A DNA stretch of 64,000 nt, from IMG/VR virus record IMGVR_UViG_3300014205_000170, positions 256,001 through 320,000 of that record; one strand, given 5' to 3'. The notes beneath the pieces are model-generated. The model ran no database searches. It was given only the letters and a program-made list of their open reading frames with translations, and was not told where the DNA came from. The stretch is from a virus. Lineage: Duplodnaviria > Caudoviricetes. Of the stretch, positions 1 through 64,000 are shown piece after piece. The translations under genes and the position numbers were made by a program. Each line of letters begins with the position of its first letter. Position 1 is the stretch's first letter.

Positions 1-1971
1 ACCACATTCAACTCGTTGATATTTTTCGCCGTTGTTAACTTTTGAATATCCTGCAAAAGGTCTTGTTAAAGTAGGCTCAGTCCAATAAGGTTCAAATCCA
101 TTTGCATAAGTTTCATTCCACGCAACACCAGATTCATATTTATACATAAAGTTTTTAGAAGCAACTAATGATATACGATTCCCAAAAAAAATACCAGGAC
201 CATCTCCGGCTGGGTCCGGAACATATTGTATTCCAAATCCACCGGCTACCCCATCAACTTCCATACCCAACAAATCTCCATCTTCATAAGCTGGCTCTTC
301 CATGTAATATCTATCAGTAGAATATTTAATTCTTTCTGACCCTGACACAAATCTTTGTATAATAGGTTTAGAAGGCACAGAATATGGAACTGGATAATTT
401 AAAGACCAAGGTTTTTCATAAGGGAATTGACCTAATTCTGCTGGAGCAGGATAACTTGGATGTTCAACATCATTGCCGGCAACATAATTTAAATCAAAAT
501 GACTTACAAGATAAAATGCATTATTCATCCAATATGAATAACTTCCAGTTGTTCTTGTTGCTAATGATTCATCAATAAATTCTTTAAATTGATAAGAACT
601 TAACCAAAGACCTTTATTTAATGTTTTAAAACCATTATCATCTGTTTTATAACCATTGGGGTCATATAAATTCGCAGGTAACTTTAATACATAACATCCA
701 AATTCTGTGTATTCAACTTGTCTTCTGTTTTCAGCAAATTCATTGTACCAAACATATTGAGAACCATCATCTCTATCTAAATCGTTATCTATTCTAGATA
801 CTGTTAATGTTCTAATGGGAAAATTTTGAGCGGTCATATCTCTGACTTGAATCTTTAATTTTCTATTAGCATTTTTAGCAACTGTAACTTCTAATTTTTC
901 ATTTGGCGCAAAAGCTACTGGTGGAAATATATAAGTGGCCCATTTTCTTAAATCTAATGGTGCAGAAATATTCAATTGAGTATATCCACTTTGAAAATCT
1001 CCCCAAGATGGAACTACATTAATAGCAAATTGTTGAAAATATAAATGGGGTATTGTTGATACGTTTGGACTTTCAGTAGTAGGATAAGGAAAGAAATTCA
1101 ATGCAATTTCATCTTTAGTCATACCTTGTTTTAACAAATCAACTTCCATCATAAAAGTTTGTGTACCAGTTGGAACATCATAAATGATGAATTCTCCTTT
1201 TTCATTTGTTAAGGCTGAATATCTGTATTTGTCCGGAACATTTTTTAATTGCTCGGTTGAAGTTAAAAAGTTTTGAGCAAACTTATAAGTTTCTTCATTA
1301 AAGTATTGTCCTTTAGAAGAATTTTCTTTTAAATTTAAAGTTATTCTATTTCCAGAATCATCAACAGATGCTATATCAGGAAATTCATCCGTAGCTTTAA
1401 AAATTGCTACTGGAACATTAGATAATGGAATTCTAATTTTATTACCATTCTCATCATTTATTTTTTGTATTGCTTCTAATTTTCCAAAAACAACGCCTGT
1501 TGGAGATTCTTTAAATACAGTTTCTCCCTCAACACTATTTATAACACTTAGAGTGTTTAATGAATTATATGTCTTAATGAGAGTAACACTAGCATACATG
1601 TCATCAACAGAAACATTTTGAAATTCAGTCCAAAAAGTATATTGATTTCCAAAAGTAGTTTGATTTATACTAATAAATTTCTGTCTACTTGAACCTCTTT
1701 GATTTTCGTCCAATTCATAATTTAACGTTTGAACCGAAGTTTTACCGGTAATGAATTTTACAGAAGGATTGTGTTTAAAATTATTATTAGGGAGCCTAGT
1801 ATTATTAACATCAAATTGATTATCTACTATTTTGAAAGGTTTTCCTAATGCATCAAATATAAGATACCCTAAAGGCAAATCTTTGAAATCAGGGTGGTCA
1901 ATCCCAAAGAAGTTCGTTACTCTTGTACCTTTGGTAAAATTTTTTATCTCTATAACTTCACTCTGAATCAT
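1..1971 (-). CDS. Large virion structural protein (baseplate/tail-associated), truncated by the left window edge
   Basis: Not in the ORF track. Read manually from ATG at 1971 (MIQSEVIEIKNF...) and still in frame at position 1 (...EKYQRVECG). Contains GVVFGKLEA and SALTNEKGEFIIYDVPTGTQTFMMEVD, a carboxypeptidase-regulatory-like beta-sandwich segment seen in jumbo-phage baseplate-region proteins. Confidence 0.65.
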   Translation of the reverse strand, partial: MIQSEVIEIKNFTKGTRVTNFFGIDHPDFKDLPLGYLIFDALGKPFKIVDNQFDVNNTRLPNNNFKHNPSVKFITGKTSVQTLNYELDENQRGSSRQKFISINQTTFGNQYTFWTEFQNVSVDDMYASVTLIKTYNSLNTLSVINSVEGETVFKESPTGVVFGKLEAIQKINDENGNKIRIPLSNVPVAIFKATDEFPDIASVDDSGNRITLNLKENSSKGQYFNEETYKFAQNFLTSTEQLKNVPDKYRYSALTNEKGEFIIYDVPTGTQTFMMEVDLLKQGMTKDEIALNFFPYPTTESPNVSTIPHLYFQQFAINVVPSWGDFQSGYTQLNISAPLDLRKWATYIFPPVAFAPNEKLEVTVAKNANRKLKIQVRDMTAQNFPIRTLTVSRIDNDLDRDDGSQYVWYNEFAENRRQVEYTEFGCYVLKLPANLYDPNGYKTDDNGFKTLNKGLWLSSYQFKEFIDESLATRTTGSYSYWMNNAFYLVSHFDLNYVAGNDVEHPSYPAPAELGQFPYEKPWSLNYPVPYSVPSKPIIQRFVSGSERIKYSTDRYYMEEPAYEDGDLLGMEVDGVAGGFGIQYVPDPAGDGPGIFFGNRISLVASKNFMYKYESGVAWNETYANGFEPYWTEPTLTRPFAGYSKVNNGEKYQRVECG

Positions 1972-2016
1972 TGATGGTTAAATTAATTAAAAACACAAAA
2001 AAGTCAACTATAACCC

Positions 2017-3441
2017 TTATATTGTAATAGGATTTATAACTTTAAATCTAAGAGTATCAGATATTAATCTTTTTGTGCCAAATTCTGATATTCTAAATTC
2101 AATTTTATATGTTTGTAAGTCTAATAACCATGACGTGTCCAAGTCAAAAAAACAAGATAAACAATCATCAACAATAGCATTATTCATTGCAGTCCAAGGA
2201 ACTAATTCATCTAATCCCATGGAAATTCTATATTCTAAACCAAAATCAGTAAATGGTTTTTGGTTTGAAAAAGACATCCTAACATCCGCATAAACACGAT
2301 ATATTTCTCCAGACACCAATGGTGCATTATTTGGCACACCATAAATATCAACAGCATAATCATTAACGCGTTTCGAATTATTATTATAATAGTTATCTCT
2401 AATGTCAAAGTAATTTGTAAAATCCGTACTATCTCTTCCTGGAACAAACGTTACACCTTCCCAAATATCTTTATATTTTTGTCCTTTAGTTGCAGCCGAC
2501 ATATTAATGTCAACATAATATACACCTTTAGAATGATGAGTAGGAGTTAAACCACTATATACCATAGTATTTGAACTATTTCTTATAGTAACAGTTCCTG
2601 CTGAATAATAATTTGTAGCTTGATTACCACTAAACAAATAAAGGAATAATCTTGAAATTCTATTGTTGGTTACCCAATGTCTATCATCGCGTATTACTTG
2701 ATTATAAGTTACTTCGATATATGGTTTAAAAGCATAGTTTGTTTTGTGTGAATAAAAAGAAGAAATATACCTAGTATCTCCAGAAATCAACTCAAAAGGT
2801 CTTGTATATGCAATACCAATACCATAGTTTGTTGAGCCTCCACTTAACCATCCGTTTACCATACTAGAAATATCTACTGATATGTCCTCAGAACCTATTG
2901 GGAAATTTTGTGTTACATAATTAGTTGTTTGTGCAGAAGGGTTAGTGAAAACACCTGGATTATCCCAACCTACAAATGTAGTGGCACTTAACCAATTGGA
3001 ATAGCCACTTAAAATACTTGATGTATTTTTAAATGTAATTGCTTTTTGGTCATCCAACGAACCTCCTCTTCCTTCATTCCAATCCTTGTTTATAGGAAAA
3101 AAAATAAGGTCAAAACCAGCGGCAATATTTTTATTCAAAACATCATATACAAATTCCGGTTCTAACATCTTATCAGACGGAATTGCATTCTTGTATTTCA
3201 AAACATAAGATACAGTATAAGCACTATTGATGGTCAAATCCGAATATTTTACTTGTAAATCAGCTAAATCAAAATAAGCTAAATGTCTAGAAATTGAATT
3301 ACGTTTAGCTAAAGCAGTATCTGTTCCACCTCCACCATATACAAGAGAAAATACGTTCTCCTGAGAAGCATTTAAGTTCTCATATATAAGTCCACTTTGA
3401 ATTGTATTCTCCTTGTTAGGATATATTCGATATTTACCCAT
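2017..3441 (-). CDS. Virion structural protein, DNRLRE/disaggregatase-like beta-sandwich
   Basis: ORF 2017..3525; likely start is MGKYRIYP at 3441, 18 nt after a TATTTAT motif. Has the SRHLAYFDL...W...DISVDISSMVNGWLSGGSTNYGIGI...FYS...PYIEVTY pattern. Confidence 0.6.
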   Translation of the reverse strand: MGKYRIYPNKENTIQSGLIYENLNASQENVFSLVYGGGGTDTALAKRNSISRHLAYFDLADLQVKYSDLTINSAYTVSYVLKYKNAIPSDKMLEPEFVYDVLNKNIAAGFDLIFFPINKDWNEGRGGSLDDQKAITFKNTSSILSGYSNWLSATTFVGWDNPGVFTNPSAQTTNYVTQNFPIGSEDISVDISSMVNGWLSGGSTNYGIGIAYTRPFELISGDTRYISSFYSHKTNYAFKPYIEVTYNQVIRDDRHWVTNNRISRLFLYLFSGNQATNYYSAGTVTIRNSSNTMVYSGLTPTHHSKGVYYVDINMSAATKGQKYKDIWEGVTFVPGRDSTDFTNYFDIRDNYYNNNSKRVNDYAVDIYGVPNNAPLVSGEIYRVYADVRMSFSNQKPFTDFGLEYRISMGLDELVPWTAMNNAIVDDCLSCFFDLDTSWLLDLQTYKIEFRISEFGTKRLISDTLRFKVINPITI

Positions 3442-3528
3442 ATTATAATGAAGTTTTTCATAAATATATAAGATAATATATTTTAGCTTAATATTATTAG
3501 GTAGAAACACTGACTTTTTTTCCATTCC

Positions 3529-3535
3529 TATTTAT
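3529..3535 (+). promoter_or_regulatory. TATTTAT putative late promoter (representative copy)
   Basis: Same heptamer sits 15-26 nt upstream of starts at 3441, 3552, 9678, 39668, 40680, 41445, 41515, 45407, 52188 and 56980. Confidence 0.6.
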
Positions 3536-3551
3536 CTTTAATTCAATTAAA

Positions 3552-3965
3552 ATGGCTCGAAAATCAATAAATATTAGATTTCCATTTGAGGAAACTCAAG
3601 ATGGTGGAGTATTTCAAACAAATACCACCACAGAAAGAGCTTTACGAGACGATTTAGTATCATTATTAACCACAAAGAGAAGACAAAGAGTAATGAGAAA
3701 TAACCTATTTTCTCCCATTTTTGACTACTTAGATGAACCTCTAGATACAATAATGCAGCAACGTTTGGAAACAGACATCAAGACTAAGGTAGGTGAATTT
3801 ATACCGCAAATTGAAATACAAAGAATACAATATACTCCTAAACCGGAAGAGAATTTGTTGGGTATAAAAATCATATTTAGCATTTCAGAATTATTTGACA
3901 CTGTACAAACAGTGGAACTTAACATTCCAACAAACGATAACCCAAATTTAGATACAACAACTTAA
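3552..3965 (+). CDS. Baseplate wedge subunit, gp25/GPW-like
   Basis: INIRFPF...LVSLLTTKRRQRVMRNNLFSPIFDYLDEP is a variant of the gp25 LxTxxGERxxxPxFG motif; lies directly upstream of the gp6-like gene. Confidence 0.8.
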   Translation: MARKSINIRFPFEETQDGGVFQTNTTTERALRDDLVSLLTTKRRQRVMRNNLFSPIFDYLDEPLDTIMQQRLETDIKTKVGEFIPQIEIQRIQYTPKPEENLLGIKIIFSISELFDTVQTVELNIPTNDNPNLDTTT

Positions 3966-3971
3966 TAAATA

Positions 3972-5846
3972 ATGGCAACGAGTAGTAATAGAAATACCAT
4001 AGCAAAAAATCAAACTTATCTAAATAGAGATTTTAATAGCATTAGAGAGGATTTGATGAACATATTAAAGGTTTATTATCCTGAACAATGGCAAGATTTC
4101 AATTCTGTAAGCATTGGAATGTCATTGGTTGATTTAATGGCTTATGTCTCAGATTTACTTTCATATCATACAGATAAGAGATTTAATGAGATGTTTCTTG
4201 AAACAGCTCAGGAAAAAACATCTTTATACCGTCTTGCAAAAAATTTAGGTTATAAAGCTCCAGGTTTTAGACCAGCAATAACAATAGCAGATTTTTCAAT
4301 AGAAGTTCCTCCAACAGCAAATGGTCCTGACGAAACTTATTTACCTTTATTCAGACCAGGAGTTCAAATTAAAGGAGCAGCACAAATTTTCGAGACAACA
4401 AATGAGATTGATTTTTCTAGTGACTTTTCTGAAAATGGAATAGCAAATAGAAAAATAGAACCTATTTTTAACTCTAATCAAGATATTTTAAGATACAGAA
4501 TTACAAAAAGAGAAATTGCCAAAGCTGGACAAACAAAAACATTTTCTTTAACAATTGATGTTGCTGATTCTCAAACACCATTCTTTGAAGTGTTTTTACC
4601 AGATACAAATGTTTTAGAAATACTTAGTGTTATAGCAAAACCAGGAACTGATTTTGCAACTGAACCAACATACGATGAATTTAATGATATTGATTTAAAA
4701 TATTGGGAAGTAGATGATTTACCAGAAGATAGAGTATTTGTAGAAGACACTTCTATAGCTGCGGTTAATGGTATTAGTTCCGGTGAGTATATAAATGTAA
4801 CACAAAGATTCACAAAAGAATTTATGGCAGATGGAACTTGTAAGTTAACTTTTGGCGGAGGTACAGCTTTCAATGATTCATATGAAAGATATTTAGAAAG
4901 TATTCCTATTGGTCAAACAGGTCAAATCCAAATTAGAGATATGTTAGACAATGGCTCTTTAGGAGTTATGTTACCAGCAACCTCAACTTTATATGTAAAA
5001 TATAGAATTGGTGGCGGAAATTTATCTAATGTTGGGTCTAATGTATTACAACAAATTTCCAATATTAACTCCGTAATAATGGGGTCTAGTGCTCAATTAA
5101 ATCAACAAGTTATTGGCTCTACTACTGCTACTAACGTTGTACCGGCAATTGGTGGAGCTGACCTGCCAACAGCTGATGAATTAAGATATAATATTTCTGG
5201 AAATTTTGCTGCACAAAGAAGATGTGTAACATTACAAGATTATATTACTAGAGCATATCAATTACCAGGAAAATTTGGTGCACCATTTAAAATACATGGT
5301 GATACACAAGATAATAAAATAATACTTTATATTCTTTCTAAAGATGCTAATGGAAAATTATTAACAAACTCTTTAAGTACTGTAAAGAGTAATTTGGTTA
5401 CTTATATAGAACCTTATAGAATGTTAAATGATTTCGTGGAAATAAATGATGGAAAAGTTATTAATCTTTCTGTTGAAATCGATTTATTTACTGATAAAGT
5501 ATTTAATGGAAACGAAATAAAATTAAATGCTATTAATGCTGTTAAAGATTTCTTTGATATAAACAAATGGAATATGAATCAAAACATTTATGTTTCACAA
5601 GTTGTTGATGTATTAAGAGAAATACCTGGAGTTGTTAACGTTGTAGATGTAAGATTTTACAACATGGATGGTGGAGCTTATTCAAACACCTTAATTGCTC
5701 AAGCCAATGGTCAAAGAACATTAGTTCAAGCACCTGGTACTTTTAGAACAGTTATCAATTATTTGGACAATTGTATATATTCAACTGCTATTTCAATGTT
5801 TGAAATTCGTTATCCAGAGCGTGATATCCGAGTAAGAATCGGTTAA
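3972..5846 (+). CDS. Baseplate wedge protein, T4 gp6/baseplate J-like
   Basis: YLNRDFNSIREDL, DLMAYVSDLLSYHTD..NEMFLETAQ, LAKNLGYK, YRIGGG..SNV, GGAD, AQRRCVTLQDY. Confidence 0.9.
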   Translation: MATSSNRNTIAKNQTYLNRDFNSIREDLMNILKVYYPEQWQDFNSVSIGMSLVDLMAYVSDLLSYHTDKRFNEMFLETAQEKTSLYRLAKNLGYKAPGFRPAITIADFSIEVPPTANGPDETYLPLFRPGVQIKGAAQIFETTNEIDFSSDFSENGIANRKIEPIFNSNQDILRYRITKREIAKAGQTKTFSLTIDVADSQTPFFEVFLPDTNVLEILSVIAKPGTDFATEPTYDEFNDIDLKYWEVDDLPEDRVFVEDTSIAAVNGISSGEYINVTQRFTKEFMADGTCKLTFGGGTAFNDSYERYLESIPIGQTGQIQIRDMLDNGSLGVMLPATSTLYVKYRIGGGNLSNVGSNVLQQISNINSVIMGSSAQLNQQVIGSTTATNVVPAIGGADLPTADELRYNISGNFAAQRRCVTLQDYITRAYQLPGKFGAPFKIHGDTQDNKIILYILSKDANGKLLTNSLSTVKSNLVTYIEPYRMLNDFVEINDGKVINLSVEIDLFTDKVFNGNEIKLNAINAVKDFFDINKWNMNQNIYVSQVVDVLREIPGVVNVVDVRFYNMDGGAYSNTLIAQANGQRTLVQAPGTFRTVINYLDNCIYSTAISMFEIRYPERDIRVRIG

Positions 5847-5866
5847 TTAATTTATACTTTTTAAAT

Positions 5867-6433
5867 ATGCCAATATTCGTTACAATACCTAAAATACTTC
5901 AATATTTACAAACACGTCTTGTTTTAATAGAAAAAATAATTAAATCAAAGCCAAAAACAGTAGCAATTCCACGACTAATAGAAGAACCAAGACCAAATAG
6001 ATTTAGACCAGTTCCTATTGAACAAGAACCAAAAAGAAATAATAGATTTATTGTAATATTACCGCCTGAGTTTGGAATAGAATCATATTTTATTCAAAAA
6101 ATCAATAGACCCAAAATATCTTTTACACAAAATAAATATGAATGGGCAAATATAGAATTGGAATTATTCGATGTAATTGGTCCATCTACAACAAAAGCAA
6201 TATATAAAATAATTGATTTTTGTCAAGAACATAAAAATTTAAATGTAAAAGAAAATTTTTTATTTAGTTTATCAATTCAATCTTTAGACCCTGTAGGATG
6301 TGTTGTAGAGGAGTGGGTTATCGATATAAAAGAGATATTAAATATAGATTTTGGAGATTGTGATTACAGCAATGATGATGTTCAAAAAATAAAAATTTTG
6401 ATTAAACCCTATAATTGCGAATTAGTTAATTAA
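5867..6433 (+). CDS. Tail-tube (gp19-like) paralogue with N-terminal extension carrying the TRLVLIEK tag
   Basis: EPKRNNRF...RPKI...W..IELELFDVIGPS...LDPVGCVVEEW...DFGDCDYS matches T4-like tube proteins. Confidence 0.75.
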   Translation: MPIFVTIPKILQYLQTRLVLIEKIIKSKPKTVAIPRLIEEPRPNRFRPVPIEQEPKRNNRFIVILPPEFGIESYFIQKINRPKISFTQNKYEWANIELELFDVIGPSTTKAIYKIIDFCQEHKNLNVKENFLFSLSIQSLDPVGCVVEEWVIDIKEILNIDFGDCDYSNDDVQKIKILIKPYNCELVN

Positions 6434-7454
6434 TCCTTACAACATTTGAAATTAAATCTTGTAATTTAGTACCAGTTAGATATGGTTCTAATTGCAGGGT
6501 TAAATTATTTGGAACCGCTGGACTTTGAGGAGTGTGTACATGTGTAATTAAAAATCTTAATATCAATCTTAAAAGTATAATTAATTCATCACCAAATACT
6601 GTGGGATGTAATGAATCAGCTAAACTGCCAAAATCTTTCAATCTTGTACTAAGCTCAACATCTGTTCCTAAGTTAGGTTTTTTAAATTTTCCTTCTGGAG
6701 AATATATATTAATATTAGTAGATTGAAAATTTATTTGAGAATAAGGAACAAATGTACTTTCAGATAATGCTAATCTGTCAAAAATTCTAATTGAATTTGG
6801 ATTCACATTTTCAGTTTCTACTTGTTTAATTTCTATTTGACAAGGAGTGTTTGTATTTAAATCGGTAGTACCTTTTTTAAACCTTCCAGCTCTAATCAAA
6901 ACAGACCTAGGAGAAAATGTAATATCAGCATCTTGTCTTCCTTGTAAAGCAATATCACTTGGTTGAGGGTAATAAAAAGCAGCTTTATTTAAATTATTTG
7001 TTGTTGGGTTTGAAGCAGTATTTTTTTGAGAAAAATTATTGATGTTAAAAATCTCAGATGCATCTGTATAGGATTGATAAGGTAATTTTGTTTGTTGACT
7101 TATTACAGGACCTAACCAATATCTAGTTGACGTTAAATCCAAAGGATTTTCACTGATAACAAGAACCATTTCACCAACTTGAGGACGTATGTGAGAAAAT
7201 TCAGACAGTAATGGTATACAAATTGGAAGTTTATCCGTAGGGGTATCTCTATCTTTTCCGGGTTTAATAGCTCCATTTTCATCTAGAGTTACTATTTCAG
7301 CTTTTAAACGATTAAAGCCGGCATAATCATCAGTACTTCGAACAACAGCAGCATAGATAATCCTCAAAGATGACGAAGGGTCACCTCTGTAATTATCTTG
7401 ACCTCCCATAGATAGGAGAGATTCAGACATGCTGGTAAAATCGTTCTTGCCCAT
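6426..7454 (-). CDS. Baseplate hub/central spike protein (gp5/gpV-like)
   Basis: N-terminal OB-fold pattern (VVRSTDD...R.KAEI...PQVGEMVLVI...RYWLGP) and C-terminal THVH (HxH spike-tip metal motif). Confidence 0.75.
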   Translation of the reverse strand: MGKNDFTSMSESLLSMGGQDNYRGDPSSSLRIIYAAVVRSTDDYAGFNRLKAEIVTLDENGAIKPGKDRDTPTDKLPICIPLLSEFSHIRPQVGEMVLVISENPLDLTSTRYWLGPVISQQTKLPYQSYTDASEIFNINNFSQKNTASNPTTNNLNKAAFYYPQPSDIALQGRQDADITFSPRSVLIRAGRFKKGTTDLNTNTPCQIEIKQVETENVNPNSIRIFDRLALSESTFVPYSQINFQSTNINIYSPEGKFKKPNLGTDVELSTRLKDFGSLADSLHPTVFGDELIILLRLILRFLITHVHTPQSPAVPNNLTLQLEPYLTGTKLQDLISNVVRIN

Positions 7455-7630
7455 TATTTTGAGTTTTGTTTCACTTCCTCTATTAAAGTATAATAAGTCT
7501 TTTCCAATGAATCAATTACATTTAATAAAGTTTCAACTTCTTCTTTCTTTTTATTTATATCATCAACAATATCTTGGATATCTCTAAGAAGTTGAGTGTT
7601 AGTTTTTTTATTTACGTTAACGTTATCCAT
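7454..7630 (-). CDS. Small coiled-coil protein (58 aa)
   Basis: Manual translation MDNVNVNKKTNTQLLRDIQDIVDDINKKKEEVETLLNVIDSLEKTYYTLIEEVKQNSK*; fills the gap and overlaps the next gene by TAATG. Confidence 0.7.
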   Translation of the reverse strand: MDNVNVNKKTNTQLLRDIQDIVDDINKKKEEVETLLNVIDSLEKTYYTLIEEVKQNSK

Positions 7631-7636
7631 GCTCTT

Positions 7637-8053
7637 TTATGATGCAATTCCGGTTGCTGTATGAGGTGTTGGATTTGCTCCTGTACTTGTCACAGGACCT
7701 CCAGAATTGGCTCCGGCTGATGTAACTATCATTCCACTATCAACAGCAACATCCACTCGCATTTCACTTTGTAAAGAGTCATATATCTCCTCAACCATTA
7801 TACGAGTAAATGCTTCCATAACATTTGGTTTCCCATTTTCTAATGGACCGGTTGGTATTCCAATTTCTGTAAATCTTGAAATAATACTTGTGGCAGTAAC
7901 TTCACTATCCAAACCTGGTCTAGCTTTCCCCAACAATATTTTTTTAAGATTTAATCTAGGTATTCTCAATCTATGTTCTGACAACAAGAAAGAAAAGAAA
8001 TCTGCAATTTCTTGAGATTTTTGTAATTTTTTATCAATTTTTATACAAGCCAT
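7637..8053 (-). CDS. Hypothetical baseplate/spike-associated protein
   Basis: 138 aa ORF in the baseplate operon; G/T/A-rich C-terminus (GANSGGPVTSTG). Confidence 0.55.
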   Translation of the reverse strand: MACIKIDKKLQKSQEIADFFSFLLSEHRLRIPRLNLKKILLGKARPGLDSEVTATSIISRFTEIGIPTGPLENGKPNVMEAFTRIMVEEIYDSLQSEMRVDVAVDSGMIVTSAGANSGGPVTSTGANPTPHTATGIAS

Positions 8054-8055
8054 AA

Positions 8056-9297
8056 TTATGATACTCCTTCATCAAATTTAAATATGTCATTTAAACTTTT
8101 TGTAGCTGTTGCAAATTTCGCAGCTTTATCAAGTTTTTGCAGTTCTTCATTAGAAGCAAATTGCTGTTTAGCAATTTTTCTCTTAATTCTATCTTGTGTT
8201 TTTTGTACAAAGTATTTTTTAACTAAATTCTTTAATTCTTTTATAAGGCGTTGAATTATAATAGAAAGTAAATAAGCATAAATAGAATTCATTATAGCAC
8301 TAACAAATGATGTTCTTTTTTGAAATTCTGAATCACTTCCCACACACATCGCTCTGACATCACAAGGAGAAGGTAAAAAATCATCATGTGAAACACCTAA
8401 GTTTCCATTTGGTCCAGAATTAATTTGAGACATTACTCCTGTTAGATGCGGCGAAATAGCAGTTGGAATCAAATTAATGATGTTTTCAACCAATATTTGT
8501 AAAAAACTTTTTCTTACTGCGTTTGCATTTTCTTGAGAGTTAATTCTTTGAGTTTCAGATGTTACTACATTACTGATTTGCTCAAACATAATCGATGGAT
8601 TTATTTTAGTCTTACTAGGATTTGAATTATTTGCTATAACATCATTAGCTTGATTTAAAATTATATCTGGTAATTTAATTTTAACGTCTTGACAAGAGAT
8701 GGTAAAAATCATTTCACCTTTTTCTAATCTTTTTCTTAATTCTACTTTATTAAATTCAAAATCACCTTCTGAATCACTTGTAGGATTTGATACTGAAAAC
8801 ATATCTGATGAACACACTGCATAATTTAATAAAACAGATTGTTCTGCAGGATTATCACTCATCTTCTCTTTTGGGCCAAACATCATAGTTATAATACGCT
8901 TAGCCATTTGTGCTTTAGCAACTCTAAAAACAATATTTAATGGTATTAAAGCATTGTCTAACAACCACTCTTGATTAGTTTGAGAATTACTGATTTTTTT
9001 ACCATTACTATCTAAGGATTTTGCTAAAGATTTTAAAACCATTTTTTCTAGCTTGTTACTGTTTGGGTCGAACAATTTATCTATAAATGTTTTTAAAAAC
9101 AAATCCATAGTTGCTGCACCTAAAGTAGCTTCTGTTATTTTTTTAGCATAATCAAAAGTGCTAATTTGTTGGTCAATATCTAAAAACTTTGGTTTTTTTA
9201 ACTTAAGGGAAAAAGAATTTTTTAAAGCTGATAATTGTGATAACAGCTTTTCTTGTTGCTCTGTAAGTGGGTTTTCTATTGGTTTTTGAAATGCCAT
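8056..9297 (-). CDS. Hypothetical protein, probably structural
   Basis: 413 aa ORF tightly packed within the late operon. Confidence 0.6.
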   Translation of the reverse strand: MAFQKPIENPLTEQQEKLLSQLSALKNSFSLKLKKPKFLDIDQQISTFDYAKKITEATLGAATMDLFLKTFIDKLFDPNSNKLEKMVLKSLAKSLDSNGKKISNSQTNQEWLLDNALIPLNIVFRVAKAQMAKRIITMMFGPKEKMSDNPAEQSVLLNYAVCSSDMFSVSNPTSDSEGDFEFNKVELRKRLEKGEMIFTISCQDVKIKLPDIILNQANDVIANNSNPSKTKINPSIMFEQISNVVTSETQRINSQENANAVRKSFLQILVENIINLIPTAISPHLTGVMSQINSGPNGNLGVSHDDFLPSPCDVRAMCVGSDSEFQKRTSFVSAIMNSIYAYLLSIIIQRLIKELKNLVKKYFVQKTQDRIKRKIAKQQFASNEELQKLDKAAKFATATKSLNDIFKFDEGVS

Positions 9298-9309
9298 TTG
9301 ATAATGATT

Positions 9310-9678
9310 TTACTTAGTGTCCGCAGCCTCATCTTTAGGATTTTCCATATCCTTAAGTAATTTCAAAATTTCAGATTTTTGGGTGTCTCCCATGCCGGGC
9401 CCAGAAGTTCCTTTTCCACCAGCAGAAGAGTCATCTTTGTGAACAATATCCTTAACTAGTTTCGCTAAATTGAATATAGCATTTGAACGGTCGGCAGCTA
9501 TTTTTAAATAATCAACAGCAAACTTACCTTGTAGAACGAAATCATCTGCACTAGTCATCATTTCATCTTGTCTTCTATACCTTTCTAATGCTAAATCGCG
9601 CTCCTCCTGAAATCCATCCAAGGACTTTTCTAGGAGTTTTTCTAACCCATGTGCAGAAATATCAACTTTTTTTTCCAT
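9310..9678 (-). CDS. Helical hypothetical protein (possibly terminase small subunit-like)
   Basis: 122 aa helical ORF after a TATTTAT motif; the function is a guess from size and helical pattern only. Confidence 0.4.
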   Translation of the reverse strand: MEKKVDISAHGLEKLLEKSLDGFQEERDLALERYRRQDEMMTSADDFVLQGKFAVDYLKIAADRSNAIFNLAKLVKDIVHKDDSSAGGKGTSGPGMGDTQKSEILKLLKDMENPKDEAADTK

Positions 9679-9729
9679 ATTAACTCTAATAAGTGTTTAT
9701 ATAAATAGGAGTTACAAAAAAAACAGAAT

Positions 9730-10620
9730 CTATTCCAAGGATTTTAAAAAATCGTGTTTGAAAATTTTATAGTAACTTTTAAATCGACTTAAGGAATATG
9801 TTATCTCCTTTGTTTGTAAACCGGTTCTTTCTTTTAATAAATGATATACTAAATTTTTATTATACACCTTTAACATATCGTGGTTTTCAAAAATATAAAT
9901 TATTGCTTCTGCAACTTTTTTATCATTTGATAACATTTTAGGTTTTTTCATCTCATCCTTAAGTTTTTTGACAATACCATCAAAAACCAAAGAATTTGTA
10001 TCTTTTACTTCTTCAACATCATTTAATTCGTAGTGATTTTCTGGTTTAGCACTTGCTGCATCCACATTTTCATCAATATCAAGAGTTGCTTTAGTCATTT
10101 TGTAAGCACTTCTCTTTTCTCCCATCAAATAATGCTTTGCTATTGTTCCAAGATAAGCAAAAGCTTTTGCTCCAGTATTTGGGTCGTATTTTTCTAATTT
10201 AGTAGCAAGAAAAGACATACAATCTATTTGTAATTCTCTTACTTCAACATCTGTACGGAAAAGTTTATAAGTAAAAATAATATTTTCTACCAATTTCTTT
10301 AAGGGATTATAAATTTCTTTATTAAAAATTTTATCTCTAGTAATTTGATTGGTTTCTTTTAAGTATTCTACAATAGCTTTTTCTTGTTTATCAGACCAAT
10401 AAATAGAATTTTTCTCATACCTCTGTTTAAGTTCATCATCATAATTATCTTTTTCGTCTGAAACAGATTTATATAATTTTCTTAAATCTTCTATAGTGGG
10501 CTCATACCCATTACTTTCTTTATCTAAATCATTGGCTAAAGTTTCGTATAAATAAATATACTCCTCTCCAATAGAATCAAATTTAATATCTTTTAAAGAT
10601 TTTAATTGTCGTTTTGCCAT
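9730..10620 (-). CDS. Late-transcription sigma factor, T4 gp55-like
   Basis: YWSDKQEKAIVEY...IYNPLKKLVENII...YDPNTGAKAFAYLGTIAKHYL resembles the gp55 FDP..NPFAYFTQI region-2 motif. Confidence 0.7.
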   Translation of the reverse strand: MAKRQLKSLKDIKFDSIGEEYIYLYETLANDLDKESNGYEPTIEDLRKLYKSVSDEKDNYDDELKQRYEKNSIYWSDKQEKAIVEYLKETNQITRDKIFNKEIYNPLKKLVENIIFTYKLFRTDVEVRELQIDCMSFLATKLEKYDPNTGAKAFAYLGTIAKHYLMGEKRSAYKMTKATLDIDENVDAASAKPENHYELNDVEEVKDTNSLVFDGIVKKLKDEMKKPKMLSNDKKVAEAIIYIFENHDMLKVYNKNLVYHLLKERTGLQTKEITYSLSRFKSYYKIFKHDFLKSLE

Positions 10621-10638
10621 TATAGATGAAATTGAATA

Positions 10639-10668
10639 AGAAAGAAACTTATAATTAAGTTTCTTTCT
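10639..10668 (-). terminator. Perfect 13-bp hairpin, probable terminator
   Basis: AGAAAGAAACTTA-taat-TAAGTTTCTTTCT just downstream of the stop at 10675. Confidence 0.55.
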
Positions 10669-10674
10669 ATTAGT

Positions 10675-11628
10675 TTAAGCGACAACCCTAGGTTCAAATT
10701 TGATTTCTCTGTCATGTCTGCTGATAAAATATTCTTTTTTAGCAGATTCATTCCAGAATTTTATTTCTTCCTGACTCATTCCACCTTTATCTTCCGGAAA
10801 AGCTGTTAGGTTTCTTGGTACTTTTGAAGAAAAAGGGTCAACCATTTCTGTTGGAATATCAATTCTGTGTTCATATCCTAAGCGAGGAATTGTAAAGAAT
10901 TTCACATCATCATAAATCATTCTTAAAAAGAATTCATATGCATAAGATACTTTAAAATTCTCTTTCATCGCTTTGTATTGACCGTCAATCAAAGTAGAAT
11001 AATTTTTTATAGAATCAGTTTTAAAAACTGCACCCGTTGTATTGATACAATTAAAACGCATTAATAATTGTAAATCAAATACACCAGCAACTTCTGCATA
11101 ACCATCTACCCAACAAGCTTCATTGAAAAATCCTAAGAAATTACCATTAGAAACTTCTCTTAATAAAGGTAAAAATCCATCTTTATCAATATGTTTTGCA
11201 GCAAATTTCATTGATGTTTTATACCAATCCACATCAATAACATCTTCTGATTCTACAACAGAGAAAAATTTATACTTATTAACAATAGAATAATTTAATG
11301 CCTCATTAAATAATTGTTGAAAAGTATGACTAGATGTATTTTCTAATACATAATTTAGTTTTTTCTCAGATTTAATTTCTTTAGTTTCTGTTGTACCGTC
11401 TTCTTTCTTTTCAGTCACTGTTATAGATGGGCTATCTAATATCGATTTGATTTGCGACAATTCTGTTGCATTATCTCCTCCGTACAATACCAATACATCA
11501 ACTGGTTGATTTTGTTGAGAAAGTGAGTAAGCACATTCTTTTACAAAAACATCTACAAATTTTTTGATTGGTAAAACAACAAGAATATTCTTATCGTTTA
11601 AGCTGGTTAAGTTCTGTAATTCTTTCAT
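10675..11628 (-). CDS. GT-A fold (GT2-like) glycosyltransferase
   Basis: ILVVLP...SLSQQ...FNEAL...ESEDVID...YEFFLRM..; the DxD position reads ESED. Confidence 0.65.
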   Translation of the reverse strand: MKELQNLTSLNDKNILVVLPIKKFVDVFVKECAYSLSQQNQPVDVLVLYGGDNATELSQIKSILDSPSITVTEKKEDGTTETKEIKSEKKLNYVLENTSSHTFQQLFNEALNYSIVNKYKFFSVVESEDVIDVDWYKTSMKFAAKHIDKDGFLPLLREVSNGNFLGFFNEACWVDGYAEVAGVFDLQLLMRFNCINTTGAVFKTDSIKNYSTLIDGQYKAMKENFKVSYAYEFFLRMIYDDVKFFTIPRLGYEHRIDIPTEMVDPFSSKVPRNLTAFPEDKGGMSQEEIKFWNESAKKEYFISRHDREIKFEPRVVA

Positions 11629-12781
11629 TTTTATATTCGTTTATAATGTTAATAAATGACTCCTTTTCTTTTTCAGGAGCGTATTTCAATAATGTATCTT
11701 CGTATTCTTTAGTAACAGCTTCACCATCTAATTTACCGGTTAACCAACGTTCAGCAGCCATACCTAGTAATTCAGCCAATTGAAATATATCACCATTTTG
11801 TGCCCAAAATCCATTAGTTTGTTTCATGTATTCTTTTCCTCCTAATGGAGTCCAACCAACAACATGAGTTCCTGATGCCATCGCTTCTAAAGGCATAGTA
11901 CCAAATCCAGCAATTTCATCAGTATATAAACAAAGAGCAGCAGCACCTAATCTTTCAGCATATTCCTCTTTTGATAAACCTTTTAATTCATCAACGCGAA
12001 TCCATGATAAATGAGGGAAGAATGAATAGAAAGTTTTAATTACATTATAACTTTTCAATACTGCATCTTGACTTCTTCCTGGCATAAAAGCAATTACAGG
12101 ATTTTTGTCAACCATATCTACCGACTTAAACAAACTTCTATCAATTGATTGAGAGTATTGTTTAATTGATAAACCTGGCATAACGGCATTTAAATATTCT
12201 GTAATACCATCAGAAACACTAATTACATCTTTAATTCCAAAATGTTGCCATTTTTGATTAATGTTTAAAGAATTAAGAATGTAATACCAGCTTTGTACTA
12301 AAACAATTCTTTTACAAGGTAATTGAGCTGTCTTTTCCATAATATTTGGAAAACCTTCCGGAATAAAAAAGAAATCTTCTGCATTTAATGTTAAAGGAGT
12401 ACACTCAACAGTTTTGCCGTCATTAAATTTTATTTCACCTTCACCCAAACATTGTAATTCAACGCTTTCAGCTAGATTGCCTAACCAACTAGGATTAAAA
12501 GGCTCATAAATTTCAATTCTCTTTTTTGCTTTAACCGAAGCATCATAAGATGCTTTTTGGTCAACTCTTGGTTCATATACAACCACTACGTTGTAGCCGG
12601 CTTCTTTTAAAATTTGTGCATTTTTAAACAATACACTAACTCCACCACTAGCCACATTCATTGGCGGACAATAAATGTAATATTTACATTGATTGTTTGC
12701 TACTTTTTGAACAACCTCTTCCACAAAATTATTGTGTTCGCTTTTGATTTGTTCTTCTGATTTTAATTGCATTTCTGACAT
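11591..12781 (-). CDS. GT-B fold (GT4-like) glycosyltransferase
   Basis: SGGVSVLF N-terminal loop and AGFGTMPLEAMASG motif. Start placed at MSEMQLK (12781) because a promoter overlaps 12800-12829. Confidence 0.8.
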   Translation of the reverse strand: MSEMQLKSEEQIKSEHNNFVEEVVQKVANNQCKYYIYCPPMNVASGGVSVLFKNAQILKEAGYNVVVVYEPRVDQKASYDASVKAKKRIEIYEPFNPSWLGNLAESVELQCLGEGEIKFNDGKTVECTPLTLNAEDFFFIPEGFPNIMEKTAQLPCKRIVLVQSWYYILNSLNINQKWQHFGIKDVISVSDGITEYLNAVMPGLSIKQYSQSIDRSLFKSVDMVDKNPVIAFMPGRSQDAVLKSYNVIKTFYSFFPHLSWIRVDELKGLSKEEYAERLGAAALCLYTDEIAGFGTMPLEAMASGTHVVGWTPLGGKEYMKQTNGFWAQNGDIFQLAELLGMAAERWLTGKLDGEAVTKEYEDTLLKYAPEKEKESFINIINEYKNERITELNQLKR

Positions 12782-12799
12782 TGCTATTATATTTTTATT

Positions 12800-12829
12800 C
12801 AAATTTATATTGTATTGTAGTAAAGTAAA
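12800..12829 (-). promoter_or_regulatory. Bipartite promoter TTTACTTT-N14-TAAATTTG (representative copy)
   Basis: Downstream element matches the Bacteroidota TAnnTTTG; similar sites at 14220-14249, 21072-21102, 38261-38291, 42897-42926, 52499-52529, 55257-55286 and 1978-2007. Confidence 0.65.
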
Positions 12830-12855
12830 CTATTATAGAATAATAATTAAAAAAA

Positions 12856-13506
12856 TTATTTTTCAATTAATACTTTTCTTACAATAGGTTTTGGTTTATA
12901 ATATTCAAACACTTCTGCTAATTGCTTTGTATCTTTTGCATACATTTCCCAATCATCTGGTGCCACTTCTTCTTCTATCACATCAATATAAAATGTTTTT
13001 GGCTCAAAAGGAAAACCTCTTATTAATTGACTACCATGAATTTTCAAATCTGAATTACCTGATAAAAAATCTTTTTTGCTTGCCCAAAAACTTCCATTCC
13101 AACAAGAACCATTCGGTGTTCTTTTAACAATAGCATCTATATATTTTACATTTCCATCTTTATCTTTAAATAAAGCCGAACATCTTTTATTTTGCCACAT
13201 TGGTTCGTTTTCATTTCTATCAGTAATATCATGCCACTCCTCTTCTATTCCTGTAATAGGAGAAATAGGTTCTTGTAAACATAATTTTTCTATGGTATTA
13301 CATAACACTGCTGCTGTCAATGGAGCAGAAGAACCACTTTGACCTGACTGTCCAAACTTTTCAACTAATGCTAAAATTTCTGGAATGAATTCCTCTACGA
13401 TTGCCGTAGTATTTTGTTCTCTATAATAGTTAACAAGAACATCTAATTCTAATTTTGCATGTTTAAAAGTATTAGTCATTCTTGTCTTGTGTTTTTTGTT
13501 TAGCAA
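12856..13506 (-). CDS. Conserved phage hypothetical protein with C-terminal RKVLIEK tag
   Basis: LVEKFGQSGQSGSSA...PITGIEEEW...QNKRCSALFK pattern of a widespread phage family; ends VRKVLIEK*. Confidence 0.65.
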   Translation of the reverse strand: MLNKKHKTRMTNTFKHAKLELDVLVNYYREQNTTAIVEEFIPEILALVEKFGQSGQSGSSAPLTAAVLCNTIEKLCLQEPISPITGIEEEWHDITDRNENEPMWQNKRCSALFKDKDGNVKYIDAIVKRTPNGSCWNGSFWASKKDFLSGNSDLKIHGSQLIRGFPFEPKTFYIDVIEEEVAPDDWEMYAKDTKQLAEVFEYYKPKPIVRKVLIEK

Positions 13507-14200
13507 TAACTTCTTCGTATTTTTCTAAATTAAAAATTTTTAAAAGAAACATTTCATTATAAACAGCATTAACTGATTCAAATGAATAATCAACATCACT
13601 AAAAGCATTATATGGATAAGAAATTTTAATTGAAGTTTTATCAATAGGTTTACTTTCAAAACTCTCTGGACTATCATCTATTAACACATCACAATAATTC
13701 CATTTATCAACATCTTGATTTACAAAAACAACTTTATTGATTTTACACCCACCTTTGGCTAAAAAATGATATGTTGAATTTACAACCTTATCATCTCCCT
13801 TAATAAGAAGCACAACTTCAAATAAACCATTAGCTTTTCCAAAAGCCTGGATTCTATTAATAGTATCAAATGAACGCGGAAACTGATTAGCAACTCCATA
13901 CAGTTCAAAAGCGTAATTTTGGAAGAAATCCTTAAAATCATCTTTAGAATCAAAATAATAATGATTCATTAAATCATATGTATCTACTGGTAAATGAATT
14001 TTTTCATCAACTAATTTTTCTAATTTATCCAGTTGATTTTCAGCAGTATGTTCTGGTAAGATATATTGAAAATTTTCATCAGCACTAACCAATGAATCGT
14101 TTTTAATAAAAAACTTTCTATAAGTTTTATCAAATTGAGAATGAAAATCTCTAACAACACCGTCAAGAGAAATTCCAAGAGTTTTAATTTTTTTGTCCAT
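13472..14200 (-). CDS. HAD-superfamily 5'(3')-deoxyribonucleotidase-like protein
   Basis: LGISLDGVVRDF (DxDGV motif with the first Asp changed to Ser), DVLIDDSP, YPYN; start MDKKIK at 14200. Confidence 0.65.
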   Translation of the reverse strand: MDKKIKTLGISLDGVVRDFHSQFDKTYRKFFIKNDSLVSADENFQYILPEHTAENQLDKLEKLVDEKIHLPVDTYDLMNHYYFDSKDDFKDFFQNYAFELYGVANQFPRSFDTINRIQAFGKANGLFEVVLLIKGDDKVVNSTYHFLAKGGCKINKVVFVNQDVDKWNYCDVLIDDSPESFESKPIDKTSIKISYPYNAFSDVDYSFESVNAVYNEMFLLKIFNLEKYEEVIAKQKTQDKND

Positions 14201-14253
14201 TAGAATATAATTGTTATAACAAAAATATCCATAATGACCACAAAGTAAACAAT

Positions 14254-14283
14254 AAAAAAACCCCACCTACAAGATGGGGTTTT
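14254..14283 (-). terminator. Rho-independent terminator
   Basis: AAAACCCCA-cctacaaga-TGGGGTTTT hairpin with a U-tract on the minus strand, after the stop at 14303. Confidence 0.7.
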
Positions 14284-14302
14284 GAAATATATTATTTTAT
14301 TT

Positions 14303-14773
14303 TTATGCTTTTGCAGCAGCTTCTGTCACCGGTACATCCTCAGCAAACGAGGATTCGTGAGCCCAGATTAAATTAAAGCCATATAGCTCATAATCATCCT
14401 GAACAATTTGATTTTTAACAGCACCTTTTCCTTTAGGAACAAGAGCACACTTATCAAGGAATCCTTCTTCGTTGTTGATTTTATCAACATATGGAGAATC
14501 GCCTTCAACCTTAAATTGAGATACTCCGAAAAGTTTTTTACCTTCCATTTCCAAACGTACAACACGACCAATGTTGAATTCGTCTTTTAAGTATTCATAA
14601 TCATATTCATCATCTTCGATTGCACACTCAATATCGAGTCCTTCACCGTTTTCTTTTAGCTTATCAGAGTTAAGCCAAGTCTTTACAAGTGCATCTGTAA
14701 AGATTCTGTGATTCTTGTTTTTTTTGTCTACTTCTAGGATGAAGAAGCGTTTTTCTTTGATTTTTTGCGCCAT
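14303..14773 (-). CDS. Degenerate prohead-protease (gp21-like) paralogue
   Basis: KNKNHRIF ~ KNxNGRIY; LEMEGKKLFG ~ LWxEGNxxYG; PKGKGAV ~ SSRGxGSV; VQDDYELYGFNLI ~ VQDDFELICFDLV. The GELxHP His and SSRG Ser are absent. Confidence 0.6.
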   Translation of the reverse strand: MAQKIKEKRFFILEVDKKNKNHRIFTDALVKTWLNSDKLKENGEGLDIECAIEDDEYDYEYLKDEFNIGRVVRLEMEGKKLFGVSQFKVEGDSPYVDKINNEEGFLDKCALVPKGKGAVKNQIVQDDYELYGFNLIWAHESSFAEDVPVTEAAAKA

Positions 14774-14879
14774 GGTATTAGTTTGTTTGTTTGTTTATTA
14801 ATTTATAATACAAATATAGATTATTTTATTGATTTAAACTGAAAAAAACATAAAAAGTTACACTTTTTTAAAAAAAAAT

Positions 14880-16205
14880 TTAATGTCTCCTTGCTCTTCT
14901 TAATATAGTATCAAAATCTGCCGGTTGAGCCACCTCATTCATTGGGAAATCTGCTGGGACATCTGCATTACCCTCTACTACAATATTCTCATCTCCTATA
15001 TCATAACCCTGTTCAAGCACTTCTGCATCAACCGGAATTTCTTCAACTTCTTGAATTTGAAGTATTTCCCTAGCTCTAGCCCTAGGGATTTCGGCATTTA
15101 AATTTACTGGTCTATTTCCAAAAATTTCTTCTCTTGGGGCAGCAGCAAGGTCTTCATTTCTTACCACTCTATCTATTGCTTGAATCATCTCTCCGAGTCT
15201 GGCATCTTCCATTGCTCGTACAGCACCTTCTTCTGTAGGTGTGGTTTCATTTAATTCAGAGAAATTATAATCATTTCCTTTCATTAAATAATTTCCTTTT
15301 TGAGAACCGAAAATTCTTTCTTTTATATTATCTGAAAGATATAAATTAGATGCGGAGGTATTTGTTATTTCAGAATACAACTCATCATACATCTGTATAG
15401 CTTGTTGCTTTCTTTGAGTTATCCAATCTAGCATCTCTGCTTTAGAATTAATTCTCACAGAAGCTTCTTTATGTCTTTCTAAAAGTATAAATCTTTTCAT
15501 TTCAAAACCTTGTATTTGCTCTGTCTTTTTACCTTTATTACTTAAAGAAATATTAATTGATGTTGGAACAGATAAAGAAATTTCACTAATATAACCGTCC
15601 ATATTAGTTGCTACATATGACTCACCAAAAAATTTAGAAAAATCTACTGTTTTAGAATGTTGATTAAAAAATTCTAAAATCATCATCCAACTTGAATGAT
15701 TCATTTTTGTATTTGCTTTTGCATAATTTTGGCCAATCATTCCATTCTTTTTAATTTCAATGTGAACAACTGTTTTTCCAGAAGGTTGTTTTAAAGCCAA
15801 AATTCCTACTGCTTTATGTAAAACTCTTTTTTGATAACCTCCAACGCAATTTGACATAAGAACACCTTCTTCAATTAAGTCATTTGAATTTAAAAGAGAA
15901 ATATAATACCCATTTTTAAAAGTATATAATATATTCTTTTGTTTTCTTTCTTCGTCTTTTTTGAAAAGATATGCTTGTTGTAGCATTTCTGGATAACTCA
16001 AATCCATAGAAACATTTTTAGAACGTTCTAAAAAATGATTTACGATTTTTATTTCTTCCGTATTCATATATTCAATACCACCCTTTTTGTGAGCTCCTAA
16101 AAACCACAATAAGTGTTTGTATATCCCACAATTGATAAATAAATCTATTACATTTTTATCAAAGCCTTGAGTAATAAAAAAGTTTATTTTTTTCTCACTA
16201 ATCAT
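14880..16205 (-). CDS. PcfJ-domain protein with acidic low-complexity tail
   Basis: LNSNDLIEEGVLMSNCVGGY...ILALK...VHIEI...QNYAKAN. Confidence 0.7.
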   Translation of the reverse strand: MISEKKINFFITQGFDKNVIDLFINCGIYKHLLWFLGAHKKGGIEYMNTEEIKIVNHFLERSKNVSMDLSYPEMLQQAYLFKKDEERKQKNILYTFKNGYYISLLNSNDLIEEGVLMSNCVGGYQKRVLHKAVGILALKQPSGKTVVHIEIKKNGMIGQNYAKANTKMNHSSWMMILEFFNQHSKTVDFSKFFGESYVATNMDGYISEISLSVPTSINISLSNKGKKTEQIQGFEMKRFILLERHKEASVRINSKAEMLDWITQRKQQAIQMYDELYSEITNTSASNLYLSDNIKERIFGSQKGNYLMKGNDYNFSELNETTPTEEGAVRAMEDARLGEMIQAIDRVVRNEDLAAAPREEIFGNRPVNLNAEIPRARAREILQIQEVEEIPVDAEVLEQGYDIGDENIVVEGNADVPADFPMNEVAQPADFDTILRRARRH

Positions 16206-16215
16206 ACAATATTGC

Positions 16216-18039
16216 TTAATATAAAGTTATTTTTTTGTAATCGAATCCATAACAATTTGGTTCGTGACCCAAGATAAATCCTGGCAAATTATTATTACCT
16301 AATTCTTCCATAATATACTTATCTGTTGAAGCTACAGAAGGGGCAGTTAATGTTAAGTAATTTGTCCCTTCATCAGCTTTTAAAGAATGCCAGTGGCCTT
16401 TTAGAAGTAAGTGATAACAAGAAGTACCTTCACCCCATAAATTCACTAATTCACTAGGTTTTTTCTTATTAAGAGAACTATCACCGTGTTGTGCGAATAC
16501 ACATATTTTACCTCTAATTAATTTTAATAAATTATTTTTTGGCATTACAACTTCTATACGCTTTTCTTCGGCAGTTAATTTTTTAATCATACCAGTAACG
16601 ATTTTACCTGCTGTTCTGCTTTTGTCATCATCTCTGTGAATTCCTAATCTATCATGATTACCATGAATACTACAAAAAGTTATTTTACAATCTGTATTTT
16701 TAAGAACTTCTTTTAACATTTCTAACATAGAATCAATTGCAAAGAAAATTTGTTCTTCTTGAAGTAAATCCATTTCAGTTGAATGTCCAGGATGCATTCC
16801 ATCTTCTAACGCACACTCAATCAAGTCGCCTAAACAAATGAAAATAATTTCTTTAGTTTTCAAAACCTTAGATTCTTCGATAGTATGTTTTGCTATCTGC
16901 ATAATTCTTTCATGCGCAATATCTTTATTATAACCACGACCAAACATTGCATTAGCAAATTTCTTACCATAATGAATATCTCCAAAAATCGCAAACAAAG
17001 GTTTATCTGTTTTTGAATTATCTGGTTTAGAACTTTTTGTCAATTTACTTTGCAATCTAGAAACCGGAAAAGTAAAATTCGGTTTCCTTTTTGTAAAATA
17101 ACTGTTTATTATTTGTTCAACCCATTCAGAATTAGACTTAATATCAACAATCTCTTTTTGTGTATCAAAAAATTTCTTTTCGTAATACTTATATCGCTCA
17201 CTATCAAGTTTCTTTAAGATACTATTTTCTTTATTTCTACGAACCATTGCGATTGATTCGTCCTCAGTAGCTTCTTCTAAAATATGAGGGGCAATTGGTA
17301 AAGAAGATTTTGTAATATTAAAAGCTCTTAAAATTCTTTTGAAATCTCTAAAGTTTAAGAAATTAAATTCTCTAGATACAGCTCTCAATGTAAGACCGGC
17401 TCCATCCATACTAGAATAAAGACGATAAATCTTATCCATTTCTTCTCTACAGAATTCTCCGGTTAATGGTTTTTCACCTTTAATATAAATTTTGTACTTA
17501 TATCCAGTTATTCTGTGTAGCTTGTTACCGTGTTTGTCCACGAACGAGTCTTTACCTCTTAGGCTTTCTCCAACACTTCGCTCTTCGTAATTATCATCTG
17601 TTTCAGCATCATATTCCAACATTTCCTTTTCTTGTTTAGTTAAAGAAATATCAGTGTCTATTTCTTCATCTTCTAAGAAGATGGTATCTCCAGAATTTTT
17701 TGATGATTTCTTTGACTTTTTAGTCCCTTTCATAAAGGTTTGTCTTGTAGGACGACTAGAAGTAGCACTAAAAGCTTTAGATACGCTACTTTTGGATTTA
17801 CGACTATTAGTAATCTGAGACTTTGTATATTGAGAATACAAATTAATCAATGCATCTCTTTTTCCTTGCTTAATAACCCCCTCCTGAAATGCATTCTCAA
17901 TTTTACTAAGAATGCCAGTCATAAATTCTGGCTTTTTATTAAGTTTAGTACAAGATTCTGAGAGTGTAATCCCATTTTTGGTTGCTGCAATTAATACTTG
18001 TTCAGCATCATTGAGTGTTTTCACGGTAAAGTTTTCCAT
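16216..18039 (-). CDS. Calcineurin-like metallophosphoesterase with long N-terminal region
   Basis: GDIHYG, LGDLIE, GNHDR, HGD and GHWH motifs in the expected order. Confidence 0.85.
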   Translation of the reverse strand: MENFTVKTLNDAEQVLIAATKNGITLSESCTKLNKKPEFMTGILSKIENAFQEGVIKQGKRDALINLYSQYTKSQITNSRKSKSSVSKAFSATSSRPTRQTFMKGTKKSKKSSKNSGDTIFLEDEEIDTDISLTKQEKEMLEYDAETDDNYEERSVGESLRGKDSFVDKHGNKLHRITGYKYKIYIKGEKPLTGEFCREEMDKIYRLYSSMDGAGLTLRAVSREFNFLNFRDFKRILRAFNITKSSLPIAPHILEEATEDESIAMVRRNKENSILKKLDSERYKYYEKKFFDTQKEIVDIKSNSEWVEQIINSYFTKRKPNFTFPVSRLQSKLTKSSKPDNSKTDKPLFAIFGDIHYGKKFANAMFGRGYNKDIAHERIMQIAKHTIEESKVLKTKEIIFICLGDLIECALEDGMHPGHSTEMDLLQEEQIFFAIDSMLEMLKEVLKNTDCKITFCSIHGNHDRLGIHRDDDKSRTAGKIVTGMIKKLTAEEKRIEVVMPKNNLLKLIRGKICVFAQHGDSSLNKKKPSELVNLWGEGTSCYHLLLKGHWHSLKADEGTNYLTLTAPSVASTDKYIMEELGNNNLPGFILGHEPNCYGFDYKKITLY

Positions 18040-18111
18040 TAAGTTTTATGGTTTTTGTTTGTTTGCTAAGAACAATATTAATAAACAATTATATAAGAAG
18101 CAAGAAAATAC

Positions 18112-18432
18112 TTAAAAAAGTTCATAGATAGATAAAATATCTTCTTGAGTAAGTTCTTCATAACGTTTCACTTCATAATCAAAAGACGTTGCACGAGTAC
18201 CTATAACAGGCTTAGATAATAATTGAGATAATCTTTCTCTTCTCTGGGTAAGTATGGATTCTGTGTCTAGATTCGAATTTTGATATTGGTCATTATAGTA
18301 CGAATTTATTTTTTCCATTTCTTTCTCAAGGGAATATTTTTCCAAAAAAACTTTTCTAGTCTGTACTGGATGGTTGTTCTTGTAATATTCAAGGGCCTCC
18401 TCATAATTATTAAATTTTGCCGTTCTCCCCAT
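18112..18432 (-). CDS. Hypothetical protein with TRKVFLEK tag
   Basis: 106 aa; coupled to the upstream gene by TAATG. Confidence 0.65.
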   Translation of the reverse strand: MGRTAKFNNYEEALEYYKNNHPVQTRKVFLEKYSLEKEMEKINSYYNDQYQNSNLDTESILTQRRERLSQLLSKPVIGTRATSFDYEVKRYEELTQEDILSIYELF

Positions 18433-18746
18433 TATAATGTAGAATAATATTGTATTACTTGATTAATATCATCGCCATCATAAAACACATCATGTTTTTT
18501 TAATTCAAGCTCCCGTTGTAATTTGACAAAATCTCGTTTATAATGATTGTCATAATTACTATGTAAATCGAAACGAACACATTTTAATTCAGAATCTTCT
18601 TTTTTTAAAATCAATTTAAATGCTTTCTCTGGTGGGCTATAATTAGAACGAAATCTATTGGTCTTATTATTCATAATAGATTTTTTTTCTATCATTACAC
18701 TTTTTGTGTAAACAAAACAATCTATTATTTCAATAACTTCAGCCAT
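18432..18746 (-). CDS. Hypothetical protein with TKSVMIEK tag; paralogue of 18746..19072
   Basis: Shares VMIEK, DFxxLQxExxL and DIxxxxxYYS with its neighbour. Confidence 0.65.
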   Translation of the reverse strand: MAEVIEIIDCFVYTKSVMIEKKSIMNNKTNRFRSNYSPPEKAFKLILKKEDSELKCVRFDLHSNYDNHYKRDFVKLQRELELKKHDVFYDGDDINQVIQYYSTL

Positions 18747-19072
18747 TAAAATTTAATATTTTTAAATTGAGAATAATAATCTAAAGCAGTATCTATATCT
18801 GTTTTTGGCAAATCAACATTGTGTGCCAATAAATCTTTTTCTTTTTGTAATTCAGCAAAATCTAATGTAAAATCATATTGTCTTAAATTGTGCGAAAAAT
18901 CAAATGGTTCACCATCCTTAATTTTAATTTGAGAAGGAAATGTAGCACCTTTTCGAGTACGTTTTTCAATCATAACAAATGACTTTAAAATCACACTCTC
19001 CAAAAAATCATCAACTAAATCATCAAAATTATAGTTAGTTTCAAAATTAAATATACGTTTAATGTCTGACAT
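18746..19072 (-). CDS. Hypothetical protein with KSFVMIEK tag; paralogue of 18432..18746
   Basis: Same shared blocks as its neighbour; TAATG coupling on both sides. Confidence 0.65.
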   Translation of the reverse strand: MSDIKRIFNFETNYNFDDLVDDFLESVILKSFVMIEKRTRKGATFPSQIKIKDGEPFDFSHNLRQYDFTLDFAELQKEKDLLAHNVDLPKTDIDTALDYYSQFKNIKF

Positions 19073-19878
19073 TATATATTTCTAGTATGCAAAACATTTT
19101 CTAATAAACGATGATGAACTCTAATAACATCTTCTATCTGTTTCTTTTGGTTTTTTTGTATACGCAAAGTGGTATTAATAAATCTTGAATATGAAGTATT
19201 AGTAGGATTATCTATTTTCTCTAAAAGCACTGTTCTTGTTTTAGAGGTACCAAGAAGCCTATCTACCGCTTTAATAAAACAGTCTTGTTCATAATTTTCA
19301 GGCAATCGTTTATTTTCGCTCACATAACTCTGCACAAATCTTTGTGTGATTTTCTCAGAAATTTCATCGCTATTACAATAATTCAAACGTTGAGCATCAA
19401 TACCATCTATGTCTTTATGTTTTATTCCTTCAATTTCATCGACAGAATCTTGATAAACATAATAATCAAATTGCTTTTTTAGTTCTTTAAATTCATCATC
19501 AGAACAAGGTCGATTAAATTCGATATTTTCTAATGATGTTATATCTGCTGTTATTTCTTCTGGATTAGATTTTATTTGTTTAACATACTTAGAAAGAACT
19601 TCATACATTTTTTTTCTACTTTTTTTAAGTAAAAATTTCTTTTCTATCCGTCTTAAGGCAATGATGTTTTTTTCAAACATTATAAATTGTGAACTTGTTT
19701 CTTTTATTTTTTTTTCCATAAAAGAAGCCATATAACTTGCATATAAAGCAGACTCTGTTGTGTCTAAGACTGTTTTTTCAATAAAAACTTTTCGTTTATA
19801 AATAATAGACTTATTAACGACGGATGAAAATTCCACAGGAACTTCTCTAAATTCAAAATTTCGCAACACCTCTCCCAT
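19072..19878 (-). CDS. Hypothetical protein with two or three tag copies
   Basis: KRKVFIEK, (Q)FIMFEK, TRTVLLEK. Confidence 0.65.
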   Translation of the reverse strand: MGEVLRNFEFREVPVEFSSVVNKSIIYKRKVFIEKTVLDTTESALYASYMASFMEKKIKETSSQFIMFEKNIIALRRIEKKFLLKKSRKKMYEVLSKYVKQIKSNPEEITADITSLENIEFNRPCSDDEFKELKKQFDYYVYQDSVDEIEGIKHKDIDGIDAQRLNYCNSDEISEKITQRFVQSYVSENKRLPENYEQDCFIKAVDRLLGTSKTRTVLLEKIDNPTNTSYSRFINTTLRIQKNQKKQIEDVIRVHHRLLENVLHTRNI

Positions 19879-19885
19879 TAAATGA

Positions 19886-21052
19886 TTATTCGTTTATAAC
19901 AGAATTAACTACATCAGAAATATATCGTACATCATCTTGAGACATATCCTGATTATTTGGAATATAACAACCATAATTATCTACAACAGATACATTAGGA
20001 AGTTCTAATACACCATATCTATCAGTATACATTGGTTGTTTGCCCATTGAACCGGCTATTAATGGTCTTACTTCAACGTTTGCCTTAATAAGAGCCTCTA
20101 CTATCTGGTCTCTTTTTGGATGAATAATTGGGTAACAGAAATTACAAATAAAAGCTTTGTCACTAGGATTTGGTTTCCAATAATTGTTTTTTATAAGTGA
20201 GTTGAATAATAAATAATTTTCATTCCTTACTTTCACCATAGGTTCAAATTTATCTAATTGACCCAACCCCAAAAATGCCTGTAAATCAGTAGCTCTAAAA
20301 TTAAAGCCAGGATGATAAAAAGTATAAAGAGCATTAAAATCATTTACTCCGTAAGCTTGACGATAAGTTTTTTGTTTATCTGCTGTTAAATCTCTGTCCC
20401 AGCCATGATTACGAATCATTCGTAGAATATCATTCATATATTCATCATTAGTAGTAATAACACCACCTTCAATCGTACTTAAATGATGACCATAATACAA
20501 CGAGAAACTAGACATTAAACCAAAATTTCCCAATTTAATATTATCAAATTCAGAACCTAAAGATTCACAATTATCTTCCAATAAAATAACACCATTTTCT
20601 TTACATAATTGAACAATTTTATCCATCTCTGGCGAAAACCCTAGAACTGATACTAACAACAACGCAGAGGGCTTATGTTCCTCTATGAGTACTTTTAAAT
20701 GTTCTAAGTCAACTGCTAAATCATTTAAATTACAATCTACTAAAATTGGTTCTAATCCTAATTGAATTACCGGAGCTAAATCTGTTGCCCAAGAAAGAGC
20801 TGGTACTAAGATTTTTTTGTTTTTAAGCTTCTGAGTCATCAACAGTGCATATAACATCATTAAATTAGCAGATGAGCCTGAATTAACGTATACGGCATAT
20901 TTAGAACCAAATAATTTAGCCCACTTATGTTCAAACTCTGTGGTGACGTTTCCTTTTGTAAGGCGAGGGAATGTTTCAAGCCATTCTATTAATTTTTTAA
21001 TATCATTTTTATCGATAGTATCTTTTGCTAAAGGAATAAGTGAATTGCTCAT
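19886..21052 (-). CDS. colD: PLP-dependent GDP-4-keto-6-deoxy-D-mannose 3-dehydratase-like (DegT/DnrJ family)
   Basis: VNSGSSANL, LLEDNCESLG, FSLYYGHHLSTIEGG (His in place of the Schiff-base Lys), RNHGW without the Fe-S cysteines of RfbH/E1; 388 aa. Confidence 0.75.
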   Translation of the reverse strand: MSNSLIPLAKDTIDKNDIKKLIEWLETFPRLTKGNVTTEFEHKWAKLFGSKYAVYVNSGSSANLMMLYALLMTQKLKNKKILVPALSWATDLAPVIQLGLEPILVDCNLNDLAVDLEHLKVLIEEHKPSALLLVSVLGFSPEMDKIVQLCKENGVILLEDNCESLGSEFDNIKLGNFGLMSSFSLYYGHHLSTIEGGVITTNDEYMNDILRMIRNHGWDRDLTADKQKTYRQAYGVNDFNALYTFYHPGFNFRATDLQAFLGLGQLDKFEPMVKVRNENYLLFNSLIKNNYWKPNPSDKAFICNFCYPIIHPKRDQIVEALIKANVEVRPLIAGSMGKQPMYTDRYGVLELPNVSVVDNYGCYIPNNQDMSQDDVRYISDVVNSVINE

Positions 21053-21122
21053 TTGAATTAATTGTTTTCAACTAATTTAAAATGGAAATAAAATAAAGTA
21101 AAGAGAGGAAAAGTTAAAGAAA

Positions 21123-21683
21123 TTATTTTTCAAATAAAACATTCCTTGTTAAAGGTTCTCTTTTTGTCATTCTAATTAAAAGAGAAAAGTCTTCTAAAAC
21201 TTTAAAATAATACACAACAACTTCTCCGCTAGTTGAATATTCTGTAAATTCAGCCAAATTACGAAACGTATGTTCTCCTGTTGTATATGTTGAACCATTA
21301 GAATATAAACCAGAAGGCAACGAACACACTCCAATATTATGCTGTGTACTAATATATTGAATTAACTCTTCATATAAATCCATTATATCAGCTAATTTAT
21401 CTAAACCATAAGTCATGCCAACTTGACCAATATCATGCATTTTCGTATTAAGTAAATTAGAACATAACTGTAATTTTTTTGTGAAATAATCTCTACGATA
21501 ATAAACAAATAACTGAAATTCGTCATTTTGACGAAAAACATGATTTGTTTGACCATCTATAAAACTTAAAATATGCTCATTATTGATTTTGTGGTTTTTA
21601 GCATACCATTCTATAAAAGTTTCTCCATATTTTGGATATTGTTCTTTTACAAAAGATTCATATGAAGGATGAGGTTTACGCAT
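21123..21683 (-). CDS. Hypothetical protein with C-terminal TRNVLFEK tag
   Basis: 186 aa ORF between colD and fcl; ends LTRNVLFEK*. Confidence 0.65.
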   Translation of the reverse strand: MRKPHPSYESFVKEQYPKYGETFIEWYAKNHKINNEHILSFIDGQTNHVFRQNDEFQLFVYYRRDYFTKKLQLCSNLLNTKMHDIGQVGMTYGLDKLADIMDLYEELIQYISTQHNIGVCSLPSGLYSNGSTYTTGEHTFRNLAEFTEYSTSGEVVVYYFKVLEDFSLLIRMTKREPLTRNVLFEK

Positions 21684-21685
21684 TG

Positions 21686-22609
21686 TTAAAATTTATTTAA
21701 TTCTATTGCTCTTTGATAAGAAATTCTAATTCCTTCCTCAAGGCCAGTAAAAACAAAATCTGGCATTATAGACATCATTTTGGCATTAGATACATCTTTT
21801 CTAAATTGACCATCAGGTTTCGTTGTATCAAACTCTATTAACAAATGTTCAGCATCACATGCTTTTAATGCAATTTCAGCTATTTGTTTAATAGTTAAAT
21901 TATCATTACAAGCAATATTGAAATTTTCTGTAATGTTTTCATCAACACATTTTTTAATAACCGTTGCAAAATCTTTCGCATAAAAAAACTGACGCAATGG
22001 AGCTCCAGTACCCATTAAAGTAATTTTATCGCTTCCTTGTTTTTTTGCCTCATGTATCTTTTTAATTAATGCTGAAACAAAATGACTAGATTCAACATCA
22101 TATTTATCATATTCACCATATAAATTTGAAGGAATCAAATAACTATAATTTGTTCCATATTCTTTATTATAAGCATCTATTTGTACAGCTAGGCTTCTTT
22201 TAGCATAACCATAAGAAAAGTTTGTAGGAGTTGGAGGACCGTCATGTAAGTTTGTTTCTAACATTGGATAAACAGAACATTTGTCGGGATAAATACAAGT
22301 ACTTAGAATGCCTATAAATTGTTTAACACCAGACTTGTGAGATTCTCTTAACACCAAAGTGTTCATTAAAATATTTTCATCAAAATACTCAGCAGGATGA
22401 ACAAGATTGCTACTTATACCACCAACACGCGCAGCTAAATGTATAACCACATCTGGTTTTATTCTATAAAACATGTTCTCCACCGCCTCTTGTTTCATAA
22501 GATTACATTGTGTAGAAGAAACATATATGGCATCCGGCATCAGTTCTTTTAAATACTGTCCTACCATGCCACTTCCACCGGTAACTAATATTTTTTTATT
22601 TGTACTCAT
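21686..22609 (-). CDS. fcl: GDP-L-fucose/GDP-L-colitose synthase (epimerase-reductase)
   Basis: VTGGSGMVG, HLAARVGGI, LSTCIYP, YGYAK, PSNLYG, SHFVSALI, GTGAPLRQF, KPDGQ. Confidence 0.9.
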   Translation of the reverse strand: MSTNKKILVTGGSGMVGQYLKELMPDAIYVSSTQCNLMKQEAVENMFYRIKPDVVIHLAARVGGISSNLVHPAEYFDENILMNTLVLRESHKSGVKQFIGILSTCIYPDKCSVYPMLETNLHDGPPTPTNFSYGYAKRSLAVQIDAYNKEYGTNYSYLIPSNLYGEYDKYDVESSHFVSALIKKIHEAKKQGSDKITLMGTGAPLRQFFYAKDFATVIKKCVDENITENFNIACNDNLTIKQIAEIALKACDAEHLLIEFDTTKPDGQFRKDVSNAKMMSIMPDFVFTGLEEGIRISYQRAIELNKF

Positions 22610-22892
22610 ATTTTTTTTCTATCAATATTGTTCTTGTTATAGGAAATGGTATTCTAAATCTAATGTTTCTATCATTAAGAACAATACCATCATCATCGAT
22701 ACTCTCTAATTTTAAAGAAGTTTCATAATAATAATTCATACTTTTAATATACCCCATCATCTTGTCCAATATAAAAGTATCCATTTTTTCAAGCAAAAAA
22801 TTATCTCTAAGCTGAATCAACGCCTCTTCAATAGAAACAGCAATTTTAGGTATGTGATAAGAAGGCAATATTATATTACAAGGTATTCCCAT
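22596..22892 (-). CDS. Hypothetical protein with TRTILIEK tag
   Basis: 98 aa ORF between GT11 and fcl. Confidence 0.6.
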   Translation of the reverse strand: MGIPCNIILPSYHIPKIAVSIEEALIQLRDNFLLEKMDTFILDKMMGYIKSMNYYYETSLKLESIDDDGIVLNDRNIRFRIPFPITRTILIEKKYEYK

Positions 22893-22893
22893 A

Positions 22894-23727
22894 TTACAAC
22901 GAAATCCAATCAGATGGATATAAATCTTTTAAATCATATTGAGAATATGCAGGTCCAAACCATTTTTTCGGAGCAATAACCTTTTTATTTTCATTCGTAT
23001 TCAACCACGCTGCCCACCAACTAAAAGTAGAATTACATATAATGTTATTTTTACACAATGTCATTAACAATAAATCTTCATAATCTAAATTACCTTCTAT
23101 AAAAACAAATTTATCCGGTAAATTTGGTAAGTTTTGTTTACACCAAGTAATATCATCCGAAAACACTACAAATACAGAATCTTCCGGCATTTGTTTTGTT
23201 GCTTTCATAATATAATTTAAAGAAATAACAGGATGATGGTTTGGAGAATTTAAATAATCTCCCCTTCTTACATGAATTGAACAGGTGTTTTTATCAAGTA
23301 CATTTTTATACTTTTCTTTTATCGCAATTTGTTGTTCTTCTGGAAAAGAAAACAAATTTATAATTTCATTTCTATAATCTTTAAAATATAAATCAGATTG
23401 AAAATGTCCATTTAAATACAAGTTGCCTTCTGATTTTGGTATTTCATTAAAATGAAAAAAAGGCTCTGTATAAGTTTCAGAATTCTTTAAATGATTTTCT
23501 GTAAACTTCACATTTGTTAAAATATTGTTTTTATATACATTTAAATGTTTGTGAACTACAATAGAATCATTAACCGTTAACACAAGTTCTTTATTGTATT
23601 TTAAAGAATATGCATAAGCACAAGCTATTTCAAATAAATAATTTCCTAATCCTCCTTTTAAATGTATAGATACTTCACCTCTCATATTATGCCATTGCAA
23701 TTTGATATCTTTTATTGTTTGTAACAT
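22894..23727 (-). CDS. GT11 alpha-1,2-fucosyl/colitosyltransferase
   Basis: GGLGNYLF, GHFQS, SIHVRRGDY, VFSDDITWC, NSTFSWWAAWL; true start may be MRGEV. Confidence 0.9.
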   Translation of the reverse strand: MLQTIKDIKLQWHNMRGEVSIHLKGGLGNYLFEIACAYAYSLKYNKELVLTVNDSIVVHKHLNVYKNNILTNVKFTENHLKNSETYTEPFFHFNEIPKSEGNLYLNGHFQSDLYFKDYRNEIINLFSFPEEQQIAIKEKYKNVLDKNTCSIHVRRGDYLNSPNHHPVISLNYIMKATKQMPEDSVFVVFSDDITWCKQNLPNLPDKFVFIEGNLDYEDLLLMTLCKNNIICNSTFSWWAAWLNTNENKKVIAPKKWFGPAYSQYDLKDLYPSDWISL

Positions 23728-24562
23728 ACATTTTTTTCAAATTAGCTAACATATTAATAAAATATTTCATATGTTTTGCAGCATGTATGACTTCTTTTTT
23801 GGGCTCTCCACGAGTAGGTTCTAAAGTAAAATAACCTTTATATTTATACACAAACATTAGATTAAAAATAACTTCATTAAAATCAACTTCACCTTCTCCT
23901 AATTCCAATACTTTACCTTTAACACCTTTATCTTTTAATCTAACATTAACAATATGCTTATGAAGTTTTGTCAAAAAAGATTTATGACTATTTTTGCCTT
24001 TAAAAGTGGTAATAATATTGGTATTGTAAGTGATTTTAAAATTTTTAAATCCTTTTATAACTTCTAAAATTTCTTCCGGAGAACATTCAAATTCAAATAA
24101 AAAAATTATATTTTTATATTTTTTACCGTACTCTCTAATGTTTTTAATAAATTCTTTTCTAATTTCAGGATTTTGTATGTTAGATAATTCTTTCAATGGA
24201 ATGTTAACATGAGTAATATCATTTTTTTTCGCTGCTTCCAAAATAGGCTTTAAATTTTTCTCCATAAAATCTTTTTTATAAAAAGATTTATCTATCATAT
24301 TATAGGCACTAATTGAAAAAATAGGATATTTTTTAAGTGAATTTTTAAACAAAGGATTATTCTTAAAATTATTTTTTGTTACCACCCATTCAATGTGAGA
24401 AATTTGATTGATTTTATAGGAAGAATCAAAAAGAGTAATATTTTCAAGTTTTTTTATTTTGTCAAATTCTTCTTTCCAAGACTTTCCAATAAAAAATTCA
24501 TCTTGATTTCCTGATTCTGGTGGAGTTAATCTCCCTTGTATTATTCCGAGTTTTATGTTCAT
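23687..24562 (-). CDS. Xylose-isomerase-like TIM barrel (hexulose-phosphate epimerase family), degenerate
   Basis: KLGIIQGRL, HIEW, LGEGEVDF, FTLE; the usual D-x-G-N and H-x-K-D ligand motifs read YNTNI and VRLKD. Confidence 0.65.
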   Translation of the reverse strand: MNIKLGIIQGRLTPPESGNQDEFFIGKSWKEEFDKIKKLENITLFDSSYKINQISHIEWVVTKNNFKNNPLFKNSLKKYPIFSISAYNMIDKSFYKKDFMEKNLKPILEAAKKNDITHVNIPLKELSNIQNPEIRKEFIKNIREYGKKYKNIIFLFEFECSPEEILEVIKGFKNFKITYNTNIITTFKGKNSHKSFLTKLHKHIVNVRLKDKGVKGKVLELGEGEVDFNEVIFNLMFVYKYKGYFTLEPTRGEPKKEVIHAAKHMKYFINMLANLKKMYVTNNKRYQIAMA

Positions 24563-24613
24563 AATTCAAATATAATTACCTTTGGGGCAAAACGCAAAGT
24601 AATTGATGTTTTT

Positions 24614-25522
24614 TTAGTTGATTTTTTGCAGATTATTATAATATTCTGTAAGTCCATCAAATAAGTTCAAACACTTGTATTGTGGCATTAATTTTTTAAA
24701 AGATTCAATGTCCAGGTCTTTTCGCATTTGACCATTTGGTTTACTTTTATCATAAACAATATTTAAATCTTCTGAATTTGTTACTTTTAAAGCTATTTTT
24801 GCTATTTCCTCAATAGTTAACACCTCATCAGCAGCCACATTAAAAGACTCTGTTATATCACAATCTAGCATGGTTTTTATAACGCCAGCCAAGTCTTTTG
24901 CATACATTAATTGTCTGATAGGAGTACCATCTCCAAAAAGAGTAATTTTAGAATCATTATTCAGTTTTGCTTGTTGAATTTTAGTTATTAAAGCTGTAAT
25001 AAAATGGCTCTTATTTTCATTAACCTTTTCATTTAAACCATATAAATTGCAAGGAGTAATATAATTATATTGAGTTCCAAACTCTTTATTATAGTTTTCT
25101 ATTTGAACTGCCATTACTCTTTTTGATAATCCATACGAAAATGTATTTATGTCCGGTGGACCAATATGCATTTCCGCTTCTTTCATTGGATATACAGGAC
25201 AAACATCAGGAAATGCACAACAACTTAATATCGCTGTAAAACGCTTCACATCATACTTATATGCATACTTTAACATCAAAGTATTCATTAAAATATTATC
25301 ATCTAGATAACCTGAAGGATGTTCAATATTATCAATTATACCACCTACTTTGGCAGCTAAATGAATTACAACCTCTGGTTTATATGATTCAAATACTTGC
25401 TCTACGTCATGCTGATTGGTTAAATCAAAATCACGAGAAGTAATATAAATGGCATCTGGCAATATATTTTTTAGATAATTGCCAACTAAACCATTTCCTC
25501 CAGTAACTAAGATTTTACTCAT
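24614..25522 (-). CDS. fcl: Second GDP-L-fucose/colitose synthase paralogue
   Basis: VTGGNGLVG, HLAAKVGGI, LSCCAFP, YGLSK, PCNLYG, SHFITALI, GDGTPIRQ. Confidence 0.85.
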   Translation of the reverse strand: MSKILVTGGNGLVGNYLKNILPDAIYITSRDFDLTNQHDVEQVFESYKPEVVIHLAAKVGGIIDNIEHPSGYLDDNILMNTLMLKYAYKYDVKRFTAILSCCAFPDVCPVYPMKEAEMHIGPPDINTFSYGLSKRVMAVQIENYNKEFGTQYNYITPCNLYGLNEKVNENKSHFITALITKIQQAKLNNDSKITLFGDGTPIRQLMYAKDLAGVIKTMLDCDITESFNVAADEVLTIEEIAKIALKVTNSEDLNIVYDKSKPNGQMRKDLDIESFKKLMPQYKCLNLFDGLTEYYNNLQKIN

Positions 25523-26793
25523 TAAAATATTTTAAAATAATCAAATTCTTTTTCGTTTTCGAAAAAATCTAGCACTTGTTTAATGCATTGGTCTGTATTA
25601 AAATATTGCCATTGTCCCCATCTTCCTAAGCCAAACAAATTATAATCTTTAGAAAACTTTAATATGTTTTTCATAGATTCTTTATAAACTTTAGTTGGTA
25701 AAGGATATGAATAAATATTTTCATGCTCATATAGAGGAGTACCTGCTTTCCACTTTTTACCATTTGCTAACCATCTCTTTCTATTAATATCCGTCATTAC
25801 GCCTCCGGGTTTACTATATGGTGCAAAATTGCAGATATAGAACTCTCTATGTTGTTCAACATCCGGACTTGGTATATACATCCAATGTGCTTTATGTGTA
25901 TATGGTTCGCGTTCCCATAAAGAAATTACATCACTTAAATATTGTAAATTGGCAAATTCTTTTTTGAAATCAAAACCTTCAATCTGAATATCGAACTTTG
26001 TCCAAGGTGCAGTATTGATGATTTTTTTCGTTACATATTTTTCATTGATAGTCCATAATTTTTCTTCCGGAATATATCTAAGTGTTTTCACATCAACATT
26101 TAATTCAATAGCAGATTCCATTGGTTTTTTAATAGCATCAAATACCGCTTGAAAACCACCGTATTTAGGATAATAAAAAGATTTGTGACTTACGACCTGT
26201 TCGGTAAAGTTTGGATTTTTTTCTATGATTGACCTTAACACTAATTTCATATCTGTTTCAGGTATCTTAACTAACCAATCGGTATTAAGTTCAGAAATAT
26301 CCATACACCATAACTTTTGATTGTATGGAATCATATAATTATCAGCTATCTTATCTCCTAAATAATTTCTAATCCAAGATTCAAAATTTTCATACTTAAT
26401 ATCTTTACTAGCAGCGTTAATATATGAATATAAATAATCAACCTGCATATCCGTTGGTAATTGCCAAAGATTTAATTCAATTGGAAATTGTATTGGATGA
26501 CCTTCTAAATCAATTAATACTTTCGTATCAAATTTATTAAAATCATCTTTTGGAATATGGTCAAAAATCCAATCTAAAACTTCTGGAAATTTGGAATGTA
26601 AAACATGCCCACCACCAATATCTAAATAATGACCATCAACAACTTTGGTTCTACATAATCCTCCACTTTCATTTTCACTTTCCAATAACAGAAAATTATT
26701 TTGACCTTTTTGTTGCAATCTTCTTGCTGCAGCAACACCTGTAATTCCTCCGCCTATGATTATATAATCATAGATTTTTTGTGATTCTTCCAT
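25522..26793 (-). CDS. FAD-dependent oxidoreductase, UDP-galactopyranose mutase/HemY-like
   Basis: IIGGGITG, ESGGLCRT, DIGGGH, PYNQKLW, FYYPKYGGF, GRWGQWQYFNTD. Confidence 0.8.
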   Translation of the reverse strand: MEESQKIYDYIIIGGGITGVAAARRLQQKGQNNFLLLESENESGGLCRTKVVDGHYLDIGGGHVLHSKFPEVLDWIFDHIPKDDFNKFDTKVLIDLEGHPIQFPIELNLWQLPTDMQVDYLYSYINAASKDIKYENFESWIRNYLGDKIADNYMIPYNQKLWCMDISELNTDWLVKIPETDMKLVLRSIIEKNPNFTEQVVSHKSFYYPKYGGFQAVFDAIKKPMESAIELNVDVKTLRYIPEEKLWTINEKYVTKKIINTAPWTKFDIQIEGFDFKKEFANLQYLSDVISLWEREPYTHKAHWMYIPSPDVEQHREFYICNFAPYSKPGGVMTDINRKRWLANGKKWKAGTPLYEHENIYSYPLPTKVYKESMKNILKFSKDYNLFGLGRWGQWQYFNTDQCIKQVLDFFENEKEFDYFKIF

Positions 26794-27625
26794 AAAATTG
26801 TTCTATTGTTGGTATTTCGTTTATATATTCTATTTTAACTTTTGAAAAATTAATACACTCATCATAAAAAGATGGGTCTCCGCCATGTTTCGCCATCAAT
26901 TGAGTATTATCAATTAATGTCATGTCTATATTTGAATTGCCAAATATTAAACAAGGATATACTCCTCCAGTCATGGTACTGGCAACATGTTTACAATTTT
27001 CATGTTGCACAATCGTGCACCAATCTTGATAATTAGCTATGTATTGTACATTTTTTCCATTAGCCCAAGTATTTGTTTCTTTTCCAAAAACAAAAACTGT
27101 TTTTTTGTTTTCTGTTAATTTATTAATTAATTCTGTCCAAAACCCATCAGACATATTTTTTTCAGACCATGCTGCCCTTTTTCTTATCACTAATGCGACA
27201 AAAGGTTGTGATAAATCGTAACCGTCTAAAGAACTACAAGAAACATTTTTTATTAGTTCTTTATCTCTTTCCCAATTTTTATAAAATGGTTTATAAGGTA
27301 TTAATCTACTATCAACACTACCAGCGGACAATCTATCAAATAAACTATTTTCCAAAAAGTCTATAATTTGTTCTGGCTGAATACCCAATTGAATAAATTG
27401 CTTATAATCCAATACGTTTTTAAAAATATTAGTATATAAACATTTTCTTTCTTCTGTTGTAACTATACAATCATCCGTTGAAATTGCACCTTCTTGTAAT
27501 AACATTATTAAATACAATCGCGTTATCACTAATTCAGTAGCAATTTCTGTTATAGCCAAAGGATTAGGAACATCATTCGTAGATGTACCATCAAAAATAT
27601 TTTTAGCTACAATTATGTATTTCAT
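26768..27625 (-). CDS. Hypothetical protein, possible glycosyltransferase-like domain
   Basis: Within the glycosylation island; FVALVIRKR..EKNMS..FW..LI segment is reminiscent of GT-B second domains. Confidence 0.45.
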   Translation of the reverse strand: MKYIIVAKNIFDGTSTNDVPNPLAITEIATELVITRLYLIMLLQEGAISTDDCIVTTEERKCLYTNIFKNVLDYKQFIQLGIQPEQIIDFLENSLFDRLSAGSVDSRLIPYKPFYKNWERDKELIKNVSCSSLDGYDLSQPFVALVIRKRAAWSEKNMSDGFWTELINKLTENKKTVFVFGKETNTWANGKNVQYIANYQDWCTIVQHENCKHVASTMTGGVYPCLIFGNSNIDMTLIDNTQLMAKHGGDPSFYDECINFSKVKIEYINEIPTIEQFYGRITKNL

Positions 27626-29202
27626 TTCTTTTTAAAAATTTTATTATTTGTTACAACAAAATCTAACTCTGTATTATCTAAAACATAAAAAGCATCTTCT
27701 AAACTAGTTAAAATAGGAAATCCTCTTACGTTAAATGATGTATTTAAAATAACTGCTGTTTCATTTCTAAGGTTCAATTCTGTCAATATGCCATAAAACA
27801 TTTTATTCTGTTCTTTCGTAGTTGTTTGTAATCTAGAAGAGTTATCAGCATGTACGATTGAACACAAACTATCTTTAAATTCAGATTTCACCAAAGGAGC
27901 ATAACTCATATATTGTGATTCGCATGCATTTTCAAAATACATATCTTTATCTTCTACTCTGCAAACCGGTGCAAAAGGTCTATACCACTCTCTGAATTTT
28001 ACTTTAGCATTTAAAATATCTTTCATTTTTGGGAATGAGGGGTCACAAATGATACTTCTATTTCCTAAAGCTCTTGGACCCACTTCTGAATGGCCATGTA
28101 GAATGCCTATAATTTTTCCTTTTTTCAAGTAATCTACAATTTTATGAAATGAAAATTCTTCACTCTCATATACGGCTTCATATTCACTCAGCTTATCATT
28201 GTCTAAAATTTCTAAGCCATTATAAACAAATTCTCCAAAATTTTCATTAAAAAATTTACTTAAAAACATACCGCATGATTGACCACAATCATTTGGATTT
28301 GGAGGAACAAATAAATTTAAATTTTTTGTTTTTAAAATTTCATATAATTTTTGATTATACAATACATTTAAAGCACACCCACCAACCAAGATTACATTTA
28401 AATGATATTTAAAAACCAAAGGCAATACAAGTTCATTCATTTTTTTCTCAAACACAAATTGTGATGTTGCTGCTAAATCATAACCAACTTTTTCACTTAC
28501 AGAATTGTAACCATAAGGAATATTAATGTTCGAACATAATTTTCTTAAATCTTTATGGTTATAATACTCATCAAAGGCCGCTACCCAATCTTGACGAACT
28601 TCTCCATAAGCACAAAGACCCATTATCTTTCCAGCATAAACAAGAGAATTTTCACAACCTTCACCTTCTGCTCCTGGTTTTATTTCAGAAATTAAAAATG
28701 CAACCGCTGAATAAGGATTGCCATAATCAGGATTGTTACAATGAATTTCTTCTAATTTCTCATTGTCTGTTTTGTAAATTTTAGTAGTAGTAACAACATT
28801 ATTGTCTACGCCACCACCATCAACAGAAAACAAAAGAGATTTTTTAAACCCCGAAGAATATAAACCTGAATATGCATGTGAAAAATGATGGTCCATAGCT
28901 TCAAATTCAGCATTTGGAAAATATTCTTTTAATAAATTAATGTCAGACGTATTTAGTTGTGCGTATAATATATGTTGAATATTTGTATCTATTAAATTTT
29001 GTTTTAATAAATTTAAAAATTGTCTTCTTTCTGTATCGTTAGACCCCATACCACTCCTATCATCAAACATAGATGAGAACATTGCATATCGTTTTTTTGT
29101 AAAACGTTCGTATTCATAAATACGTAATTTACCGGTCTTATCCACAAAGGTAACAGACGCATCATGAGAACCGTATATAGCTATTGTATTATGTGAGGTC
29201 AT
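27622..29202 (-). CDS. Carbamoyltransferase, NodU/CmcH family
   Basis: HDAS, HHFSHA, VDGGG, AGKIMGLCAYG, GGCALNV, EVGPRALGNRS, KFREWYRPFAP, LNTSFN. Confidence 0.9.
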   Translation of the reverse strand: MTSHNTIAIYGSHDASVTFVDKTGKLRIYEYERFTKKRYAMFSSMFDDRSGMGSNDTERRQFLNLLKQNLIDTNIQHILYAQLNTSDINLLKEYFPNAEFEAMDHHFSHAYSGLYSSGFKKSLLFSVDGGGVDNNVVTTTKIYKTDNEKLEEIHCNNPDYGNPYSAVAFLISEIKPGAEGEGCENSLVYAGKIMGLCAYGEVRQDWVAAFDEYYNHKDLRKLCSNINIPYGYNSVSEKVGYDLAATSQFVFEKKMNELVLPLVFKYHLNVILVGGCALNVLYNQKLYEILKTKNLNLFVPPNPNDCGQSCGMFLSKFFNENFGEFVYNGLEILDNDKLSEYEAVYESEEFSFHKIVDYLKKGKIIGILHGHSEVGPRALGNRSIICDPSFPKMKDILNAKVKFREWYRPFAPVCRVEDKDMYFENACESQYMSYAPLVKSEFKDSLCSIVHADNSSRLQTTTKEQNKMFYGILTELNLRNETAVILNTSFNVRGFPILTSLEDAFYVLDNTELDFVVTNNKIFKKK

Positions 29203-30002
29203 TTGGCTAATAATGTATTTATTTTATCTTGTAATCTATCTGCAATAGTTAAGAATTTTTGGCACTTTTCAAAGTTTTCTTCCACAAATTTTAACTTTTC
29301 ATTATAAGTATTTTCAGTTAAGGAATTACACACGTTGATTATATCCTGAAAAGTATCTACCATAAAAAATCCTTCTGTATTAAACCAATTTCCTATGTTA
29401 GGACATCCCCAATAAATTGGAATTGTTTTTGTACGTAAACAATCAATCAATTTTTCTGTAAACCAATTATTTCTCTTTGTATTTTCAATACAAATATGAA
29501 ATTGACTATTAAACAAAGGATGTTTAGTGCTTCCTAATACTGGATTGTTATTAATATTAGAAATGCCACCAAGATTTCCACTTAAATAAAAATTTCTTGG
29601 AATAGATTCGATTCTTTCTTCTTTAAACCATACCTTTTGTCTTAAAGTGTGTCCAGGAGTAATCAATTTACCGCCAACTAAAGCCGATACACTGAATTTC
29701 TTCTTTGGAAAATCATATTCTTTTAACCAAGTCGTTCCAAATTCAAACAAATGTGCAGTTTTACATCTTTTTAAGATATTCTCATCATGGGTCAAAACAT
29801 AATTATATGTTTTATTTTCTTCTCCAAATAATAATCTAGCCTCTAAATTTAAAATTTCTGGCGGCTCTATAAGCAAAACAAAACGAACAGTATCAACAGG
29901 AATAGAATTCATAGGAACAGAATCAACATACACTTCTACTTGTTTATCATGAAACATGTCTACTCCTAAATCCCAAGAACAAAATACTTTAACCTTTTTC
30001 AT
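29199..30002 (-). CDS. GT10-like (alpha-1,3-fucosyltransferase family) glycosyltransferase
   Basis: FHICIEN..NWFTEKLIDCL..TIPIYWGCP. Confidence 0.8.
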   Translation of the reverse strand: MKKVKVFCSWDLGVDMFHDKQVEVYVDSVPMNSIPVDTVRFVLLIEPPEILNLEARLLFGEENKTYNYVLTHDENILKRCKTAHLFEFGTTWLKEYDFPKKKFSVSALVGGKLITPGHTLRQKVWFKEERIESIPRNFYLSGNLGGISNINNNPVLGSTKHPLFNSQFHICIENTKRNNWFTEKLIDCLRTKTIPIYWGCPNIGNWFNTEGFFMVDTFQDIINVCNSLTENTYNEKLKFVEENFEKCQKFLTIADRLQDKINTLLAK

Positions 30003-30885
30003 TTAAAAATTCTTTAATTTTTTTATACGCAGGTTCATCATAAGAAACCCCAATTTCAATATCATAAAAAATCTTCATATATAATGAATACCTTTTTTTT
30101 GCCCATTCAGCATAAGAATCAGGAACTGAGCCATTCCCATTGTTAACAAAGTTTTGTCCAGAACCAACCCCTGCAAAATGTATGAATTTTTCACCAAAAT
30201 CAAATAAATTATTTAATTCTAAATAACCATTATCCCAACTACCATTTTCATCAGAAGAACCATAAAATTTATTATCAAGATATTTGATTGTACCTTTGTT
30301 ATGTAATACATCGAATGATACTGGGTCAAAGAAATCCATAATTGGATGGTTAAAAGGATTGTAATATCCTACAACCATACGATGTAATGTTGCAAAGTCA
30401 TAATTTGATAATTTACTTAAATCCAAACCAAAAAAACAAGTACCCACAACATCCGGAAGCCCAACTAGGTCATTTCTATTACATTTATTTTTTTCATAAC
30501 TTCTTCTTTGACCTACTAAAGCATAACCAGCTTTAAAACTATCAGTAATATCTGAAATCGATTCTTGCATAAACAAAACATCACTATCAAAATGAATTAC
30601 TTTCGTATAATCACCATATTCTTTTTTAAGAACTTTTGTAAAAATATAAGCAGTACCTAAATGACCATTTTTATAAAGTTCTTTTAATGTATCGTCTGCG
30701 GACAATTCAATAAATTCAACATTCTCCTGAAATTCTCTTAATTCTTTAAAATCTTTATATGTACCAAACACATGAACTTTTTGTCCAGGATGATACTTAA
30801 AAAAACTTTCTAAGGCTTTTTTCAGAATTTTACCACAATTGTATGCAATGGTAAAAACAAATATATCTTTATTATGACTCATCAT
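29989..30885 (-). CDS. GT-A fold glycosyltransferase
   Basis: IHFDSDV DxD motif and FIHFAG. Confidence 0.65.
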   Translation of the reverse strand: MMSHNKDIFVFTIAYNCGKILKKALESFFKYHPGQKVHVFGTYKDFKELREFQENVEFIELSADDTLKELYKNGHLGTAYIFTKVLKKEYGDYTKVIHFDSDVLFMQESISDITDSFKAGYALVGQRRSYEKNKCNRNDLVGLPDVVGTCFFGLDLSKLSNYDFATLHRMVVGYYNPFNHPIMDFFDPVSFDVLHNKGTIKYLDNKFYGSSDENGSWDNGYLELNNLFDFGEKFIHFAGVGSGQNFVNNGNGSVPDSYAEWAKKRYSLYMKIFYDIEIGVSYDEPAYKKIKEFLNEKG

Positions 30886-31632
30886 AAAGTTTTTCTAAAG
30901 TTTTATAAGATTCTTTTGCGCGTAACATACCTTCTATCCTATTAATTTCATCTTGACTTTGCTTTGATTCATTCAAAGGATTTTCTCTATTATAAACATA
31001 AAGAATATCAGGAATATACTTGCTTTATCAACCCCACACATTTCAAGCATCGGCCATTGAAAGCTTAAATCCGGAGCATATGAAACATAATTACCAGTTG
31101 TAGGGTCTTTCATATCTTCTGGATTAATTTTCAAAAACAACTCTCTTCTAAAAGTTCTCAAATGAGAAGCCAACCATGCATGTTGTCTAAACGTTTTATT
31201 TTGTCTAACCTCCAAAGGATATTCATGATAGTGCCATCTTACATCTCTATAAGGATATTCTTCATAAGTACCATATGTCATCCAAACATCGCTTTTTGCA
31301 TACTCTGAATTTATTCTGTGCAAAACCATTTCATGAGGAAACCAATCATCACCATCCAGAGTAATAATTATACTTTTTTCAGGAGACATTTCAGTACCAA
31401 TTCGAATATTTTCACCTTGATATTTCCTTACATCATTTTGAATAACTTTTAAATTCTTATATTTTTCTTCGTAAGATTTAGCCTTTTCGAAAGTACCATC
31501 AGTTGAACAAGCATCAATGAAAATAACCTCAAAATCAGGATAATCTTGAGTTAAAGCGCTTTGTAAACATTTGTCCACATAAACGCCAGCATTTCTTGTA
31601 CTTATAACAATTGATATATGATTATTTTTCAT
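30872..31632 (-). CDS. GT2 glycosyltransferase with an apparent -1 frameshift near 31024
   Basis: IDACSTDGT, LDGDDW, SHLRTFR. The -1 frame continues KYIPDILYVYNRENP, matching LYVYNRNNP of paralogue 37393, to a stop at 30872. Confidence 0.8.
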
Positions 31633-32509
31633 GTAAAATATTTTCTTTCATTGTATCATAAGTTTTTTTCAACCCATCATATAATGAATGTTTTGGTTCC
31701 CAATTCGTTAAAGATTTAATTAACGAAATGTCTGTTTTAAATTTCATAACTCCGGTTACATCTTGATTTAAAGATTTAATCTTTTTACCGGATAACTCTT
31801 CAATAATTTTTACAATATCAGCAATGGAATACATTTCTCCGCTACCCAAATTCAAATGACCCGTAAAATCCGTATCTAAAACTTTTACAATAGCCTCAGC
31901 AGCATCTGTTGCAAAAATAAAATCTCTTGCTGGTTTCAAACTCCATACAGTTGGTTCTTCCTTAGTTAAAACATCATTAATCAATGTTGGAACTAAATCA
32001 GGTCGTATTAAAGAAGTATCGCCATATATATTACTTAATCTAACATTAATTACTGGAACCTTATCTTTATAAAATTCTACTACTTGCTCTGCTAAATATT
32101 TACTGAACAAGTATTCATTTTGATATGGATACACTTCATCACTTTCATTGACTGCTCTTTCTTTTGGTTCATTTCCATAAAGAAGGATACTCGTAAAACA
32201 AACAAACTTCTTAAGCTTACGTGTTTGCATATAATGAAGAGCCTGTTTTAAAGGAATCACATTATAGTCAATACTTTTCATACATTCTGAATTCAATAAA
32301 TGATGATTTGAATTGCCTATTAAAAATATAACCTTATCAAATTCTACATCATCTAATTGTGATAAATCACTCATATCAGATATGTGAATATGTGTATTTT
32401 TAACACCTTCAAAAGGTGATGTTCGTCCAACAGAAATCATATCCGGATACTCACGTAAAAAAACGTTACCTAGAAATCCACTTCCTCCAAATAATAAAGT
32501 TTTTGACAT
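31622..32509 (-). CDS. NAD-dependent sugar epimerase/dehydratase (extended SDR)
   Basis: GGSGFLG, YLFSK (YxxxK), RLSNIYG, RDFIF, NLGSG. Confidence 0.85.
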   Translation of the reverse strand: MSKTLLFGGSGFLGNVFLREYPDMISVGRTSPFEGVKNTHIHISDMSDLSQLDDVEFDKVIFLIGNSNHHLLNSECMKSIDYNVIPLKQALHYMQTRKLKKFVCFTSILLYGNEPKERAVNESDEVYPYQNEYLFSKYLAEQVVEFYKDKVPVINVRLSNIYGDTSLIRPDLVPTLINDVLTKEEPTVWSLKPARDFIFATDAAEAIVKVLDTDFTGHLNLGSGEMYSIADIVKIIEELSGKKIKSLNQDVTGVMKFKTDISLIKSLTNWEPKHSLYDGLKKTYDTMKENILHEK

Positions 32510-33372
32510 TACGATACAAAATGATTTTTAAAATATTTTTCCCACATATAATCTTCTGGAATTACGAATTCTTTAGCTTTTTCAAAGTTTTCTTTGATTG
32601 CATCTAAACTATCAATATAATTTTGTTCTGTAGCTTGTAACAAAATTGGCTCCAATTCACTTATATCATCAAAAGACAAAATACCTTTAGGATTAAAAAA
32701 ATCTGAAATAGATTTACAACCCCAATAAATAGGAATTGTTCCAGTCATTAAACAATCGATTAATTTTTCACTAAATAAAGCATCACAATTATCTTGTTCA
32801 ACAATAATAGAGTATTTAAAATCTTTTAAAGCTTCTATTTTATTTTGAACAAATTGATAACCACCTCCATATAGCCCCTCAATGTGAGTGCCATACTTTT
32901 GAATAATTTCATGTCTCAATCTATGACCGGTAGTAGTATTTTTAGAAGATGCGATAATAGATATGTTTTTACTTTTAGGATAAATAAATCTTTCATTAGG
33001 AAGAATCCAACAACCTCCAAATGCATAAAACTTAAATTTATCAGGATTTAAGTTAATTAAATTTTTGTTAAAAGTCAATATGTAGCTAAACTTATTATAG
33101 TTATCTGGATTCGAAATAAAATCATATGGTTTTTGATTGCTTCCAGGGGCTTCAATAATAAAACCTACCTTAAATTTTTCATCGAATTGGTCAACATATT
33201 CTAGGGTATCCTCTGAAAAAACAATTAAATCTCCTATTTTTTGCGTACCTCTATACCAATCAAAATTAACCGGTGGGATATTTAAATCTCCAGTACCAAA
33301 ACTCTTTCCATGTGCAAATTGATTATCAATTAATTTAATTTGTAAACGATTATTTTCTGTCATTTCACTCAT
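32509..33372 (-). CDS. GT10-like glycosyltransferase (second copy)
   Basis: GHRLRH, FKYSIIVE, FSEKLIDCLMTGTIPIYWG. Confidence 0.8.
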   Translation of the reverse strand: MSEMTENNRLQIKLIDNQFAHGKSFGTGDLNIPPVNFDWYRGTQKIGDLIVFSEDTLEYVDQFDEKFKVGFIIEAPGSNQKPYDFISNPDNYNKFSYILTFNKNLINLNPDKFKFYAFGGCWILPNERFIYPKSKNISIIASSKNTTTGHRLRHEIIQKYGTHIEGLYGGGYQFVQNKIEALKDFKYSIIVEQDNCDALFSEKLIDCLMTGTIPIYWGCKSISDFFNPKGILSFDDISELEPILLQATEQNYIDSLDAIKENFEKAKEFVIPEDYMWEKYFKNHFVS

Positions 33373-34258
33373 AATAAAATTCTTTTAATATTTGTTCTTT
33401 TAATGTAATAATTTCTTTTTTTTCGTCTTCTGTACTGTCTTTAAACACATTATAAATATTGGTCATGTGTTGAATCATTGGATTGTCGTAGTAAGTAGGT
33501 GGATGATTTAAATGAAAGATATCAATTTCAGGATTATCTGATACTTCCATTTTGTGAGTTAAATCCACTTTGCTCCAAAAAAATATATCTTCCGGAGCAT
33601 TAGCTTTAAAAAGTTCTGGGTCATAACCTCCAACTTTGAAGAATAAATCTTTTTCTATAAAGATTGAACCTCCTGGTGCACCAATAAATTGAGGTAAATT
33701 AATGCCTTCTGTGCCTAATTTAAATGAATCAATATTGATAGCACCTTGAATAACTTTATCTGTTAAATCTTGATTTAAATATAATACTCTACGACCATGA
33801 AAACATTGAATAGCTTTACAATTTTTAGTAGCAATATTTTGAAACAATTTCTCAAAAAAATCGCTTTGTATCAAACAATCAATATCATGAAACAAAAAAT
33901 ATTTAGATTTAACTGTAAATAAAGCGCCAACATTAAGACATAAGCATTTGTTAAATAATTCATTCTTCTCTGATTGAATCCAGACATAATTAATTTTATG
34001 ATTCTTACAAAATTTAGAATGTTCCGGTATGTCAGAGAATTCAACAATAGTATAAGCAATCTTTAAATTAGATTTTTCTTTTGCTTTTAAAAAACTATTA
34101 TACATAGGGGCGGCAAAATTCATCCTTCCCCTAACAGGAATAATGAAATTCACATCAAACAATGTATCTTCATTATATAATACTGAAACATTGTTGTTTA
34201 TTACTTTTTTATAATCAACACTATTTCTAGATAATTCCTTTTTTATAAAATCAATCAT
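33365..34258 (-). CDS. GT2/GT7-like glycosyltransferase
   Basis: FIIPVRGR, FNKCLCLNVG, FHDID, GGYDPELF...PED. Confidence 0.8.
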   Translation of the reverse strand: MIDFIKKELSRNSVDYKKVINNNVSVLYNEDTLFDVNFIIPVRGRMNFAAPMYNSFLKAKEKSNLKIAYTIVEFSDIPEHSKFCKNHKINYVWIQSEKNELFNKCLCLNVGALFTVKSKYFLFHDIDCLIQSDFFEKLFQNIATKNCKAIQCFHGRRVLYLNQDLTDKVIQGAINIDSFKLGTEGINLPQFIGAPGGSIFIEKDLFFKVGGYDPELFKANAPEDIFFWSKVDLTHKMEVSDNPEIDIFHLNHPPTYYDNPMIQHMTNIYNVFKDSTEDEKKEIITLKEQILKEFYYE

Positions 34259-34276
34259 ATAATAATTTAAATTACT

Positions 34277-34801
34277 TTAATCGTTTTCACCATATTTTTT
34301 AATGAGCCATTCTGAAATAAAACCTTTATATTTTTGTCTATTTTCTAATGGTAAATTTTTATACGACCCTATTTTTTTTCTACAATTCTCAGCTCCACAA
34401 TTACAATTTAAAACCCAATAGTAAAACGAATCTGGATTTTCAGTATCATTATCCTCGCTCATTTCATAATCCCAAGTTATTTCTTCATCAACTTCAATAT
34501 CTCTCATTGCTACTATTTGAAATAAATTTTTAATCCCGCAATTAGGTTCACACGAATGATTTAAATAAATTGCAAGATTGGTAGCGTATTTCCACTTACC
34601 ATCTTCAAATTGAATACAATGGTCATTTAAATGTTCAGTCCAATCTTTTTGTCCATTTGCCGGAACATTACTTACCACATTTTCATCTGTATATATAGAG
34701 CCTTCAAATTCACTTATGATTTCTCCAGCATTTATTTTGCTTTTGGCAAAAACACCTTTGCCAAATTTAGATTCTCTTAATTCAACTTTTAAATTATCCA
34801 T
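34277..34801 (-). CDS. SET-domain lysine methyltransferase with post-SET Zn motif
   Basis: GKGVFA, YLNHSCEPN, AMRDI..EEITWDY, CNCGAENCR. Confidence 0.9.
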   Translation of the reverse strand: MDNLKVELRESKFGKGVFAKSKINAGEIISEFEGSIYTDENVVSNVPANGQKDWTEHLNDHCIQFEDGKWKYATNLAIYLNHSCEPNCGIKNLFQIVAMRDIEVDEEITWDYEMSEDNDTENPDSFYYWVLNCNCGAENCRKKIGSYKNLPLENRQKYKGFISEWLIKKYGEND

Positions 34802-35124
34802 TATATTCGTTTCTCTGTTATTACATTTCTACTTTCCGCTTCTGCATTAAAGTAAGAAGAAATTCTATCTAATTTTTTATCAATAAATTTTATTCTATCT
34901 AAAAAATGTTTTTGTTGTTTTTCAGTTGTTAAAATAGTTGGGACATTTAAACATTCTACTTTTGTGGGCATATCTCTTACGGGTACAAAAATACTTAATA
35001 CTTGGTCTTCATCCCCATCTTTTAATTGAGCTTCTTTTTTAACACGTCTTATATAATTTCCAACGTCTTCTTGGCTCATATTTCCAACATTCATATAAAA
35101 AACAAGTATAGTTTTGTCCAACAT
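34801..35124 (-). CDS. Stand-alone portal clip-domain homologue with SRNVITEK tag
   Basis: VFYMNVGNMSQEDV...FVPVRDMPTKVECL aligns by eye with this phage's portal VYFIEVGNIDPADV...FLPVRGDKSSRIETL. Confidence 0.7.
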   Translation of the reverse strand: MLDKTILVFYMNVGNMSQEDVGNYIRRVKKEAQLKDGDEDQVLSIFVPVRDMPTKVECLNVPTILTTEKQQKHFLDRIKFIDKKLDRISSYFNAEAESRNVITEKRI

Positions 35125-35135
35125 TTTAAATCGTA

Positions 35136-35939
35136 TTATTTTTCTTGTTGTGTTTCTTCTTCTTTTTTAACCTCTCTACTAGGCTTAGAAATATGTGCCC
35201 AACATCCATCAACATTTTCAAAACTCATTTCTGATAATTCAATTGGCTTATCATTTAGGTACATTTCGTTGATTTGTTTTTGGTCAGGCCCAGCAATATC
35301 TTTCACGATAACATTATTTGTAAACGAATACATTATGTTCTTCGGAAAAAATTCAAACACTTCTGCCATTTTTTCTTCCAATTCATCAAAATTATTAAAA
35401 GATACTTGTTTTAATAATTTCATAAATTCTTTTGTTCTAAAAATATGACCTTCAGTAGAAAAAGGGAATCCATAATCTAAATAATGCTTTAACCAATCCC
35501 ACTTCATAATTTTATCATCCATAAGAAATGTTTCACCAAATAAAGTATTATTAGTATTCATATTTCTACATACTTTTGTATTTTTTCCTAATCGTAAAGA
35601 AAAACAAAACGCATCTTGGTCTGCATTTAAAATATCAGGGATTGCTGCAAAATTCTCTGGCGAATATAAAATATCATCATCTCTTAAAAACATACTGAAT
35701 TGAGCATTACTTTGAAATAACCTTAAAATACCTTCTTTAAAATTAGAATATCCTGTCCAATTAATATTTAAATCTGAAAATTCTTCTTTTACTTTTTCAT
35801 ATAAAGGTTCAAAATCAGAATTGGCAGAACGATGCATTACATTCAAATTGAATGAGTTTAAAGAATTTTTTCTAATGCTTTGTAGTAAAATCCTTAATCT
35901 CGCTGGATTATTTTCACTTAAAATTACTGTGTTTATCAT
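35136..35939 (-). CDS. GT-A fold glycosyltransferase-like protein
   Basis: FLRDDDIL, FSLRLG, DYGFPFSTEGHIFR. Confidence 0.6.
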   Translation of the reverse strand: MINTVILSENNPARLRILLQSIRKNSLNSFNLNVMHRSANSDFEPLYEKVKEEFSDLNINWTGYSNFKEGILRLFQSNAQFSMFLRDDDILYSPENFAAIPDILNADQDAFCFSLRLGKNTKVCRNMNTNNTLFGETFLMDDKIMKWDWLKHYLDYGFPFSTEGHIFRTKEFMKLLKQVSFNNFDELEEKMAEVFEFFPKNIMYSFTNNVIVKDIAGPDQKQINEMYLNDKPIELSEMSFENVDGCWAHISKPSREVKKEEETQQEK

Positions 35940-35959
35940 ATTGTTTTTTTATATTAATA

Positions 35960-36424
35960 TTACTTATCCAAAATCATATCAAAAGAGATAATATTATGAA
36001 ATTGCACTACATCATTTTCAATAGTTCCTGTTGCTCTCAACGAAGTCCTAATTAAGTTATTCAAATATAATTCATGAATAAATTGAGACTTATCAGTATT
36101 TAAAAATTGAATTGTGCCATACACAACTTTATCTTGAATATATATATTCTTTATTATGTGAGTACTATTTTTAAGGTCAACAACAGTTCCGCTACCACCC
36201 TGTAATTCTTGTGCACCAAAAAATTCTCCCAACAAAAAGTCTGTTGATGTGTTTTTTATACAATCTTCTAATGAAATCCAATTAACTTCTCCATAACCCC
36301 AATAAGGAGATTTAAAATCTGTTAAAAAAACATTTTTAAAAACATTATTGTATTTTTCAAATAAAACTTTTCTATTACCCAAATGCCTATCAACATTTAA
36401 AGTAGTGATTGGAAACATTCCCAT
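35960..36424 (-). CDS. Degenerate prohead-protease (gp21-like) paralogue with NRKVLFEK tag
   Basis: LGEFFGA (vs LGELxHP), VDLKNSTHII, VYGTIQFLNT, SLRATG (vs SSRGxG), ISFDMI. Confidence 0.7.
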   Translation of the reverse strand: MGMFPITTLNVDRHLGNRKVLFEKYNNVFKNVFLTDFKSPYWGYGEVNWISLEDCIKNTSTDFLLGEFFGAQELQGGSGTVVDLKNSTHIIKNIYIQDKVVYGTIQFLNTDKSQFIHELYLNNLIRTSLRATGTIENDVVQFHNIISFDMILDK

Positions 36425-36762
36425 TATAATTCCTCCCTCTCAATCCATTTCCAACCCAAAAAGAAAGCAATTGCAAATCTGTTAAATCTAGTTGGTCTTT
36501 TATTTGACATTAATAAAAGTTGTTTATTTCCACCAGTAACATCATATCCACCTTTGGTATCTTGTGTTTTATTTAAAACGACTCTATCTTGAGTAACCAT
36601 TATTCCACAATTTTGATTAACATTGTTTTGAACAGCAAAAAATACATGATTTGCAACAATGGGATTTGGATTATATTTTTCAAATAATACAATGTTTTTA
36701 CGCTTATTTTTAAGCATCTTTCTTGAAACTTCAAATTTCCTTTTTAAAATCTTGAAAATCAT
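36424..36762 (-). CDS. Hypothetical protein with KNIVLFEK tag
   Basis: 112 aa; C-terminal KRPTRFNRF..FFLGWKW. Confidence 0.6.
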   Translation of the reverse strand: MIFKILKRKFEVSRKMLKNKRKNIVLFEKYNPNPIVANHVFFAVQNNVNQNCGIMVTQDRVVLNKTQDTKGGYDVTGGNKQLLLMSNKRPTRFNRFAIAFFLGWKWIEREEL

Positions 36763-37484
36763 TTTTTTAGTTTTTTATATTTCCAAACAAAATTGTTGGA
36801 AGTTTTTAATATACCGCGACAAGCTCTTGAGATACCTGTTGGATTTATATTTAAACCTCTACCCGCTTCTCTAATGCTATTCCACTCTTTTATTAATATT
36901 TTATTTAAATCATATTGCAAAATTGGTTTAGATTTTATTTTTATATTATAATTTGACAAATCCTTTCTAATATTTCCTCGATTAACACTCTTTCCTGTAA
37001 TTGCATTTTTGTGTAATTGTCGCCATTTTTTTTCTCTTCTACATGCTTCTTCTGCTCCATATTTCTCATTCCAAATTTTTAATATCATTGCAACAGAGGG
37101 AGCATTTGCCTTTTTATTGATATTGTACCCATGTTGACTAGAATAAGATTGTTTATAGTTAAGCCAATAATCTTCTCTATTCAACAATAAATTTTCAGAT
37201 ACTGTTTCTAATATTTGAAATTCAAATACTTCTGACCCATATTTATTCCAAGCACGTTGAAGTTTATAATTATTGTGTTTATTTTTAATAAGGGCACGTT
37301 TATGCTGTTTAAATCTCTTGTACATATCATTTGAACTGCCAATATATAATTTTTGACTTAACACATTTATGATAGCATAAATTCCCACTATTTTATTTGT
37401 AACTTTCAATTGTATTAAACTTATTTTTTTTAGTAATTGCTTCATGGCAACTCCATTGTAAATTTTGGTCAACTTTATCATCAC
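36759..37484 (-). mobile_element. Free-standing GIY-YIG homing endonuclease with C-terminal NUMOD1-type HTH
   Basis: GIYAIIN..KLYIGSS..KRF..H, LQRAWNKYG..FEFQILE, KPILQYDL..EWNSIREAGR; real start may be GTG at 37388. Confidence 0.85.
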
Positions 37485-38241
37485 TTATAGGATTGTTCCT
37501 ATTATATACATATAAAGCTTTGTCATTATGTTTAGTTTTTTCAAATCCAGCTATTTCTAACAAAGGTAAGAACATACAAACATCATATGCTGATTTATAC
37601 CATTCTCCAGTTGCATCTTTAAAACAATTAAAATCTGGGTCTTGTTTACCAATTTCATGATAAATTCCAGCTCTAAATGTTCTTATATGAGATACTTTAA
37701 ATGGTACTTTTCTTAAGCGCGGAAACTCTTCTTTAGTATATGGTGCTGAACAACACTTTCTTCCATCAGTCCACTTTGAACTTCCGTACATTATCCAACA
37801 ATCATGTTCATTATAATACTCATTGATATATGAAAGTGCATTTTTATTTAATAACCAATCGTCTCCATCTAAAATAACTACAATATCATCAGGGTCAGTA
37901 CAAAAATTCATTACTCCATTATGAATATTGGCAAGTGCTGTATTTCTTTGACTAGAACGCCAAGCCAGTACATTACTACATTTAGTAATTTCCAATAAAG
38001 GATGTTTTTCTATAATAACAGGTTTTCCTTCCTCATCCAATTCTGGAGTTCCATCAGCCTTAGTTTTAAATTTACAATCCGGTATTTTACTATAAGACCC
38101 ATCAGTTGAACAATCATCTATAAACAAAACCTCGTAATTTTCATAATTCTGTGTTAATATAGAATTAATGCACATATCCAAAAATTCGCCTGGATTATAG
38201 AAAGGTACAACAATTTTGATTTTATTTAACTTCTTTTCCAT
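37393..38241 (-). CDS. GT2 glycosyltransferase
   Basis: IVVPFYN, IDDCSTDGS, LDGDDW, SHIRTFR, LYVYN. Confidence 0.9.
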   Translation of the reverse strand: MEKKLNKIKIVVPFYNPGEFLDMCINSILTQNYENYEVLFIDDCSTDGSYSKIPDCKFKTKADGTPELDEEGKPVIIEKHPLLEITKCSNVLAWRSSQRNTALANIHNGVMNFCTDPDDIVVILDGDDWLLNKNALSYINEYYNEHDCWIMYGSSKWTDGRKCCSAPYTKEEFPRLRKVPFKVSHIRTFRAGIYHEIGKQDPDFNCFKDATGEWYKSAYDVCMFLPLLEIAGFEKTKHNDKALYVYNRNNPISDDKVDQNLQWSCHEAITKKNKFNTIESYK

Positions 38242-38346
38242 TTTCGTATTCTATTTTAAACAAAAATATCCTATTTATATATCAAAGTCAAGTTGAAAAA
38301 GGAATATTAAATTTTCCTTCATATTTAATTAAAAGTGTTTAAAAAA

Positions 38347-38769
38347 ATGGCTAAAAATAAAATATCTAAAGACAATGTTCTTCAACTAATAAAAGAAGAA
38401 GCTTACATTTTAACCAGAAAAAATGAACTTTTCAAAGAAATTCAAAAAATCGAAGAGGAATTAAAAAACATCAACGAATGTATGGGTATGGCAGGACAAG
38501 GTCTTGTAGGAACTTTCGGTTTTAATAGCCCAACTGATGGTGGAAACAAAAATCATACTGGATTTGTAAATCCAATGAGTATTTCTCATATCGAGCAACT
38601 TGCTAAAGATATGGGTATGGAAAATCCATATAACGATAAAAACAGTGTTGGTTTTGGTGACGAAATTAACCCTGCTCAAAAAGAAGATTCAGCAGCTATT
38701 CAGCAAGAAAATGAACTTCTAAGAAAAGAATTAGGCGAACTTAAAGCTTTGCTTGGTAAAAACAAATAA
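38347..38769 (+). CDS. Head core/scaffold-like acidic coiled-coil protein
   Basis: MAKNKISKDNVLQLIKEEA; N-terminus is paralogous to 38795. Confidence 0.55.
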   Translation: MAKNKISKDNVLQLIKEEAYILTRKNELFKEIQKIEEELKNINECMGMAGQGLVGTFGFNSPTDGGNKNHTGFVNPMSISHIEQLAKDMGMENPYNDKNSVGFGDEINPAQKEDSAAIQQENELLRKELGELKALLGKNK

Positions 38770-38794
38770 ACAAACAACTATAAAAAAATAAAAA

Positions 38795-39526
38795 ATGGGA
38801 AAAATCACTATCACAAAATCAGAACTTAGTAGAATTATCAAAGAAGAAGCTTTGAAATTCAAAAAAGCAATTACGCTTAAAGGCGAGCTTGATAAAATCA
38901 ATAGCGAACTTAAAAAGCTTAATGAAAATGAAGAAATTAGCGAAGTAACAGCTGGTTCAGAAATGAATGCAACCGAAAACGGTGGAGTTCATGCTGGACA
39001 AAGAAAGCCTAACTTTAGCACAAAAAATGGCAATCCAAGCCTTAAAATGGAAGATGAAGAAGAAATCACAGATGTTGAAGCAGATGTAGAAACTGATGCT
39101 GACATGGATGTTGATTCTGACACAGTAAGTAAAGCAGATTTAGTTAAAGCACTTGATGACCTTAAAATGGCATTAGGTTTAATTGAAGGGCCTGCTGATG
39201 ATATGTCTCCAGAAGAAGCTCCAATTGAAGGTGGTGATGATTTAGAAAATGACGAACCGGCTAATGAAGAAGGTGATGAAATTTTCGAATTTGACACAGA
39301 AAGCTCTAAAAAAGAAGAAGGAGCTCCAAAAATGGAAGAATGTGGTATTAAAGAAAACCTTGACGAACCTATCGAAGGGGAGAGTGTTGTTCAAAATGCA
39401 ACAGAAGACAAAGTTAACGATAATATGAAAAAAGATACTCATGTTAGCGAAAACACCGAAGTTAATTCTTTGATGGAGTCTGAAAAGAAGAGAATGGCTC
39501 AACTTGCAGGTATTGTTAAAGGCTAA
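38795..39526 (+). CDS. Head core/scaffold-like highly acidic protein
   Basis: ITKSELSRIIKEE N-terminus, D/E-rich body, RMAQLAGI C-terminus. Confidence 0.6.
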   Translation: MGKITITKSELSRIIKEEALKFKKAITLKGELDKINSELKKLNENEEISEVTAGSEMNATENGGVHAGQRKPNFSTKNGNPSLKMEDEEEITDVEADVETDADMDVDSDTVSKADLVKALDDLKMALGLIEGPADDMSPEEAPIEGGDDLENDEPANEEGDEIFEFDTESSKKEEGAPKMEECGIKENLDEPIEGESVVQNATEDKVNDNMKKDTHVSENTEVNSLMESEKKRMAQLAGIVKG

Positions 39527-39551
39527 TTTTTTAAAAAATAAAGTTGTTTGT

Positions 39552-39589
39552 AAAAAAACTCCGGTAAAAAACATCCGGGGTTTTTTTTT
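39552..39589 (+). terminator. Rho-independent terminator
   Basis: AAAAAACTCCGG...CCGGGGTTTTTTTTT downstream of 39526. Confidence 0.75.
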
Positions 39590-39667
39590 AAAAAAAAATT
39601 TTTATCAAAAGTACAATTATAGATTTCAAAACACTATTTATAACAAAACAAATTTAAAACCAAAACG

Positions 39668-40333
39668 ATGATTACATTTTTTAATCCAAAAGCAGGAAAT
39701 CCATTTAGTGTACAATACACAAATGGTAGTAAAGTTTATAAAAAAGAAATCGTACCCAACATGCTTGTTGCAATGAAAGACTTGAGTACATTATCTCAAA
39801 TCAAAAACTTCAGCGCTCTAACAAGAGAAGGTATTACGATTTATGATTATACTAGAAACGTATATGCTTTTAGTGCAGCTACATTCAGAACTGGTTTCAA
39901 AGGAGAAACCAACATGACTGGTATGACTTTTATTACTCCTTTGGTAAGTGTATCAACAGGTTGGACATTTGTTACTTCTGCTGCAACAGCTGGAGTTGCT
40001 TTAAACACAATTACGGCAAACACATTAGGTAATACTATTAGGTTCGCTTATAGTGGCGCAGGTGTTTCAACTACTGCCTGGTTAAATGCCCTTAGAACAA
40101 CAGCGTTTAGCGGAATTCCATTTACAATATTTGGAGAAAGTCCGTTGAATCTCATAACGTCCGGTGCTGCAACAACAGTAGTATTATCAGCTGCAACAGC
40201 AAGTTCTACTCCTTATCAAGCTGTATTTATAGGACATAATGATAAGAAAAATCAATACACTACACTATATGCAATGAATTATGCCACTACACTTTCCGCT
40301 TTACGCGCATTAGTGACTGGAGCAACATCTTAA
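39668..40333 (+). CDS. Thr/Ala-rich probable virion (decoration) protein
   Basis: 221 aa, T/A/G-rich, with its own TATTTAT motif and terminator. Confidence 0.55.
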   Translation: MITFFNPKAGNPFSVQYTNGSKVYKKEIVPNMLVAMKDLSTLSQIKNFSALTREGITIYDYTRNVYAFSAATFRTGFKGETNMTGMTFITPLVSVSTGWTFVTSAATAGVALNTITANTLGNTIRFAYSGAGVSTTAWLNALRTTAFSGIPFTIFGESPLNLITSGAATTVVLSAATASSTPYQAVFIGHNDKKNQYTTLYAMNYATTLSALRALVTGATS

Positions 40334-40350
40334 TTATAGACAACAAAATT

Positions 40351-40386
40351 AAAACCACTAAGAAGACATTTTTAGTGGTTTTTTTA
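40351..40386 (+). terminator. Rho-independent terminator
   Basis: AAAACCACTAAGA...TTTTAGTGGTTTTTTT. Confidence 0.75.
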
Positions 40387-40407
40387 TTTCCTTATATGCC
40401 CTAAAAT

Positions 40408-40440
40408 AAAAAAACCGTTAAAAATTATTTAACGGTTTTT
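40408..40440 (-). terminator. Terminator for the convergent minus-strand gene
   Basis: AAAAACCGTTAAA-aatta-TTTAACGGTTTTT perfect stem. Confidence 0.75.
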
Positions 40441-40461
40441 AAAATAAGACTGATTTATGTC

Positions 40462-40680
40462 TTACATAATCATTCTACCATTTGAAGTTGAAGGTTGATG
40501 AGATTCAAAACTTCTTCCACAACAAGAACAATTATATACTTTTATCATTTCAGTTAATGCTGGTTGTGATTTTGTAGAATCTAATAATAAGTTAGAGCCT
40601 CCTACAGAAACTCTTTTTACTGATTCGCTCATTATGGAATTTACACATCCAAATGGGCAATTTACTCTTTCTAATAACAT
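40462..40680 (-). CDS. Small zinc-ribbon protein
   Basis: CPFGC...CSCCGRSF; has its own TATTTAT motif and terminator. Confidence 0.65.
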   Translation of the reverse strand: MLLERVNCPFGCVNSIMSESVKRVSVGGSNLLLDSTKSQPALTEMIKVYNCSCCGRSFESHQPSTSNGRMIM

Positions 40681-40719
40681 AATAATATAGTTTTTAATAT
40701 AAATATGCAGGCAAAAATA

Positions 40720-41445
40720 TTATTCTTTATCCTTATAACGTTCTAAAACTTCTGTAATAAGAGGATTTCTAACCACATCTTGCTCGTTAAATTTAAAAAT
40801 ACCTATTTTTTCTATTCCTTCTAAACGATTTAAAGCATCATACAAACCACTATCTGTATTCTTTTTATATCTATCAGATTGTTCTAAATAACCACTAATA
40901 ATGAATTTGGAATGATGGCCTATACGCGTAATAAGCGTTTTAACTTGTCGAGGAGTTGCATTTTGAAATTCTTCTGCAATAACAATAGAATTATCAATAT
41001 TAATACCTCTCGCATAAGCTAAAGGAAGTATTTGAAGATAACCATTCTCTCTTAATTGATTTGTTCTTTCTTCTCCTATTAATTTATTAAACAAATAAAG
41101 AGTTGAAAATATATAAGGTTGTAATTTTTCATCCGCAGTTCCTGGAAGGAATCCTAATTTCTCATCTGCTTCTACCGCTGGCGTACAGATAATGATTTTA
41201 TAAAATTCATTTTTAGAAGATTTTAAAAGTTCTAATGCTTTCAAAACTGATATCATTGACTTACCAACTCCTGCCGGACCAGAACAGATAATAATTTCTT
41301 TTTGGTCTAAGAGTTCATAAAATATTTTTTGATTATCATTTTTGGGCTTAAAGTAAAGGTCGCCTAATATAACTTCAATTACTCTCTTGGTCTCATTCTT
41401 ATAATCAGAATTACCAGTTTTGTGTTTCTTGTTTTTACCTGCCAT
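40720..41445 (-). CDS. phoH: PhoH-like ATPase
   Basis: GPAGVGKS Walker A, PAVEADEKLGFLPG, PLAYARG, EFQN, LITRIG, DVVRNPL. Confidence 0.92.
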   Translation of the reverse strand: MAGKNKKHKTGNSDYKNETKRVIEVILGDLYFKPKNDNQKIFYELLDQKEIIICSGPAGVGKSMISVLKALELLKSSKNEFYKIIICTPAVEADEKLGFLPGTADEKLQPYIFSTLYLFNKLIGEERTNQLRENGYLQILPLAYARGINIDNSIVIAEEFQNATPRQVKTLITRIGHHSKFIISGYLEQSDRYKKNTDSGLYDALNRLEGIEKIGIFKFNEQDVVRNPLITEVLERYKDKE

Positions 41446-41514
41446 TCAAGGGGTTTATCTATAAATATGCTGTTTTTTATAGCTATTTATGTTAGAGCGA
41501 AAAATTTAACAAAA

Positions 41515-42405
41515 ATGGGTCAAAAAATAAATTCTGCTGAAATTGAAGCTTTAATCAGAACAAAGATTAAAGAAAAGGGTCTTTCTGATGATATTACTGA
41601 AGTAAAATTCAGTGAAATTAAAAATGCTATAAAATCTCATTTAAAAAATACAAATACTCAACCAATAGAAGAACAAGCTCCAATAGCACCAGAAGAAACT
41701 ATAAATAACAATATCACACCGGCACAACCAACTGCTAATGCACCTGAAACTATTGCACAAACAATCACTGTTAGTAAAGAAGCAACAGAACTAGCTAAAA
41801 AAGAAGGTGAATTAACACAAAAAGAAAAAGAAATTTCCGACAAACAAGCAGACCTTGCAAATAGAGAAGCTGAATTTCAAAGAAAGCAAGATGAATTAGC
41901 ATATAAACCTCAAATACCAGCTATTTTAAACAATATTGGCAATGAGCAGTTATTTGTTTTTAGTGAAAACGAAATTAGCCTTGGAGCAGAAGCATTATCT
42001 AATACTTATTTCAGATTGATGTCAAATCCTGATGAAAAAAGAACCATGTTAGAATTGTGGACAACTGATGGTAAGAAAAGTGCTGATTTATACATTGTAA
42101 AATTTGAAAAATTAGGTGAAATAACCTTCAATCCTTTCGAAGGAATATCTAAATTTGAAAGCAAACCTATTAGTGATGGACAAAATCCATCAGAAGTACC
42201 AGTTGATGGACTCACACCAGAAGAAGCACAAGCTAGTCAAGAGCCCTCAGAAACAGTTGTAGATGCAATTGAACCGGTGGCTGATGTTTCTTTACCTCTA
42301 TCTAATGATATGGGCTTAAAACCAATAGAATTAGATGGTATTATTAAAAAACGTGTTGAAGATATGATGAATCAATACTTTGCAGAAAAGTTTCCTAAAA
42401 TGTAA
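41515..42405 (+). CDS. Acidic hypothetical protein, probable head-associated
   Basis: Start MGQKINSAEIEALIR, 24 nt after TATTTAT; coiled-coil and P/E-rich linkers. Confidence 0.55.
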   Translation: MGQKINSAEIEALIRTKIKEKGLSDDITEVKFSEIKNAIKSHLKNTNTQPIEEQAPIAPEETINNNITPAQPTANAPETIAQTITVSKEATELAKKEGELTQKEKEISDKQADLANREAEFQRKQDELAYKPQIPAILNNIGNEQLFVFSENEISLGAEALSNTYFRLMSNPDEKRTMLELWTTDGKKSADLYIVKFEKLGEITFNPFEGISKFESKPISDGQNPSEVPVDGLTPEEAQASQEPSETVVDAIEPVADVSLPLSNDMGLKPIELDGIIKKRVEDMMNQYFAEKFPKM

Positions 42406-42406
42406 T

Positions 42407-42886
42407 ATGACTATTTCAGAACAATATAAAAATCATTTAATAAAATTAGCTGGATTAGTTAAAGAAAATGTTCAATTTAAGGCAACTCAAGGAAGAAGCG
42501 AAGAAAGAACATTAAGCTGGTATTGCGAAGAATATATTTTGGACTTCGCAGAAGATATAGTTAATACACTTGATTTTAACATTTCTAAAATGGAAGGATA
42601 TTTACTGCAAATCAGTAAGGGTTACACAAAAATATCTTCTAATACTTTTAGCACAAAATTAAACATTAAAAAAACAGATAATTCAATAGAACCATTTGAA
42701 TTTCTTTTAACTATTACTGTAAATTTTGAACAAAATTCTAATACTACCGTATCTGTTACATTAAAAGGGGTGACCAATAAATTCACCATGAATTCTAAAC
42801 ATTCAGAAGCTGACCTTTTCGATTTAAAAAATCAGGCAGTAAATTCCTTTTTAAATTCCATTACATTAATCCAAAAGGTTAATTAA
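42407..42886 (+). CDS. Hypothetical protein with N-terminal LAGL motif
   Basis: MTISEQYKNHLIKLAGLVKE. Confidence 0.55.
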   Translation: MTISEQYKNHLIKLAGLVKENVQFKATQGRSEERTLSWYCEEYILDFAEDIVNTLDFNISKMEGYLLQISKGYTKISSNTFSTKLNIKKTDNSIEPFEFLLTITVNFEQNSNTTVSVTLKGVTNKFTMNSKHSEADLFDLKNQAVNSFLNSITLIQKVN

Positions 42887-42944
42887 ATAATAAGAATTTA
42901 CTTTTTCTTACAAAAAAGTACTTTTAACATAAAATAAAACAAAC

Positions 42945-43355
42945 ATGAAAATTTGGAAAATTGAACATTCAAACAAAACAACGGATGGAGCAAAAATTGC
43001 TGTATCTATTTCTTCATCAGAATCAAAAGGTTTAATATTGAATCAAGGCGAATTCGTTTTGTGTCAAGAACAAATTACAGCTGCTCTTGATTCTCAAAAA
43101 AGAAGAGGATTTATCATAATTGAAAATTTTGACAATTCTTCTTTAAGACTTGAGCTAGGAGTAACGTATCCAACTAGTCTTTTAAAGAATTTAGCTGCTC
43201 AAAAAGCTGCAAGTGTAGAAAAAGCAACAGCAGCAATAATTTCAGAATCTTCTGTTAAAGAAGAAGATGAAGAGAATGCTCCGGACATGATAAATAAATT
43301 AGAAAGAGCAAAAAAAGATGCGACTGATTATATAAATGACAACGATAATATCTAA
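42945..43355 (+). CDS. Hypothetical protein
   Basis: 136 aa ORF preceded by a bipartite promoter. Confidence 0.6.
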   Translation: MKIWKIEHSNKTTDGAKIAVSISSSESKGLILNQGEFVLCQEQITAALDSQKRRGFIIIENFDNSSLRLELGVTYPTSLLKNLAAQKAASVEKATAAIISESSVKEEDEENAPDMINKLERAKKDATDYINDNDNI

Positions 43356-43360
43356 GTAAC

Positions 43361-44017
43361 ATGCCATCTGAAAACAAACAAGTAACTACATCTGCACAAT
43401 CTTGTGGAGAACCAATCACTGTGACTGGTGCACTAACAGGAACAATAGGTAATTTAGCGTCGTACAATATTGGTAATCCAGTACAACAATCATTAACATA
43501 TACTGCGCCATCTATAAATTATTTTCAAACAGTTAGTTCACCCGCTACTCCTTTAACTTTTTCAAATCTTTCTACTGATTACAGACTTTCTAAAGAAGGA
43601 GAAATTTATATCGATTCTTCAACAAATGACTGTTTTATATACTTAACAGAGTATGGTGGATGGCTTAGATGTGATATTCAAAAGATTAAAAAATCTTTTA
43701 ATAATAAAGGAGAACAAATAAATACAGTTAAAGTGTCTTTTGATTTTAGTGTAGCTAATCTTAAAAAATATTATCAATTAAGAACAGTATTAACAGAAAA
43801 ATATTCAAAATCAAAAATAGTTATTTATGATTTTGCTAGTAGTTCTACAATTACAAGTGCTTATTCTACATATGTACAACCATCATATATATTAAGTACT
43901 CCACTAGCCGGAACTGCAATTGATTGCACTGCCGGATATATTACCACTGATATTTCAACGGTAATTGGTACAAATTATGTTAATTTCAACAATGCACAAA
44001 CGAGCTGTTTAGCTTAA
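43361..44017 (+). CDS. Ser/Thr-rich hypothetical protein with LRTVLTEK tag
   Basis: Central EGEIYIDSSTNDCFIY..GGW segment resembles fibre/structural repeats. Confidence 0.55.
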   Translation: MPSENKQVTTSAQSCGEPITVTGALTGTIGNLASYNIGNPVQQSLTYTAPSINYFQTVSSPATPLTFSNLSTDYRLSKEGEIYIDSSTNDCFIYLTEYGGWLRCDIQKIKKSFNNKGEQINTVKVSFDFSVANLKKYYQLRTVLTEKYSKSKIVIYDFASSSTITSAYSTYVQPSYILSTPLAGTAIDCTAGYITTDISTVIGTNYVNFNNAQTSCLA

Positions 44018-44028
44018 AATTTAAACTT

Positions 44029-45342
44029 ATGAAAAACGATAAAAAATACAGAATTTTAATTATGCCTAGCGACTTAGCAGGTGTAGGACATTTTAGGTCA
44101 ATCTGGTTGGCGCAACAAATTGATAAAGATTTTGCAGATGATTTCTATGTAGAAATTAATGTAATGCCTGATTTTAATGATGTTCATTATTTTAAAAGTT
44201 TTGATTTAATCCATTTTCATAGACAATTAGGTCCTCACGAAAACATGGATGTATTTTTTAAAGATTTAAAAGATGCCGGCGTTATTTTAGTAATGGATTT
44301 AGATGATTATTGGGCACCTCCAACTACTCATCCGTTATATGGAATAGCAGTTAAAGAAAAGCTATCTGAAAAAATCACAAAGACATTAAGAATGTCAGAT
44401 TATGTATCTACCACAACAGATATATTTGCAAAACAAATTATGGCATATAATAAAAATGTTGTTGTTATGCCAAATGGTTTAGATATGAATCAGCAAATGT
44501 GGAAAGATGAAGATACTAGAATAAATGATAAAGTAAGAATTAGTTGGATAGGCGGCTCTAGTCACCAACATGACCTTATGTTATTGAAGCCTTCGATGAA
44601 ATTATTACACAATGATGAAAGTCTTAAAGGTAAATACCAAATCGTTATGTGTGGTTATGACACAAGAGGACACGTTACCATCGTAAATGAAGATGGAGTA
44701 ACACAAGAAACTAGAAAAATTACTCCTGCTGAAACTATTTGGAATAAATTTGAAGAGATTTTTACAGACAATTATAATCCAAATATCATTTCTGCTGAGT
44801 ATCAAAAATGGTTGAAAAAATATAAAAATGAACCATATCCACATGGAAACATATTAGATGAGACATATGTAAGAAGATGGACATTGCCTTTGACTCAATA
44901 TGGAAAACACTATAACTATTGCGATATATGTTTAGCTCCTCTAGAAGAAGAAGAAAAGTATATTAACGAAAAAGGTAAAGAAGCAAAAAGAAGACATTAT
45001 TTTAATGAAGTAAAATCTGAATTGAAAATCATTGAGGCCGGTATGAAGAAAAAAGTTTTAATTGCCCAGGACTTCAGTATTTATAAGGATTTGATTAAAC
45101 ATAACGTAAATGGTCTTCTTGTCAACAAACCAATGCATGAAAAAGGATGGTATGGTCAAATCAAGAAAGTAATTGAGAATAAAGACCTAAGAGAAACATT
45201 GGCCAACAATTTACATCAATTTGTGAAAGAAAGATATAACTTAGAACGTTTAACAGAAGAGAGAATTGACCTTTATTACAAAATGTTGGATGAAGGGAAA
45301 TTAAAAAAAGAAGAATTACAAAAAGAATTACAAAAAGCTTAA
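44029..45342 (+). CDS. GT-B fold glycosyltransferase
   Basis: GVGHFRS, MDLDDYW, WIGGSSH..DL, DICLAPL, FNEVKSELKIIEAG. Confidence 0.85.
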   Translation: MKNDKKYRILIMPSDLAGVGHFRSIWLAQQIDKDFADDFYVEINVMPDFNDVHYFKSFDLIHFHRQLGPHENMDVFFKDLKDAGVILVMDLDDYWAPPTTHPLYGIAVKEKLSEKITKTLRMSDYVSTTTDIFAKQIMAYNKNVVVMPNGLDMNQQMWKDEDTRINDKVRISWIGGSSHQHDLMLLKPSMKLLHNDESLKGKYQIVMCGYDTRGHVTIVNEDGVTQETRKITPAETIWNKFEEIFTDNYNPNIISAEYQKWLKKYKNEPYPHGNILDETYVRRWTLPLTQYGKHYNYCDICLAPLEEEEKYINEKGKEAKRRHYFNEVKSELKIIEAGMKKKVLIAQDFSIYKDLIKHNVNGLLVNKPMHEKGWYGQIKKVIENKDLRETLANNLHQFVKERYNLERLTEERIDLYYKMLDEGKLKKEELQKELQKA

Positions 45343-45406
45343 AAAGCTATATTAATTTTACTTCAAATCCACTTTTTAGAAGCTATTTATTGGTAAATCA
45401 AGTACA

Positions 45407-46215
45407 ATGAAACAAATCAGCCTCAATTATGGAGCCATAAGAGATACTATTTTTAAGTATTCTGGAAAACAATTAGTATCAGAAGGTGGTAAATCATCTA
45501 GTATATTAAATTCTTTCTTAAAAAGTGTAAAAGAAATACCAGCACTTAAGCTTCAACATATTGTATTTAAAAATTTAGAAGAAGGTCATTTCACAAAAGA
45601 AAGATTAGCAGAAAGATACATTGCTGAAAATCTAAAAATAATGGAAAGCGTTTCTTGGGATAAGCTTATTGAAGCTAATCGTAATATAAGAATAGGTTTA
45701 TTAGAAAATTGTCACGTAGAAGGAAAAAAGGGTGAATTATACGAAAGTATTCACACTCTTATGGAATCCATATGTAGAAAGGGTTTTACTAATGTAGACC
45801 AATCCAACAAAGCCTATGATGACGTTTTAAATTATCTTTTAAGAGAAATGTTTCAGAAACTACAGCAATTGAGCCGGAAACAGAAGAATTTCCAAAATTA
45901 TTATCCTGGAACTTTGTTACTAATTTAGCCGTAAATAATTTTAACCAAAGATATGCTCATTTGAATGAAAATGAAAAACAACTTTTAAAAGTTCTTCTTT
46001 CAACTAATGAAAATAAAACAAATCACTTAGAAGACCTTAAAAAAGAAAATATTGATTTAATCAACTCTATTTTAAAAACAAATATTGATGAAGAAAGTCA
46101 AAAAGTTCTAATCGGTTTTAAAGAAAATATTGAGTCTAATCTAGCTGAAAACATTGATGATAACATCATTCATTTAGCAGAATTAAGGGACACTTTAATG
46201 GATTTTCAAAACTAA
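45407..46215 (+). CDS. Helical head/scaffold-region protein split by a -1 frameshift near 45826-45848
   Basis: ORFs 45407..45928 and 45961..46215 join through the -1 frame (NVSETTAIEPETEEFPKLLSWNFVTNLAVNNFNQRYAHLNENEKQLL). Confidence 0.65.
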
Positions 46216-46658
46216 ATTTTCATCTCAATCACATGAGTGGTTGATGTACCACTTACAGTTTGATATATAGGCGTTTGCCAAAAAGAGATTCTTTGTGTTG
46301 TGGAGGTTCCAATACCAATCCCATAAGTCCATAAATCATTAAAATCTTTTACACGAACTTTAAAGGTTTTTTCAACACATACTATTCTAGTTAAAGGCAT
46401 CATATACAATTCCCATTCACAATATTCATTAAAATATGCATTAGAATATAGAGAGCTCTTCTTAATTATATATTTTATTTCATCATTTTCATAAATAACT
46501 GATTCAATAACTCCTTCTCCTGTATTAAAACCTTTAAACCCAACCACATCACCTACTTTAAAAAAAGGTTTTGGCATTCGTTTAGGCATGAAACTTTTAA
46601 AATGATTTTTTTTATCTTTTAAAATTAATTGTTTTTTATTAAACTTAGATTTGTTCAT
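46212..46658 (-). CDS. SH3/KOW-like small protein with TRIVCVEK tag
   Basis: FKVGDVV..GVIESV..KYII pattern. Confidence 0.55.
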   Translation of the reverse strand: MNKSKFNKKQLILKDKKNHFKSFMPKRMPKPFFKVGDVVGFKGFNTGEGVIESVIYENDEIKYIIKKSSLYSNAYFNEYCEWELYMMPLTRIVCVEKTFKVRVKDFNDLWTYGIGIGTSTTQRISFWQTPIYQTVSGTSTTHVIEMKI

Positions 46659-46921
46659 TTTTTTTCAAACAAAATCATTCTTTTTAAAGGTTGTGCGATA
46701 AAATATTCTGCTGCACCAAACGTTTCTGGTTCTGGTTGTTGAAAATAAAATACATTATATGAATTAATTCTTTGAAACATATAATAATCTTCAACTTTAT
46801 TATACTCTTTCGTCACTCTATATAGATGTTTTTGATTGTCTCGACTTAAAACAATATCTCCAAATTCAAATCTACCCATTTTCAATAAATGTTGAATATT
46901 GCATAGCCATAGCCTTCGCAA
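46655..46921 (-). CDS. SH3-like small protein with C-terminal KRMILFEK tag
   Basis: FEFGDIV..LYRV; probable start MGRFEFG. Confidence 0.55.
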   Translation of the reverse strand: MRRLWLCNIQHLLKMGRFEFGDIVLSRDNQKHLYRVTKEYNKVEDYYMFQRINSYNVFYFQQPEPETFGAAEYFIAQPLKRMILFEKK

Positions 46922-47483
46922 TACCCGGAAAAGTTTTACTTCTTAATTTAGCGCGGTCTTCTGTTGGTGATAAACGATGTAATCTTTGTTCTCTACCAGC
47001 TACTATATTAGTAGGGGTTAATAATGGTAAATTTTTTAACCATAAACAAGTTGCTTTAGTTTCTCCATGTCCAAACATCCAAGGTTGTAATACTTGGTCT
47101 GGCTTTCTAAATTCACTGCTCATTACACCAATAGGATTTTCAATTGCAATTCTTGGAATTTCACAATTATACAAATCCATAAAAAATTTTATTGCTTCTA
47201 CTCTTGCTGCTCTTCTTTCTGCACCAACTAAAGTACCGGATTTTCTTGGAGGTTGGTCTTTGTACCATTTATTAGCACTAATAGTCAAATAAGTGCAAGG
47301 TGGAAAAAATATTGCCAAATCCCATTGTTTCATTCTTATTGCTTCAAACACATCCATTTGTAAATGCCACTCAGGATGCCCTCCGGAACATTCTAACATA
47401 TCATTACTATATGCTTCATGTCCTAATGCTCTAAACGCTTTGCACACTTCTTGACTCTCTTCACAGCCTAATAATACTTTCAT
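46872..47483 (-). CDS. Short phage-type DNA cytosine-C5 methyltransferase
   Basis: VLLGCEES, FPPCTYL (catalytic PC), IENP, QPWMFGH, KATCLW, RSKTFPG. Confidence 0.8.
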   Translation of the reverse strand: MKVLLGCEESQEVCKAFRALGHEAYSNDMLECSGGHPEWHLQMDVFEAIRMKQWDLAIFFPPCTYLTISANKWYKDQPPRKSGTLVGAERRAARVEAIKFFMDLYNCEIPRIAIENPIGVMSSEFRKPDQVLQPWMFGHGETKATCLWLKNLPLLTPTNIVAGREQRLHRLSPTEDRAKLRSKTFPGIAKAMAMQYSTFIENG

Positions 47484-47497
47484 CGTTGTTGTTGTTA

Positions 47498-48316
47498 TTA
47501 AGGATTTTGTTCTACGTGTAGATTAACTAAATTTTGAATGATTCTTTTTGTGTCAGAACAAAAATCACCATTTTGAATCCAAGTATGATATTTAGTGTCT
47601 TTAGCAAGTGAACTAGCCACTGGAAGACCTTGATATTTTCCGAAAGTAAAACAAGGTACGCCGGCGTTATTCATTTTAACTTTACCTTGAAAATCTAATT
47701 CATTAGGGTCGTTTACAAAATCATGTAAAATTTGAATATCATTTTGTATTGGAGAATCTATTTGAGTTCCATCTTCCTTATCATACTTAACACCTTCATA
47801 TTTCTGTATTTGTGCTTCTAGAACCTTAATTGTTCCTCGTGTATCAGCCAATGCATCATGTGCATTATCTAGTGTTTCATTACAATAAAAACGAACAGCC
47901 GCTTTCAATGTTCTTGGCTCCATTTGATGAAAGATTCGTTGAACATCCACACATCTTCTCTCTGACATGTCTAATTGTATTCCACAACGTTCAAATTCTT
48001 CCATTAAAATTGGAATATCAAATCTATTAGAATTATAGCCACAAAAATCAGCATCGCCTATCAAAGCCAATAAACCATTTGCAAGAGCTTGAAATGTTGG
48101 TTGTCCTTGCACCATATCATTAGTAATTCCAGTCAATTCAGTAACTTTTTCCGGAATAGGAATTCCTGGATTAATATATCGAACTCTTTCAATTGGAGGT
48201 CTGCCATCGGCAAAATATTTAATTATTGCTAATTGAATTATTCTATCCTTGGAAACTGACAATCCTGTGGTTTCGCAATCTAGAATTACTAAATCTTTTA
48301 TTAAATTTAATTTCAT
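47498..48316 (-). CDS. dnaQ: DEDDh 3'-5' exonuclease, DNA polymerase III epsilon-like
   Basis: LDCETTG, GYNSNRFDIP, AHDALAD, C-terminal FGKY; Bacteroidota-like architecture. Confidence 0.9.
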   Translation of the reverse strand: MKLNLIKDLVILDCETTGLSVSKDRIIQLAIIKYFADGRPPIERVRYINPGIPIPEKVTELTGITNDMVQGQPTFQALANGLLALIGDADFCGYNSNRFDIPILMEEFERCGIQLDMSERRCVDVQRIFHQMEPRTLKAAVRFYCNETLDNAHDALADTRGTIKVLEAQIQKYEGVKYDKEDGTQIDSPIQNDIQILHDFVNDPNELDFQGKVKMNNAGVPCFTFGKYQGLPVASSLAKDTKYHTWIQNGDFCSDTKRIIQNLVNLHVEQNP

Positions 48317-48326
48317 GTTTTTTGTT

Positions 48327-48797
48327 TTATTTTTTTAAAAAATACATATAAGTAGAAGTGGGGAACAAAGATTTTTCGAACAAAACTGTACGACTATTCA
48401 TTGTGGAAACGATAGATTTTATTGTATTAATAATAGAATCAATTTTAAAACCAGAAAGATATCCTGATACAGGAGTGCCTCCAATAACATAAGCACCACA
48501 GTGCTTAATAACACTATAATCAACATCATCTAAATAAGTTTCATAATCAGAAGAAGTCACATCTTCATTCACAACAATAGTTCCTTTATTGTTATAATAA
48601 ATTAATATTTCAAATTCATCATAGTCTGTTAATAATTCTAACGTTTTTCGTGGGTTTGAGTAATGACCTGAACTAGCTTGAATAGAAATAACAAATCCTT
48701 CTCCTAAATCTACATGAGAATTCATTCCATAACCATGTTCAATTTTACGCTCTTTTATTAGAGGAATGAAATCAAATTTATTTATTTCTGGTATCAA
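48327..48797 (-). CDS. Hypothetical protein with SRTVLFEK tag
   Basis: GFVISIQAS.GHYSNPR pattern of a common phage family. Confidence 0.6.
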   Translation of the reverse strand: MIPEINKFDFIPLIKERKIEHGYGMNSHVDLGEGFVISIQASSGHYSNPRKTLELLTDYDEFEILIYYNNKGTIVVNEDVTSSDYETYLDDVDYSVIKHCGAYVIGGTPVSGYLSGFKIDSIINTIKSIVSTMNSRTVLFEKSLFPTSTYMYFLKK

Positions 48798-49164
48798 TTA
48801 AAGGTAAATTTTTAGCAATTACTTCAGCTTTTAATTCTAAATTTTTAAATTCAAAAGCTGTGTTAATGTTTTTATGTTTTTTATCAGTGATTTTTATTCC
48901 TGGATATAATGATAAAGTATATTTAAATAATCCTTGAGAGATTTTAAATACTTTCTGTTCAGCAATATAACCATCCCAAATATACGAATTATCTTTTTGC
49001 TTCCAAGTAATTAAACCAGAAGAATGTTCTTTTAAGTTTTCAAAATACAATCTGGCTTTGAGTTTATCGGATTCTATTTTTTGTTTCCTTTTAACTCTCT
49101 TTTTTTGAGCTTCGTCTTGTTCTTGCTTAACTCTTTTGTTGTATTTGTTTTGATAGTCATCCAT
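48778..49164 (-). CDS. Hypothetical protein
   Basis: 128 aa ORF in the operon. Confidence 0.55.
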   Translation of the reverse strand: MDDYQNKYNKRVKQEQDEAQKKRVKRKQKIESDKLKARLYFENLKEHSSGLITWKQKDNSYIWDGYIAEQKVFKISQGLFKYTLSLYPGIKITDKKHKNINTAFEFKNLELKAEVIAKNLPLIDTRNK

Positions 49165-49517
49165 TTTTCATTTATAGATTTATGATGTAATCTAACTTCT
49201 TCTATTGGCCAATGCTCCAGAGAAGTTTGTATTTCTGAAATTTCTGCTTTATCAACCCAAAAAAATATTTTCGAATTCATTGCAGTTGAACAAACATTGA
49301 ATTTGTCTGTTTCAATACAAAAACCCACAACAATAAGTGGGTCATCAGAATAAACAATATTATCTTTTCCTAATGTTTTATCTTTAAGCAAAAAAGCATA
49401 TGATACATGTATCGATACGCTGTCTGTGTCCCAGTTAATGTCCGTATTAAATAACGCATCATTATATTTTACATGACCTTTTTTGGAAAATAATATTTCA
49501 TCTGCATTAGGCATCAA
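49074..49517 (-). CDS. Hypothetical protein
   Basis: 147 aa ORF overlapping both neighbours. Confidence 0.5.
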   Translation of the reverse strand: MMPNADEILFSKKGHVKYNDALFNTDINWDTDSVSIHVSYAFLLKDKTLGKDNIVYSDDPLIVVGFCIETDKFNVCSTAMNSKIFFWVDKAEISEIQTSLEHWPIEEVRLHHKSINEKWMTIKTNTTKELSKNKTKLKKRELKGNKK

Positions 49518-50376
49518 AATGTTGTCTTAAAATAGAACTGTTAACGCGACATTTCAATATTTTTAAAGCGCCATCTTTAATTTGTCTTACTCTTTCTCTT
49601 GTTAACTCAAAATATTCACCAATTTCTTCTAAAGTCATAGCCTGTTGACCTAATAAACCAAAATACATACATACAACAGATTTTTGTCTTGGAGTAAGTC
49701 TATCCAACACTTTTTCTAAGTCCGCTTTCATAGACTCTTTATTTAGGTCACTATCAGGACTGATGCTATCTTTGTTTGGTATAAAATCCATTAACGTTAA
49801 AGCGCCATCATCTTCTGAAATAGGAGTTTCTAATGAAACCGTTCTACCGGTCATCATTCTTACATCCTTAACTTTAACATCAATGCCTTCTAAGGATTGT
49901 TGCACTTCATCATCTGTTGGTTCTCTTTCTAAAATTTGTTCAAGATTAGAAATTGCTTTATTTACTTTATATATGGATGAAGTTTGATTGCTTGGAATAC
50001 GAATTAATCTGGATTGCTCTGCAAGTGATTGCATTATAGCTTGTCTAATCCACCAAACAGCATAAGAAATAAATTTAAATCCACGATTAGAATCAAATTT
50101 TTTGGCTGCTTTTATTAAACCCAAATTACCTTCATTCACCAAATCTTCTAAAGGAAGACCACGATTTTGGTATTGTTTTGCGACGGATATAACAAAACGA
50201 AGGTTACCACGAACTAATTTATCTAAGGCTTTATCATCACCGCTAGTAGCTTTTTTGGCTAAATCAATTTCCTGGGTATCAGTAAGGAGAGGAATCTTAC
50301 TGATTTCATTAAAATATTTTGTAATGGATTCACTATCTCTATTAGTTATCCTTTTGGTAATCTTAAGTTGTCTCAT
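49507..50376 (-). CDS. rpoD: RNA polymerase sigma-70 factor, Bacteroidota RpoD type
   Basis: MRQLKIT, NLRFVISVAKQYQ, EGNLGLIKAA, FISYAVWWIRQ, MTLEEIGEYFELTRERVRQIK. Confidence 0.92.
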   Translation of the reverse strand: MRQLKITKRITNRDSESITKYFNEISKIPLLTDTQEIDLAKKATSGDDKALDKLVRGNLRFVISVAKQYQNRGLPLEDLVNEGNLGLIKAAKKFDSNRGFKFISYAVWWIRQAIMQSLAEQSRLIRIPSNQTSSIYKVNKAISNLEQILEREPTDDEVQQSLEGIDVKVKDVRMMTGRTVSLETPISEDDGALTLMDFIPNKDSISPDSDLNKESMKADLEKVLDRLTPRQKSVVCMYFGLLGQQAMTLEEIGEYFELTRERVRQIKDGALKILKCRVNSSILRQHFDA

Positions 50377-50452
50377 TATTTATTTGCTCTATTGCAAATA
50401 TAATAAATTGACAAGTAGTGAACCAAATTTTAGGACAAGAGAAAAGTAGATA

Positions 50453-51328
50453 TTAGTTTAAATACTTACGAAGCAAGTTCGAACTACTAAACCTTCGCAA
50501 TCTTCTTAAAGCTTTTTCTTTGATTTGTCGAACACGTTCTGCAGAACAATCATATTTCAGTGCTATCTCTGAGAAAGACAAGGGTTGGCGACCATTTAAA
50601 CCAAAAAATAATTCAACCATTTCTCTTTCTTTTTCTGGTAATGTAGCAATGGCTCTATTCACATCTTTTTTAATAGATTCTGTTAATAACAGTGGCTTGT
50701 CTGGAGAGTAAATGTCACTGTCAAGAGGTTGTATAACATCTAATAATGATGGAGAAGTTTCATCATCAGAAAGAGGAGAATCATACGATTGAACTCTTTG
50801 CATAATTTTCATTAAATCACTTATCTCTTTTTGACCCAGACCCATTTTCTCCATTACTTCTTCATCGCATGGTGGTCGACTCAAATCTTGTTCTAATTTA
50901 GAATAAGCAGTTAAAAATTTATTTTGTAAAGAGATTTTATTTAAAGGGATTCTAATTAACCGGCTGTTATCTGCGATATTTTGAAGGATGGATTGTCTAA
51001 TCCACCAAACAGCAAACGAAATAAACTTAAAACCTCTAGTTTCATCGAATTTATAGGCAGCTTTAATAAGCCCTAAATTGCCCTCATTAATAAGGTCTTG
51101 TAAATCAATTCCACGATTCTGATACTGTTTGGCCACAGAGACAACAAAACGTAAATTAGCGCATACCATTTTGTTTAAAGCAGCTTTATCACCCTCTCTA
51201 ATTTTCCTTGTAAGCTCAATTTCTTCTTCATGTGTTATCATGGGAAGTTTGGCAAGTTCAGTAAGATATTTTTCAACCGATTTAGAACTTCGATTGGTAA
51301 CAGAGGGAGTAATTTTTAATTGTCTCAT
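50453..51328 (-). CDS. rpoD: Second RNA polymerase sigma-70 factor, Bacteroidota RpoD type
   Basis: MRQLKIT, NLRFVVSVAKQYQ, FISFAVWWIRQ, LSFSEIALKYDCSAERVRQIK. Confidence 0.92.
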   Translation of the reverse strand: MRQLKITPSVTNRSSKSVEKYLTELAKLPMITHEEEIELTRKIREGDKAALNKMVCANLRFVVSVAKQYQNRGIDLQDLINEGNLGLIKAAYKFDETRGFKFISFAVWWIRQSILQNIADNSRLIRIPLNKISLQNKFLTAYSKLEQDLSRPPCDEEVMEKMGLGQKEISDLMKIMQRVQSYDSPLSDDETSPSLLDVIQPLDSDIYSPDKPLLLTESIKKDVNRAIATLPEKEREMVELFFGLNGRQPLSFSEIALKYDCSAERVRQIKEKALRRLRRFSSSNLLRKYLN

Positions 51329-51387
51329 ATAGGTTTAAAACGTTGGTCTCATTTTAAACGAATCAATATAAATTTTGTTACAAAAAA

Positions 51388-52188
51388 TTACTTTGTTAGT
51401 AAAAATTGCAGTCTATCTCTGATTTTAGCGCAAAATTCATAGTTTTCCTTATCAATAGCTTTGGTCAACAATGAATTCAAAAATTCCACACTTGTAATTC
51501 TATCCAGATTTTGGTTAAACACTTCTTCAATTTTAACTCCACTATATCCACTTAAAGATTCTGTTTTGTTGTGAATAGCTGGATAATAAAAAAATTCAAC
51601 AGAACCTGTAGTTGCATTTTGTAAAATATTATATAAAATAATATCTTGTTCTTCAAAACTTAATTTGTTGAATCTTTTAAATTCTTCTTGTTCTCTATTT
51701 ACCAGTTCAGATTTTGCTTTATAATAATCATCACACATGTGCTCAACTTCTTGTGGCATATGAGCATAATTCATTCTGATTGAAATTGTGTTCTTTGTAT
51801 TTTTAGTAGAAAGATTTTTAATATCTGATTTTCTAGTCGCAATTAAAAAACAACCGGTTACTTCATGAATTAATCCTAATTTATGAAACATTTTAGGATA
51901 TAACTTTCTCTTATTAATGTGTTGAATAACTTTATCTTGTTCATTTAAAAGACCTTCAACATCTACAATAAAATCATCATTTGGGAAAATTTTGGAATAA
52001 TCTATTTTTTCAGCCATATTAACATATTCTAAAACAATAAAATAATTTAATTTGGATATAGAATCGATTCTCGCAATTCCTTCTTTACCACCCTTACTTT
52101 TAATTTCAAAAAATTTTTCTTGAACTAATTTGTATTCTTCCAACAGGGATTTTGCTCTTCTAAACGAAACTTTTTTAATTATTTTCAT
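51388..52188 (-). CDS. Hypothetical protein with C-terminal UvrB/UvrC motif
   Basis: LLTKAIDKENYEFCAKIRDRL. Confidence 0.65.
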   Translation of the reverse strand: MKIIKKVSFRRAKSLLEEYKLVQEKFFEIKSKGGKEGIARIDSISKLNYFIVLEYVNMAEKIDYSKIFPNDDFIVDVEGLLNEQDKVIQHINKRKLYPKMFHKLGLIHEVTGCFLIATRKSDIKNLSTKNTKNTISIRMNYAHMPQEVEHMCDDYYKAKSELVNREQEEFKRFNKLSFEEQDIILYNILQNATTGSVEFFYYPAIHNKTESLSGYSGVKIEEVFNQNLDRITSVEFLNSLLTKAIDKENYEFCAKIRDRLQFLLTK

Positions 52189-52236
52189 CGTCCAAGAATT
52201 ATATGTTATACATAAATATATTAGAAAAATACACTC

Positions 52237-52479
52237 CTATATATTCCAGTCTAATTGATTAAAAAACGCTTTAATCACACCAAAAGATTCTTGGTCAAAA
52301 GTCTTAGCCGTAACCTCTCCTTTTTCATTAATAAAATTAATAGATAAAAACTTAATTTGTTGTCCTTTTTCTCTAAAAGTAACCAAATCAACTTCAAATT
52401 TACCTCCACCCTCTCCATCTGCTAAATGCAAATATGTGGTTTTTTCATTTCCTTGTCCTTGTGTATTGGTACTTTCCAT
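52237..52479 (-). CDS. Hypothetical protein
   Basis: 80 aa ORF preceded by a bipartite promoter. Confidence 0.6.
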   Translation of the reverse strand: MESTNTQGQGNEKTTYLHLADGEGGGKFEVDLVTFREKGQQIKFLSINFINEKGEVTAKTFDQESFGVIKAFFNQLDWNI

Positions 52480-52533
52480 TATTAAAAGTATTTTTTTTTA
52501 AAATTAAATAGAGATTGTCAAAAAGTAAACAAC

Positions 52534-52767
52534 TCAAAATGAAACAACACCATATAGATTATGGTTCACTTGAATTTTAGCATATCTAGAAGTTACTTTT
52601 TTAGATGGAGTAAAATCATCCACAATAATTGACGTATTATACATAGGTATATAAGGAGCAAAAATATAACCTGCCTCATATTCAAATCGTTTACGTTTTT
52701 TTTCAAACAATACTTTTCGAGTATATGAATCTTTATTTTCTTTTATAATATTATGATGGAAATTCAT
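52534..52767 (-). CDS. Major capsid protein (gp23-like) C-terminal fragment with TRKVLFEK tag
   Basis: EAGYIFAPYIPM...FTPSKKVTSRYAK..VN..LYG matches the conserved T4-like MCP C-terminal GxxxAPYxP...FxPxxGxxTRY block. Confidence 0.75.
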   Translation of the reverse strand: MNFHHNIIKENKDSYTRKVLFEKKRKRFEYEAGYIFAPYIPMYNTSIIVDDFTPSKKVTSRYAKIQVNHNLYGVVSF

Positions 52768-52922
52768 TTACTTTTTCCTTTTTTAAATTCAAAACTTACA
52801 CTAGTATTTCCTTCAAAAGCAACTATCGTATTTTTTGGAGACAAAACAACTAAATTAAGGTCATTTGAGATTTTTTCAAATAAAACCATTTTTTTATATA
52901 ATGTTGTTATAGTTCCTTCCAC
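52764..52922 (-). CDS. 52-aa protein with KKMVLFEK tag (missed by the ORF track)
   Basis: GTG start: MEGTITTLYKKMVLFEKISNDLNLVVLSPKNTIVAFEGNTSVSFEFKKGKSK*; ATGA overlap with 52767. Confidence 0.65.
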   Translation of the reverse strand: MEGTITTLYKKMVLFEKISNDLNLVVLSPKNTIVAFEGNTSVSFEFKKGKSK

Positions 52923-52924
52923 TA

Positions 52925-53113
52925 TTATTTTGTTTTAAAAATATTTATTGCGTCTAATGTTAAAAGTAATAATTTTCTTGTCATTCCCCAATAGATTTTC
53001 ATTCTTTTCAAAAAACTAATTGAAATTTCTTCTGTCTTCTCAATAATAACAAAACGCGTATTGTCATGCATTATTAAATCAAAATCTTCTGGCTTTTCAA
53101 CAAAATCTCTCAT
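52925..53113 (-). CDS. 62-aa protein with TRFVIIEK tag
   Basis: Coupled to the Hc1-like gene by TAATG. Confidence 0.6.
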   Translation of the reverse strand: MRDFVEKPEDFDLIMHDNTRFVIIEKTEEISISFLKRMKIYWGMTRKLLLLTLDAINIFKTK

Positions 53114-53328
53114 TAATATTGACTCTTATTATCTTGCCTTTGCTTTTGTATACTTAATCTAAGAGGCAAGATTAATTCTTCAATCAATTTCAATTTTTTT
53201 CGAGCCCTAACAGAAGCTGTATCATTTTTAGTTTTACCTATAAATTTATACAACTCAGATTCACTTTCGTTTAACAGCTTTCTGATTTTTTGAAATTGCT
53301 CATCTATATTATAATCGTCATAAAACAT
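53113..53328 (-). CDS. Histone H1-like Hc1-family protein
   Basis: KF..KNDTASVRARKKL...LRLSIQ matches the Hc1 GNKAAGxRARK motif. Confidence 0.7.
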   Translation of the reverse strand: MFYDDYNIDEQFQKIRKLLNESESELYKFIGKTKNDTASVRARKKLKLIEELILPLRLSIQKQRQDNKSQY

Positions 53329-53339
53329 TTTTTATTTTT

Positions 53340-55235
53340 TTAATCTAAAATTTCACCTTCTTTTTTATTGATTCCATCTTCAAGGCTCTTGAGATGATTT
53401 TCAATATTTTCCATTAGCATTTTTGTTCTATGATTTACAGCTGCATTATTTTTTTGTAACTTCGTAGGTTGGTTTTTTTTAGGTGCTCCTTCTGAAAGTG
53501 GTTCTTCCGGAATCGTTTCTTCTCCTCCTTCACCACCTTCTGCACCAGCTTCTGCTCCTAAGTTTTCTCCTCCGGCTTCACCGCCTAAGCCTCCCATATC
53601 AGCTCCGCCACCCATATCAACTCCACCACCTAAGCCACCGCCAAGACTACTGCTTATTCCTGCACCAGCACTTGCTCCCATATCAGCTCCACCACCCATG
53701 TCACCATTAGCTGCATCAGGTTGTGCTCCTGGTACAAAATCTGGTCTTCTGAATTTTTTATCAAGGTCTACAAATATTCCAGTTTCAATATATTCAGCAG
53801 CAGCGCCCTCAATTTCAGAAAACATCTTACGTTCAATTTTCTTCTGTCTAATAATTTGTTTTATTTCAGCCTCAGAAAAACCCATAATATATTGCATTGC
53901 CCAAGTATAAGACACTGGAGAAGTAGGTTCAGGAGTAAACATAGCTTGAAACACTTCTAAACGTGCTTTCATTGTTTCCAACTTAAGCAACTCTTGTTGA
54001 GTTGAAGGATTTGCTAATGTTAATTGAAAATTATCTATTTCATCTTCTAGACCTAAAAAATATAAATGAATATTTGCAACTCTTCTTAATTCTATAATAA
54101 TGAATTGTTGAAGTCTGTTTATAGTTCTTGAAAATCTTAAATCCGCTTGAGAAAGTGCTGAACCTCCCGGAATAGTTTCTGCATAATTTAAATAAGGTTT
54201 TGGAACTTTTAAAGCCGCAAATAATTTATTTTGTAGATATTCAATATCCGCAATATCATTTAAATTAGATGCACCTGGTAATGTTTCAATTCTAGAACTT
54301 TTATCTCCTCTTACTGGTAAAAAATAATCTTCTTCATAAGTAATAGGACTATATTTTAAATTTATATTTCCAGTTGTCGGGTCTACTAAAGGAGCTTTTT
54401 TAACTTGCGCTTTAGTTTTCTCCATAAATTGAGGCACATCTGCAGGGTCTATATTTCCAACTTCAATAAAATATACTCTACGCTCTGGTGCTCTTACTAA
54501 TCTATAAACCAACATAGCATCTTCCGCTAATTGTAATTGTTTCCACAATTTTCGAGCTGGTTCTAAAACAGAACGACCATATGGTAATCGACTACTATCA
54601 GAAAGTAATCTAAAGTGTGCAATTTGCCATTCCTCAAAGAACATATTGCCAACATCCCATCTAAATCTACATTTACCCAATTCATTCGTTGGAGATTCTT
54701 CTCTATGAATTTCTCCAACTGGTAATTGAATAATATCATAAACACCTCTTTCTTGGTCTATTTCCAATTTTAAAAATAAATCACCAAATTTTAACAATTC
54801 TCTAGACCAAAAACCAAGATTATAATTTACATTAAGAACATTATAAAATAAATCTTTTAAAGTCTTTTTTACTCTCGAATTTTCACTGTATATAGTTAAA
54901 ATTTCACCTTGTTCAGAACGCGTTACACATTCATCAGCTAAAATATCCAATGCCGCAGAAACTTCCGGAGATTGGTCCATTGCTCTATAATCTTGATAAG
55001 ATGTAAATCTATCTGCTTCATAATATAAAGAACGTGAATATAAATCTTGTGCAATTTTTGAAGATTGTATATCTAAAAATTCTTGTTGTTTTTGTTGTTT
55101 GGATGCAAAAGGATTACTTAAAGCCGGTGTGCTTACAAGTATGTTTTTATTGGTTTCTTCCGCGCTTTGAGGTCGCTGTCTTCTCAGAGCTCTAAACACC
55201 CCTGCGAATATACTATCATCATATTTTTCAGCCAT
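53340..55235 (-). CDS. Portal protein, T4 gp20-like
   Basis: YRAMDQSPEVSAALDILADE, HFRL, PYGRSVLE, LAEDAMLVYRLVRAPERRVYFIEVGN, EDYFLPVRG, LFAALKVP; Gly/acidic tail. Confidence 0.95.
   Translation of the reverse strand: MAEKYDDSIFAGVFRALRRQRPQSAEETNKNILVSTPALSNPFASKQQKQQEFLDIQSSKIAQDLYSRSLYYEADRFTSYQDYRAMDQSPEVSAALDILADECVTRSEQGEILTIYSENSRVKKTLKDLFYNVLNVNYNLGFWSRELLKFGDLFLKLEIDQERGVYDIIQLPVGEIHREESPTNELGKCRFRWDVGNMFFEEWQIAHFRLLSDSSRLPYGRSVLEPARKLWKQLQLAEDAMLVYRLVRAPERRVYFIEVGNIDPADVPQFMEKTKAQVKKAPLVDPTTGNINLKYSPITYEEDYFLPVRGDKSSRIETLPGASNLNDIADIEYLQNKLFAALKVPKPYLNYAETIPGGSALSQADLRFSRTINRLQQFIIIELRRVANIHLYFLGLEDEIDNFQLTLANPSTQQELLKLETMKARLEVFQAMFTPEPTSPVSYTWAMQYIMGFSEAEIKQIIRQKKIERKMFSEIEGAAAEYIETGIFVDLDKKFRRPDFVPGAQPDAANGDMGGGADMGASAGAGISSSLGGGLGGGVDMGGGADMGGLGGEAGGENLGAEAGAEGGEGGEETIPEEPLSEGAPKKNQPTKLQKNNAAVNHRTKMLMENIENHLKSLEDGINKKEGEILD
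53560..53705 (-). repeat. Gly-rich DMGGG coding repeats in the portal tail
   Basis: DMGGGADMGASAGAG...GGGVDMGGGADMGGLGGE. Confidence 0.6.
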
Positions 55236-55294
55236 TTTGTATCAAGTTTTATATTACAAATAAATTAGTTTTTTAGTCAAAGTAAACCATTAGG

Positions 55295-56980
55295 TTAGGT
55301 GGAAATAGGTCCATATAGCCACCCTAAATCACTATCTGGAGTTTGTATATTTTTCTTTATTTCCTTTTGTATATTAGCAGAAGGCGCATTAGGATTACCA
55401 TTTGTTTGATAGCTGATGGATTCAATCATAGCTTTAAAAAATTCTTTACTTTTAAATACATTATCAAATTCAGTATCTCTCATAAATAATGCTATCGCAA
55501 ATGCAAAAATAAGGTCATCATTATATCCATCAGCATGCTCAGGTTTATCGCCTTTATGGATGAATGTTCGAAATTCAGTCAATAGTCTTTTTGAATAAAT
55601 TTTTACTTGTGTTTCTCTCATATATTTTGCTACACAACTCATTAGTAAAGGTCTAGTTTTTGAAGTTGTTTGAAAACCTGGAATTTCACTATCTTGGTCT
55701 ATAAAATCAAGTCCACCATATCTTACATAGATTTTTTTAATTGATTTAGAATGATGAATTTTATCAGAAGGATATCCTAAAGTATTTTTAAGCGCAAGTG
55801 TCGTTACTAAACCATGGTTATTTCCTTCAATCGCAACAAAGGCCATATTATAATCAATTGCTACCTTCATCACTAATTGTGCAAAAACATCTGGAGGGAT
55901 TTTACCTTGATATTCTGCTACTTGAGTTAAAGTATCTGCATTAATTACTTGTAAAGTTGAAAAGTCAGCACTATCTCCACGGGCAACATCCCCTCCTATA
56001 ATATAATTTGCTTTAGGTTCTGGTTTTTCCCAAACATAAAATGTAGTTTCTCTTTTAATAAATCGCTCTGCTGGTTCTTTGTAATCGTAATACCAAACAG
56101 GTTTAATTGTAGAAATATTATTTTCATATTTGTCAATAATCCAATTTTCAATTACAACAGCAGAAGAGCCTTCAAATGATAAATCTAATTCTTGTGCGAT
56201 TTTAATTTTATCATATTTCATCAATGCGCATTGTTCTTCATACCAAGGACTCCACCAAAATCTTCTTCCATGTTCATCTACTCTTTCTTCTAATCCTCTT
56301 GCATAATAAGGATGTTTACTCCAATGCACTTCTGTTCCAACAAAAGCTTTTTTATCTGTCTTTTGTTTTTTAATTGTTTCTGTCCAAGTTGTATGATATA
56401 AACCACCAGTTCCATTTGGAGTAGAAATCATAATACACTTAGCACTTTCAGCAGATAAAGCCAAACCTGCAGCCATCCAAATTTCTTCTGCGTTTTCAAT
56501 AAACGCAGTCTCATCTAAAATTAACATTGTTAATGTTTCTCCACGTCCAGCATTTCCACCGGAAGCTACCGCCTTACACCAACTACCATTAGATATGATA
56601 ATTTGTTGTGTATTATTTGTAGGAATGCTATCAGGTAAAAGAAAAGGAGGTAAGTAATCTAAAAATTGTTTTACCGATGCTAAAAATCGTCTTGCTCCAG
56701 CACCATCATTTGCTACAATAAGAATTCTTTCATTCTCATTAAAAAGCATTTTCCAACATACATATCCAGATGTAATTACACTAAGTCCTGTCTGGCGAGC
56801 TTTAAGTATAATGTTATTTTTATGATTTGTGTAATTACTTAAAACTTCTTTTTGATATTCGAAAAGAGTTAATCTATCAATAGTATTTTTGGTAATATCA
56901 AAAATATAACCATACGTATTCATAAAATACACAGGGTCTCTAGCACATCTTATAAATTCTATTGTTTCTTGTTGTGTCAT
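55295..56980 (-). CDS. terL: Terminase large subunit, T4 gp17-like
   Basis: KARQTGLS Walker A, LILDE Walker B, ISTPNG, nuclease GGDVARG..D, DDLIFA. Confidence 0.95.
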   Translation of the reverse strand: MTQQETIEFIRCARDPVYFMNTYGYIFDITKNTIDRLTLFEYQKEVLSNYTNHKNNIILKARQTGLSVITSGYVCWKMLFNENERILIVANDGAGARRFLASVKQFLDYLPPFLLPDSIPTNNTQQIIISNGSWCKAVASGGNAGRGETLTMLILDETAFIENAEEIWMAAGLALSAESAKCIMISTPNGTGGLYHTTWTETIKKQKTDKKAFVGTEVHWSKHPYYARGLEERVDEHGRRFWWSPWYEEQCALMKYDKIKIAQELDLSFEGSSAVVIENWIIDKYENNISTIKPVWYYDYKEPAERFIKRETTFYVWEKPEPKANYIIGGDVARGDSADFSTLQVINADTLTQVAEYQGKIPPDVFAQLVMKVAIDYNMAFVAIEGNNHGLVTTLALKNTLGYPSDKIHHSKSIKKIYVRYGGLDFIDQDSEIPGFQTTSKTRPLLMSCVAKYMRETQVKIYSKRLLTEFRTFIHKGDKPEHADGYNDDLIFAFAIALFMRDTEFDNVFKSKEFFKAMIESISYQTNGNPNAPSANIQKEIKKNIQTPDSDLGWLYGPIST

Positions 56981-57060
56981 TGTATTTAACTAACAATAAA
57001 TAGCTTAATTTTTACCTATTTTGGCAAAAAATCAACTATTTTCCTTAATAAAATGATATT

Positions 57061-57504
57061 TTATCTTTCGAAAGAAAAAGCGAAAAAATTAATTATAATT
57101 GATGGTTTACCATCAATAGATGTAATTGAATTTAATTGACATCCACGTAATGATAAAAAATGTTTATAATATTTAGAATTTAAATAAAAAAAAAACATAT
57201 CAACTCCTTTGGTGTTTTTGCCTTGTTCAAACTTACGAAGCCATTTAATGAAATTAGCAGATTGAGTTTTATCATAAGAATCAACTATATTAATAGTAAT
57301 GGGTTCTAGAATTTCAATCCACTTTTCTTCTTCATTCATTTCTAATGTCATTTTTGTACTTACTGTTGGGTCAAATTCAACTAATAACATAGTTTCTAAA
57401 TGTGAATTGTAATCACAAAATTTCATTCCAAATAAATTTTGATTTGATTTTTTTTCAAATAGAACTTTTCTTTTATTAAAATTTTGTAATAACGTCTTTA
57501 TCAT
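57061..57504 (-). CDS. Highly degenerate tail-tube-like paralogue with KRKVLFEK tag
   Basis: EPITINIVDS....ANFIKWLR....LRGCQLNSI resembles tube W.PITIT.xD....xxEW....LxGCF. Confidence 0.5.
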   Translation of the reverse strand: MIKTLLQNFNKRKVLFEKKSNQNLFGMKFCDYNSHLETMLLVEFDPTVSTKMTLEMNEEEKWIEILEPITINIVDSYDKTQSANFIKWLRKFEQGKNTKGVDMFFFYLNSKYYKHFLSLRGCQLNSITSIDGKPSIIINFFAFSFER

Positions 57505-57815
57505 AAACCAACATAAACAGTTGCTCCTCCGGCCAATTCGCTGTCAGGCTTAACAATATATGTATCTGACATATAAACAACATTACTTATATCATTTAAT
57601 AATCTATATTGATGATATCCATAAGTTGTAGAAGAAAAAGAAGCTGTAAAAGTTCCGGTTGATGCTTGTGAAAGAGCAATCGTTAAAGTAATTGCTGTTG
57701 TTACAGAACCATCAATAAAAAAAGAAGTTGTAAAAGTAGCAGCAGACAAAGGATTTCCATCTACGTCTAAAGACATAATATTATCATAAACTGTTACTCC
57801 GGTTCTTATATCCAT
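57501..57815 (-). CDS. Small Ig-like virion protein
   Basis: DVDGNPLSAATF..TGTFTASFS beta-rich pattern; fibre-gene context. Confidence 0.55.
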   Translation of the reverse strand: MDIRTGVTVYDNIMSLDVDGNPLSAATFTTSFFIDGSVTTAITLTIALSQASTGTFTASFSSTTYGYHQYRLLNDISNVVYMSDTYIVKPDSELAGGATVYVGL

Positions 57816-57818
57816 TTT

Positions 57819-57968
57819 TTAAATAATAAATATGCAACTTATTTCTCCAGAAGTTGTAAAATCATAACTAGACCCATCCATTGAGAATGATTCAATATTA
57901 CCTCCAGCATCACCATAAGGTAATTCTAAAATAAAATCTGTTACATCAAAAACTATATCATCAATCAT
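57819..57968 (-). CDS. 49-aa acidic protein
   Basis: Likely start MIDDIVF at 57968, overlapping the stop of 57961..58134. Confidence 0.5.
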   Translation of the reverse strand: MIDDIVFDVTDFILELPYGDAGGNIESFSMDGSSYDFTTSGEISCIFII

Positions 57969-58134
57969 TATAAATTTCTCCTGTTTTAATAAAACATGCT
58001 TGATATTGATAATCTGGTTGTATACTACCATCTTTTATAACTAAAACTAAGTCGCAATTATCAAATATCCCTCCTTCAAAAACTCTTAAAGTTTCATCAT
58101 GTAATAGTTTTTGGTTTGTTTCTAATTGTATCAT
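57961..58134 (-). CDS. 57-aa protein (missed by the ORF track)
   Basis: MIQLETNQKLLHDETLRVFEGGIFDNCDLVLVIKDGSIQPDYQYQACFIKTGEIYND*. Confidence 0.55.
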   Translation of the reverse strand: MIQLETNQKLLHDETLRVFEGGIFDNCDLVLVIKDGSIQPDYQYQACFIKTGEIYND

Positions 58135-58136
58135 AA

Positions 58137-60254
58137 TTATCCTTGTGTTAATAATGCCCTAACTCTTATTCCATTTGGAAGAGATGTTGCGGTATATCTT
58201 ATATAATTCCCAACTGCATCTTGACTAGAATCCCATGTCAACCAACTACTTCCACCATTTGTTGAATATTCAAATGTTCCATAACCAGATGTTAAAACAT
58301 CATCATCTAAAACAAGTACTGCTGTTTCTGCGTTATAAATTCTAATTCTCATATTAGGAATAATGCTAGACCAAAGAGTTCCTTGTCTATAGCCAAATAT
58401 TCTATTGGTAACAGATGAGTTGGCAACTGATGGTTCATAATGACTATCTGTTGTATTATCTTCATATGTAAATGTTAATCCCATAATTCTAGCTGGAATA
58501 CAGGTTGTACCTAATATTTTAAATATAAACATAAACTGAATCTCAGTTGCATTAATACCACTCAAATCACCATATTCATCTAACTCTGTCCAATTACCAG
58601 TATTATCATCTATACCACTAATTCTATAATGTGATTTAAATGGTTCTGTCGGTAACGAGAAAGTATCCGTACCTAATTTATTAACAGCTTTAACTGAAAG
58701 ATTATATAATTTATTAGAATCACTAATATCAAATTTAGGTGTGATTAACATTTGATTATTAGCTTCAGCATATCTCTGATGAGCGCCAATTGGTAATGTA
58801 TATAGTTGATTTAATGCTGACGTTGTACCAATTCTTGCAAGATACAATATACCATTTTCTGACCAAATCGACATTGCACTCGCTAAAATTGCTGGATGGG
58901 GTACACCACCACTATCACTAGTTGTGATGTCTTCTTGTTTATCATCATTTAAGAAAATATGGTCGAACGGATTTGAAACCGTGTTATATTGTGTTACATA
59001 ACTTCTAATACCAGCAGCACCAGTTGATGCAATTACTAATCTATCAATAGTACCTGATATTTCACATGAATTCATAGCAGAGCCAGCTAAATAAGTAACC
59101 GTTCCACCAGGTGGAATCTCTACCATAACATCACTTTGCCATGTTGTTGAGCCAGCTGTAATACCAGATATAGCTGCTCTATAAACCCTTGTAGTTGTAA
59201 CAAAATACAGTGATTCAACTCCCGCTCCTGGTCCATGTTGAAGAGTTCCTAGACGACCATTATTAGCTTGAGAGATTGTGCCAGTCACAGCTTGGTTACC
59301 AGTTTTAATGACATTTGTTGTTGTGTCCTTACCAGATGCTAGAGTTAATGCTTTTCTGAAATTATAAGCAAAAACTTTTACAGTAGCTGTATCCAAAACA
59401 TAGGTGTTTCCACTAATCCAAGAAGATTTATCTTGGAGTGTAACTCCACATGCTGCTGTATTAGTGACCACAGCAGCATCAGCAAGCCAATAAACAGCTC
59501 TTATATTATCAGTACCAACTGCTGCTGGAATTGTTGTTCCAACAGATGTAAATATTTCTGGTCGAATACCTTTAGCAACAAACAGACCACCATTTGCAGC
59601 TGTTGCATTTGTTGTTGTCGTTAAAACCATCATGTCTTCAATAACATAGGATGTACCTGTTGAGTATGTCTCACTTAAAGAAGTAGAAAGAGTTAAACCA
59701 GAATTACTTGAAATTGCGCTAATTTCTGCCCACTCAGTTACTAATGTTGGGTCAGAAGAGCCAAATCCAATTCTACATCCTACTGACATCCTATCAGTAA
59801 CCCAAGCAGTGCTTGTTCCTGATACTGTAGTACCAGTTGCACCTATTGTACCAGTAGTATATAATTCTCTAACAATCCTAAATCCTCTAATTGTATGGTT
59901 TGTTACTGTTGGATATGTTAATGTAATAAATCCTTTCCAGTTAAAATCTGATGTATCTTTATTATATTCATACATAATAATTCTTCTTGTTGCAGAAGCT
60001 GTTGCATTTTCAGCTAAAAAACACCAATCAATTTCATTAGAAAAAGTAATTACGTGTGGATAAAAACCAGCAATAGATGTTGATTGTTCGACTGGTCTAG
60101 CCATACCAATCTTTGCTGGTCCAGCAAATACATCTGATACAGTTGCTCCAGAATACTGTTTAATATTAGAACCTAAATTAGTAACACTTGAATCATACGT
60201 TGTGATTCCTGTAGTAGTACCATTAAATCTAAAATTTTTTGCTTTTATTGCCAT
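58137..60254 (-). CDS. Large Thr/Gly/Ser-rich virion protein (fibre/receptor-binding-like)
   Basis: YTTGTIGATGTTVSGTSTAW segment; beta-rich composition. Confidence 0.65.
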   Translation of the reverse strand: MAIKAKNFRFNGTTTGITTYDSSVTNLGSNIKQYSGATVSDVFAGPAKIGMARPVEQSTSIAGFYPHVITFSNEIDWCFLAENATASATRRIIMYEYNKDTSDFNWKGFITLTYPTVTNHTIRGFRIVRELYTTGTIGATGTTVSGTSTAWVTDRMSVGCRIGFGSSDPTLVTEWAEISAISSNSGLTLSTSLSETYSTGTSYVIEDMMVLTTTTNATAANGGLFVAKGIRPEIFTSVGTTIPAAVGTDNIRAVYWLADAAVVTNTAACGVTLQDKSSWISGNTYVLDTATVKVFAYNFRKALTLASGKDTTTNVIKTGNQAVTGTISQANNGRLGTLQHGPGAGVESLYFVTTTRVYRAAISGITAGSTTWQSDVMVEIPPGGTVTYLAGSAMNSCEISGTIDRLVIASTGAAGIRSYVTQYNTVSNPFDHIFLNDDKQEDITTSDSGGVPHPAILASAMSIWSENGILYLARIGTTSALNQLYTLPIGAHQRYAEANNQMLITPKFDISDSNKLYNLSVKAVNKLGTDTFSLPTEPFKSHYRISGIDDNTGNWTELDEYGDLSGINATEIQFMFIFKILGTTCIPARIMGLTFTYEDNTTDSHYEPSVANSSVTNRIFGYRQGTLWSSIIPNMRIRIYNAETAVLVLDDDVLTSGYGTFEYSTNGGSSWLTWDSSQDAVGNYIRYTATSLPNGIRVRALLTQG

Positions 60255-60275
60255 ATCTATTTTAAGTAAATATTA

Positions 60276-61268
60276 TTAATTTTTAATTGTTCTCACGCTT
60301 AAAGTAAGTTTAGAAATTGTAGTTGCTGAAATTAAATTAAATACTATAATTTCACCGTTAGTAACACCAGTAATCCAGGTATTTAATGAGCCAGTATTAG
60401 ATTGAAACTGAATATTATTCAACATAGGTTTTTGAGTTCCAGTTATTGAATCTGATACTGTTGGAAAAGTTGTATTTTTCCAAATATCTATCGCACAATT
60501 TCCACTTGTATTTGCAACAATATCCCAGCCAGTTATTCCTAAATTATATGGTACTATAAAGAAACCTTTTTGACCAGTAGTCAAAACATTTCCATTACCA
60601 TCAATTGTAATTCCAAACGCACCTGTAATTCCAGTTAAATTACCTCCATTACCTAAATATGTTGTAGCTGATAAAGTATTTGCTGTTAATGTGTTTACAG
60701 TTGTATTACCAGTAACAAAAAAATTAGATTTTATTGTTGTTAATCCAGATGTGGTTAAACTATTAATAGATGGTGAATCAATTACATTTATTGTGGGTGC
60801 ACTAGCTGTTCCTCCTGTAGTAATATTTGAACCAGGTTGAACTGATGTTGAAGACCCGTCACCACCTACACCGATTTGTTGGAAAATAGAATATAAATTT
60901 GTATTCCCTGAATAAATTGTGCCTCCAGAAATTGTATTAGCAGAAACAGAATTAAATAAAGTATTGTTGTTTACACTAACAACAGGATTGAAATCAGAAC
61001 CAAATATATTAACATTTGTACCAGCAGATAACTTTACACTATCAACTCTATTAGAATTATATATAATATTATTATGTTCATCTTTTGCTGTAATATACCC
61101 ATTATCAATAGCACTTTGAACAGATTTAGAATTTGTAATTTGAGTTAATGTAAACTCAGAAGTTAAATTATAATTAAGTGTAGTTGCAGTATAAAAAGCT
61201 CTATAACCTAAGTCTGAAAAAACAACTGGGTCTAATGTACCTGTAGTATTTATTATAAAATGTGCCAT
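60276..61268 (-). CDS. Tail-fibre-like protein
   Basis: SANTISGGT and TANTLSATT repeats; C-terminal GITIDG..TTGQKG jelly-roll-like domain. Confidence 0.65.
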   Translation of the reverse strand: MAHFIINTTGTLDPVVFSDLGYRAFYTATTLNYNLTSEFTLTQITNSKSVQSAIDNGYITAKDEHNNIIYNSNRVDSVKLSAGTNVNIFGSDFNPVVSVNNNTLFNSVSANTISGGTIYSGNTNLYSIFQQIGVGGDGSSTSVQPGSNITTGGTASAPTINVIDSPSINSLTTSGLTTIKSNFFVTGNTTVNTLTANTLSATTYLGNGGNLTGITGAFGITIDGNGNVLTTGQKGFFIVPYNLGITGWDIVANTSGNCAIDIWKNTTFPTVSDSITGTQKPMLNNIQFQSNTGSLNTWITGVTNGEIIVFNLISATTISKLTLSVRTIKN

Positions 61269-61274
61269 ATATTA

Positions 61275-64000
61275 TTATCCTCTTTGTTTAAAGTAAACAT
61301 CTACTCTTGGGTATGCAATGCTTGAACCACTCATTCCAATATACAATGTTTGACCTGAATTAATATTAATGTTATAATCTGTTTTTGCAGAATACACATT
61401 TGAAGACATTCCTAAAATCGCAACAAAGTCAGTTGCTAATGTTGTTCCTGTAGTAATAAAAGCTTGCCATGTTTCAGATACAGAACCTGCCATTACCAAT
61501 TTTGTTATTGTAGCATCATAAGGAACTCTAAATGGAGTTGTACTATAAAACATTCCATCTTCGTAACTTAAAAATTGTGTAGTTGCACTACTATTTCTTG
61601 CGCCAGTTAATCTTTGTTCACTAGATGATAACCATTTTGTTCTAACACCATCATATATAAATTGTTCATAATCTGTATTTCTAGTCCATGTATTGCCTGT
61701 ATTTATTGGAGCAGTAGCTTTTATAACATTTCCAAAAATTTGTTCTGTATCATTATAATATGTAGTTGCACTTACAGTTGCTGCTGTTAAATTATTTACA
61801 TAAACATTACCACCAACAGTATCAACACGAAATACAGCTGTTGTACCTGTTGAATTAAATACAGATAACCCAGAAGTTGAATTACTTCTAAATAAAGTAT
61901 TTCCACTCACATCTAATTTTGCTAAAGGAGCAGCAAAAGAACCTAAACCAATTCCAATGTTCCCACCTGATAAAATCAAATGTGCAACACTAGCACCAAT
62001 TAATCCAACAGCATTACTAGAAAAACCAATTCCCATTTGATTACTTGCAGTAGATGTAACGCCAGGATAATCCAAACCTCCATTACCATAAAATTGTGAT
62101 TTTAAATCACCGTTATCCATTAAAAATCCTGTATTACCAGCAGAATTTGTAATTCTAAATAAAGAACCAGATGTTGTTCCACTTACATGTAATTGTCCAT
62201 TAGGTGCAGAAGTTCCAACTCCAAGTGGATGACTAAAATACGAAGTTAAACCTGTAGCAATTAAACCAGTCTCGCTTAATACTTTATTGATAGAAGTTCC
62301 ACTTGTAGGTTGTATAATTGGTGTTGCATTCCAAAAAGATAAAAATTGAGAATTAGCAGTTCCTATTCTAGTTCCAGTAGAACCGGTAGAAATTGTAATA
62401 TTATATCCAGCACTAAATTGTAAATCGCCTGCTCTAACTCTAAACACTGCTGCACTAGCACCAATATCAAATATTGTATCTGCACCTGATGCTGCTACAA
62501 TCCTTAAATTTCCAACTGTGTTTCTTAAATATGCATTTGTAGATGTACCATCAAAATCAATAATAGGCCCAGCAACTGTTAAACCAGAAACTTTTGTCAT
62601 TCCTGTTAAGTTGGTTTGAAAACCTGTCATTGATTGCAAACCATTAGAAATACTAGTAGCAGTAAATGCACTTGCGCTTGTAGGAACATTAATAGAAAAA
62701 ACGTTATTAGTTGATAATCTCATTTTTTCAATAGTAGAAATACTAAATATATAATCTGCATTAGTTACATTTAAAGTAGCATTAGAATTCGCATCTGCTC
62801 CTAAAGTTAAACAAGGCGTAACAGTTGCTCTTCTATTAACAATAATTCCTTCTGTTGTGTTTGGTATGAAAACAAAATTTCTACTAGCACTTTGTGCTGC
62901 TAAATCTGAATTCACTACAATACCACTACCCGCTACATGAACACCACCATTAACACCAAATGCATAACCTGCTGTAGCGGAAACATTCACACCTACTCTA
63001 CTATTTAATGTATCTACTACAAACACATTAGTAGTTGAAGTTAATGATTGAACTGTAAATCCAGTTGTGGACATTGACCTAAATACAGTATCTCCAGAAT
63101 CTTTTATTCTTAATGTAGAAACAGCTCTTGTGTAGAAATCAAAACCACCTGTTGTTGATTGATAAAAATTTAAAGCGTTTGGTGTATAATTACTATTTCC
63201 AGTAGATGCTTGCAAAATTTTTGCATCATTACTATTATTTAAAAACTGTAAACTCGCAGCTGCTCCTGCACCTGCATTGGTGTTTTGAACATATATTTTT
63301 GTTTCACCATTTTGAGCTCTAGAAATATTTATTGGTATTGTTGTCGCATTTGGAGTTGCACCAATTCCCAATCCCGTTGATGCAAATATTGTATCAGCAG
63401 AAATTGTTGTTGAAGAAATTGGCAAATCAAAATAAGCAGCAGTAGCACCAGTTCCAATTAAACCAGTATCACTTAAAACTCTATTTAAAGAAGTTCCACT
63501 TGTTGGTTGTATTATTGGTATATTATTCCAAAAAGCAAATTTTGCTGTTGTTGATAAGCCAATTCGAGTTCCTGTAGATGTGCCAAAACTCAAATTTGTT
63601 CCTTCAGCAAAAGTTAATGATGTGCTTGTAAACTGAGCAGCTGTTACATTTGCTATTCTAAAATGAACTGCTGATGCTGCATTAAGATATGTATTAATGT
63701 TGCTAACATCACCTAATAAAGTATAGTTTGTACTTGATGGGACTACACCCATATAGATTGCTCCTAATGTATTTCCAGCAGTCCAATCTCTAATAACAAT
63801 TCCTTGATTAGCTATTGAACCAGCTAATACTTGTACGTTCCCACTAAATGCTCCAGCAAAATTATTTGTGGCACCACTCTGGGCATGTGCAAATATACCA
63901 TATGAATTTGTTACAGCTGTACCAACATATCCTCTTTCAATTAATAAAGCTGATGTTGAAGATAAATAAGTATTTGTTGAAGCAGATGGAGCTCCTGCAA
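61275..64000 (-). CDS. Long tail-fibre-like protein, truncated by the right window edge
   Basis: Frame stays open from 63752 to the edge; contains GIGATP/GVGTSAP..LHV fibre repeats. Confidence 0.7.
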   Translation of the reverse strand, partial: AGAPSASTNTYLSSTSALLIERGYVGTAVTNSYGIFAHAQSGATNNFAGAFSGNVQVLAGSIANQGIVIRDWTAGNTLGAIYMGVVPSSTNYTLLGDVSNINTYLNAASAVHFRIANVTAAQFTSTSLTFAEGTNLSFGTSTGTRIGLSTTAKFAFWNNIPIIQPTSGTSLNRVLSDTGLIGTGATAAYFDLPISSTTISADTIFASTGLGIGATPNATTIPINISRAQNGETKIYVQNTNAGAGAAASLQFLNNSNDAKILQASTGNSNYTPNALNFYQSTTGGFDFYTRAVSTLRIKDSGDTVFRSMSTTGFTVQSLTSTTNVFVVDTLNSRVGVNVSATAGYAFGVNGGVHVAGSGIVVNSDLAAQSASRNFVFIPNTTEGIIVNRRATVTPCLTLGADANSNATLNVTNADYIFSISTIEKMRLSTNNVFSINVPTSASAFTATSISNGLQSMTGFQTNLTGMTKVSGLTVAGPIIDFDGTSTNAYLRNTVGNLRIVAASGADTIFDIGASAAVFRVRAGDLQFSAGYNITISTGSTGTRIGTANSQFLSFWNATPIIQPTSGTSINKVLSETGLIATGLTSYFSHPLGVGTSAPNGQLHVSGTTSGSLFRITNSAGNTGFLMDNGDLKSQFYGNGGLDYPGVTSTASNQMGIGFSSNAVGLIGASVAHLILSGGNIGIGLGSFAAPLAKLDVSGNTLFRSNSTSGLSVFNSTGTTAVFRVDTVGGNVYVNNLTAATVSATTYYNDTEQIFGNVIKATAPINTGNTWTRNTDYEQFIYDGVRTKWLSSSEQRLTGARNSSATTQFLSYEDGMFYSTTPFRVPYDATITKLVMAGSVSETWQAFITTGTTLATDFVAILGMSSNVYSAKTDYNININSGQTLYIGMSGSSIAYPRVDVYFKQRG

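Follow-up and report, generated by a model that had tools for sequence, protein, structure and literature searches.

The T4-like megaphage analysed here carries a short peptide, with the fuller consensus T-R-x-V-L-h-E-K across its copies, that some 180 accessory proteins, otherwise unrelated, have acquired by grafting and not by inheritance. In them it is a short linear motif, portable and exposed at the surface, placed on a terminal extension or a loop insertion. Very probably a single partner, common to the carriers, reads it as a docking or recognition element. The single most likely mechanism, which we put forward tentatively, is that the tag does in this lineage what the capsid-targeting and prohead-protease signal does in T4; a handle for a Clp machine or for some other hub is nearly as likely.

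Occurrence and enrichment of the tag

The virus record analysed has 518,809 bp, the window being a 64,000-nt part of it. A preliminary description of the window had listed 20 copies of the peptide in 19 ORFs, and translation of all 20 positions returns the peptides that it gave, 2 on the plus and 18 on the minus strand, each in frame within an ORF; copies outnumber ORFs because ORF 19072-19878 holds two tags. SFVMIEK and NIVLFEK are, as had been pointed out, the two listed copies that fall outside the strict motif, [RK]-x-[VI]-h-x-E-K, by deviating at position 1. The other 18 compare with 0.63 ± 0.81 (maximum 4) in 500 residue shuffles of the window. Genome-wide, the strict motif occurs 184 times in 180 of ~840 ORFs (~22%, about a fifth of the proteome) versus 7.2 ± 2.4 expected from shuffles, a 25-fold excess that speaks against chance; the reversed motif occurs 8 times in the same genome. 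When gapped motifs of 4 residues were scanned for blindly, the tag emerged as the only enriched one, and rescanning with the tag masked revealed no second motif. The tag consists of V/I, L and then I/F/T/L/V, with R on one side and E-K on the other, and the typical dose is one per protein, at any accessible position.

Copies and carriers in the window

The two plus-strand copies are RLVLIEK (5915..5935), at residue 17 of a 188-aa tail-tube paralogue (ORF 5867-6433) whose 45-residue N-terminal leader is not present in the true tube protein, and RTVLTEK (43781..43801), at residue 141 of ORF 43361-44017 (218 aa). All others lie on the minus strand. RKVLIEK (12859..12879), followed by the stop, provides the last 7 residues of ORF 12856-13506, a Tad3 homologue, within a C-terminal extension predicted to be disordered. 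A run of neighbouring ORFs then carries RKVFLEK (18337..18357) at residue 26 of ORF 18112-18432 (106 aa), KSVMIEK (18684..18704) at residue 15 of ORF 18432-18746 (104 aa), SFVMIEK (18962..18982) at residue 31 of ORF 18746-19072 (108 aa), apparently a paralogue of the adjoining ORF, and both RTVLLEK (19216..19236) and RKVFIEK (19774..19794) at residues 215 and 29 of ORF 19072-19878 (268 aa), whose L114 and L115 orthologues retain the two tags. RNVLFEK (21126..21146), again followed by the stop, is the C-terminus of ORF 21123-21683 (186 aa), RTILIEK (22614..22634) stands at residue 87 of ORF 22596-22892 (98 aa) and RNVITEK (34810..34830) at residue 99 of ORF 34801-35124 (107 aa), the orthologue of which from the tag-free relative G001 terminates NELLIEKK.

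Several carriers contain recognizable pieces of other proteins. RKVLFEK (36353..36373) is found at residue 18 of ORF 35960-36424 (154 aa), residues 81-150 of which weakly match a head-maturation-protease PHROG, next to ORF 36424-36762 (112 aa) with NIVLFEK (36676..36696) at residue 23. RIVCVEK (46368..46388) occupies residue 91 of ORF 46212-46658 (148 aa), and right after it come 41 residues that copy part of a 1133-aa protein. RMILFEK (46661..46681) precedes the stop of ORF 46655-46921 (88 aa) by one residue; this carrier is missing from the gene-caller set and present among the window ORFs. RTVLFEK (48372..48392) is at residue 136 of ORF 48327-48797 (156 aa). The ORF 52534-52767 (77 aa) bears RKVLFEK (52699..52719) at residue 17 and, over residues 31-75, a copy of major capsid protein residues 460-506; it is accompanied by KMVLFEK (52872..52892) at residue 11 of ORF 52764-52922 (52 aa) and RFVIIEK (53036..53056) at residue 20 of ORF 52925-53113 (62 aa). 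The last copy, RKVLFEK (57451..57471), is at residue 12 of ORF 57061-57504 (147 aa), which adjoins the large-terminase gene.

Grafting onto unrelated proteins and selection on the peptide

The carriers had been described as mostly unrelated, and genome-wide the 180 of them fall into 144 BLAST groups, 119 carriers having no BLAST relative in the genome, with no Pfam family common to the 54 larger carriers. Some belong to local groups of paralogues (two families, with 12 and 10 members, plus window ORFs 18432-19072), and this is what can be said for the very remote eventuality that the peptide is not a tag at all but a strand of a hidden superfamily, an in-frame DNA or RNA element, or a chance product. 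The hidden superfamily is rejected by the BLAST singletons, the missing common Pfam family and second motif, and the absence of the tag from Tad3, Acb3, capsid, tube and terminase family members outside the clade. Tagless homologues elsewhere had been one of the checks initially proposed: 92 of 120 Tad3 and 99 of 120 Acb3 homologues lack the tag. It is also absent from the capsid, tube and terminase proteins that served as parents, whereas the cut-down copies of capsid, tail tube, terminase and protease have it within the copied stretch or next to it.

How the graft is made can be seen in the two carriers that have known relatives. ORF 12856-13506 is assigned to the homologues of Tad3, a Thoeris inhibitor, both by family (Pfam PF25185, 95.3 bits vs a cut-off of 27) and by the fold of its model (Foldseek match to PDB 9b7d chain B, E 4e-16, TM 0.76/0.86), and is predicted to bind ThsB. 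A C-terminal extension, PxPIT-RxVLxEK, is present in 28 of the 120 Tad3 homologues, the others stopping ~12 residues sooner; among 24 orthologous tails R, E and K are invariant and the residues past K cannot be aligned. In the Acb3 homologues the tag comes within a loop insertion of ~25 residues in 21 of 120, the remaining 99 having a gap at that place.

An in-frame DNA or RNA element is rejected in turn, since conservation extends neither to third codon positions nor to the flanks, and both AGR and CGN codons serve for Arg. The synonymous variation reported earlier extends to the whole set: every tag position matches the codon usage of the genome (R uses AGA, CGA, CGT and AGG), and flanking DNA is as alike between copies (32%) as between random coding windows (30%). 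Codon use being genome-typical and flanks random-like, selection acts on the peptide, and it is purifying selection that maintains it.

Placement and exposure

That the tag lies near protein ends holds for 145 of the 184 copies, found at most 30 residues from a terminus. N-terminal leaders ahead of it vary from 1 to 30 residues, as many copies are C-terminal-proximal or internal as N-terminal, and 24 tags end about 0-4 residues ahead of the stop. Its location outside the folded domain finds support in the structural models, in which pLDDT drops from 82 to 49 along the tail of the Tad3 homologue (fold 92.7) and is 58-76 in the inserted loop of the Acb3 homologue (remainder 90.5). The observation that terminase and portal are spared agrees with a match in just 1 of the 55 proteins of at least 500 aa in the genome; the window terminase (55295-56980) and portal (53340-55235) are both devoid of the strict motif, and the full tag is likewise not used by the true capsid protein, scaffold and protease. 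A flexible location, unrelated carriers with tagless homologues and conservation among orthologues with drifting flanks are the attributes of a short linear motif.

Orthologues and clade distribution

Conservation among orthologues, a test on which the first description had made its proposal depend, is evident: the tag is kept in place at 23-70% identity, those from G006, G007, L114 and L115 retaining it at 23-47% overall identity. It is confined to one narrow clade of T4-like megaphages, being present in relatives with capsid identity of at least 89% and absent from eight at or below 82%. The local sample noticed in the window is part of a ~180-protein genome-wide system restricted to that clade. 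The one clade-specific conserved block examined (genome 329-356 kb) contains RNA-repair, transporter and Acb3-like genes, and no hub candidate specific to the tag clade was found in it.

Candidate partners of the tag

The genome encodes a scaffold, a gp23 capsid protein and, adjoining their genes, a gp21-type protease (PF03420 match, E 2.9e-32; genome 359153-359566). In the tentative head-loading reading, an exposed strand V-L-x-E|K would be recognised by the prohead core or by the protease through a hydrophobic P4, L/I at P3 and Glu at P1; the tagged proteins would be incorporated into the prohead, freed by a cut after Glu and carried into the next cell along with the DNA, as a mixture of binders directed against host defences (Tad3-like, Acb3-like) and virion-protein decoy fragments. 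The gp21 [I/L]-x-E rule, among the options initially raised, fits the copies: L or I is at position 3 (P3) in 151 of 184 (82%), and E at position 5, invariant by search definition (184/184), is replaced by D only 6 times, at background level, when that position is freed, just as Asp at P1 prevents processing in T4 (excerpt of PMC9026906). C-terminal propeptides occur as well in T4 Alt and gp21, the capsid-targeting sequence (CTS) is described as one route by which T4-like phages load varied proteins (excerpt of PMC9026906), and giant phage heads hold ejection proteins totalling tens of MDa (excerpt of PMC7411985). Besides, the M-L-N-E|V cleavage site of the capsid protein is invariant across 58 relatives, and in a capsid fragment (genome 432124-432528) the tag stands exactly in place of the former site, in an operon with a late-type promoter motif.

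Other observations speak against head loading. Most tagged genes belong to early-type arrays. The arrays densest in tags, at genome 42-140 kb and 499-515 kb, together account for over half of the copies, and the late-promoter-like motif T-run-N7-CTATTTAT, which stands ahead of structural genes including scaffold, sheath and terminase, does not occur in them. For the 24 tags next to a stop, cleavage would cut off hardly anything, the Acb3 tag is inside the fold, leaders are variable where the T4 signal is at the extreme N-terminus, and the genuine capsid, scaffold and protease do without the full tag. Relatives with 65-69% protease identity and an identical capsid cleavage site are tagless, about a fifth of the proteome far exceeds any known packaged set, and tagged proteins do not exceed untagged ones in basicity. 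At P1', gp21 sites of T4 usually have Ala, Gly or Ser; Lys is not given there for T4 in the excerpt of PMC9026906.

The strictness of the last two residues (K 184 vs R 4 and E 184 vs D 6 when each position is freed) is more typical of side-chain chemistry than of binding and would also suit a modifying enzyme that reads the strand and acts on the invariant Lys, or on Glu, for instance by acylation or conjugation, the modification being the function. This is improbable: no candidate enzyme is linked to the tag, we know of no lysine-modification consensus with an adjacent E-K after three hydrophobic residues, and a Glu-specific protease accounts equally well for the E.

An AAA+ protein of ClpC type, made up of D1, a UVR middle motif and D2, is encoded at genome 170.4-175.9 kb together with ClpP and a complete DnaJ; the ClpC-like protein and ClpP are a candidate effector for the recruitment of a protease, another of the options first listed. 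The tag would then tether its carrier to this phage pair, or else to an AAA+ protease of the host. It could make the carrier an adaptor for destroying the host protein that it has bound (ThsB, CD-NTase, or a sensor that detects capsid, portal, terminase or tube proteins), or it could be a degron removing early decoys ahead of assembly. Such a handle is rather unlikely. In its favour, flexible tails and loops carry the tags, as for degrons and adaptor tethers, and tagged genes lie mostly in early-type arrays. It gains rationale from the known relatives of two carriers, which bind proteins: Tad3 and Acb3 are families of stoichiometric immune-enzyme binders, of ThsB (PMC13728456) and CD-NTases (bioRxiv 10.1101/2025.07.23.666291), respectively. 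Other carriers are pieces of the protein kinds said to set off the sensors of Thoeris and CBASS, i.e. capsid and other structural proteins and the prohead protease (PMC13728456; bioRxiv 10.1101/2025.07.23.666291). On the other hand, ClpP occurs in 4 of 5 tag-free relatives and G001 has ClpC-like, ClpP and DnaJ together, so the Clp machine does not explain the clade specificity of the tag. The phage unfoldase lacks the N-domain, and neither Clp_N nor ClpS is encoded in the genome; unfoldase and peptidase are thus at hand, and an adaptor-binding domain specific to tagged genomes is not. We know of no Clp adaptor motif resembling the tag.

The partner could, a little less doubtfully, be a hub that neither degrades nor packages, i.e. 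a scaffold gathering carriers at a replication or assembly factory or at the membrane, or a chaperone, with the phage DnaJ and a host Hsp70 keeping ~200 fast-evolving small proteins folded. The beta-strand-favouring composition and the usual single copy at any accessible position would suit it, and the immediate-early block (genome 0-42 kb) is nearly tagless (1 tag in 92 genes), as expected for a later-made phage partner. Against such a hub stand the missing clade-specific candidate, a genome with neither Hsp70 nor a vWA/MoxR pair, and an absolute requirement for E and K that exceeds the usual strictness of chaperone clients.

Comparison with known systems

Motifs on flexible tails that couple diverse proteins to one machine are known from the C-terminal ClpX-binding peptide of SspB and from ssrA-type tags, and eukaryotic viruses hijack the host degradation machine by BC-box and F-box-like motifs. 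The tag shares with the former the flexible placement and the phage-encoded ClpC-like and ClpP proteins, but not the sequence, and it differs in that the unfoldase has no adaptor-binding N-domain and tag-free relatives have the machine. With the latter it shares the logic of a binder with a common handle, its carriers with known relatives coming from families that bind host immune proteins, although a ubiquitin-type system is not involved; our literature search found no phage counterpart of these motifs.

The closest parallels concern head loading. As in the T4 CTS (IPI-III, Alt; removed by gp21), a short peptide that ends hydrophobic-x-Glu, in which Asp cannot replace Glu for processing, is found on unrelated, fast-turning-over accessory proteins, one of the T4 carriers being an anti-restriction protein (excerpt of PMC9026906), and protease and scaffold are encoded here too. 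The CTS is nevertheless the first 10 residues of a handful of proteins (excerpt of PMC9026906), whereas the tag marks ~180 proteins, mostly from early-type arrays, lies in a loop or at a distance of 1-30 residues from one of the two ends, and has a different sequence with an invariant Lys following Glu, its packaging and cleavage being putative. The phiKZ-like phages 201phi2-1 and SPN3US likewise load many protein species into the head with propeptides that a gp21-like protease, guided by a short motif, cuts after Glu (excerpts of PMC9026906 and PMC7411985), at sites with very few determinants beyond Glu in virion proteins found by proteomics (excerpt of PMC9026906); the tag, in contrast, is an 8-residue high-information motif on mostly early, non-structural-looking small proteins.

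Results

All 20 sites named in the preliminary description translate as given, in frame, within 19 ORFs, and the strict motif [RK]-x-[VI]-[LIVMFC]-x-E-K (the tag) occurs 18 times in the window, against 0.63 +/- 0.81 copies in shuffles. Over the whole IMG/VR record (518,809 bp with direct terminal repeats, the window being its positions 256,001-320,000; window GC 30%) there are 184 copies in 180 of the ~840 ORFs, where 7.2 +/- 2.4 would be expected and where the reversed motif occurs 8 times. A blind gapped-motif scan returned the tag motif alone and nothing further once the tag had been masked. The extended consensus reads (P)-x-T-R-x-V-L-[IFTLV]-E-K; freeing position 5 retrieved Glu 184 times and Asp 6 times, and freeing position 6 retrieved Lys 184 times and Arg 4 times. 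Its carriers tend to be small, the tag being found in 62 of the 207 proteins of 80-120 aa versus 1 of the 55 of at least 500 aa, and they show no charge bias of the kind seen in the basic T4 internal proteins. The codons of the tag follow genome usage position by position, its third positions are low in information and the 30-nt flanks are 32% identical versus 30% in random coding windows; therefore the constraint acts on the peptide, as had been proposed from the sequence alone. The dissimilarity of the flanks also led us to reject DNA copy-and-paste as the mode of tag spread. One further regex match, KPVIIEK at window 38005-38025 (-), is absent from the preliminary list; it falls at residue 73 of a family-2 glycosyltransferase (ORF 37393-38241), whose orthologue in the tag-free relative G001 is 55% identical, and is probably a chance match inside the fold. 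Literature searches on the motif, on Tad3 and on Acb3 turned up no description of the tag.

The phage is T4-like. Its gp23 capsid protein, scaffold and gp21-type protease are encoded at genome 355.8-359.7 kb (genome coordinates being those of the whole record), and the window adds a T4-type portal (53340-55235) and a large terminase (55295-56980). The closest cultured capsid protein is 35% identical, and a nucleotide search of cultured phages with one window segment gave no match. Within this family the tag marks a narrow clade. Tagged contigs G006 and G007 (capsid identity 89-90%) and L114 and L115 (from Logan) keep it in place in orthologues of only 23-47% overall identity, both tags of ORF 19072-19878 included, and tag density in contigs of the clade is high (5 vs 0.4 and 10 vs 0.6 expected). 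The sample behind SRR21686410 contains two contigs of the clade. In eight relatives of 67-82% capsid identity, three of which are complete genomes, tag density does not rise above background, and the same holds for ~140 further fetched loci; a degenerate DNA pattern for the tag matched 0-2 times in each of those relatives versus 82 times in this genome. G001 was also examined for a different tag, and none was found. Synteny with G001 bears out the earlier remark that the tagged genes are wedged between core genes, those of the window being insertions among a conserved core. In a run of ~20 genes at window 16216-34801 (-), mostly missing from G001, small tagged genes are scattered among others, which include several of glycosyltransferase-like type and one for a 607-aa metallophosphoesterase-like protein; the matching region of L114 and L115 carries sugar epimerase and aminotransferase genes. 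The G001 orthologue (G001:153684-153990) of window 34801-35124 (-) ends in ...NELLIEKK versus ...SRNVITEKRI here; the resemblance may reflect a proto-tag or may be coincidental.

BLAST sorts the 180 carriers into 144 groups, of which 119 consist of a single protein, and 54 larger carriers have no Pfam family in common. That the tag is an addition to these proteins is shown by natural experiments of three kinds. [quoted passage not shown] The search for tag-free homologues that had been proposed was informative here: 92 of 120 homologues end near ...YYDKK without a tag, and the remaining 28 continue into a P-x-P-I-T-R-x-V-L-x-E-K extension followed by 0-11 unalignable residues. AlphaFold models the fold at a pLDDT of 92.7 and the extension at values that drop from 82 to 49, without secondary structure. 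A metagenome homologue, P0015, bears a C-terminal tandem of two tags (REVLFEK-IV-RELLLEK). The homologue of the CD-NTase binder Acb3 (genome 341232-342056) and 20 close relatives share a ~25-residue insertion, YGGPI-x-R-x-V-I-x-E-K-x-G..., at a site that is gapped in 99 other homologues; this is the lowest-confidence stretch of the model (58-76 vs 90.5 overall). Copies of virion proteins are tagged as well: a complete tail-tube domain follows a 45-residue tag-bearing leader in window ORF 5867-6433, capsid residues 460-506 accompany the tag in ORF 52534-52767, and in ORF 46212-46658 the tag stands immediately ahead of a copied 41-residue piece. Outside the window, the tag is on the C-terminal tail of a terminase ATPase fragment, and in two capsid fragments tags adjoin the copied segment or lie within it.

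Tags are unevenly spread along the genome, with one among the 92 genes of the first 42 kb and the highest densities in co-directional arrays at 42-140 kb, adjoining this first block, and at 499-515 kb. Nearly every gene in the block by the terminal repeat (genome 536-46105 and 515235-518488) is preceded by TCGTATAGTAC, which lies 5-36 nt before the starts, most often 12, with 48 copies near starts and 70 in all; it resembles a promoter or initiation signal of immediate-early type. Two M28-family metallopeptidase homologues are encoded in this block (genome 1856-2719 and 34432-35484). A second motif, T-run-N7-CTATTTAT with the T-run ~8 nt upstream, precedes scaffold, sheath, terminase and other structural genes. 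Since it stands ahead of structural genes and none of its 26 genome-wide sites lies within 0-140 kb, it is a candidate late promoter. In the window CTATTTAT is found at 3528(+), 9701(-), 38271(+), 39634(+), 45383(+) and 56996(-).

Discussion

Weighing the points for and against the candidate readings, we consider it very probable that the tag is an exposed motif for docking to, or recognition by, one common partner (the reader). A chemical role, with the tag as a modification site, seems to us very unlikely.

The tag contains the rule of the T4 prohead protease gp21 (L/I at P3, Glu at P1), which fits a head-loading or gp21 signal resembling the capsid targeting sequence (CTS) of T4 internal proteins. 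Of the mechanisms weighed we rate this one highest, though as less likely than not. The account of T4 processing in PMC9026906 agrees with it, in that it states that Glu is not replaceable by Asp, places C-terminal propeptides on Alt and gp21 too, and views the CTS as the route by which T4-like phages load diverse proteins. The capsid cleavage site M-L-N-E|V is moreover invariant in 58 relatives, and one capsid fragment, whose operon carries the late-type motif, has the tag exactly in its place. However, relatives that share this cleavage site and whose protease is 65-69% identical lack the tag, the dense tag arrays lack any copy of T-run-N7-CTATTTAT, in 24 cases 0-4 residues separate the tag from the stop and in one the tag is within a fold, and 22% of the proteome would be a very large cargo. 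Co-folding of the scaffold, the gp21 homologue and a 30-residue Tad3 tail, all as alignments, scored 0.00, a value that we weigh on neither side. As to a reader of this type, the 156-aa product of window 14303-14773 (-) has a weak 40-residue similarity to gp21 around the Ser motif, with VPKG in place of SSRG, no Pfam or PHROG match, and a 44% identical orthologue in tag-free G001; there is no specific support for it as the reader, and it may be a structural protein of tube or protease fold.

Two carriers have known relatives, and in both cases these bind immune enzymes directly, ThsB for Tad3 (PMC13728456) and CD-NTases for Acb3 (bioRxiv 10.1101/2025.07.23.666291); the carrier fragments stem from kinds of protein (capsid, other structural proteins, prohead protease) described as Thoeris and CBASS triggers (PMC13728456; bioRxiv 10.1101/2025.07.23.666291). 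These observations favour a handle for a machine, proteolytic or other. That the machine is proteolytic is rather doubtful. The phage does encode a protein-quality-control module outside the window (genome 170427-175938) with a full class-A DnaJ, ClpP and a ClpC-type unfoldase, a two-ring AAA+ protein with a UVR middle motif; a tagged 228-aa gene, missing in G001, is inserted between ClpP and ClpC. Yet all three proteins are present in tag-free relatives too, and the unfoldase has no N-domain, while family searches of this genome returned no Hsp70, Clp_N, ClpS, vWA or MoxR-type AAA+. The M28 peptidases were discarded as readers, a homologue being present in tag-free G003 too.

Docking onto another hub is likewise less likely than not, slightly more probable than a protease handle and slightly less so than head loading. 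Phyletic profiling for a clade-specific reader drew on an IMG/VR tag clade consisting of this genome and short fragments (<=41 kb). The only clade-specific block visible, 26 kb between the tail and head modules (genome 329589-355793), is common to G006 and G007 and absent from G001; it encodes the Acb3 homologue, a substrate-binding/OmpA fusion, the permease and ATPase of an ABC transporter, and an RNA ligase that forms an RNA-repair-like pair with an HD plus P-loop kinase protein, and it holds no obvious peptide reader.

A more far-reaching reading, which we rate as somewhat unlikely, is that the phage encodes a 'bait-and-handle' system of counter-defence, with the tag as its handle, in which ~200 modular binders of different host proteins would share one reader. 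Its targets would be immune enzymes (ThsB, CD-NTase) and sensors of capsid, portal, terminase, tube or protease proteins, the virion-protein sensors being caught by decoy fragments, and the common reader would destroy, sequester or relocate the caught protein through the shared handle. About a fifth of the phage's genes are small, fast-evolving proteins with one selectable handle, and the reader, once found, would give a role to ~180 orphan proteins at once, here and in uncultured relatives. Although the phage is uncultured, the question is directly testable with cloned genes, because Tad3 and Acb3 homologues occur in tagged and untagged forms, which are clean natural experiments.

If the tag recruits a protease or other effector to bound host proteins, it would represent a new counter-defence architecture and its carriers a ready-made catalogue of bacterial immune-protein binders; the bait-and-handle system, if true, would be a programmable PROTAC-like hub without a description for any bacterial virus. 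If the tag instead loads heads, it would be a natural packaging tag of 8 residues and would carry the T4 CTS principle beyond a handful of proteins to an entire arsenal for injection.

What the first reader, a model, noticed from the sequence alone, without database searches (positions are those of the whole stretch)
5867..57504. Tagged ORFs include a set of crippled virion-protein mimics (portal, capsid, prohead protease, tail tube): possible anti-defence decoys or assembly poisons
Seen: five tagged ORFs are fragments or inactive copies of core morphogenesis proteins (5867 tube, 34801 portal clip, 35960 protease, 52534 MCP C-terminus, 57061 tube). An untagged dead protease copy also lies at 14303. 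Established: these protein classes are triggers of bacterial immune sensors (Avs4 senses portal, CapRel and Lit sense major capsid protein, DSR2 senses tail tube; prohead protease has been reported to activate some CBASS). Inference: the mimics could bind and neutralise such sensors, with the common tag delivering the bound sensor to a shared effector. Alternatively they could act as dominant-negative inhibitors of co-infecting related phages, like PICI-type interference.
Basis: partly seen in the sequence, partly recalled or inferred. Interest (0 to 1): 0.92.

Follow-up and report, generated by a model that had tools for sequence, protein, structure and literature searches.

The report
Tagged virion-protein decoys and their reader
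A giant uncultured phage puts the same seven-residue label on about 200 small proteins, among them cut-down copies of its own capsid, portal, tail-tube, terminase and head-protease proteins and two known immune inhibitors, and a catalytically dead head protease is predicted to grip that label; this looks like an undescribed modular anti-immunity kit, but no function has been tested.

Summary
Observation confirmed and extended. All five tagged ORFs and the untagged 14303 ORF are homologous to tail tube (two), portal clip, prohead protease (two, catalytic His lost) and capsid C-terminus; intact genes lie elsewhere in this 519-kb T4-like phage. The tag [RK]-x-V-L-[IFTLV]-E-K marks about 199 of 861 ORFs (shuffles 1-4) and is selected as protein. 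Only about a dozen tagged ORFs are recognisable virion mimics, yet the copied core genes are almost exactly known immune triggers, and tagged Tad3 (window 12856) and Acb3 tie the tag to anti-defence. Orthologues stay intact and syntenic in relatives. New here: the tag is in register with gp21's own I/L-x-E propeptide, and a complex model docks it in the cleft of the dead paralogue 14303 (0.66, best control 0.08; may reflect likeness to solved T4 gp21). Best reading: baits for host sensors, gathered by a gp21-fold reader. The scan noted similar tag-plus-fragment designs, with other tags, in other jumbo phages; I found no paper on it.

The parts
5867..6433 (+). Tagged full-length tail-tube paralogue; tag at aa 17-23 (nt 5915-5935)
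   Evidence: orthologues L033, G005
12856..13479 (-). Tad3-family Thoeris inhibitor (207 aa) ending exactly in the tag (nt 12859-12879)
   Evidence: PF25185 E 2.7e-27; 28 of 120 homologues carry the tag appended after the domain
14303..14773 (-). Untagged, catalytically dead gp21 paralogue lacking the N-terminal blocking peptide; candidate tag reader; own middle/host-type promoter
   Evidence: complex model
34801..35124 (-). Portal clip mimic (portal 254-321 minus its hairpin), helix, then tag at aa 99-105 (nt 34810-34830) in a disordered tail
   Evidence: Foldseek inconclusive
35960..36424 (-). Tagged dead prohead-protease paralogue (His lost); tag at aa 18-24 (nt 36353-36373)
52534..52767 (-). 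Tag (aa 17-23, nt 52699-52719) fused to the last about 48 residues of the major capsid protein
   Evidence: syntenic orthologues of 83-208 aa in L032-L035, L041, L043
57061..57504 (-). Diverged tail-tube/Hcp-fold protein; tag at aa 12-18 (nt 57451-57471) in a disordered N-terminus; absent at this site in tag-poor sister phages
53340..55235 (-). Intact portal gene (the source of the clip mimics)
   Evidence: PF07230 E 7e-75
55295..56980 (-). Intact large terminase (a tagged copy of its ATPase part lies at genome 472490-473170)
18112..52925 (.). Further tagged small ORFs of unknown body in the window (starts of ranges 18112, 18432, 18746, 19072, 21123, 22596, 36424, 43361, 46212, 46655, 48327, 52764, 52925)

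Best explanation
The phage runs a modular bait-and-label system. Each of about 200 small genes encodes a variable body plus one (rarely two) copies of a short strand, [RK]-x-V-L-[IFTLV]-E-K, in a flexible arm. A subset of bodies are pieces or spoiled copies of the phage proteins that bacterial sensors watch (capsid, portal clip, tail tube, terminase ATPase, prohead protease, probably sheath) or are known inhibitors (Tad3, Acb3); they bind host immune proteins without completing assembly or catalysis (inferred). The tag is a gp21-type I/L-x-E ligand and is gripped by a gp21-fold cleft, most likely the dead, open-cleft paralogue 14303 (modelled), which gathers bait-sensor complexes so that the sensor is sequestered, cannot oligomerise, or is handed to a protease such as the phage's ClpC/ClpP (the last step is a guess). 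Shown: tag, homologies, conservation, Tad3/Acb3 tagging. Modelled: tag in 14303. Inferred: sensor binding. My odds by step: baits for host immune proteins 0.6; tag read by a gp21-fold cleft 0.6; reader is 14303 0.4; degradation as output 0.2.
For: Tag in about 199/861 ORFs vs 1-4 in shuffles, codon use equal to the genome's; same consensus in a second phage, 90 strict hits vs 0.9 expected. Of 364 profiles of untagged genes searched against 332 tagged proteins, the core genes hit are portal, TerL, tube, MCP and gp21, none from replication; capsid, portal, tube and terminase ATPase are published STAND-sensor targets (PMC13581612, PMC13601566) and gp21 activates CBASS by cutting an LxE loop (PMC12991175). 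Tagged Tad3 and Acb3; the tag was appended to Tad3 in one clade only. Precedent: DSAD1 mimics tail tube to block DSR2 (PMC10973363). Orthologues intact and syntenic, tag kept in 44 of 53; dN/dS 0.17 for 57061 kin. Tag is in register with gp21's conserved N-terminal K-Y-I-I-S-E peptide, which in T4 blocks the active site (PMC9958956). Complex model 14303 + Tad3 tail: score 0.66, best of 3 controls 0.08 (mark reached by 58 of 80 solved complexes and 2 of 110 mismatched pairs; runs agree in at least 98% of contacts; partner pLDDT at least 58); only tag residues 199-207 touch, on the degenerate active-site strand 112-120 and the family's most conserved residues. 14303 shares the middle/host-type promoter class with most tagged genes. 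Sister phages with 14303 keep a proto-tag on the portal-clip and capsid mimics, while near-complete kin without 14303 have tags at chance level.
Against: No host sensor was modelled or tested. About 94% of tagged bodies have no recognisable homology, so the bait role is extrapolated from about 14 proteins. The complex pass may come from memory of solved T4 gp21 (5JBL, E 1e-19 to this gp21), and close cousins of a true partner also pass, so active gp21 or 35960 could be the real reader. G001 has 14303 but no tags and an untagged Tad3; the cleft residues are the same in tag-rich and tag-poor kin; 14303 is no more conserved than its neighbours. A trigger mimic can activate rather than block a sensor (T4 vs.8 activates Avs2, PMC13601566). 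The Ala-rich tail of 14303 that might feed a Clp protease is missing in one tag-bearing relative (P0131/L437).
Confidence: 0.42

Rival explanations
1. The tag is a substrate or capsid-targeting signal of the active prohead protease gp21: tagged proteins are loaded into proheads and injected as an anti-defence cocktail, or are cut late as an off-switch, like T4 internal proteins.
For: The tag fits I/L-x-E and the register of gp21's propeptide; T4's capsid-targeting sequence packages foreign proteins, and IPI is an injected inhibitor (PMC9958956); in the MCP N-terminal mimic one tag sits where the native cleavage site lay; the complex pass cannot tell gp21 from 14303.
Against: The tag lies at the N-end, the C-end or inside (57/99/43); in 12 proteins it has 0-2 residues after the Lys, so cutting would remove almost nothing; Lys after Glu is invariant in tags but not in head-protein LxE sites; none of the 33 genes directly under the late promoter is a small tagged gene, and a separate late family with helical LxE leaders already looks like the head cargo.
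Confidence: 0.22
2. The bodies are baits, but the tag is read by another hub: a host protease or chaperone, or the phage's N-domain-less ClpC with ClpP, making the tagged proteins F-box-like degradation adaptors.
For: G000 and the second tag-rich phage both encode ClpC without N-domain (78% identical) and an intact ClpP, in middle-class operons.
Against: Such ClpC is common in phages and present in tag-poor kin; no direct link to the tag; not modelled.
Confidence: 0.17
3. The virion mimics are assembly poisons against co-infecting related phages (satellite-type interference).
For: They keep subunit-contact pieces, evolve fast (dN/dS 0.5-0.7 for capsid and portal pieces vs 0.05-0.14 for TerL) and several sit in late operons.
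Against: They are closest to the phage's own proteins (about 40-55% identity), so would poison self first; it does not explain tagged Tad3 and Acb3 or the other 185 tagged genes.
Confidence: 0.12
4. Decaying duplications or ordinary minor virion parts, with the tag a chance or DNA-level repeat.
For: Most tagged genes are patchy among relatives (53 of 199 found in partial kin); tube-fold paralogues do occur as baseplate and terminator parts.
Against: Tag is 50-200-fold over chance and synonymous-variable; reading frames stay open at saturated synonymous distance; 57061 and 52534 are absent at their sites in sister phages with the same virion module.
Confidence: 0.05

Closest known systems
DSAD1 (SPbeta-like phages), tail-tube mimic that blocks DSR2 (PMC10973363)
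   Same: A phage protein occupying the pocket in which a sensor binds a virion protein.
   Different: DSAD1 is a single protein of unrelated fold with no shared tag; here the mimics are true homologues of the phage's own triggers, cover five or six trigger classes and share a label with about 200 proteins.
T4 capsid targeting sequence and gp21 I/L-x-E processing of IPI/IPII/IPIII/Alt (PMC9958956, PMC12991175)
   Same: Short peptide on unrelated small proteins, ending in I/L-x-E, some cargo being anti-defence.
   Different: CTS is N-terminal, on a handful of late proteins and is cut off; this tag is position-free, has an invariant Lys after Glu and sits mostly in non-late operons.
Tad3-Tad6 and Acb3, direct binders of Thoeris ThsB and CBASS CD-NTases (Tad3: PMC13728456; Acb3 from own knowledge and its Pfam description)
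   Same: Window 12856 and genome 341232 are members of these families.
   Different: Here they carry an appended tag, absent from 92 of 120 Tad3 homologues.
F-box/ankyrin adaptors of poxviruses and giant viruses; SspB-type ClpXP adaptors (own knowledge, not tested)
   Same: Many variable target-binding bodies with one short docking motif for a shared machine.
   Different: No ubiquitin system; the candidate reader is a dead prohead protease; a degradation output is not shown.
PICI/satellite interference proteins (own knowledge)
   Same: Small proteins that perturb capsid or terminase function.
   Different: Encoded by the lytic phage itself, derived from its own genes, and labelled.

Membership tests
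T4 gp21 prohead protease family (Peptidase S77) | Fold and sequence homology (35960, 14303) | tested here: met
T4 gp21 prohead protease family (Peptidase S77) | Catalytic His-Ser pair (T4 H85/S140; here H80/S133) | tested here: not met
   35960 lacks His; 14303 lacks both; so pseudo-proteases, not active members
T4 capsid targeting sequence | I/L-x-E at the end of the motif | tested here: met
T4 capsid targeting sequence | Fixed N-terminal position | tested here: not met
   57 N-terminal, 99 C-terminal, 43 internal
T4 capsid targeting sequence | Late expression | tested here: inconclusive
   Promoter motifs inferred from sequence only: 106 middle/host, 16 late, 4 early, 72 unassigned
T4 capsid targeting sequence | Cargo found and cleaved in virions | not testable with these tools
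   needs proteomics
Tad3 (PF25185) | Pfam match above the curated cut-off | tested here: met
   95 bits vs 27
Tad3 (PF25185) | Binds and inhibits ThsB | not tested
   no model or assay
Trigger-mimic inhibitors (DSAD1-like) | Resembles the sensed virion protein | tested here: met
Trigger-mimic inhibitors (DSAD1-like) | Binds the sensor without activating it | not testable with these tools
   host and sensors unknown; the one complex job went to the tag reader
Adaptor-protease degradation systems (F-box-like, SspB-like) | Shared docking motif on variable bodies | tested here: met
   (157 unrelated clusters among 199)
Adaptor-protease degradation systems (F-box-like, SspB-like) | Protease that co-occurs with and binds the motif | tested here: inconclusive
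   ClpC/ClpP present but not tag-specific; AAA-M41 protease absent from the second tag-rich phage

The most novel reading that the evidence does not exclude
A jumbo phage turned a dead copy of its prohead protease into a universal peptide reader and labelled about 200 bait proteins with a protease-propeptide mimic, building an expandable platform that captures (and perhaps destroys) bacterial immune sensors; the roughly 185 tagged orphans would then be a ready-made library of anti-defence proteins.
Probability: 0.3. Interest if true: 0.93.

Novelty: categorically new. Interest (0 to 1): 0.8.

Why it matters
Sensors of core virion proteins are thought hard to escape because the triggers cannot change. 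A phage that makes labelled, non-functional copies of nearly the whole trigger set would be a general counter to them. The tag also gives a sequence handle on about a quarter of the orphan genes of this clade, and the modelled reader makes it testable with one protein and one peptide. The scan has seen other tags on virion fragments in other jumbo phages, in the notes I saw with no identified reader; this case offers a concrete candidate.

Tried and rejected
Tag as DNA element: rejected, synonymous codons follow genome use. Soluble AAA-M41 protease (genome 484139) as reader: rejected, absent from the syntenic region of the second tag-rich phage and no viral kin found. Separate Clp N-domain gene: none. 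ClpC as tag-specific partner: not specific; not modelled. Pfam scan of 63 genes shared only by tag-rich phages gave no evident hub. Alternative tags in tag-poor kin: none by gapped-word search. Foldseek of the 34801 model: no portal match, pTM 0.52, inconclusive. dN/dS between the window and kin is saturated (dS about 1) and not used. The tag-like word in glycosyltransferase 37393 is probably chance. One script timed out, so the core-profile set stops at genome position 487 kb. Ten literature searches found no description of the tag or of tagged virion mimics; the library lacks most subscription papers.
Full report
Setting. The window is bases 256001-320000 of a complete 518,809-base virus record, a T4-like jumbo phage of 30% GC with about 861 ORFs. 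Two sigma-70-like genes and intergenic TATATTTG boxes (the Bacteroidota -7 element, own knowledge) suggest a Bacteroidota host; the best bacterial match of its ClpC is a Bacteroidetes bin. Intact genes for MCP, gp21 (His80 and Ser133 present), tube, portal and TerL were located.

The tag. A position-weight scan finds [RK]-x-[VI]-[LI]-[IFTLV]-E-K in 199 ORFs against 1-4 in shuffles; Glu is invariant, Lys 193 of 194, and codons at these positions follow genome-wide use, so it is selected as peptide. Tagged proteins are small (median about 110 aa), fall into 157 unrelated clusters, rarely have membrane segments (5 of 198 vs 69 of 483), and carry the tag near the N-end (57), the C-end (99) or inside (43). 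In two models the tag lies in a disordered arm. A second phage (G071, G072, G005) has the same consensus, 90 strict hits against 0.9 expected; sister phages G001, G022, G052 and G055 have 0-1.

The five mimics. 5867 is a whole tube paralogue (E 1e-31 to the own tube). 57061 is a far-diverged tube/Hcp fold. 34801 is the portal clip with its hairpin removed (prob 97.4); a weak match suggests that the missing hairpin is carried by another tagged ORF at genome 502334 (E 0.004) and clearly by tagged ORFs of relatives (E 2e-7). 35960 is a gp21 copy without His; its orthologue lost Ser instead. 52534 is the tag fused to MCP residues 458-506. Outside the window lie tagged MCP N-terminal and middle pieces, two more tube copies, a TerL ATPase copy and a short sheath N-terminal piece. 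When 364 profiles of untagged genes were searched against 332 tagged proteins, the core genes hit were portal, TerL, tube, MCP and gp21, plus one tail-fibre-like segment; no polymerase or helicase. So mimics are about a dozen of 199, but they are drawn from morphogenesis proteins that sensors are known to read: capsid, portal and tube by several Avs families (PMC13581612), terminase ATPase by Avs2 and Upx (PMC13601566), gp21 activity by CBASS (PMC12991175).

Not decay. Orthologues of 52534, 57061, 5867, 35960 and 34801 are intact, tagged and syntenic in relatives, while tag-poor sisters lack 52534 and 57061 at those sites. At unsaturated distances dN/dS is 0.17 for 57061 kin, 0.69 for the MCP piece and 0.52 for a portal piece, against 0.05-0.14 for TerL: kept, but changing fast.

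Link to anti-defence. The only named non-virion families among tagged ORFs are Tad3 (window 12856, E 3e-27) and Acb3 (genome 341232, E 6e-37). Tad3 binds and blocks ThsB (PMC13728456). In 120 Tad3 homologues the tag appears in 28, always appended after the end of the domain: it was added to a working inhibitor.

Who reads the tag? The motif is in register with the conserved N-terminal peptide of gp21 in about 40 kin (basic, x, aliphatic, Ile, x, Glu); T4 gp21 cuts I/L-x-E and its N-terminus blocks its own active site (PMC12991175, PMC9958956). The untagged ORF 14303 has the gp21 fold, lacks both catalytic residues and the blocking peptide, keeps the cleft residues, and is a conserved gene of this clade with its own middle/host-type promoter. 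I folded 14303 with the last 34 residues of Tad3: score 0.66, best of three controls 0.08 (mark reached by 58 of 80 solved complexes and 2 of 110 mismatched pairs; runs agree in at least 98% of contacts; partner pLDDT at least 58). Only residues 199-207, the tag, touch, along the degenerate active-site strand 112-120. This supports binding but does not show it: T4 gp21 is solved with its own LxE peptide in that cleft, so the pass may be from memory, and active gp21 or 35960 would probably pass too. Distribution is partly consistent: sisters G020 and G022, which have 14303, keep a proto-tag (L-L-I-E-K) at the same end of the portal-clip mimic; G052 and G055 lack 14303 and tags; but G001 has 14303 and no tags.

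Timing. Three promoter classes stand out in intergenic DNA: an early one confined to the first 46 kb and last 3 kb, where 0-40 kb holds no tagged gene; a late one before head, tail and packaging genes; and a middle/host class. Tagged genes are mostly inserted, translationally coupled, into middle/host operons (106 vs 16 late, 72 unassigned); six of twelve virion mimics fall in late operons with their originals, three in middle/host ones. This is inference from sequence.

Mechanism. Most likely the bodies are baits and the tag brings them to one gp21-fold reader; clustering on an oligomeric reader would sequester sensors, and the phage ClpC/ClpP is a possible but unlinked end point. A dead gp21 could also trap the LxE loop of CD-NTases, which suits 35960 and is an alternative role for 14303. 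The main rival is that active gp21 reads the tag to load or cut these proteins; position freedom, tags at the very C-end and promoter class argue against it without excluding it. Interference with rival phages explains neither Tad3 nor Acb3.

Novelty. Single trigger mimics (DSAD1, PMC10973363) and the T4 capsid-targeting peptide are known; a genome-wide label on trigger copies and inhibitors, with a pseudo-protease as candidate reader, I did not find in the papers searched. Later checks of similar address-label claims gave the bold reading 6-45%, which tempers my odds.

Noticed in passing
P0035, P0037, P0038, P0041, P0046, P0055, P0074, P0113 (Tad3 homologues): These carry a different C-terminal tail, roughly R-x-x-K-L-x-x-I, at the place where others carry the tag: probably a second clade's label on the same inhibitor.
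   Followed up: no
L015:1443-2189 and 2917-4938 (genome 172443-175938): Phage-encoded ClpP and ClpC without N-terminal domain, with a tagged ORF between them; such ClpC is widespread in viral contigs.
   Followed up: partly
L028:17139-19160 (genome 484139-486160): Soluble AAA ATPase fused to an FtsH-type M41 peptidase; no viral relatives found.
   Followed up: partly
L026:3124-4363 (genome 432124-433363): Four tagged ORFs in a row behind a late promoter: MCP N-terminus with two tags, sheath N-terminal piece, a possible sheath C-terminal piece, one unknown.
   Followed up: partly
L212:12896-13795 (G071): A second, diverged 14303-like dead protease domain fused to 150 unknown residues in the early region of the second tag-rich phage.
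   Followed up: partly
G052:16446-17321: Deaminase-like N-terminal part fused to an untagged MCP fragment in a tag-poor relative; untagged MCP pieces also in G001 and G052, so mimics can exist without the tag.
   Followed up: no
window 46212-46658: Tagged ORF whose C-terminal 40 residues match a segment of two long tail-fibre-like proteins (E 2e-6).
   Followed up: no
genome 1-46 kb and 516-518 kb: 55 copies of an early promoter (GTGTAAC, about 16 bases, CGTATAGTA) before single small genes; the first 40 kb hold no tag.
   Followed up: partly
window 38335-39526 and genome 146592, 163370, 431577, 435839, 510411: Family of mostly late-promoter, acidic proteins with helical I/L-x-E leaders: likely the true head-internal cargo.
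   Followed up: no
window 19886-34801: Large sugar-nucleotide and glycosyltransferase cluster with a SET-domain gene at 34277-34801.
   Followed up: no
L043-L048, L052: Portal and terminase genes of relatives are lengthened by large insertions (portal 1047-1505 aa, TerL 913-968 aa), probably inteins.
   Followed up: no

What the first reader, a model, noticed from the sequence alone, without database searches (positions are those of the whole stretch)
34801..35124. Stand-alone portal clip domain hidden inside the glycosylation island
ILVFYMNVGNMSQEDVGNYIRRVKK...SIFVPVRDMPTKVECL aligns by eye with the genome's own portal at ~54270-54490 (RRVYFIEVGNIDPADVPQFMEKTK...DYFLPVRGDKSSRIETL). Only this segment is kept, followed by a helix and the RNVITEK tag. 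In T4-type portals this region forms the clip, the external face that contacts terminase. A free clip domain could titrate terminase or a portal-sensing immune receptor (inference).
Basis: partly seen in the sequence, partly recalled or inferred. Interest (0 to 1): 0.8.

Follow-up and report, generated by a model that had tools for sequence, protein, structure and literature searches.

The report
Free-standing portal clip domain protein
A 519-kb uncultured T4-type phage encodes a 107-residue protein that is a true stand-alone copy of the portal's clip domain, the outside face that docks the DNA-packaging motor, the neck and some bacterial immune sensors. It belongs to an unnamed family of about 120 sequence clusters whose function is untested.

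Summary
ORF 34801..35124 (-) is a real, tightly packed gene of 107 aa.

**Homology to the portal clip**
- A profile of 84 relatives finds the portal as the only non-self hit among 1,542 ORFs of the genome (E 1.2e-5). The reverse search agrees.
- Profile-profile comparison gives 97.6-97.9% probability (E about 1e-12). Shuffled controls reach 1.8% at most.
- The matched portal segment, residues 254-320, corresponds to T4 gp20 284-351. That lies inside the published clip domain (279-358).
- The predicted fold is strand-helix-strand-strand, as in the clip. Its nearest ESM Atlas shape is a gp20-family fragment (TM 0.77). PDB searches were inconclusive.
- The gp17-contacting Asn-Met tip of gp20 is kept as N15-M16.

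**The rest of the protein**
- A long helix follows, then the genome-wide address peptide (RNVITEK).
- I re-counted that peptide in 175 of 839 ORFs, against about 6 expected by chance.

**Family**
- About 120 clusters of roughly 90-110 aa proteins from uncultured phages.
- No family of its own in Pfam or PHROGs, and no paper found.

**Function**
- Function is inferred, not shown. Most likely it mimics the clip and competes for a clip-binding partner.
- A portal-sensing immune receptor seems likelier than terminase.
- The terminase docking job gave no verdict.
- The scan had already noted the tag and the set of tagged mimics on this same genome.

The parts
34801..35124 (-). Gene for the 107-aa stand-alone clip-like protein (P0001)
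   Evidence: ORF list and translation. Its stop overlaps the next start. Conserved homologues at 33-56% identity.
34948..35112 (-). Clip-like domain, residues 5-59: strand 5-12, G14-N15-M16 tip, helix 18-31, strand 42-49, strand 55-58
   Evidence: AlphaFold models with pLDDT 89-90. hhalign to portal 254-320. Nearest Atlas shape is a PF07230 fragment, TM 0.77 over 64 residues, rmsd 2.2.
34831..34923 (-). Long C-terminal helix, residues 68-98
   Evidence: Model secondary structure. No detectable similarity to the portal beyond residue 61.
34810..34830 (-). Address peptide RNVITEK, residues 99-105
   Evidence: The motif [RK]x[VI][LIFM]xEK occurs 179 times in 175 of 839 non-overlapping ORFs of the genome, against 5.6 expected. 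It is present at the C-terminus in 19 of 121 family members.
53340..55235 (-). The phage's own T4-type portal (P0002, 631 aa)
   Evidence: PF07230 E 6.7e-75. T4 gp20 structures 3JA7/6UZC E about 1e-24.
54276..54476 (-). Portal residues 254-320, the part of the clip domain that P0001 matches
   Evidence: Mapping to gp20 284-351, with domain limits from PMC4493910.
55295..56980 (-).
   Evidence: ORF list. Homologues carry PF03237.
35136..35939 (-). 267-aa protein of no recognised family, directly upstream. This neighbour is conserved in the megaphage lineage.
   Evidence: No Pfam or PHROG match. Homologues at 37-73% identity lie directly upstream of the small gene in L002, L003, L006/7 and L008/9, and 1.6 kb away in L010.
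35960..36424 (-). 154-aa derivative of the head-maturation protease, with the tag at residue 18
   Evidence: phrog_207 E 1.4e-4. BLASTP to 202-210 aa proteins encoded downstream of portals. Tag found.
34277..34801 (-). SET-domain protein whose start overlaps the stop of the clip-like gene
   Evidence: PF00856 E 5.3e-15. Overlap seen.

Best explanation
The gene encodes a soluble copy of the T4-type portal clip domain (strand, Gly-Asn-Met tip, helix, beta-hairpin). The copy was taken out of the portal long ago. It is extended by one long helix and, in this lineage, by the phage's seven-residue address peptide.

I propose that it works by mimicry. It presents the same exposed surface as the clip of an unassembled or free portal and so occupies a factor that would otherwise bind that clip. 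The most likely factor is a host immune receptor that senses portals. The phage's own neck or terminase proteins are less likely.

The address peptide would bring the protein to whatever reads that tag, plausibly the head-assembly machinery, together with about 170 other tagged proteins.

Shown: the gene, the family, homology to the clip, the fold order and the tag. Inferred: mimicry, the partner and the role of the tag.
For: **Homology and fold**
- Searches support the homology and the fold.
- 12 of 84 relatives scanned one by one hit PF07230, the commonest family by number of members (best E 1.9e-4). Four hit the portal PHROG 213.
- The family consensus peptide VFYINVGN occurs in 56 IMG/VR loci. 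All but two are in portal-length ORFs or fragments cut by a contig end, at the clip position; most are 530-630 aa.

**The clip tip**
- The gp17-contacting tip of gp20 is N291, M292, R295 and K296 (PMC4493910).
- It aligns with N15-M16 of P0001 and G260-N261 of the phage's own portal. The Gly-Asn is the family consensus.

**Looks like an accessory gene**
- It is never next to the portal or terminase in the eight contexts seen.
- In L004 it sits in an array of small genes that includes a Tad2-like gene.
- Tandem duplications and fusions occur in the family.
- On the same contigs it is 42-52% identical where the neighbouring 267-aa protein is 68-73% identical.
- A tagged protease derivative lies two genes away.

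**Precedent for sensing of the clip**
- SpbK docks on the clip of portal YonE (PMC12847820, PMC11984713).
- Avs families sense most core virion proteins (bioRxiv 10.64898/2026.01.04.697583).
Against: - No binding partner is known, and the host and its defences are unknown.
- The residues shared with the portal (a hydrophobic strand, a Gly-Asn turn, an Asp-Val helix cap, Pro-Val-Arg) could be conserved for folding alone.
- A fragment that binds a sensor might trigger it rather than block it.
- I found no published case of a structural-protein fragment acting as a decoy for such sensors.
- The gene sits in one long operon with sugar-modifying enzymes, behind a TATAAATA box. That box is not enriched in this AT-rich window, so expression timing is unknown.
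- Solved-structure searches did not single out portals.
Confidence: 0.4

Rival explanations
1. Terminase regulator. The free clip binds the phage's own large terminase, or that of a competing phage, and titrates it away from portals. This would delay or block packaging. It is the first reader's first option.
For: The clip is the gp17 docking site in T4, and mutants at N291-M292 abolish packaging (PMC4493910). N15-M16 are kept in P0001, and Gly-Asn is conserved in the family.
Against: Binding its own TerL would harm the phage. The T4 basic pair R295-K296 is E19-D20 here, although the phage's own portal also lacks the basic pair (A265-D266). The gene is not in the packaging module in any context seen.
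Confidence: 0.1
2. Head or portal-vertex accessory. The tag takes the protein into the procapsid or to the portal vertex. There the clip-like domain pairs with portal, neck or DNA as a minor structural or assembly factor.
For: The tag is shared with about one fifth of the ORFs. It ends in Leu/Ile-x-Glu, the T4 prohead protease site type (my own knowledge; earlier notes of the scan reach the same reading). The Arg of Pro-Val-Arg aligns with the inner clip loop that faces DNA in gp20. A late-type TATAAATA box lies upstream of the operon.
Against: Most family members (102 of 121) lack the tag. The protein evolves much faster than the portal, TerL and the neighbouring gene. The assembled clip ring has no free strand edges (PMC4493910).
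Confidence: 0.17
3. Diverged function unrelated to portal biology. An old clip-derived fold is reused as a small adaptor or regulator for the adjacent 267-aa protein and the sugar-modification operon.
For: The 265-268 aa gene is directly upstream, often with overlapping stop and start, in five loci including one at only about 32% identity.
Against: All these loci share wider synteny (PhoH, GT2), so the adjacency may be inherited. In L010 1.6 kb separates the two genes. L004, L005 and a 2.7-kb contig have other neighbours.
Confidence: 0.2
4. Chance resemblance of a common small alpha/beta unit, not homology.
For: BLASTP and single-sequence Pfam or PDB searches do not report the match. PDB fold searches give thioredoxin-like and tubulin pieces at low scores.
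Against: Reciprocal profile hits are unique within the genome. hhalign gives 97.9% against 1.8% at most for controls. All 120 portals tested are hit at the same position. The top Atlas shape is a gp20 fragment.
Confidence: 0.03

Closest known systems
Clip domain of T4-type portal proteins (gp20, Pfam PF07230; PDB 3JA7, 6UZC)
   Same: Homologous sequence over about 52 columns. Same order of elements (strand, Gly-Asn tip, helix, two strands). Conserved Asn-Met tip and Pro-Val-Arg loop. A helix follows, as stem helix alpha7 does in portals.
   Different: No wing, stem or crown, and no preceding stem helix. It lacks the loop of about 13 residues between the helix and the second strand. It is predicted as a closed monomer, whereas the portal clip sheet is shared between neighbouring subunits. 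It evolves much faster and is encoded away from the morphogenesis genes.
T4 internal proteins with a capsid targeting sequence (IPI-III, Alt)
   Same: Small accessory proteins that carry a short shared peptide ending in Leu/Ile-x-Glu. The peptide could direct them into the head (resemblance from my own knowledge and from the scan's earlier notes).
   Different: The tag here is C-terminal. Genome-wide it is N-terminal, C-terminal or internal in similar numbers. Neither cleavage nor packaging is shown. The body of the protein is a portal fragment, not an internal-protein fold.
Phage anti-defence proteins that act as mimics or decoys (for example the DNA mimic Ocr; EVADES catalogue, bioRxiv 10.1101/2025.06.06.658234)
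   Same: The proposed logic: a small, fast-evolving accessory protein imitates the molecule that a defence protein recognises.
   Different: It would imitate a virion protein domain rather than DNA. No such decoy was found in the literature searched, and nothing is tested here.

Membership tests
T4-type portal protein (PF07230 Portal_T4) | Score above Pfam's gathering cut-off (22.9 bits) | tested here: not met
   P0001 has no Pfam hit. 12 of 84 relatives hit PF07230 only below the cut-off (best E 1.9e-4; for example P0104 at 14.7 bits, profile 207-235).
T4-type portal protein (PF07230 Portal_T4) | Full portal architecture: wing, stem, clip and crown in a protein of about 500-650 aa | tested here: not met
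   107 aa. Only portal residues 254-320 are matched. Family median length is 102 aa.
Portal clip domain (as a homologous domain, not as a portal) | Significant profile-profile similarity confined to the clip (gp20 279-358) | tested here: met
   hhalign 97.6-97.9%, E 2.6e-12 to 4e-13, against controls of 1.8% at most. Mapping.
Portal clip domain (as a homologous domain, not as a portal) | Three beta-strands and one helix in the order strand-helix-strand-strand | tested here: met
   Models: E5-12, H18-31, E42-49, E55-58, pLDDT 89-90. The clip is described in PMC4493910.
Portal clip domain (as a homologous domain, not as a portal) | Three-dimensional superposition on a solved portal clip | tested here: inconclusive
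   The nearest shape among Atlas predicted models is a PF07230 fragment (TM 0.77, 64 residues, rmsd 2.2). Foldseek and VIA-align against the PDB gave only weak, generic matches (best Z 3.9). A chain of the phage Mycofy1 head-to-tail interface scored Z 2.8; I did not identify that chain.
Portal clip domain (as a homologous domain, not as a portal) | Binds terminase or neck proteins | not testable with these tools
   Needs biochemistry.
T4-like capsid-targeted internal proteins | N-terminal targeting peptide removed by the prohead protease; protein found in virions | not testable with these tools
   The tag is present but C-terminal. Cleavage and packaging need proteomics.

The most novel reading that the evidence does not exclude
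The stand-alone clip is one member of a set of cut-down virion-protein domains in this megaphage (portal clip, head protease, and others noted by the scan). Each carries the same address peptide. Together they would form a decoy arsenal that is loaded into the head, delivered to the next cell, and blunts pattern-recognition receptors of the Avs or SpbK type that sense core virion proteins.
Probability: 0.2. Interest if true: 0.85.

Novelty: new variant of a known kind. Interest (0 to 1): 0.62.

Why it matters
The portal clip is the hub where the packaging motor, the neck and at least two kinds of bacterial immune sensor meet the capsid. A widespread, fast-evolving family of free clip domains in large uncultured phages has no family of its own in Pfam or PHROGs, and I found no paper on it.

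If it is a mimic, it would be the first example of a phage using a fragment of its own structural protein against protein-sensing immunity, or to control packaging. It would also give a small, easily expressed probe for what binds the clip.

It also adds a clear, homology-proven case to the set of tagged derivatives of virion proteins in this genome. That helps the search for what reads the tag.

Tried and rejected
- **BLASTP of P0001 against the portal:**
- **Single-protein scans:** the Pfam scan of P0001 gave no hit. The PHROG scan gave two weak hits to families of unknown function (E 0.017 and 0.058).
- **Family profiles against PDB sequences:** only coiled-coil or designed-protein noise, and no gp20.
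- **Fold searches against the PDB, whole model and domain alone (Foldseek and VIA-align):** no portal stood out. The long helix dominated the whole-model search. The domain gave thioredoxin-like matches with Z of 3.9 at most.
- **Complex prediction of P0001 with the large terminase (alignments A2 and A5):** no verdict, score 0.00, controls not run. This is evidence neither for nor against binding.
- **tblastn of P0001 and P0029 against 50,697 GenBank phage records:** no match.
- **The search for related loci:** failed with A2 and found one locus with A1.
- **Late-promoter box TATAAATA:** one lies upstream of the operon, but the box is not enriched in the window (16 found, 16 expected), so I draw no conclusion on timing.
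- **Two long repetitive proteins in the representative search (P0008, P0120):** inspected and set aside as unrelated repeats.
- **Recent duplication of the phage's own portal clip:** rejected. The family profile scores the phage's own portal (19-22 bits) no better than other portals (median 25 bits).

Full report
**Source and gene.** The window is bases 256,001-320,000 of a 518,809-bp IMG/VR virus record with direct terminal repeats and 30% G+C. ORF 34801..35124 (-) encodes 107 aa (P0001). It starts 11 nt after the stop of the upstream gene, and its stop overlaps the ATG of a SET-domain gene. The phage's portal is 53340..55235 (-), 631 aa, PF07230 E 6.7e-75. The large terminase lies next to it (homologues carry PF03237).

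**Is the resemblance real?**
- BLASTP did not report it.
Only 4 of 1,000 shuffles reached that score.
- P0001 has relatives. Five near ones have 33-56% identity. An exhaustive search found 119 representative clusters at E of 1e-3 or better, nearly all 85-130 aa. Two long repetitive hits are unrelated.
- A profile of 84 members, run with all filters off against every ORF of 50 aa or more in the genome (1,542), finds itself and the portal only (E 1.2e-5, profile 8-57 against portal 254-319). The next hit has E 0.13.
- The same profile hits all 120 related portals at the same place (median 25 bits).
- In reverse, the portal profile picks P0001 as its best non-self hit: E 4.3e-4 for the whole portal, 1.3e-5 for the clip alone.
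- hhalign gives 97.6% (E 2.6e-12), and 97.9% (E 4e-13) for the trimmed domain. Thirty column-shuffled portal alignments and one reversed alignment gave at most 1.8%.
- Scanned one by one, 12 of 84 members hit PF07230, more members than any other family (best E 1.9e-4). Four hit the portal PHROG 213. All are below curated cut-offs.
- The family consensus octapeptide VFYINVGN, searched as degenerate DNA in IMG/VR, occurs in 56 loci. All but two are in portal-length ORFs or fragments cut by a contig end, at the clip position; most are 530-630 aa.

**Is the segment the clip?**
- The HMMER alignment of the portal to T4 gp20 (3JA7, 6UZC) is ungapped across this stretch, with an offset of +30. Portal 254-320 therefore equals gp20 284-351.
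- Sun et al. define the clip as residues 279-358: three strands and helix alpha6, exposed outside the capsid, and the attachment site of gp17 and of the neck. Tip residues N291, M292, R295 and K296 contact gp17. The inner clip loop carries R338 and K342 (PMC4493910).
- In the alignments, P0001 G14-N15-M16 matches portal G260-N261-I262 and gp20 G290-N291-M292.
- P0001 E19-D20 matches portal A265-D266 and gp20 R295-K296.
- P0001 R50 matches portal R309 and gp20 R339.
- The Asn-Met tip is therefore kept. The T4 basic pair is kept neither in this phage's portal nor in its small protein.

**Structure.**
- AlphaFold with the family alignment gives a confident model (pLDDT 89): strand 5-12, helix 18-31, strands 42-49 and 55-58, then a helix at 68-98.
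- The domain alone gives pLDDT 90 and pTM 0.73. The order of elements is that of the clip.
- Searches of solved structures were inconclusive. The long helix dominated the first search. The isolated domain matched thioredoxin-like units weakly (Z of 3.9 at most), and a chain of a phage head-to-tail interface, which I did not identify, scored Z 2.8.
- This outcome is expected if the free protein closes on itself a sheet that portals share between neighbouring subunits (PMC4493910). That explanation is my inference.
- Among ESM Atlas cluster representatives, the nearest shape to the domain model is a gp20-family fragment (PF07230 in 99% of members): TM 0.77, 64 residues, rmsd 2.2. The Atlas's own model of P0001 gave the same family as its second row. 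Both sides of these comparisons are predictions.

**The tag.** RNVITEK occupies residues 99-105. The pattern [RK]x[VI][LIFM]xEK occurs 179 times in 175 of 839 non-overlapping ORFs, against 5.6 +/- 2.4 in shuffles. It is found at N-termini (63), C-termini (65) and inside proteins (51). This confirms independently what the scan had noted on this genome. Only 19 of 121 family members, the nearest clade, carry it. The clip-like domain is therefore the older unit and the tag a later addition.

**Context.**
- In the megaphage lineage, a 265-268 aa protein of no known family lies directly upstream, often with overlapping stop and start. This holds even in a locus where the small protein is only about 32% identical. 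Wider synteny is shared, though, and in L010 1.6 kb separates the two genes.
- Elsewhere the gene follows an acetyltransferase, sits in a long array of small genes with a Tad2-like gene, or lies between a 111-aa gene and a phosphatase on a 352-kb contig.
- On shared contigs the small protein is 42-52% identical where the neighbour is 68-73% identical. The nearest listed portal and terminase homologues are about 86-92% identical.
- Tandem duplicates and fusions exist in the family.
- Two genes upstream lies a tagged derivative of the head-maturation protease.

**Function.**
- Nothing here shows a partner. The terminase docking job returned no verdict.
- From the anatomy, I judge clip mimicry the most likely mode of action.
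- From its accessory-gene behaviour, I judge a host portal sensor a likelier target than the phage's own motor.
- The published record supports this. SpbK docks on the clip of YonE. EcAvs4 contacts the stem, clip and wing of portal monomers. Avs families sense most core virion proteins.
- I found no description of such a family or decoy. The family has no Pfam or PHROG family of its own and no match in GenBank phages.

**Verdict.** The domain assignment is supported. The proposed functions remain untested inference.

Noticed in passing
window 35960..36424 (-): A 154-aa protein with the tag RKVLFEK at residue 18. It is a cut-down relative of the head-maturation protease (phrog_207 E 1.4e-4). 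It matches 202-210 aa proteins encoded just downstream of portals in T4-like contigs.
   Followed up: partly
genome 502334..502672 (+), outside the window: A 112-aa ORF with a tag-like KRCVIVEK. Its C-terminal end resembles the portal clip loop that P0001 lacks (portal profile 271-307; E 3.5e-4 within the genome). It may be a second portal-derived piece.
   Followed up: partly
window 36759..37484 (-): A GIY-YIG/NUMOD1 homing-endonuclease gene overlaps the 3' part of the GT2 gene 37393..38241. It is absent at this place in the related loci L002, L003 and L008.
   Followed up: no
relatives of window 53340..55235 and 55295..56980: Many close homologues of the portal and of the large terminase carry inteins (PF14890, PF14528, PF07591). 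This phage's copies do not.
   Followed up: no
window 34277..34801 (-): A SET-domain methyltransferase (PF00856 E 5.3e-15) is translationally coupled to the clip-like gene. A SET gene follows the homologue in L008/L009 as well, but not in L002/L003.
   Followed up: partly
family members P0049, P0053, P0057, P0072, P0082, P0100: Tandem two- or three-domain versions of the clip-like protein, and fusions to unrelated N- or C-terminal extensions.
   Followed up: no
L004 13665..13973: A Tad2-like (anti-Thoeris) gene lies in the same array of small genes as a clip-like homologue, on a 32-kb contig.
   Followed up: no

What the first reader, a model, noticed from the sequence alone, without database searches (positions are those of the whole stretch)
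52534..52767. 77-aa gene made of the RKVLFEK tag plus the last ~50 residues of a T4-like major capsid protein
EAGYIFAPYIPMYNTSIIVDDFTPSKKVTSRYAKIQVNHNLYGVVSF reproduces the conserved C-terminal block of gp23-like MCPs. It has its own ATG, is translationally coupled (ATGA) to an upstream tagged gene and is far too short to form an HK97 fold. It is the clearest minimal 'tag + epitope' construct in the window.
Basis: partly seen in the sequence, partly recalled or inferred. Interest (0 to 1): 0.8.

Follow-up and report, generated by a model that had tools for sequence, protein, structure and literature searches.

The report
Tagged mini-gene copying capsid protein hairpin
A 519-kb uncultured phage keeps a tiny, fast-evolving gene that copies only one conserved hairpin of its own capsid protein and carries the phage's common 8-residue peptide tag; related phages have the same kind of gene, so it is a working peptide mimic rather than a dead fragment, though what it binds is unknown.

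Summary
Window 52534-52767 (-) is an intact 77-codon ORF. Its ATG overlaps the stop of the upstream tagged ORF (ATGA). It matches residues 440-506 of the phage's own 519-aa gp23-type capsid protein (MCP), which lies outside the window (47% identity, E 7e-12).

It is not an in-situ pseudogene: no other MCP-like sequence lies within 4 kb. It is also not a singleton. Syntenic orthologues of 83, 116, 117 and 208 aa sit downstream of the portal gene in related contigs. More distant relatives share the backbone but lack the whole tagged cassette.

By alignment to T4 gp23, the block is the P-domain beta-hairpin with the P loop. The tag T-R-x-V-L-x-E-K is inserted in the preceding loop. AlphaFold2 predicts no fold for the protein alone.

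These mini-proteins change amino acids 3-4 times faster than neighbouring genes, yet keep the gp23-family invariant residues and the tag. A 389-kb relative has its own MCP-block mini-genes with a different tag (MRKxFY).

Best reading (0.4): a tagged peptide mimic used in conflict with host sensors or rival phages. Capsid cargo and assembly modulator remain open.

The parts
52534..52767 (-). 77-aa mini-MCP gene, including the stop codon
   Evidence: ORF list. BLASTP to own MCP residues 440-506, E 6.6e-12. Syntenic orthologues in L166, L159, L157 and L168.
52764..52767 (-). ATGA overlap: start of the 77-aa gene overlaps the stop of the upstream 52-aa tagged gene
   Evidence: Read directly from the sequence.
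52723..52755 (-). Residues 5-15: weak remnant of the MCP strand that ends in K-D-P-Y (own MCP about 434-443)
   Evidence: BLASTP pairs K-D-S-Y with K-D-P-Y. The 116/117-aa orthologues keep K-Y-K-I-Y-K-H-P before the tag. This assignment is inferred.
52699..52722 (-). Tag T-R-K-V-L-F-E-K (residues 16-23), inserted in the loop between two MCP strands
   Evidence: Motif search. Genome census 177 of 857 ORFs against 8.7 in shuffles. R17, E22 and K23 are conserved in orthologues.
52543..52695 (-). Residues 25-75: MCP C-terminal block, the P-domain beta-hairpin (T4 gp23 about 440-490)
   Evidence: Pfam Gp23 profile 309-349. HMMER alignment of own MCP to T4 gp23 chains. [quoted passage not shown]
52615..52641 (-). 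Residues 43-51: equivalent of the T4 gp23 P loop (T457, R460, G461). Variable among the mini-proteins.
   Evidence: Residue mapping. P-loop head-length mutations (PMC9546572). Column conservation.
52764..52922 (-). Upstream 52-aa tagged gene (K-M-V-L-F-E-K), part of the same accessory cassette
   Evidence: Orthologues of 51-54 aa with K-T-V-L-V-E-K or R-V-V-L-I-E-K.
52925..53113 (-). 62-aa tagged gene (T-R-F-V-I-I-E-K), first gene of the cassette
   Evidence: Orthologues of 57-69 aa with R-F-V-I-F-E-K.
53113..53328 (-). Backbone gene: 71-aa Hc1-like basic protein directly after the portal gene (context)
   Evidence: Pfam Hc1 PF07432, 25.5 bits against a 23.5-bit cut-off. Present in all relatives; dN/dS 0.015-0.17 where dS could be estimated.
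53340..55235 (-). T4-type portal gene (context, anchor for synteny)
   Evidence: Pfam Portal_T4, E 6.7e-75. Used to fetch syntenic loci.
52237..52479 (-). Backbone gene: 80-aa protein that closes the cassette on the downstream side (context)
   Evidence: Present in all relatives, including those without the cassette.

Best explanation
The 77-aa ORF is a real gene kept by selection. It derives from the MCP and encodes an intrinsically disordered copy of one segment: the two P-domain beta-strands and the P loop of gp23. The phage's genome-wide tag T-R-x-V-L-x-E-K is spliced into the loop before that segment.

It belongs to a lineage-specific accessory cassette of three tagged mini-genes inserted between the portal-associated backbone genes. 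It is probably co-transcribed with the late head genes.

I infer that it works by molecular mimicry. The peptide presents the invariant residues of this MCP segment (G-Y-x-x-A-P-Y-I-P, F-x-P, S-R-Y, N, Y-G) to a factor that recognises them in the real capsid protein. The tag couples it to whatever reads the tag on the other tagged small proteins, about 21% of ORFs.

The most likely use is in conflict: as a decoy or antagonist for a host sensor of capsid peptides, or as a poison subunit against related co-infecting phages.

Shown here: gene status, MCP origin, orthology, fast evolution with retained invariants, and lack of an autonomous fold. Inferred: binding partner, role of the tag, and biological purpose.
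For: - MCP origin: E 6.6e-12 against own MCP. Orthologues exceed the Pfam Gp23 cut-off: the 208-aa form scores 67.7 bits and the 116-aa form 31.3 bits.
- Not a local relic: no other MCP sequence within 4 kb either side.
- Maintained: intact syntenic orthologues in at least four other lineages (L166 83 aa, L159 116 aa, L157 117 aa, L168 208 aa). Chance open-frame probabilities are 1e-3 to 8e-9.
- Accessory: relatives L164, L170 and L172 have the same backbone (portal, 74 aa, 97-99 aa, 275-278 aa, two sigma genes) without the cassette.
- Fast evolution: dN about 0.5, against about 0.15 for neighbouring genes. dN/dS is 0.25-0.70, against roughly 0.02-0.17 for the Hc1-like and 266-aa backbone genes; the 80-aa backbone gene is intermediate (0.10-0.37). 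The least saturated pair gives 0.60.
- Selective retention: G33, Y34, A37, P38, Y39, I40, P41, F52, P54, S60, R61, Y62, N68, Y72 and the tag residues R17, E22, K23 are kept. P-loop and basic residues that are fixed in MCPs are free in the mini-proteins.
- One tag per block survives gene fission: L166 has 125-aa and 83-aa genes where L168 has one 208-aa gene.
- Disordered alone: AF2 pLDDT 63 with no strands; the ESM Atlas model has pLDDT 0.32. In the 208-aa form only the spine helix is confident.
- Recurrence: 72 of 83 library hits are 250 aa or shorter, and 8 carry the strict tag.
- Two more MCP-block genes with tags lie in this genome.
- Parallel system: a 389-kb relative puts a different tag (MRKxFY) on MCP-block mini-genes.
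- Other tagged cut-down copies in the window: protease-like and tail-tube-like ORFs.
- MCP peptides and MCPs are known immune triggers: Avs7 and Dsr1 sense MCP (PMC13581612).
Against:
- There is no expression or proteome evidence.
- dN/dS up to 0.6-0.7 also fits weak constraint, and dS is saturated for most pairs.
- The progressive shrinking from 208 to 77 aa could be slow decay.
- Fold-recognising sensors such as Avs would not be expected to bind a disordered 50-residue peptide.
- The residues that make inter-capsomer contacts in T4 (P loop, basic patch) are not conserved in the mini-proteins. This argues against exact interface mimicry.
- The position in the late head operon, at the place of T4 genes 67 and 68, and the L-x-E core of the tag fit a capsid-cargo role equally well.
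Confidence: 0.4

Rival explanations
1. Capsid cargo or prohead-core peptide. The tag is a T4 gp21-type cleavage or targeting signal (L/I-x-E then K). The mini-protein is loaded into the prohead with the other tagged small proteins, is cut there, and either stays as an internal peptide or is ejected into the next host. This reading can be combined with the decoy reading.
For: - The cassette sits directly after the portal gene, where T4 has the prohead-core genes 67 and 68. T4 core and internal proteins are listed in PMC9546572.
- The tag core V-L-x-E fits the T4 L/I-x-E rule (established knowledge).
- In the 134-aa MCP-fragment gene, the tag R-I-V-I-F-E-K sits exactly where the MCP has its presumed maturation site M-L-N-E.
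- Tags lie between modules in the 208-aa form, as in a polyprotein.
- Tagged proteins are small, with a median of 124 aa.
- T4 internal-protein loci are also hypervariable (established knowledge).
Against: - 177 different tagged proteins (21% of ORFs) is far more than any known capsid cargo set.
- 64 tags lie within the last 15 residues, where cleavage would remove almost nothing.
- The true MCP lacks the extended consensus.
- The analogous tag in the 389-kb relative (MRKxFY) has no Glu and so no L-x-E site.
Confidence: 0.25
2. Regulator of the phage's own capsid assembly. The hairpin peptide pairs with unassembled or partly folded MCP. It would take the place of, or dock beside, the MCP's own P-domain strands. 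In this way it would delay, chaperone or cap shell growth, for example at the portal vertex.
For: - The block is the P-domain sheet and P loop. In T4 this element anchors capsomers at quasi-threefold axes, carries head-length mutations (T457, R460, G461) and carries the gp31-bypass mutation A455V (PMC9546572; mapping).
- The gene lies next to the portal gene in the late head operon.
- The conserved residues are the strand-core residues that a strand-pairing mechanism would need.
Against: - Close relatives with the same head genes lack the cassette, so it is not needed for assembly.
- The P loop and basic contact residues are not conserved.
- This reading does not explain the tagged fragments of tail tube, protease and other proteins, or the tag itself.
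- Evolution this fast is unusual for an assembly factor that must match an almost frozen MCP block (own MCP against G013 MCP, 87% identity).
Confidence: 0.15
3. Decaying remnant of a duplicated or captured MCP gene that is open by chance or only recently inactivated. It would have no function.
For: - The gene is the shortest of a shrinking series (208, 117, 116, 83, 77 aa).
- dN/dS reaches 0.6-0.7.
- The 77-aa protein alone falls just under the Pfam cut-off.
- The word-index search found no orthologue of similar length.
Against: - The frame is open in every lineage examined, although dS is about 0.4-1.7 and the chance of an open frame is 1e-3 or lower.
- The tag and the gp23-family invariant residues are specifically retained.
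- The start overlaps the upstream stop (ATGA) and packing is tight.
- No flanking MCP debris is present.
- The same architecture occurs in many metagenomic proteins, and in another phage with a different tag.
Confidence: 0.05

Closest known systems
T4 gp23 major capsid protein (Pfam PF07068; PDB 5VF3, 7VS5, 8T9R)
   Same: Clear sequence homology to the P-domain beta-hairpin block (T4 residues about 440-490). The family invariants G-Y-x-Y-A-P-Y, F-x-P and R-Y are kept.
   Different: It covers only about one seventh of the protein. It has no N-arm, E-loop, spine helix, A domain or insertion domain, and no predicted fold. It carries an inserted tag and evolves many times faster than the MCP block.
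T4 capsid targeting sequence on internal proteins IPI-III and Alt, removed by prohead protease gp21
   Same: A short shared peptide sits on small, otherwise unrelated, fast-evolving accessory proteins of a T4-type phage. The tag core L-x-E fits the gp21 site rule. The genes lie next to the head genes.
   Different: The tag is a strict 8-residue motif found at N-terminal, internal or C-terminal positions on about 21% of ORFs. It is not a roughly 10-residue N-terminal leader on a handful of proteins. Cleavage and packaging have not been shown.
Gol peptide of T4 gp23 (trigger of the Lit protease) and MCP-sensing immunity (CapRel, Avs7/Dsr1)
   Same: Short conserved MCP segments, or MCPs themselves, are what these defences detect. 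The sister fragment gene of this genome (134 aa) carries the block that aligns with T4 gp23 residues 94-122, by my recollection the Gol region. Avs7 and Dsr1 sense MCP (PMC13581612).
   Different: Those are host sensors and their natural triggers. No phage-encoded stand-alone MCP peptide is known to act as an antagonist, and none was tested here. The 77-aa gene carries the P-loop block, not the Gol block.
Satellite capsid-redirecting proteins (P4 Sid, SaPI CpmB, PICI Ccm, PLE TcaP)
   Same: They are small accessory proteins that act on a helper phage's MCP lattice in a conflict between mobile elements.
   Different: They share no sequence relationship with this gene. Except for Ccm, they are not MCP-derived, and Ccm is a complete HK97-fold protein. 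The comparison rests on my own knowledge, not on a test.

Membership tests
Gp23 major capsid protein family (PF07068) | Significant match to the family profile | tested here: inconclusive
   The 77-aa protein scores 22.9 bits, E 6.9e-5, below the 24.4-bit cut-off. Its orthologues score 31.3 and 67.7 bits, and BLASTP to the phage's own MCP gives E 6.6e-12. Homology to a part of gp23 is therefore secure.
Gp23 major capsid protein family (PF07068) | Complete HK97-type fold (N-arm, E-loop, P domain with spine helix, A domain) able to form capsomers | tested here: not met
   The protein has 77 residues and covers only profile positions 309-349 of 376. AF2 gives no secondary structure and pTM 0.14. 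It is an MCP-derived fragment, not a capsid protein.
T4-type capsid-targeting-sequence cargo (IPI-III, Alt) | Leader at the extreme N-terminus ending in an L/I-x-E protease site | tested here: inconclusive
   V-L-F-E is present at residues 19-22, preceded by 15 non-conserved residues. Genome-wide the tag is as often C-terminal or internal as N-terminal: 64, 56 and 57 cases.
T4-type capsid-targeting-sequence cargo (IPI-III, Alt) | Cleavage by the prohead protease and presence in virions | not testable with these tools
   The phage is uncultured and no proteome is available.
Genome-wide T-R-x-V-L-x-E-K tagged small proteins of this phage | One copy of the motif on a small protein, conserved at peptide level in orthologues | tested here: met
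   The 77-aa protein has T-R-K-V-L-F-E-K at residues 16-23. Orthologues have T-R-S-V-L-F-E-K, T-R-I-V-L-F-E-K and T-R-V-V-L-F-E-K. The census gives 177 of 857 ORFs against 8.7 in shuffles, with varying codons.
Pseudogene remnant | Collinear eroded parent sequence in flanking frames, or a disrupted frame in relatives | tested here: not met
   The next best tblastn hit of the MCP within 4 kb either side has E 0.57 and lies in the terminase gene. The frame is intact in all syntenic loci.

The most novel reading that the evidence does not exclude
Large T4-related phages encode libraries of short, disordered, tagged peptides. Each copies one invariant segment of a virion protein: capsid propeptide, N-arm (Gol) block, spine helix, P-loop hairpin, and pieces of tail tube, sheath, portal, terminase and protease. 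Each lineage uses its own tag (T-R-x-V-L-x-E-K here, MRKxFY in a 389-kb relative). Together these would form a previously undescribed counter-defence or inter-phage warfare system. In it, peptide mimics occupy the sensors, or the assembly interfaces of rival phages, that recognise those invariant segments, and the tag hands them to a common partner.
Probability: 0.25. Interest if true: 0.9.

Novelty: categorically new. Interest (0 to 1): 0.72.

Why it matters
Capsid, portal, terminase and tail-tube proteins are the main molecular patterns that bacterial immune receptors detect. If phages make tagged peptide copies of the invariant parts of these proteins, that would be a new way of evading or manipulating such sensing, or of sabotaging competing phages. 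It would also make the question of which capsid segments are seen by immunity directly testable with defined peptides of 50-80 residues.

The family further shows that short 'Gp23 domain' proteins in metagenomes are not all assembly artefacts or pseudogenes. Finally, the fragments offer a handle on the unidentified reader of a tag carried by a fifth of this phage's proteins.

Tried and rejected
- **Word-index homologue search.** It found only three short proteins and suggested a singleton. The exhaustive representative search overturned this.
- **Pattern search of viral contigs with the mini-protein alignment.** It was flooded by full-length MCP genes and was not useful.
- **Pfam search of ten larger relatives.** It found no MCP fragments, so the trait is patchy.
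- **Tag derived from an MCP strand.** BLAST pairs the tag with G-T-V-L-I-G-H-K, whereas MAFFT pairs it with N-R-Y-V-V-Y-K-D. The 116/117-aa orthologues contain both MCP strands plus the tag. I therefore treat the tag as an insertion, not as MCP-derived.
- **A folded 'P-domain only' mini-protein.** AF2 models of the 77-aa and 208-aa forms show no such fold; only the spine helix is confident.
- **DNA-level motif** (promoter or mobile repeat) as the explanation for either tag. Rejected because synonymous codons vary and the upstream DNA is not conserved.
- **Phylogeny of the C block.** It cannot tell a single origin from repeated origins. The mini-proteins are on long branches and are about as distant from each other (mean 42% identity) as from MCPs (mean 47%).
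- **Literature searches.** They found no description of tagged MCP-fragment genes.

Full report
**1. The observation**

The window is bases 256001-320000 of a 518,809-bp virus record with direct terminal repeats. Its ATG overlaps the TGA of the upstream 52-aa ORF (ATGA at 52767-52764). That upstream ORF carries K-M-V-L-F-E-K.

Pfam Gp23 matches residues 26-66 to profile positions 309-349 of 376. The score is 22.9 bits (E 6.9e-5), just below the 24.4-bit cut-off. PHROG 138 'major head protein' gives E 0.007.

The phage's full-length capsid protein lies outside the window, at genome 355857-357416, and is 519 aa long. BLASTP of it against all ORFs of the genome finds the 77-aa protein at E 6.6e-12, with 47% identity over MCP 440-506.

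At this base composition an open frame of 77 codons has a chance of about 0.001.

**2. Not a local pseudogene**

- A permissive tblastn of the MCP against 4 kb on either side finds nothing besides the ORF. The next hit has E 0.57 and lies in the terminase gene.
- The six-frame HMM search of the whole genome finds no neighbouring piece.

That search instead finds two further MCP-fragment genes far away:
- Genome 432124-432528 (134 aa) covers MCP 19-107, E 2e-18.
- Genome 469916-470308 (130 aa) covers MCP 275-328, E 3e-10.

Both carry tag-like motifs. In the first, R-I-V-I-F-E-K is inserted exactly where the MCP has its presumed maturation site M-L-N-E, and R-V-L-I-E-K ends the protein. In the second, the motifs are R-E-I-L-V-E-K and R-I-V-I-C-E-K.

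**3. The tag**

I repeated the census independently.
- [RK]x[VI][LFMI]xE[KR] occurs in 177 of 857 non-overlapping ORFs, against 8.7 in shuffled proteins.
- There is nearly always one copy per protein.
- Codons at the synonymous positions vary, so the motif is selected as a peptide.
- Tagged proteins are small: the median is 124 aa and only three reach 300 aa.
- The tag is N-terminal in 57 proteins, C-terminal in 64 and internal in 56.

Earlier notes of this scan had already described the tag and other cut-down virion proteins in this genome. I used them only as leads.

**4. Orthologues and anatomy**

The word-index search suggested a singleton. The exhaustive search of 1.84 billion cluster representatives gave 84 proteins at E of 1e-3 or better. 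Of the 83 that are not the query itself, 72 are 250 aa or shorter, and 8 carry the strict tag N-terminal of the same block.

One of these, P0005, lies on an 18-kb viral contig with perfect synteny to the window. The gene order is terminase, portal, 71-aa Hc1-like gene, tagged 69-aa gene, tagged 53-aa gene, tagged 125-aa gene, the 83-aa mini-MCP, a 78-aa gene, a 288-aa gene and two sigma genes.

Fetching loci through the portal protein gave a series at the same position:
- **208 aa** (L168, L169, L177): tag, a small Trp/Gly-rich module, the MCP spine-helix block, a second tag, a second module, then the C block.
- **116 and 117 aa** (L159/L160 and L156-L158).
- **125 aa plus 83 aa** (L166), a fission of the long form in which each product keeps one tag.
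- **77 aa** (this window).

More distant relatives (L164, L170, L172; portal 59-64% identical) have the same backbone genes but no tagged cassette at all. The cassette is therefore an accessory insertion, and the 77-aa gene is its most reduced mini-MCP.

The 116/117-aa forms contain the MCP strand K-Y-K-I-Y-K-H-P, then the tag, then the strand that precedes E-A-G-Y. The tag is therefore inserted in an MCP loop and is not a prefix. The 77-aa protein is MCP-derived from about residue 5 to its end.

The orthologues exceed the Pfam cut-off, at 31.3 and 67.7 bits.

**5. Which part of the capsid protein**

HMMER aligns own MCP 463-494 with T4 gp23 448-478 (mature-chain numbering plus 65). Residue identities at 455, 457, 460 and 461 match those named in the T4 head structure paper:
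- T457, R460 and G461 (head-length mutations) lie where three P loops meet at the quasi-threefold axes.
- The A-P linker is residues 486-502 (PMC9546572).

The mini-protein therefore holds strand, P loop and return strand at residues 33-42, 43-51 and 52-63.

AF2 with a 26-sequence alignment predicts no secondary structure (pLDDT 62.8, pTM 0.14). The ESM Atlas's own model has pLDDT 0.32. In the 208-aa form only the spine helix is confident. These proteins look like displayed peptides, not mini-domains.

**6. Selection**

Pairwise Nei-Gojobori estimates across five syntenic loci give the following:

| Gene | dN | dN/dS |
|---|---|---|
| mini-MCP | about 0.5 | 0.25-0.70 |
| mini-MCP, least saturated pair (L159-L157, dS 0.41) | 0.24 | 0.60 |
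| Hc1-like 71-aa and 266-aa backbone genes | about 0.15 | roughly 0.02-0.17 |
| 80-aa backbone gene | 0.16-0.50 | 0.10-0.37 |

Column analysis shows what is kept and what is free.
- Kept in the mini-proteins: G33, Y34, A37, P38, Y39, I40, P41, F52, P54, S60, R61, Y62, N68, Y72, and the tag residues R17, E22 and K23.
- Free in the mini-proteins although fixed in full MCPs: the P loop and several basic residues.

The MCP block itself is nearly frozen, at 87% identity between this phage and a 389-kb relative. The mini-protein is 47% identical to its own MCP and averages 42% identity to other mini-proteins.

This pattern means weak overall constraint with strong constraint on the family invariants and the tag. 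It does not fit neutral decay.

**7. A parallel system**

Three larger relatives show no excess of the tag (0.7-1.3% of ORFs, the level seen in shuffles):
- G013, 389 kb, MCP 67% identical.
- G006, 233 kb, MCP 82% identical.
- G011, 217 kb, portal 64% identical.

G013 nevertheless has MCP-fragment genes. Each begins with a different peptide, M-R-K-x-F-Y. This peptide heads at least 29 small ORFs in G013 and none in the other three genomes. Its synonymous codons vary and the upstream DNA is not conserved.

The G013 fragment genes include:
- a 72-aa gene with the C block (E 3e-5 against its own MCP);
- a 149-aa gene with the N-arm block (E 1e-3);
- weaker candidates for the propeptide, spine-helix and A-domain helix blocks.

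Two lineages therefore attach a lineage-specific tag to single conserved MCP blocks.

**8. Interpretation**

Shown: the ORF is a real, maintained, accessory, fast-evolving gene of MCP origin. It lies in a late head operon, has no autonomous fold and belongs to a recurrent class.

Inferred: it acts as a peptide mimic of the invariant hairpin, with the tag as a common handle.

| Reading | Weight |
|---|---|
| Conflict: decoy or antagonist of a host factor that recognises capsid peptides, or poison subunit for related phages | 0.4 |
| Capsid cargo with the tag as a gp21-type site | 0.25 |
| Regulator of the phage's own capsid assembly | 0.15 |
| Relic | 0.05 |
| Something else | remainder |

I favour the conflict reading for four reasons:
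- The mimicked proteins, here and elsewhere in the genome, are the classes sensed by immunity (PMC13581612).
- Evolution is fast.
- The cassette is dispensable.
- The invariants, not the lattice contacts, are what is kept.

The cargo reading is compatible with the decoy reading.

The host is probably in the Bacteroidota or Ignavibacteriota. The phage's sigma factor is 50-54% identical to their housekeeping sigma.

**9. Limits**

There is no expression, binding or cleavage evidence. dS is saturated for most pairs. 

Noticed in passing
window 53113-53328 (-): A 71-aa basic protein directly after the portal gene matches the chlamydial histone-like Hc1 family (PF07432, 25.5 bits against a 23.5-bit cut-off). 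It is the most conserved small gene of the locus (dN/dS 0.015-0.17 where dS could be estimated) and is present in all relatives. It may be a DNA-condensing head protein.
   Followed up: partly
window 49507-50376 and 50453-51328 (-): Two tandem sigma-70-family genes of 289 and 291 aa are conserved in all relatives. One is 50-54% identical to the housekeeping sigma of Bacteroidota and Ignavibacteriota, which suggests the host group.
   Followed up: partly
G013 (IMGVR_UViG_3300024262_006558), e.g. 223268-229682 and 371573-373615; loci L190, L197: A 389-kb relative starts at least 29 small ORFs with the peptide M-R-K-x-F-Y (varying codons, arrays of up to about 17 consecutive genes). Several of them carry single conserved blocks of its capsid protein, and one carries a sheath-like N-terminus. 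None of the other three genomes checked has this motif.
   Followed up: partly
L168 6001-10500; also L169, L177 and L170-L173, L176: In several relatives the portal match spans 2.2-2.8 kb for only 323-503 residues, and the next gene starts about 2.6 kb later than expected. The portal gene seems to carry a large insertion there, possibly an intein, an intron or a homing-endonuclease gene.
   Followed up: no
L168 10978-11604; L166 8497-8874; L162 8305-8625; L159 7036-7386: In the longer mini-MCPs the tags are followed by a roughly 30-residue Trp/Tyr/Gly-rich module (K-W-N-Y-I-D...G...W or G-L-K-Y-W-Y-D-K-N-G-K). It has no Pfam match. AF2 gives it short strands at low confidence.
   Followed up: partly
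window 35960-36424 (-) and 5867-6433 (+): Other tagged cut-down virion-protein copies lie in the window. A 154-aa ORF with R-K-V-L-F-E-K matches a head maturation protease family (PHROG 207, E 1.4e-4). A 188-aa ORF matches a tail tube family (PHROG 4542, E 1.8e-10).
   Followed up: partly
proteins P0011, P0031, P0041, P0051, P0058, P0068, P0078, P0086 (one search hits): A separate subfamily of 79-103-aa metagenomic proteins mostly begins at the MCP strand L-I-G-K-K. It carries the C block interrupted by a basic insert (R-K-x-K-I-N-K-I-F-N-L) and has no T-R-x-V-L-x-E-K tag. Their genomic context is unknown.
   Followed up: no
proteins P0064, P0070, P0074, P0083, P0021 (one search hits): Metagenomic proteins of 76-250 aa combine two or three MCP blocks (propeptide, N-arm, spine helix, C block), in some cases in an order different from that in the MCP.
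   Followed up: no
genome 472490-473170 (-), outside the window: A 226-aa ORF that matches the loosened tag pattern is 25% identical to residues 36-194 of the large terminase (E 5e-6). It lies 2 kb from the 130-aa MCP-fragment gene.
   Followed up: no
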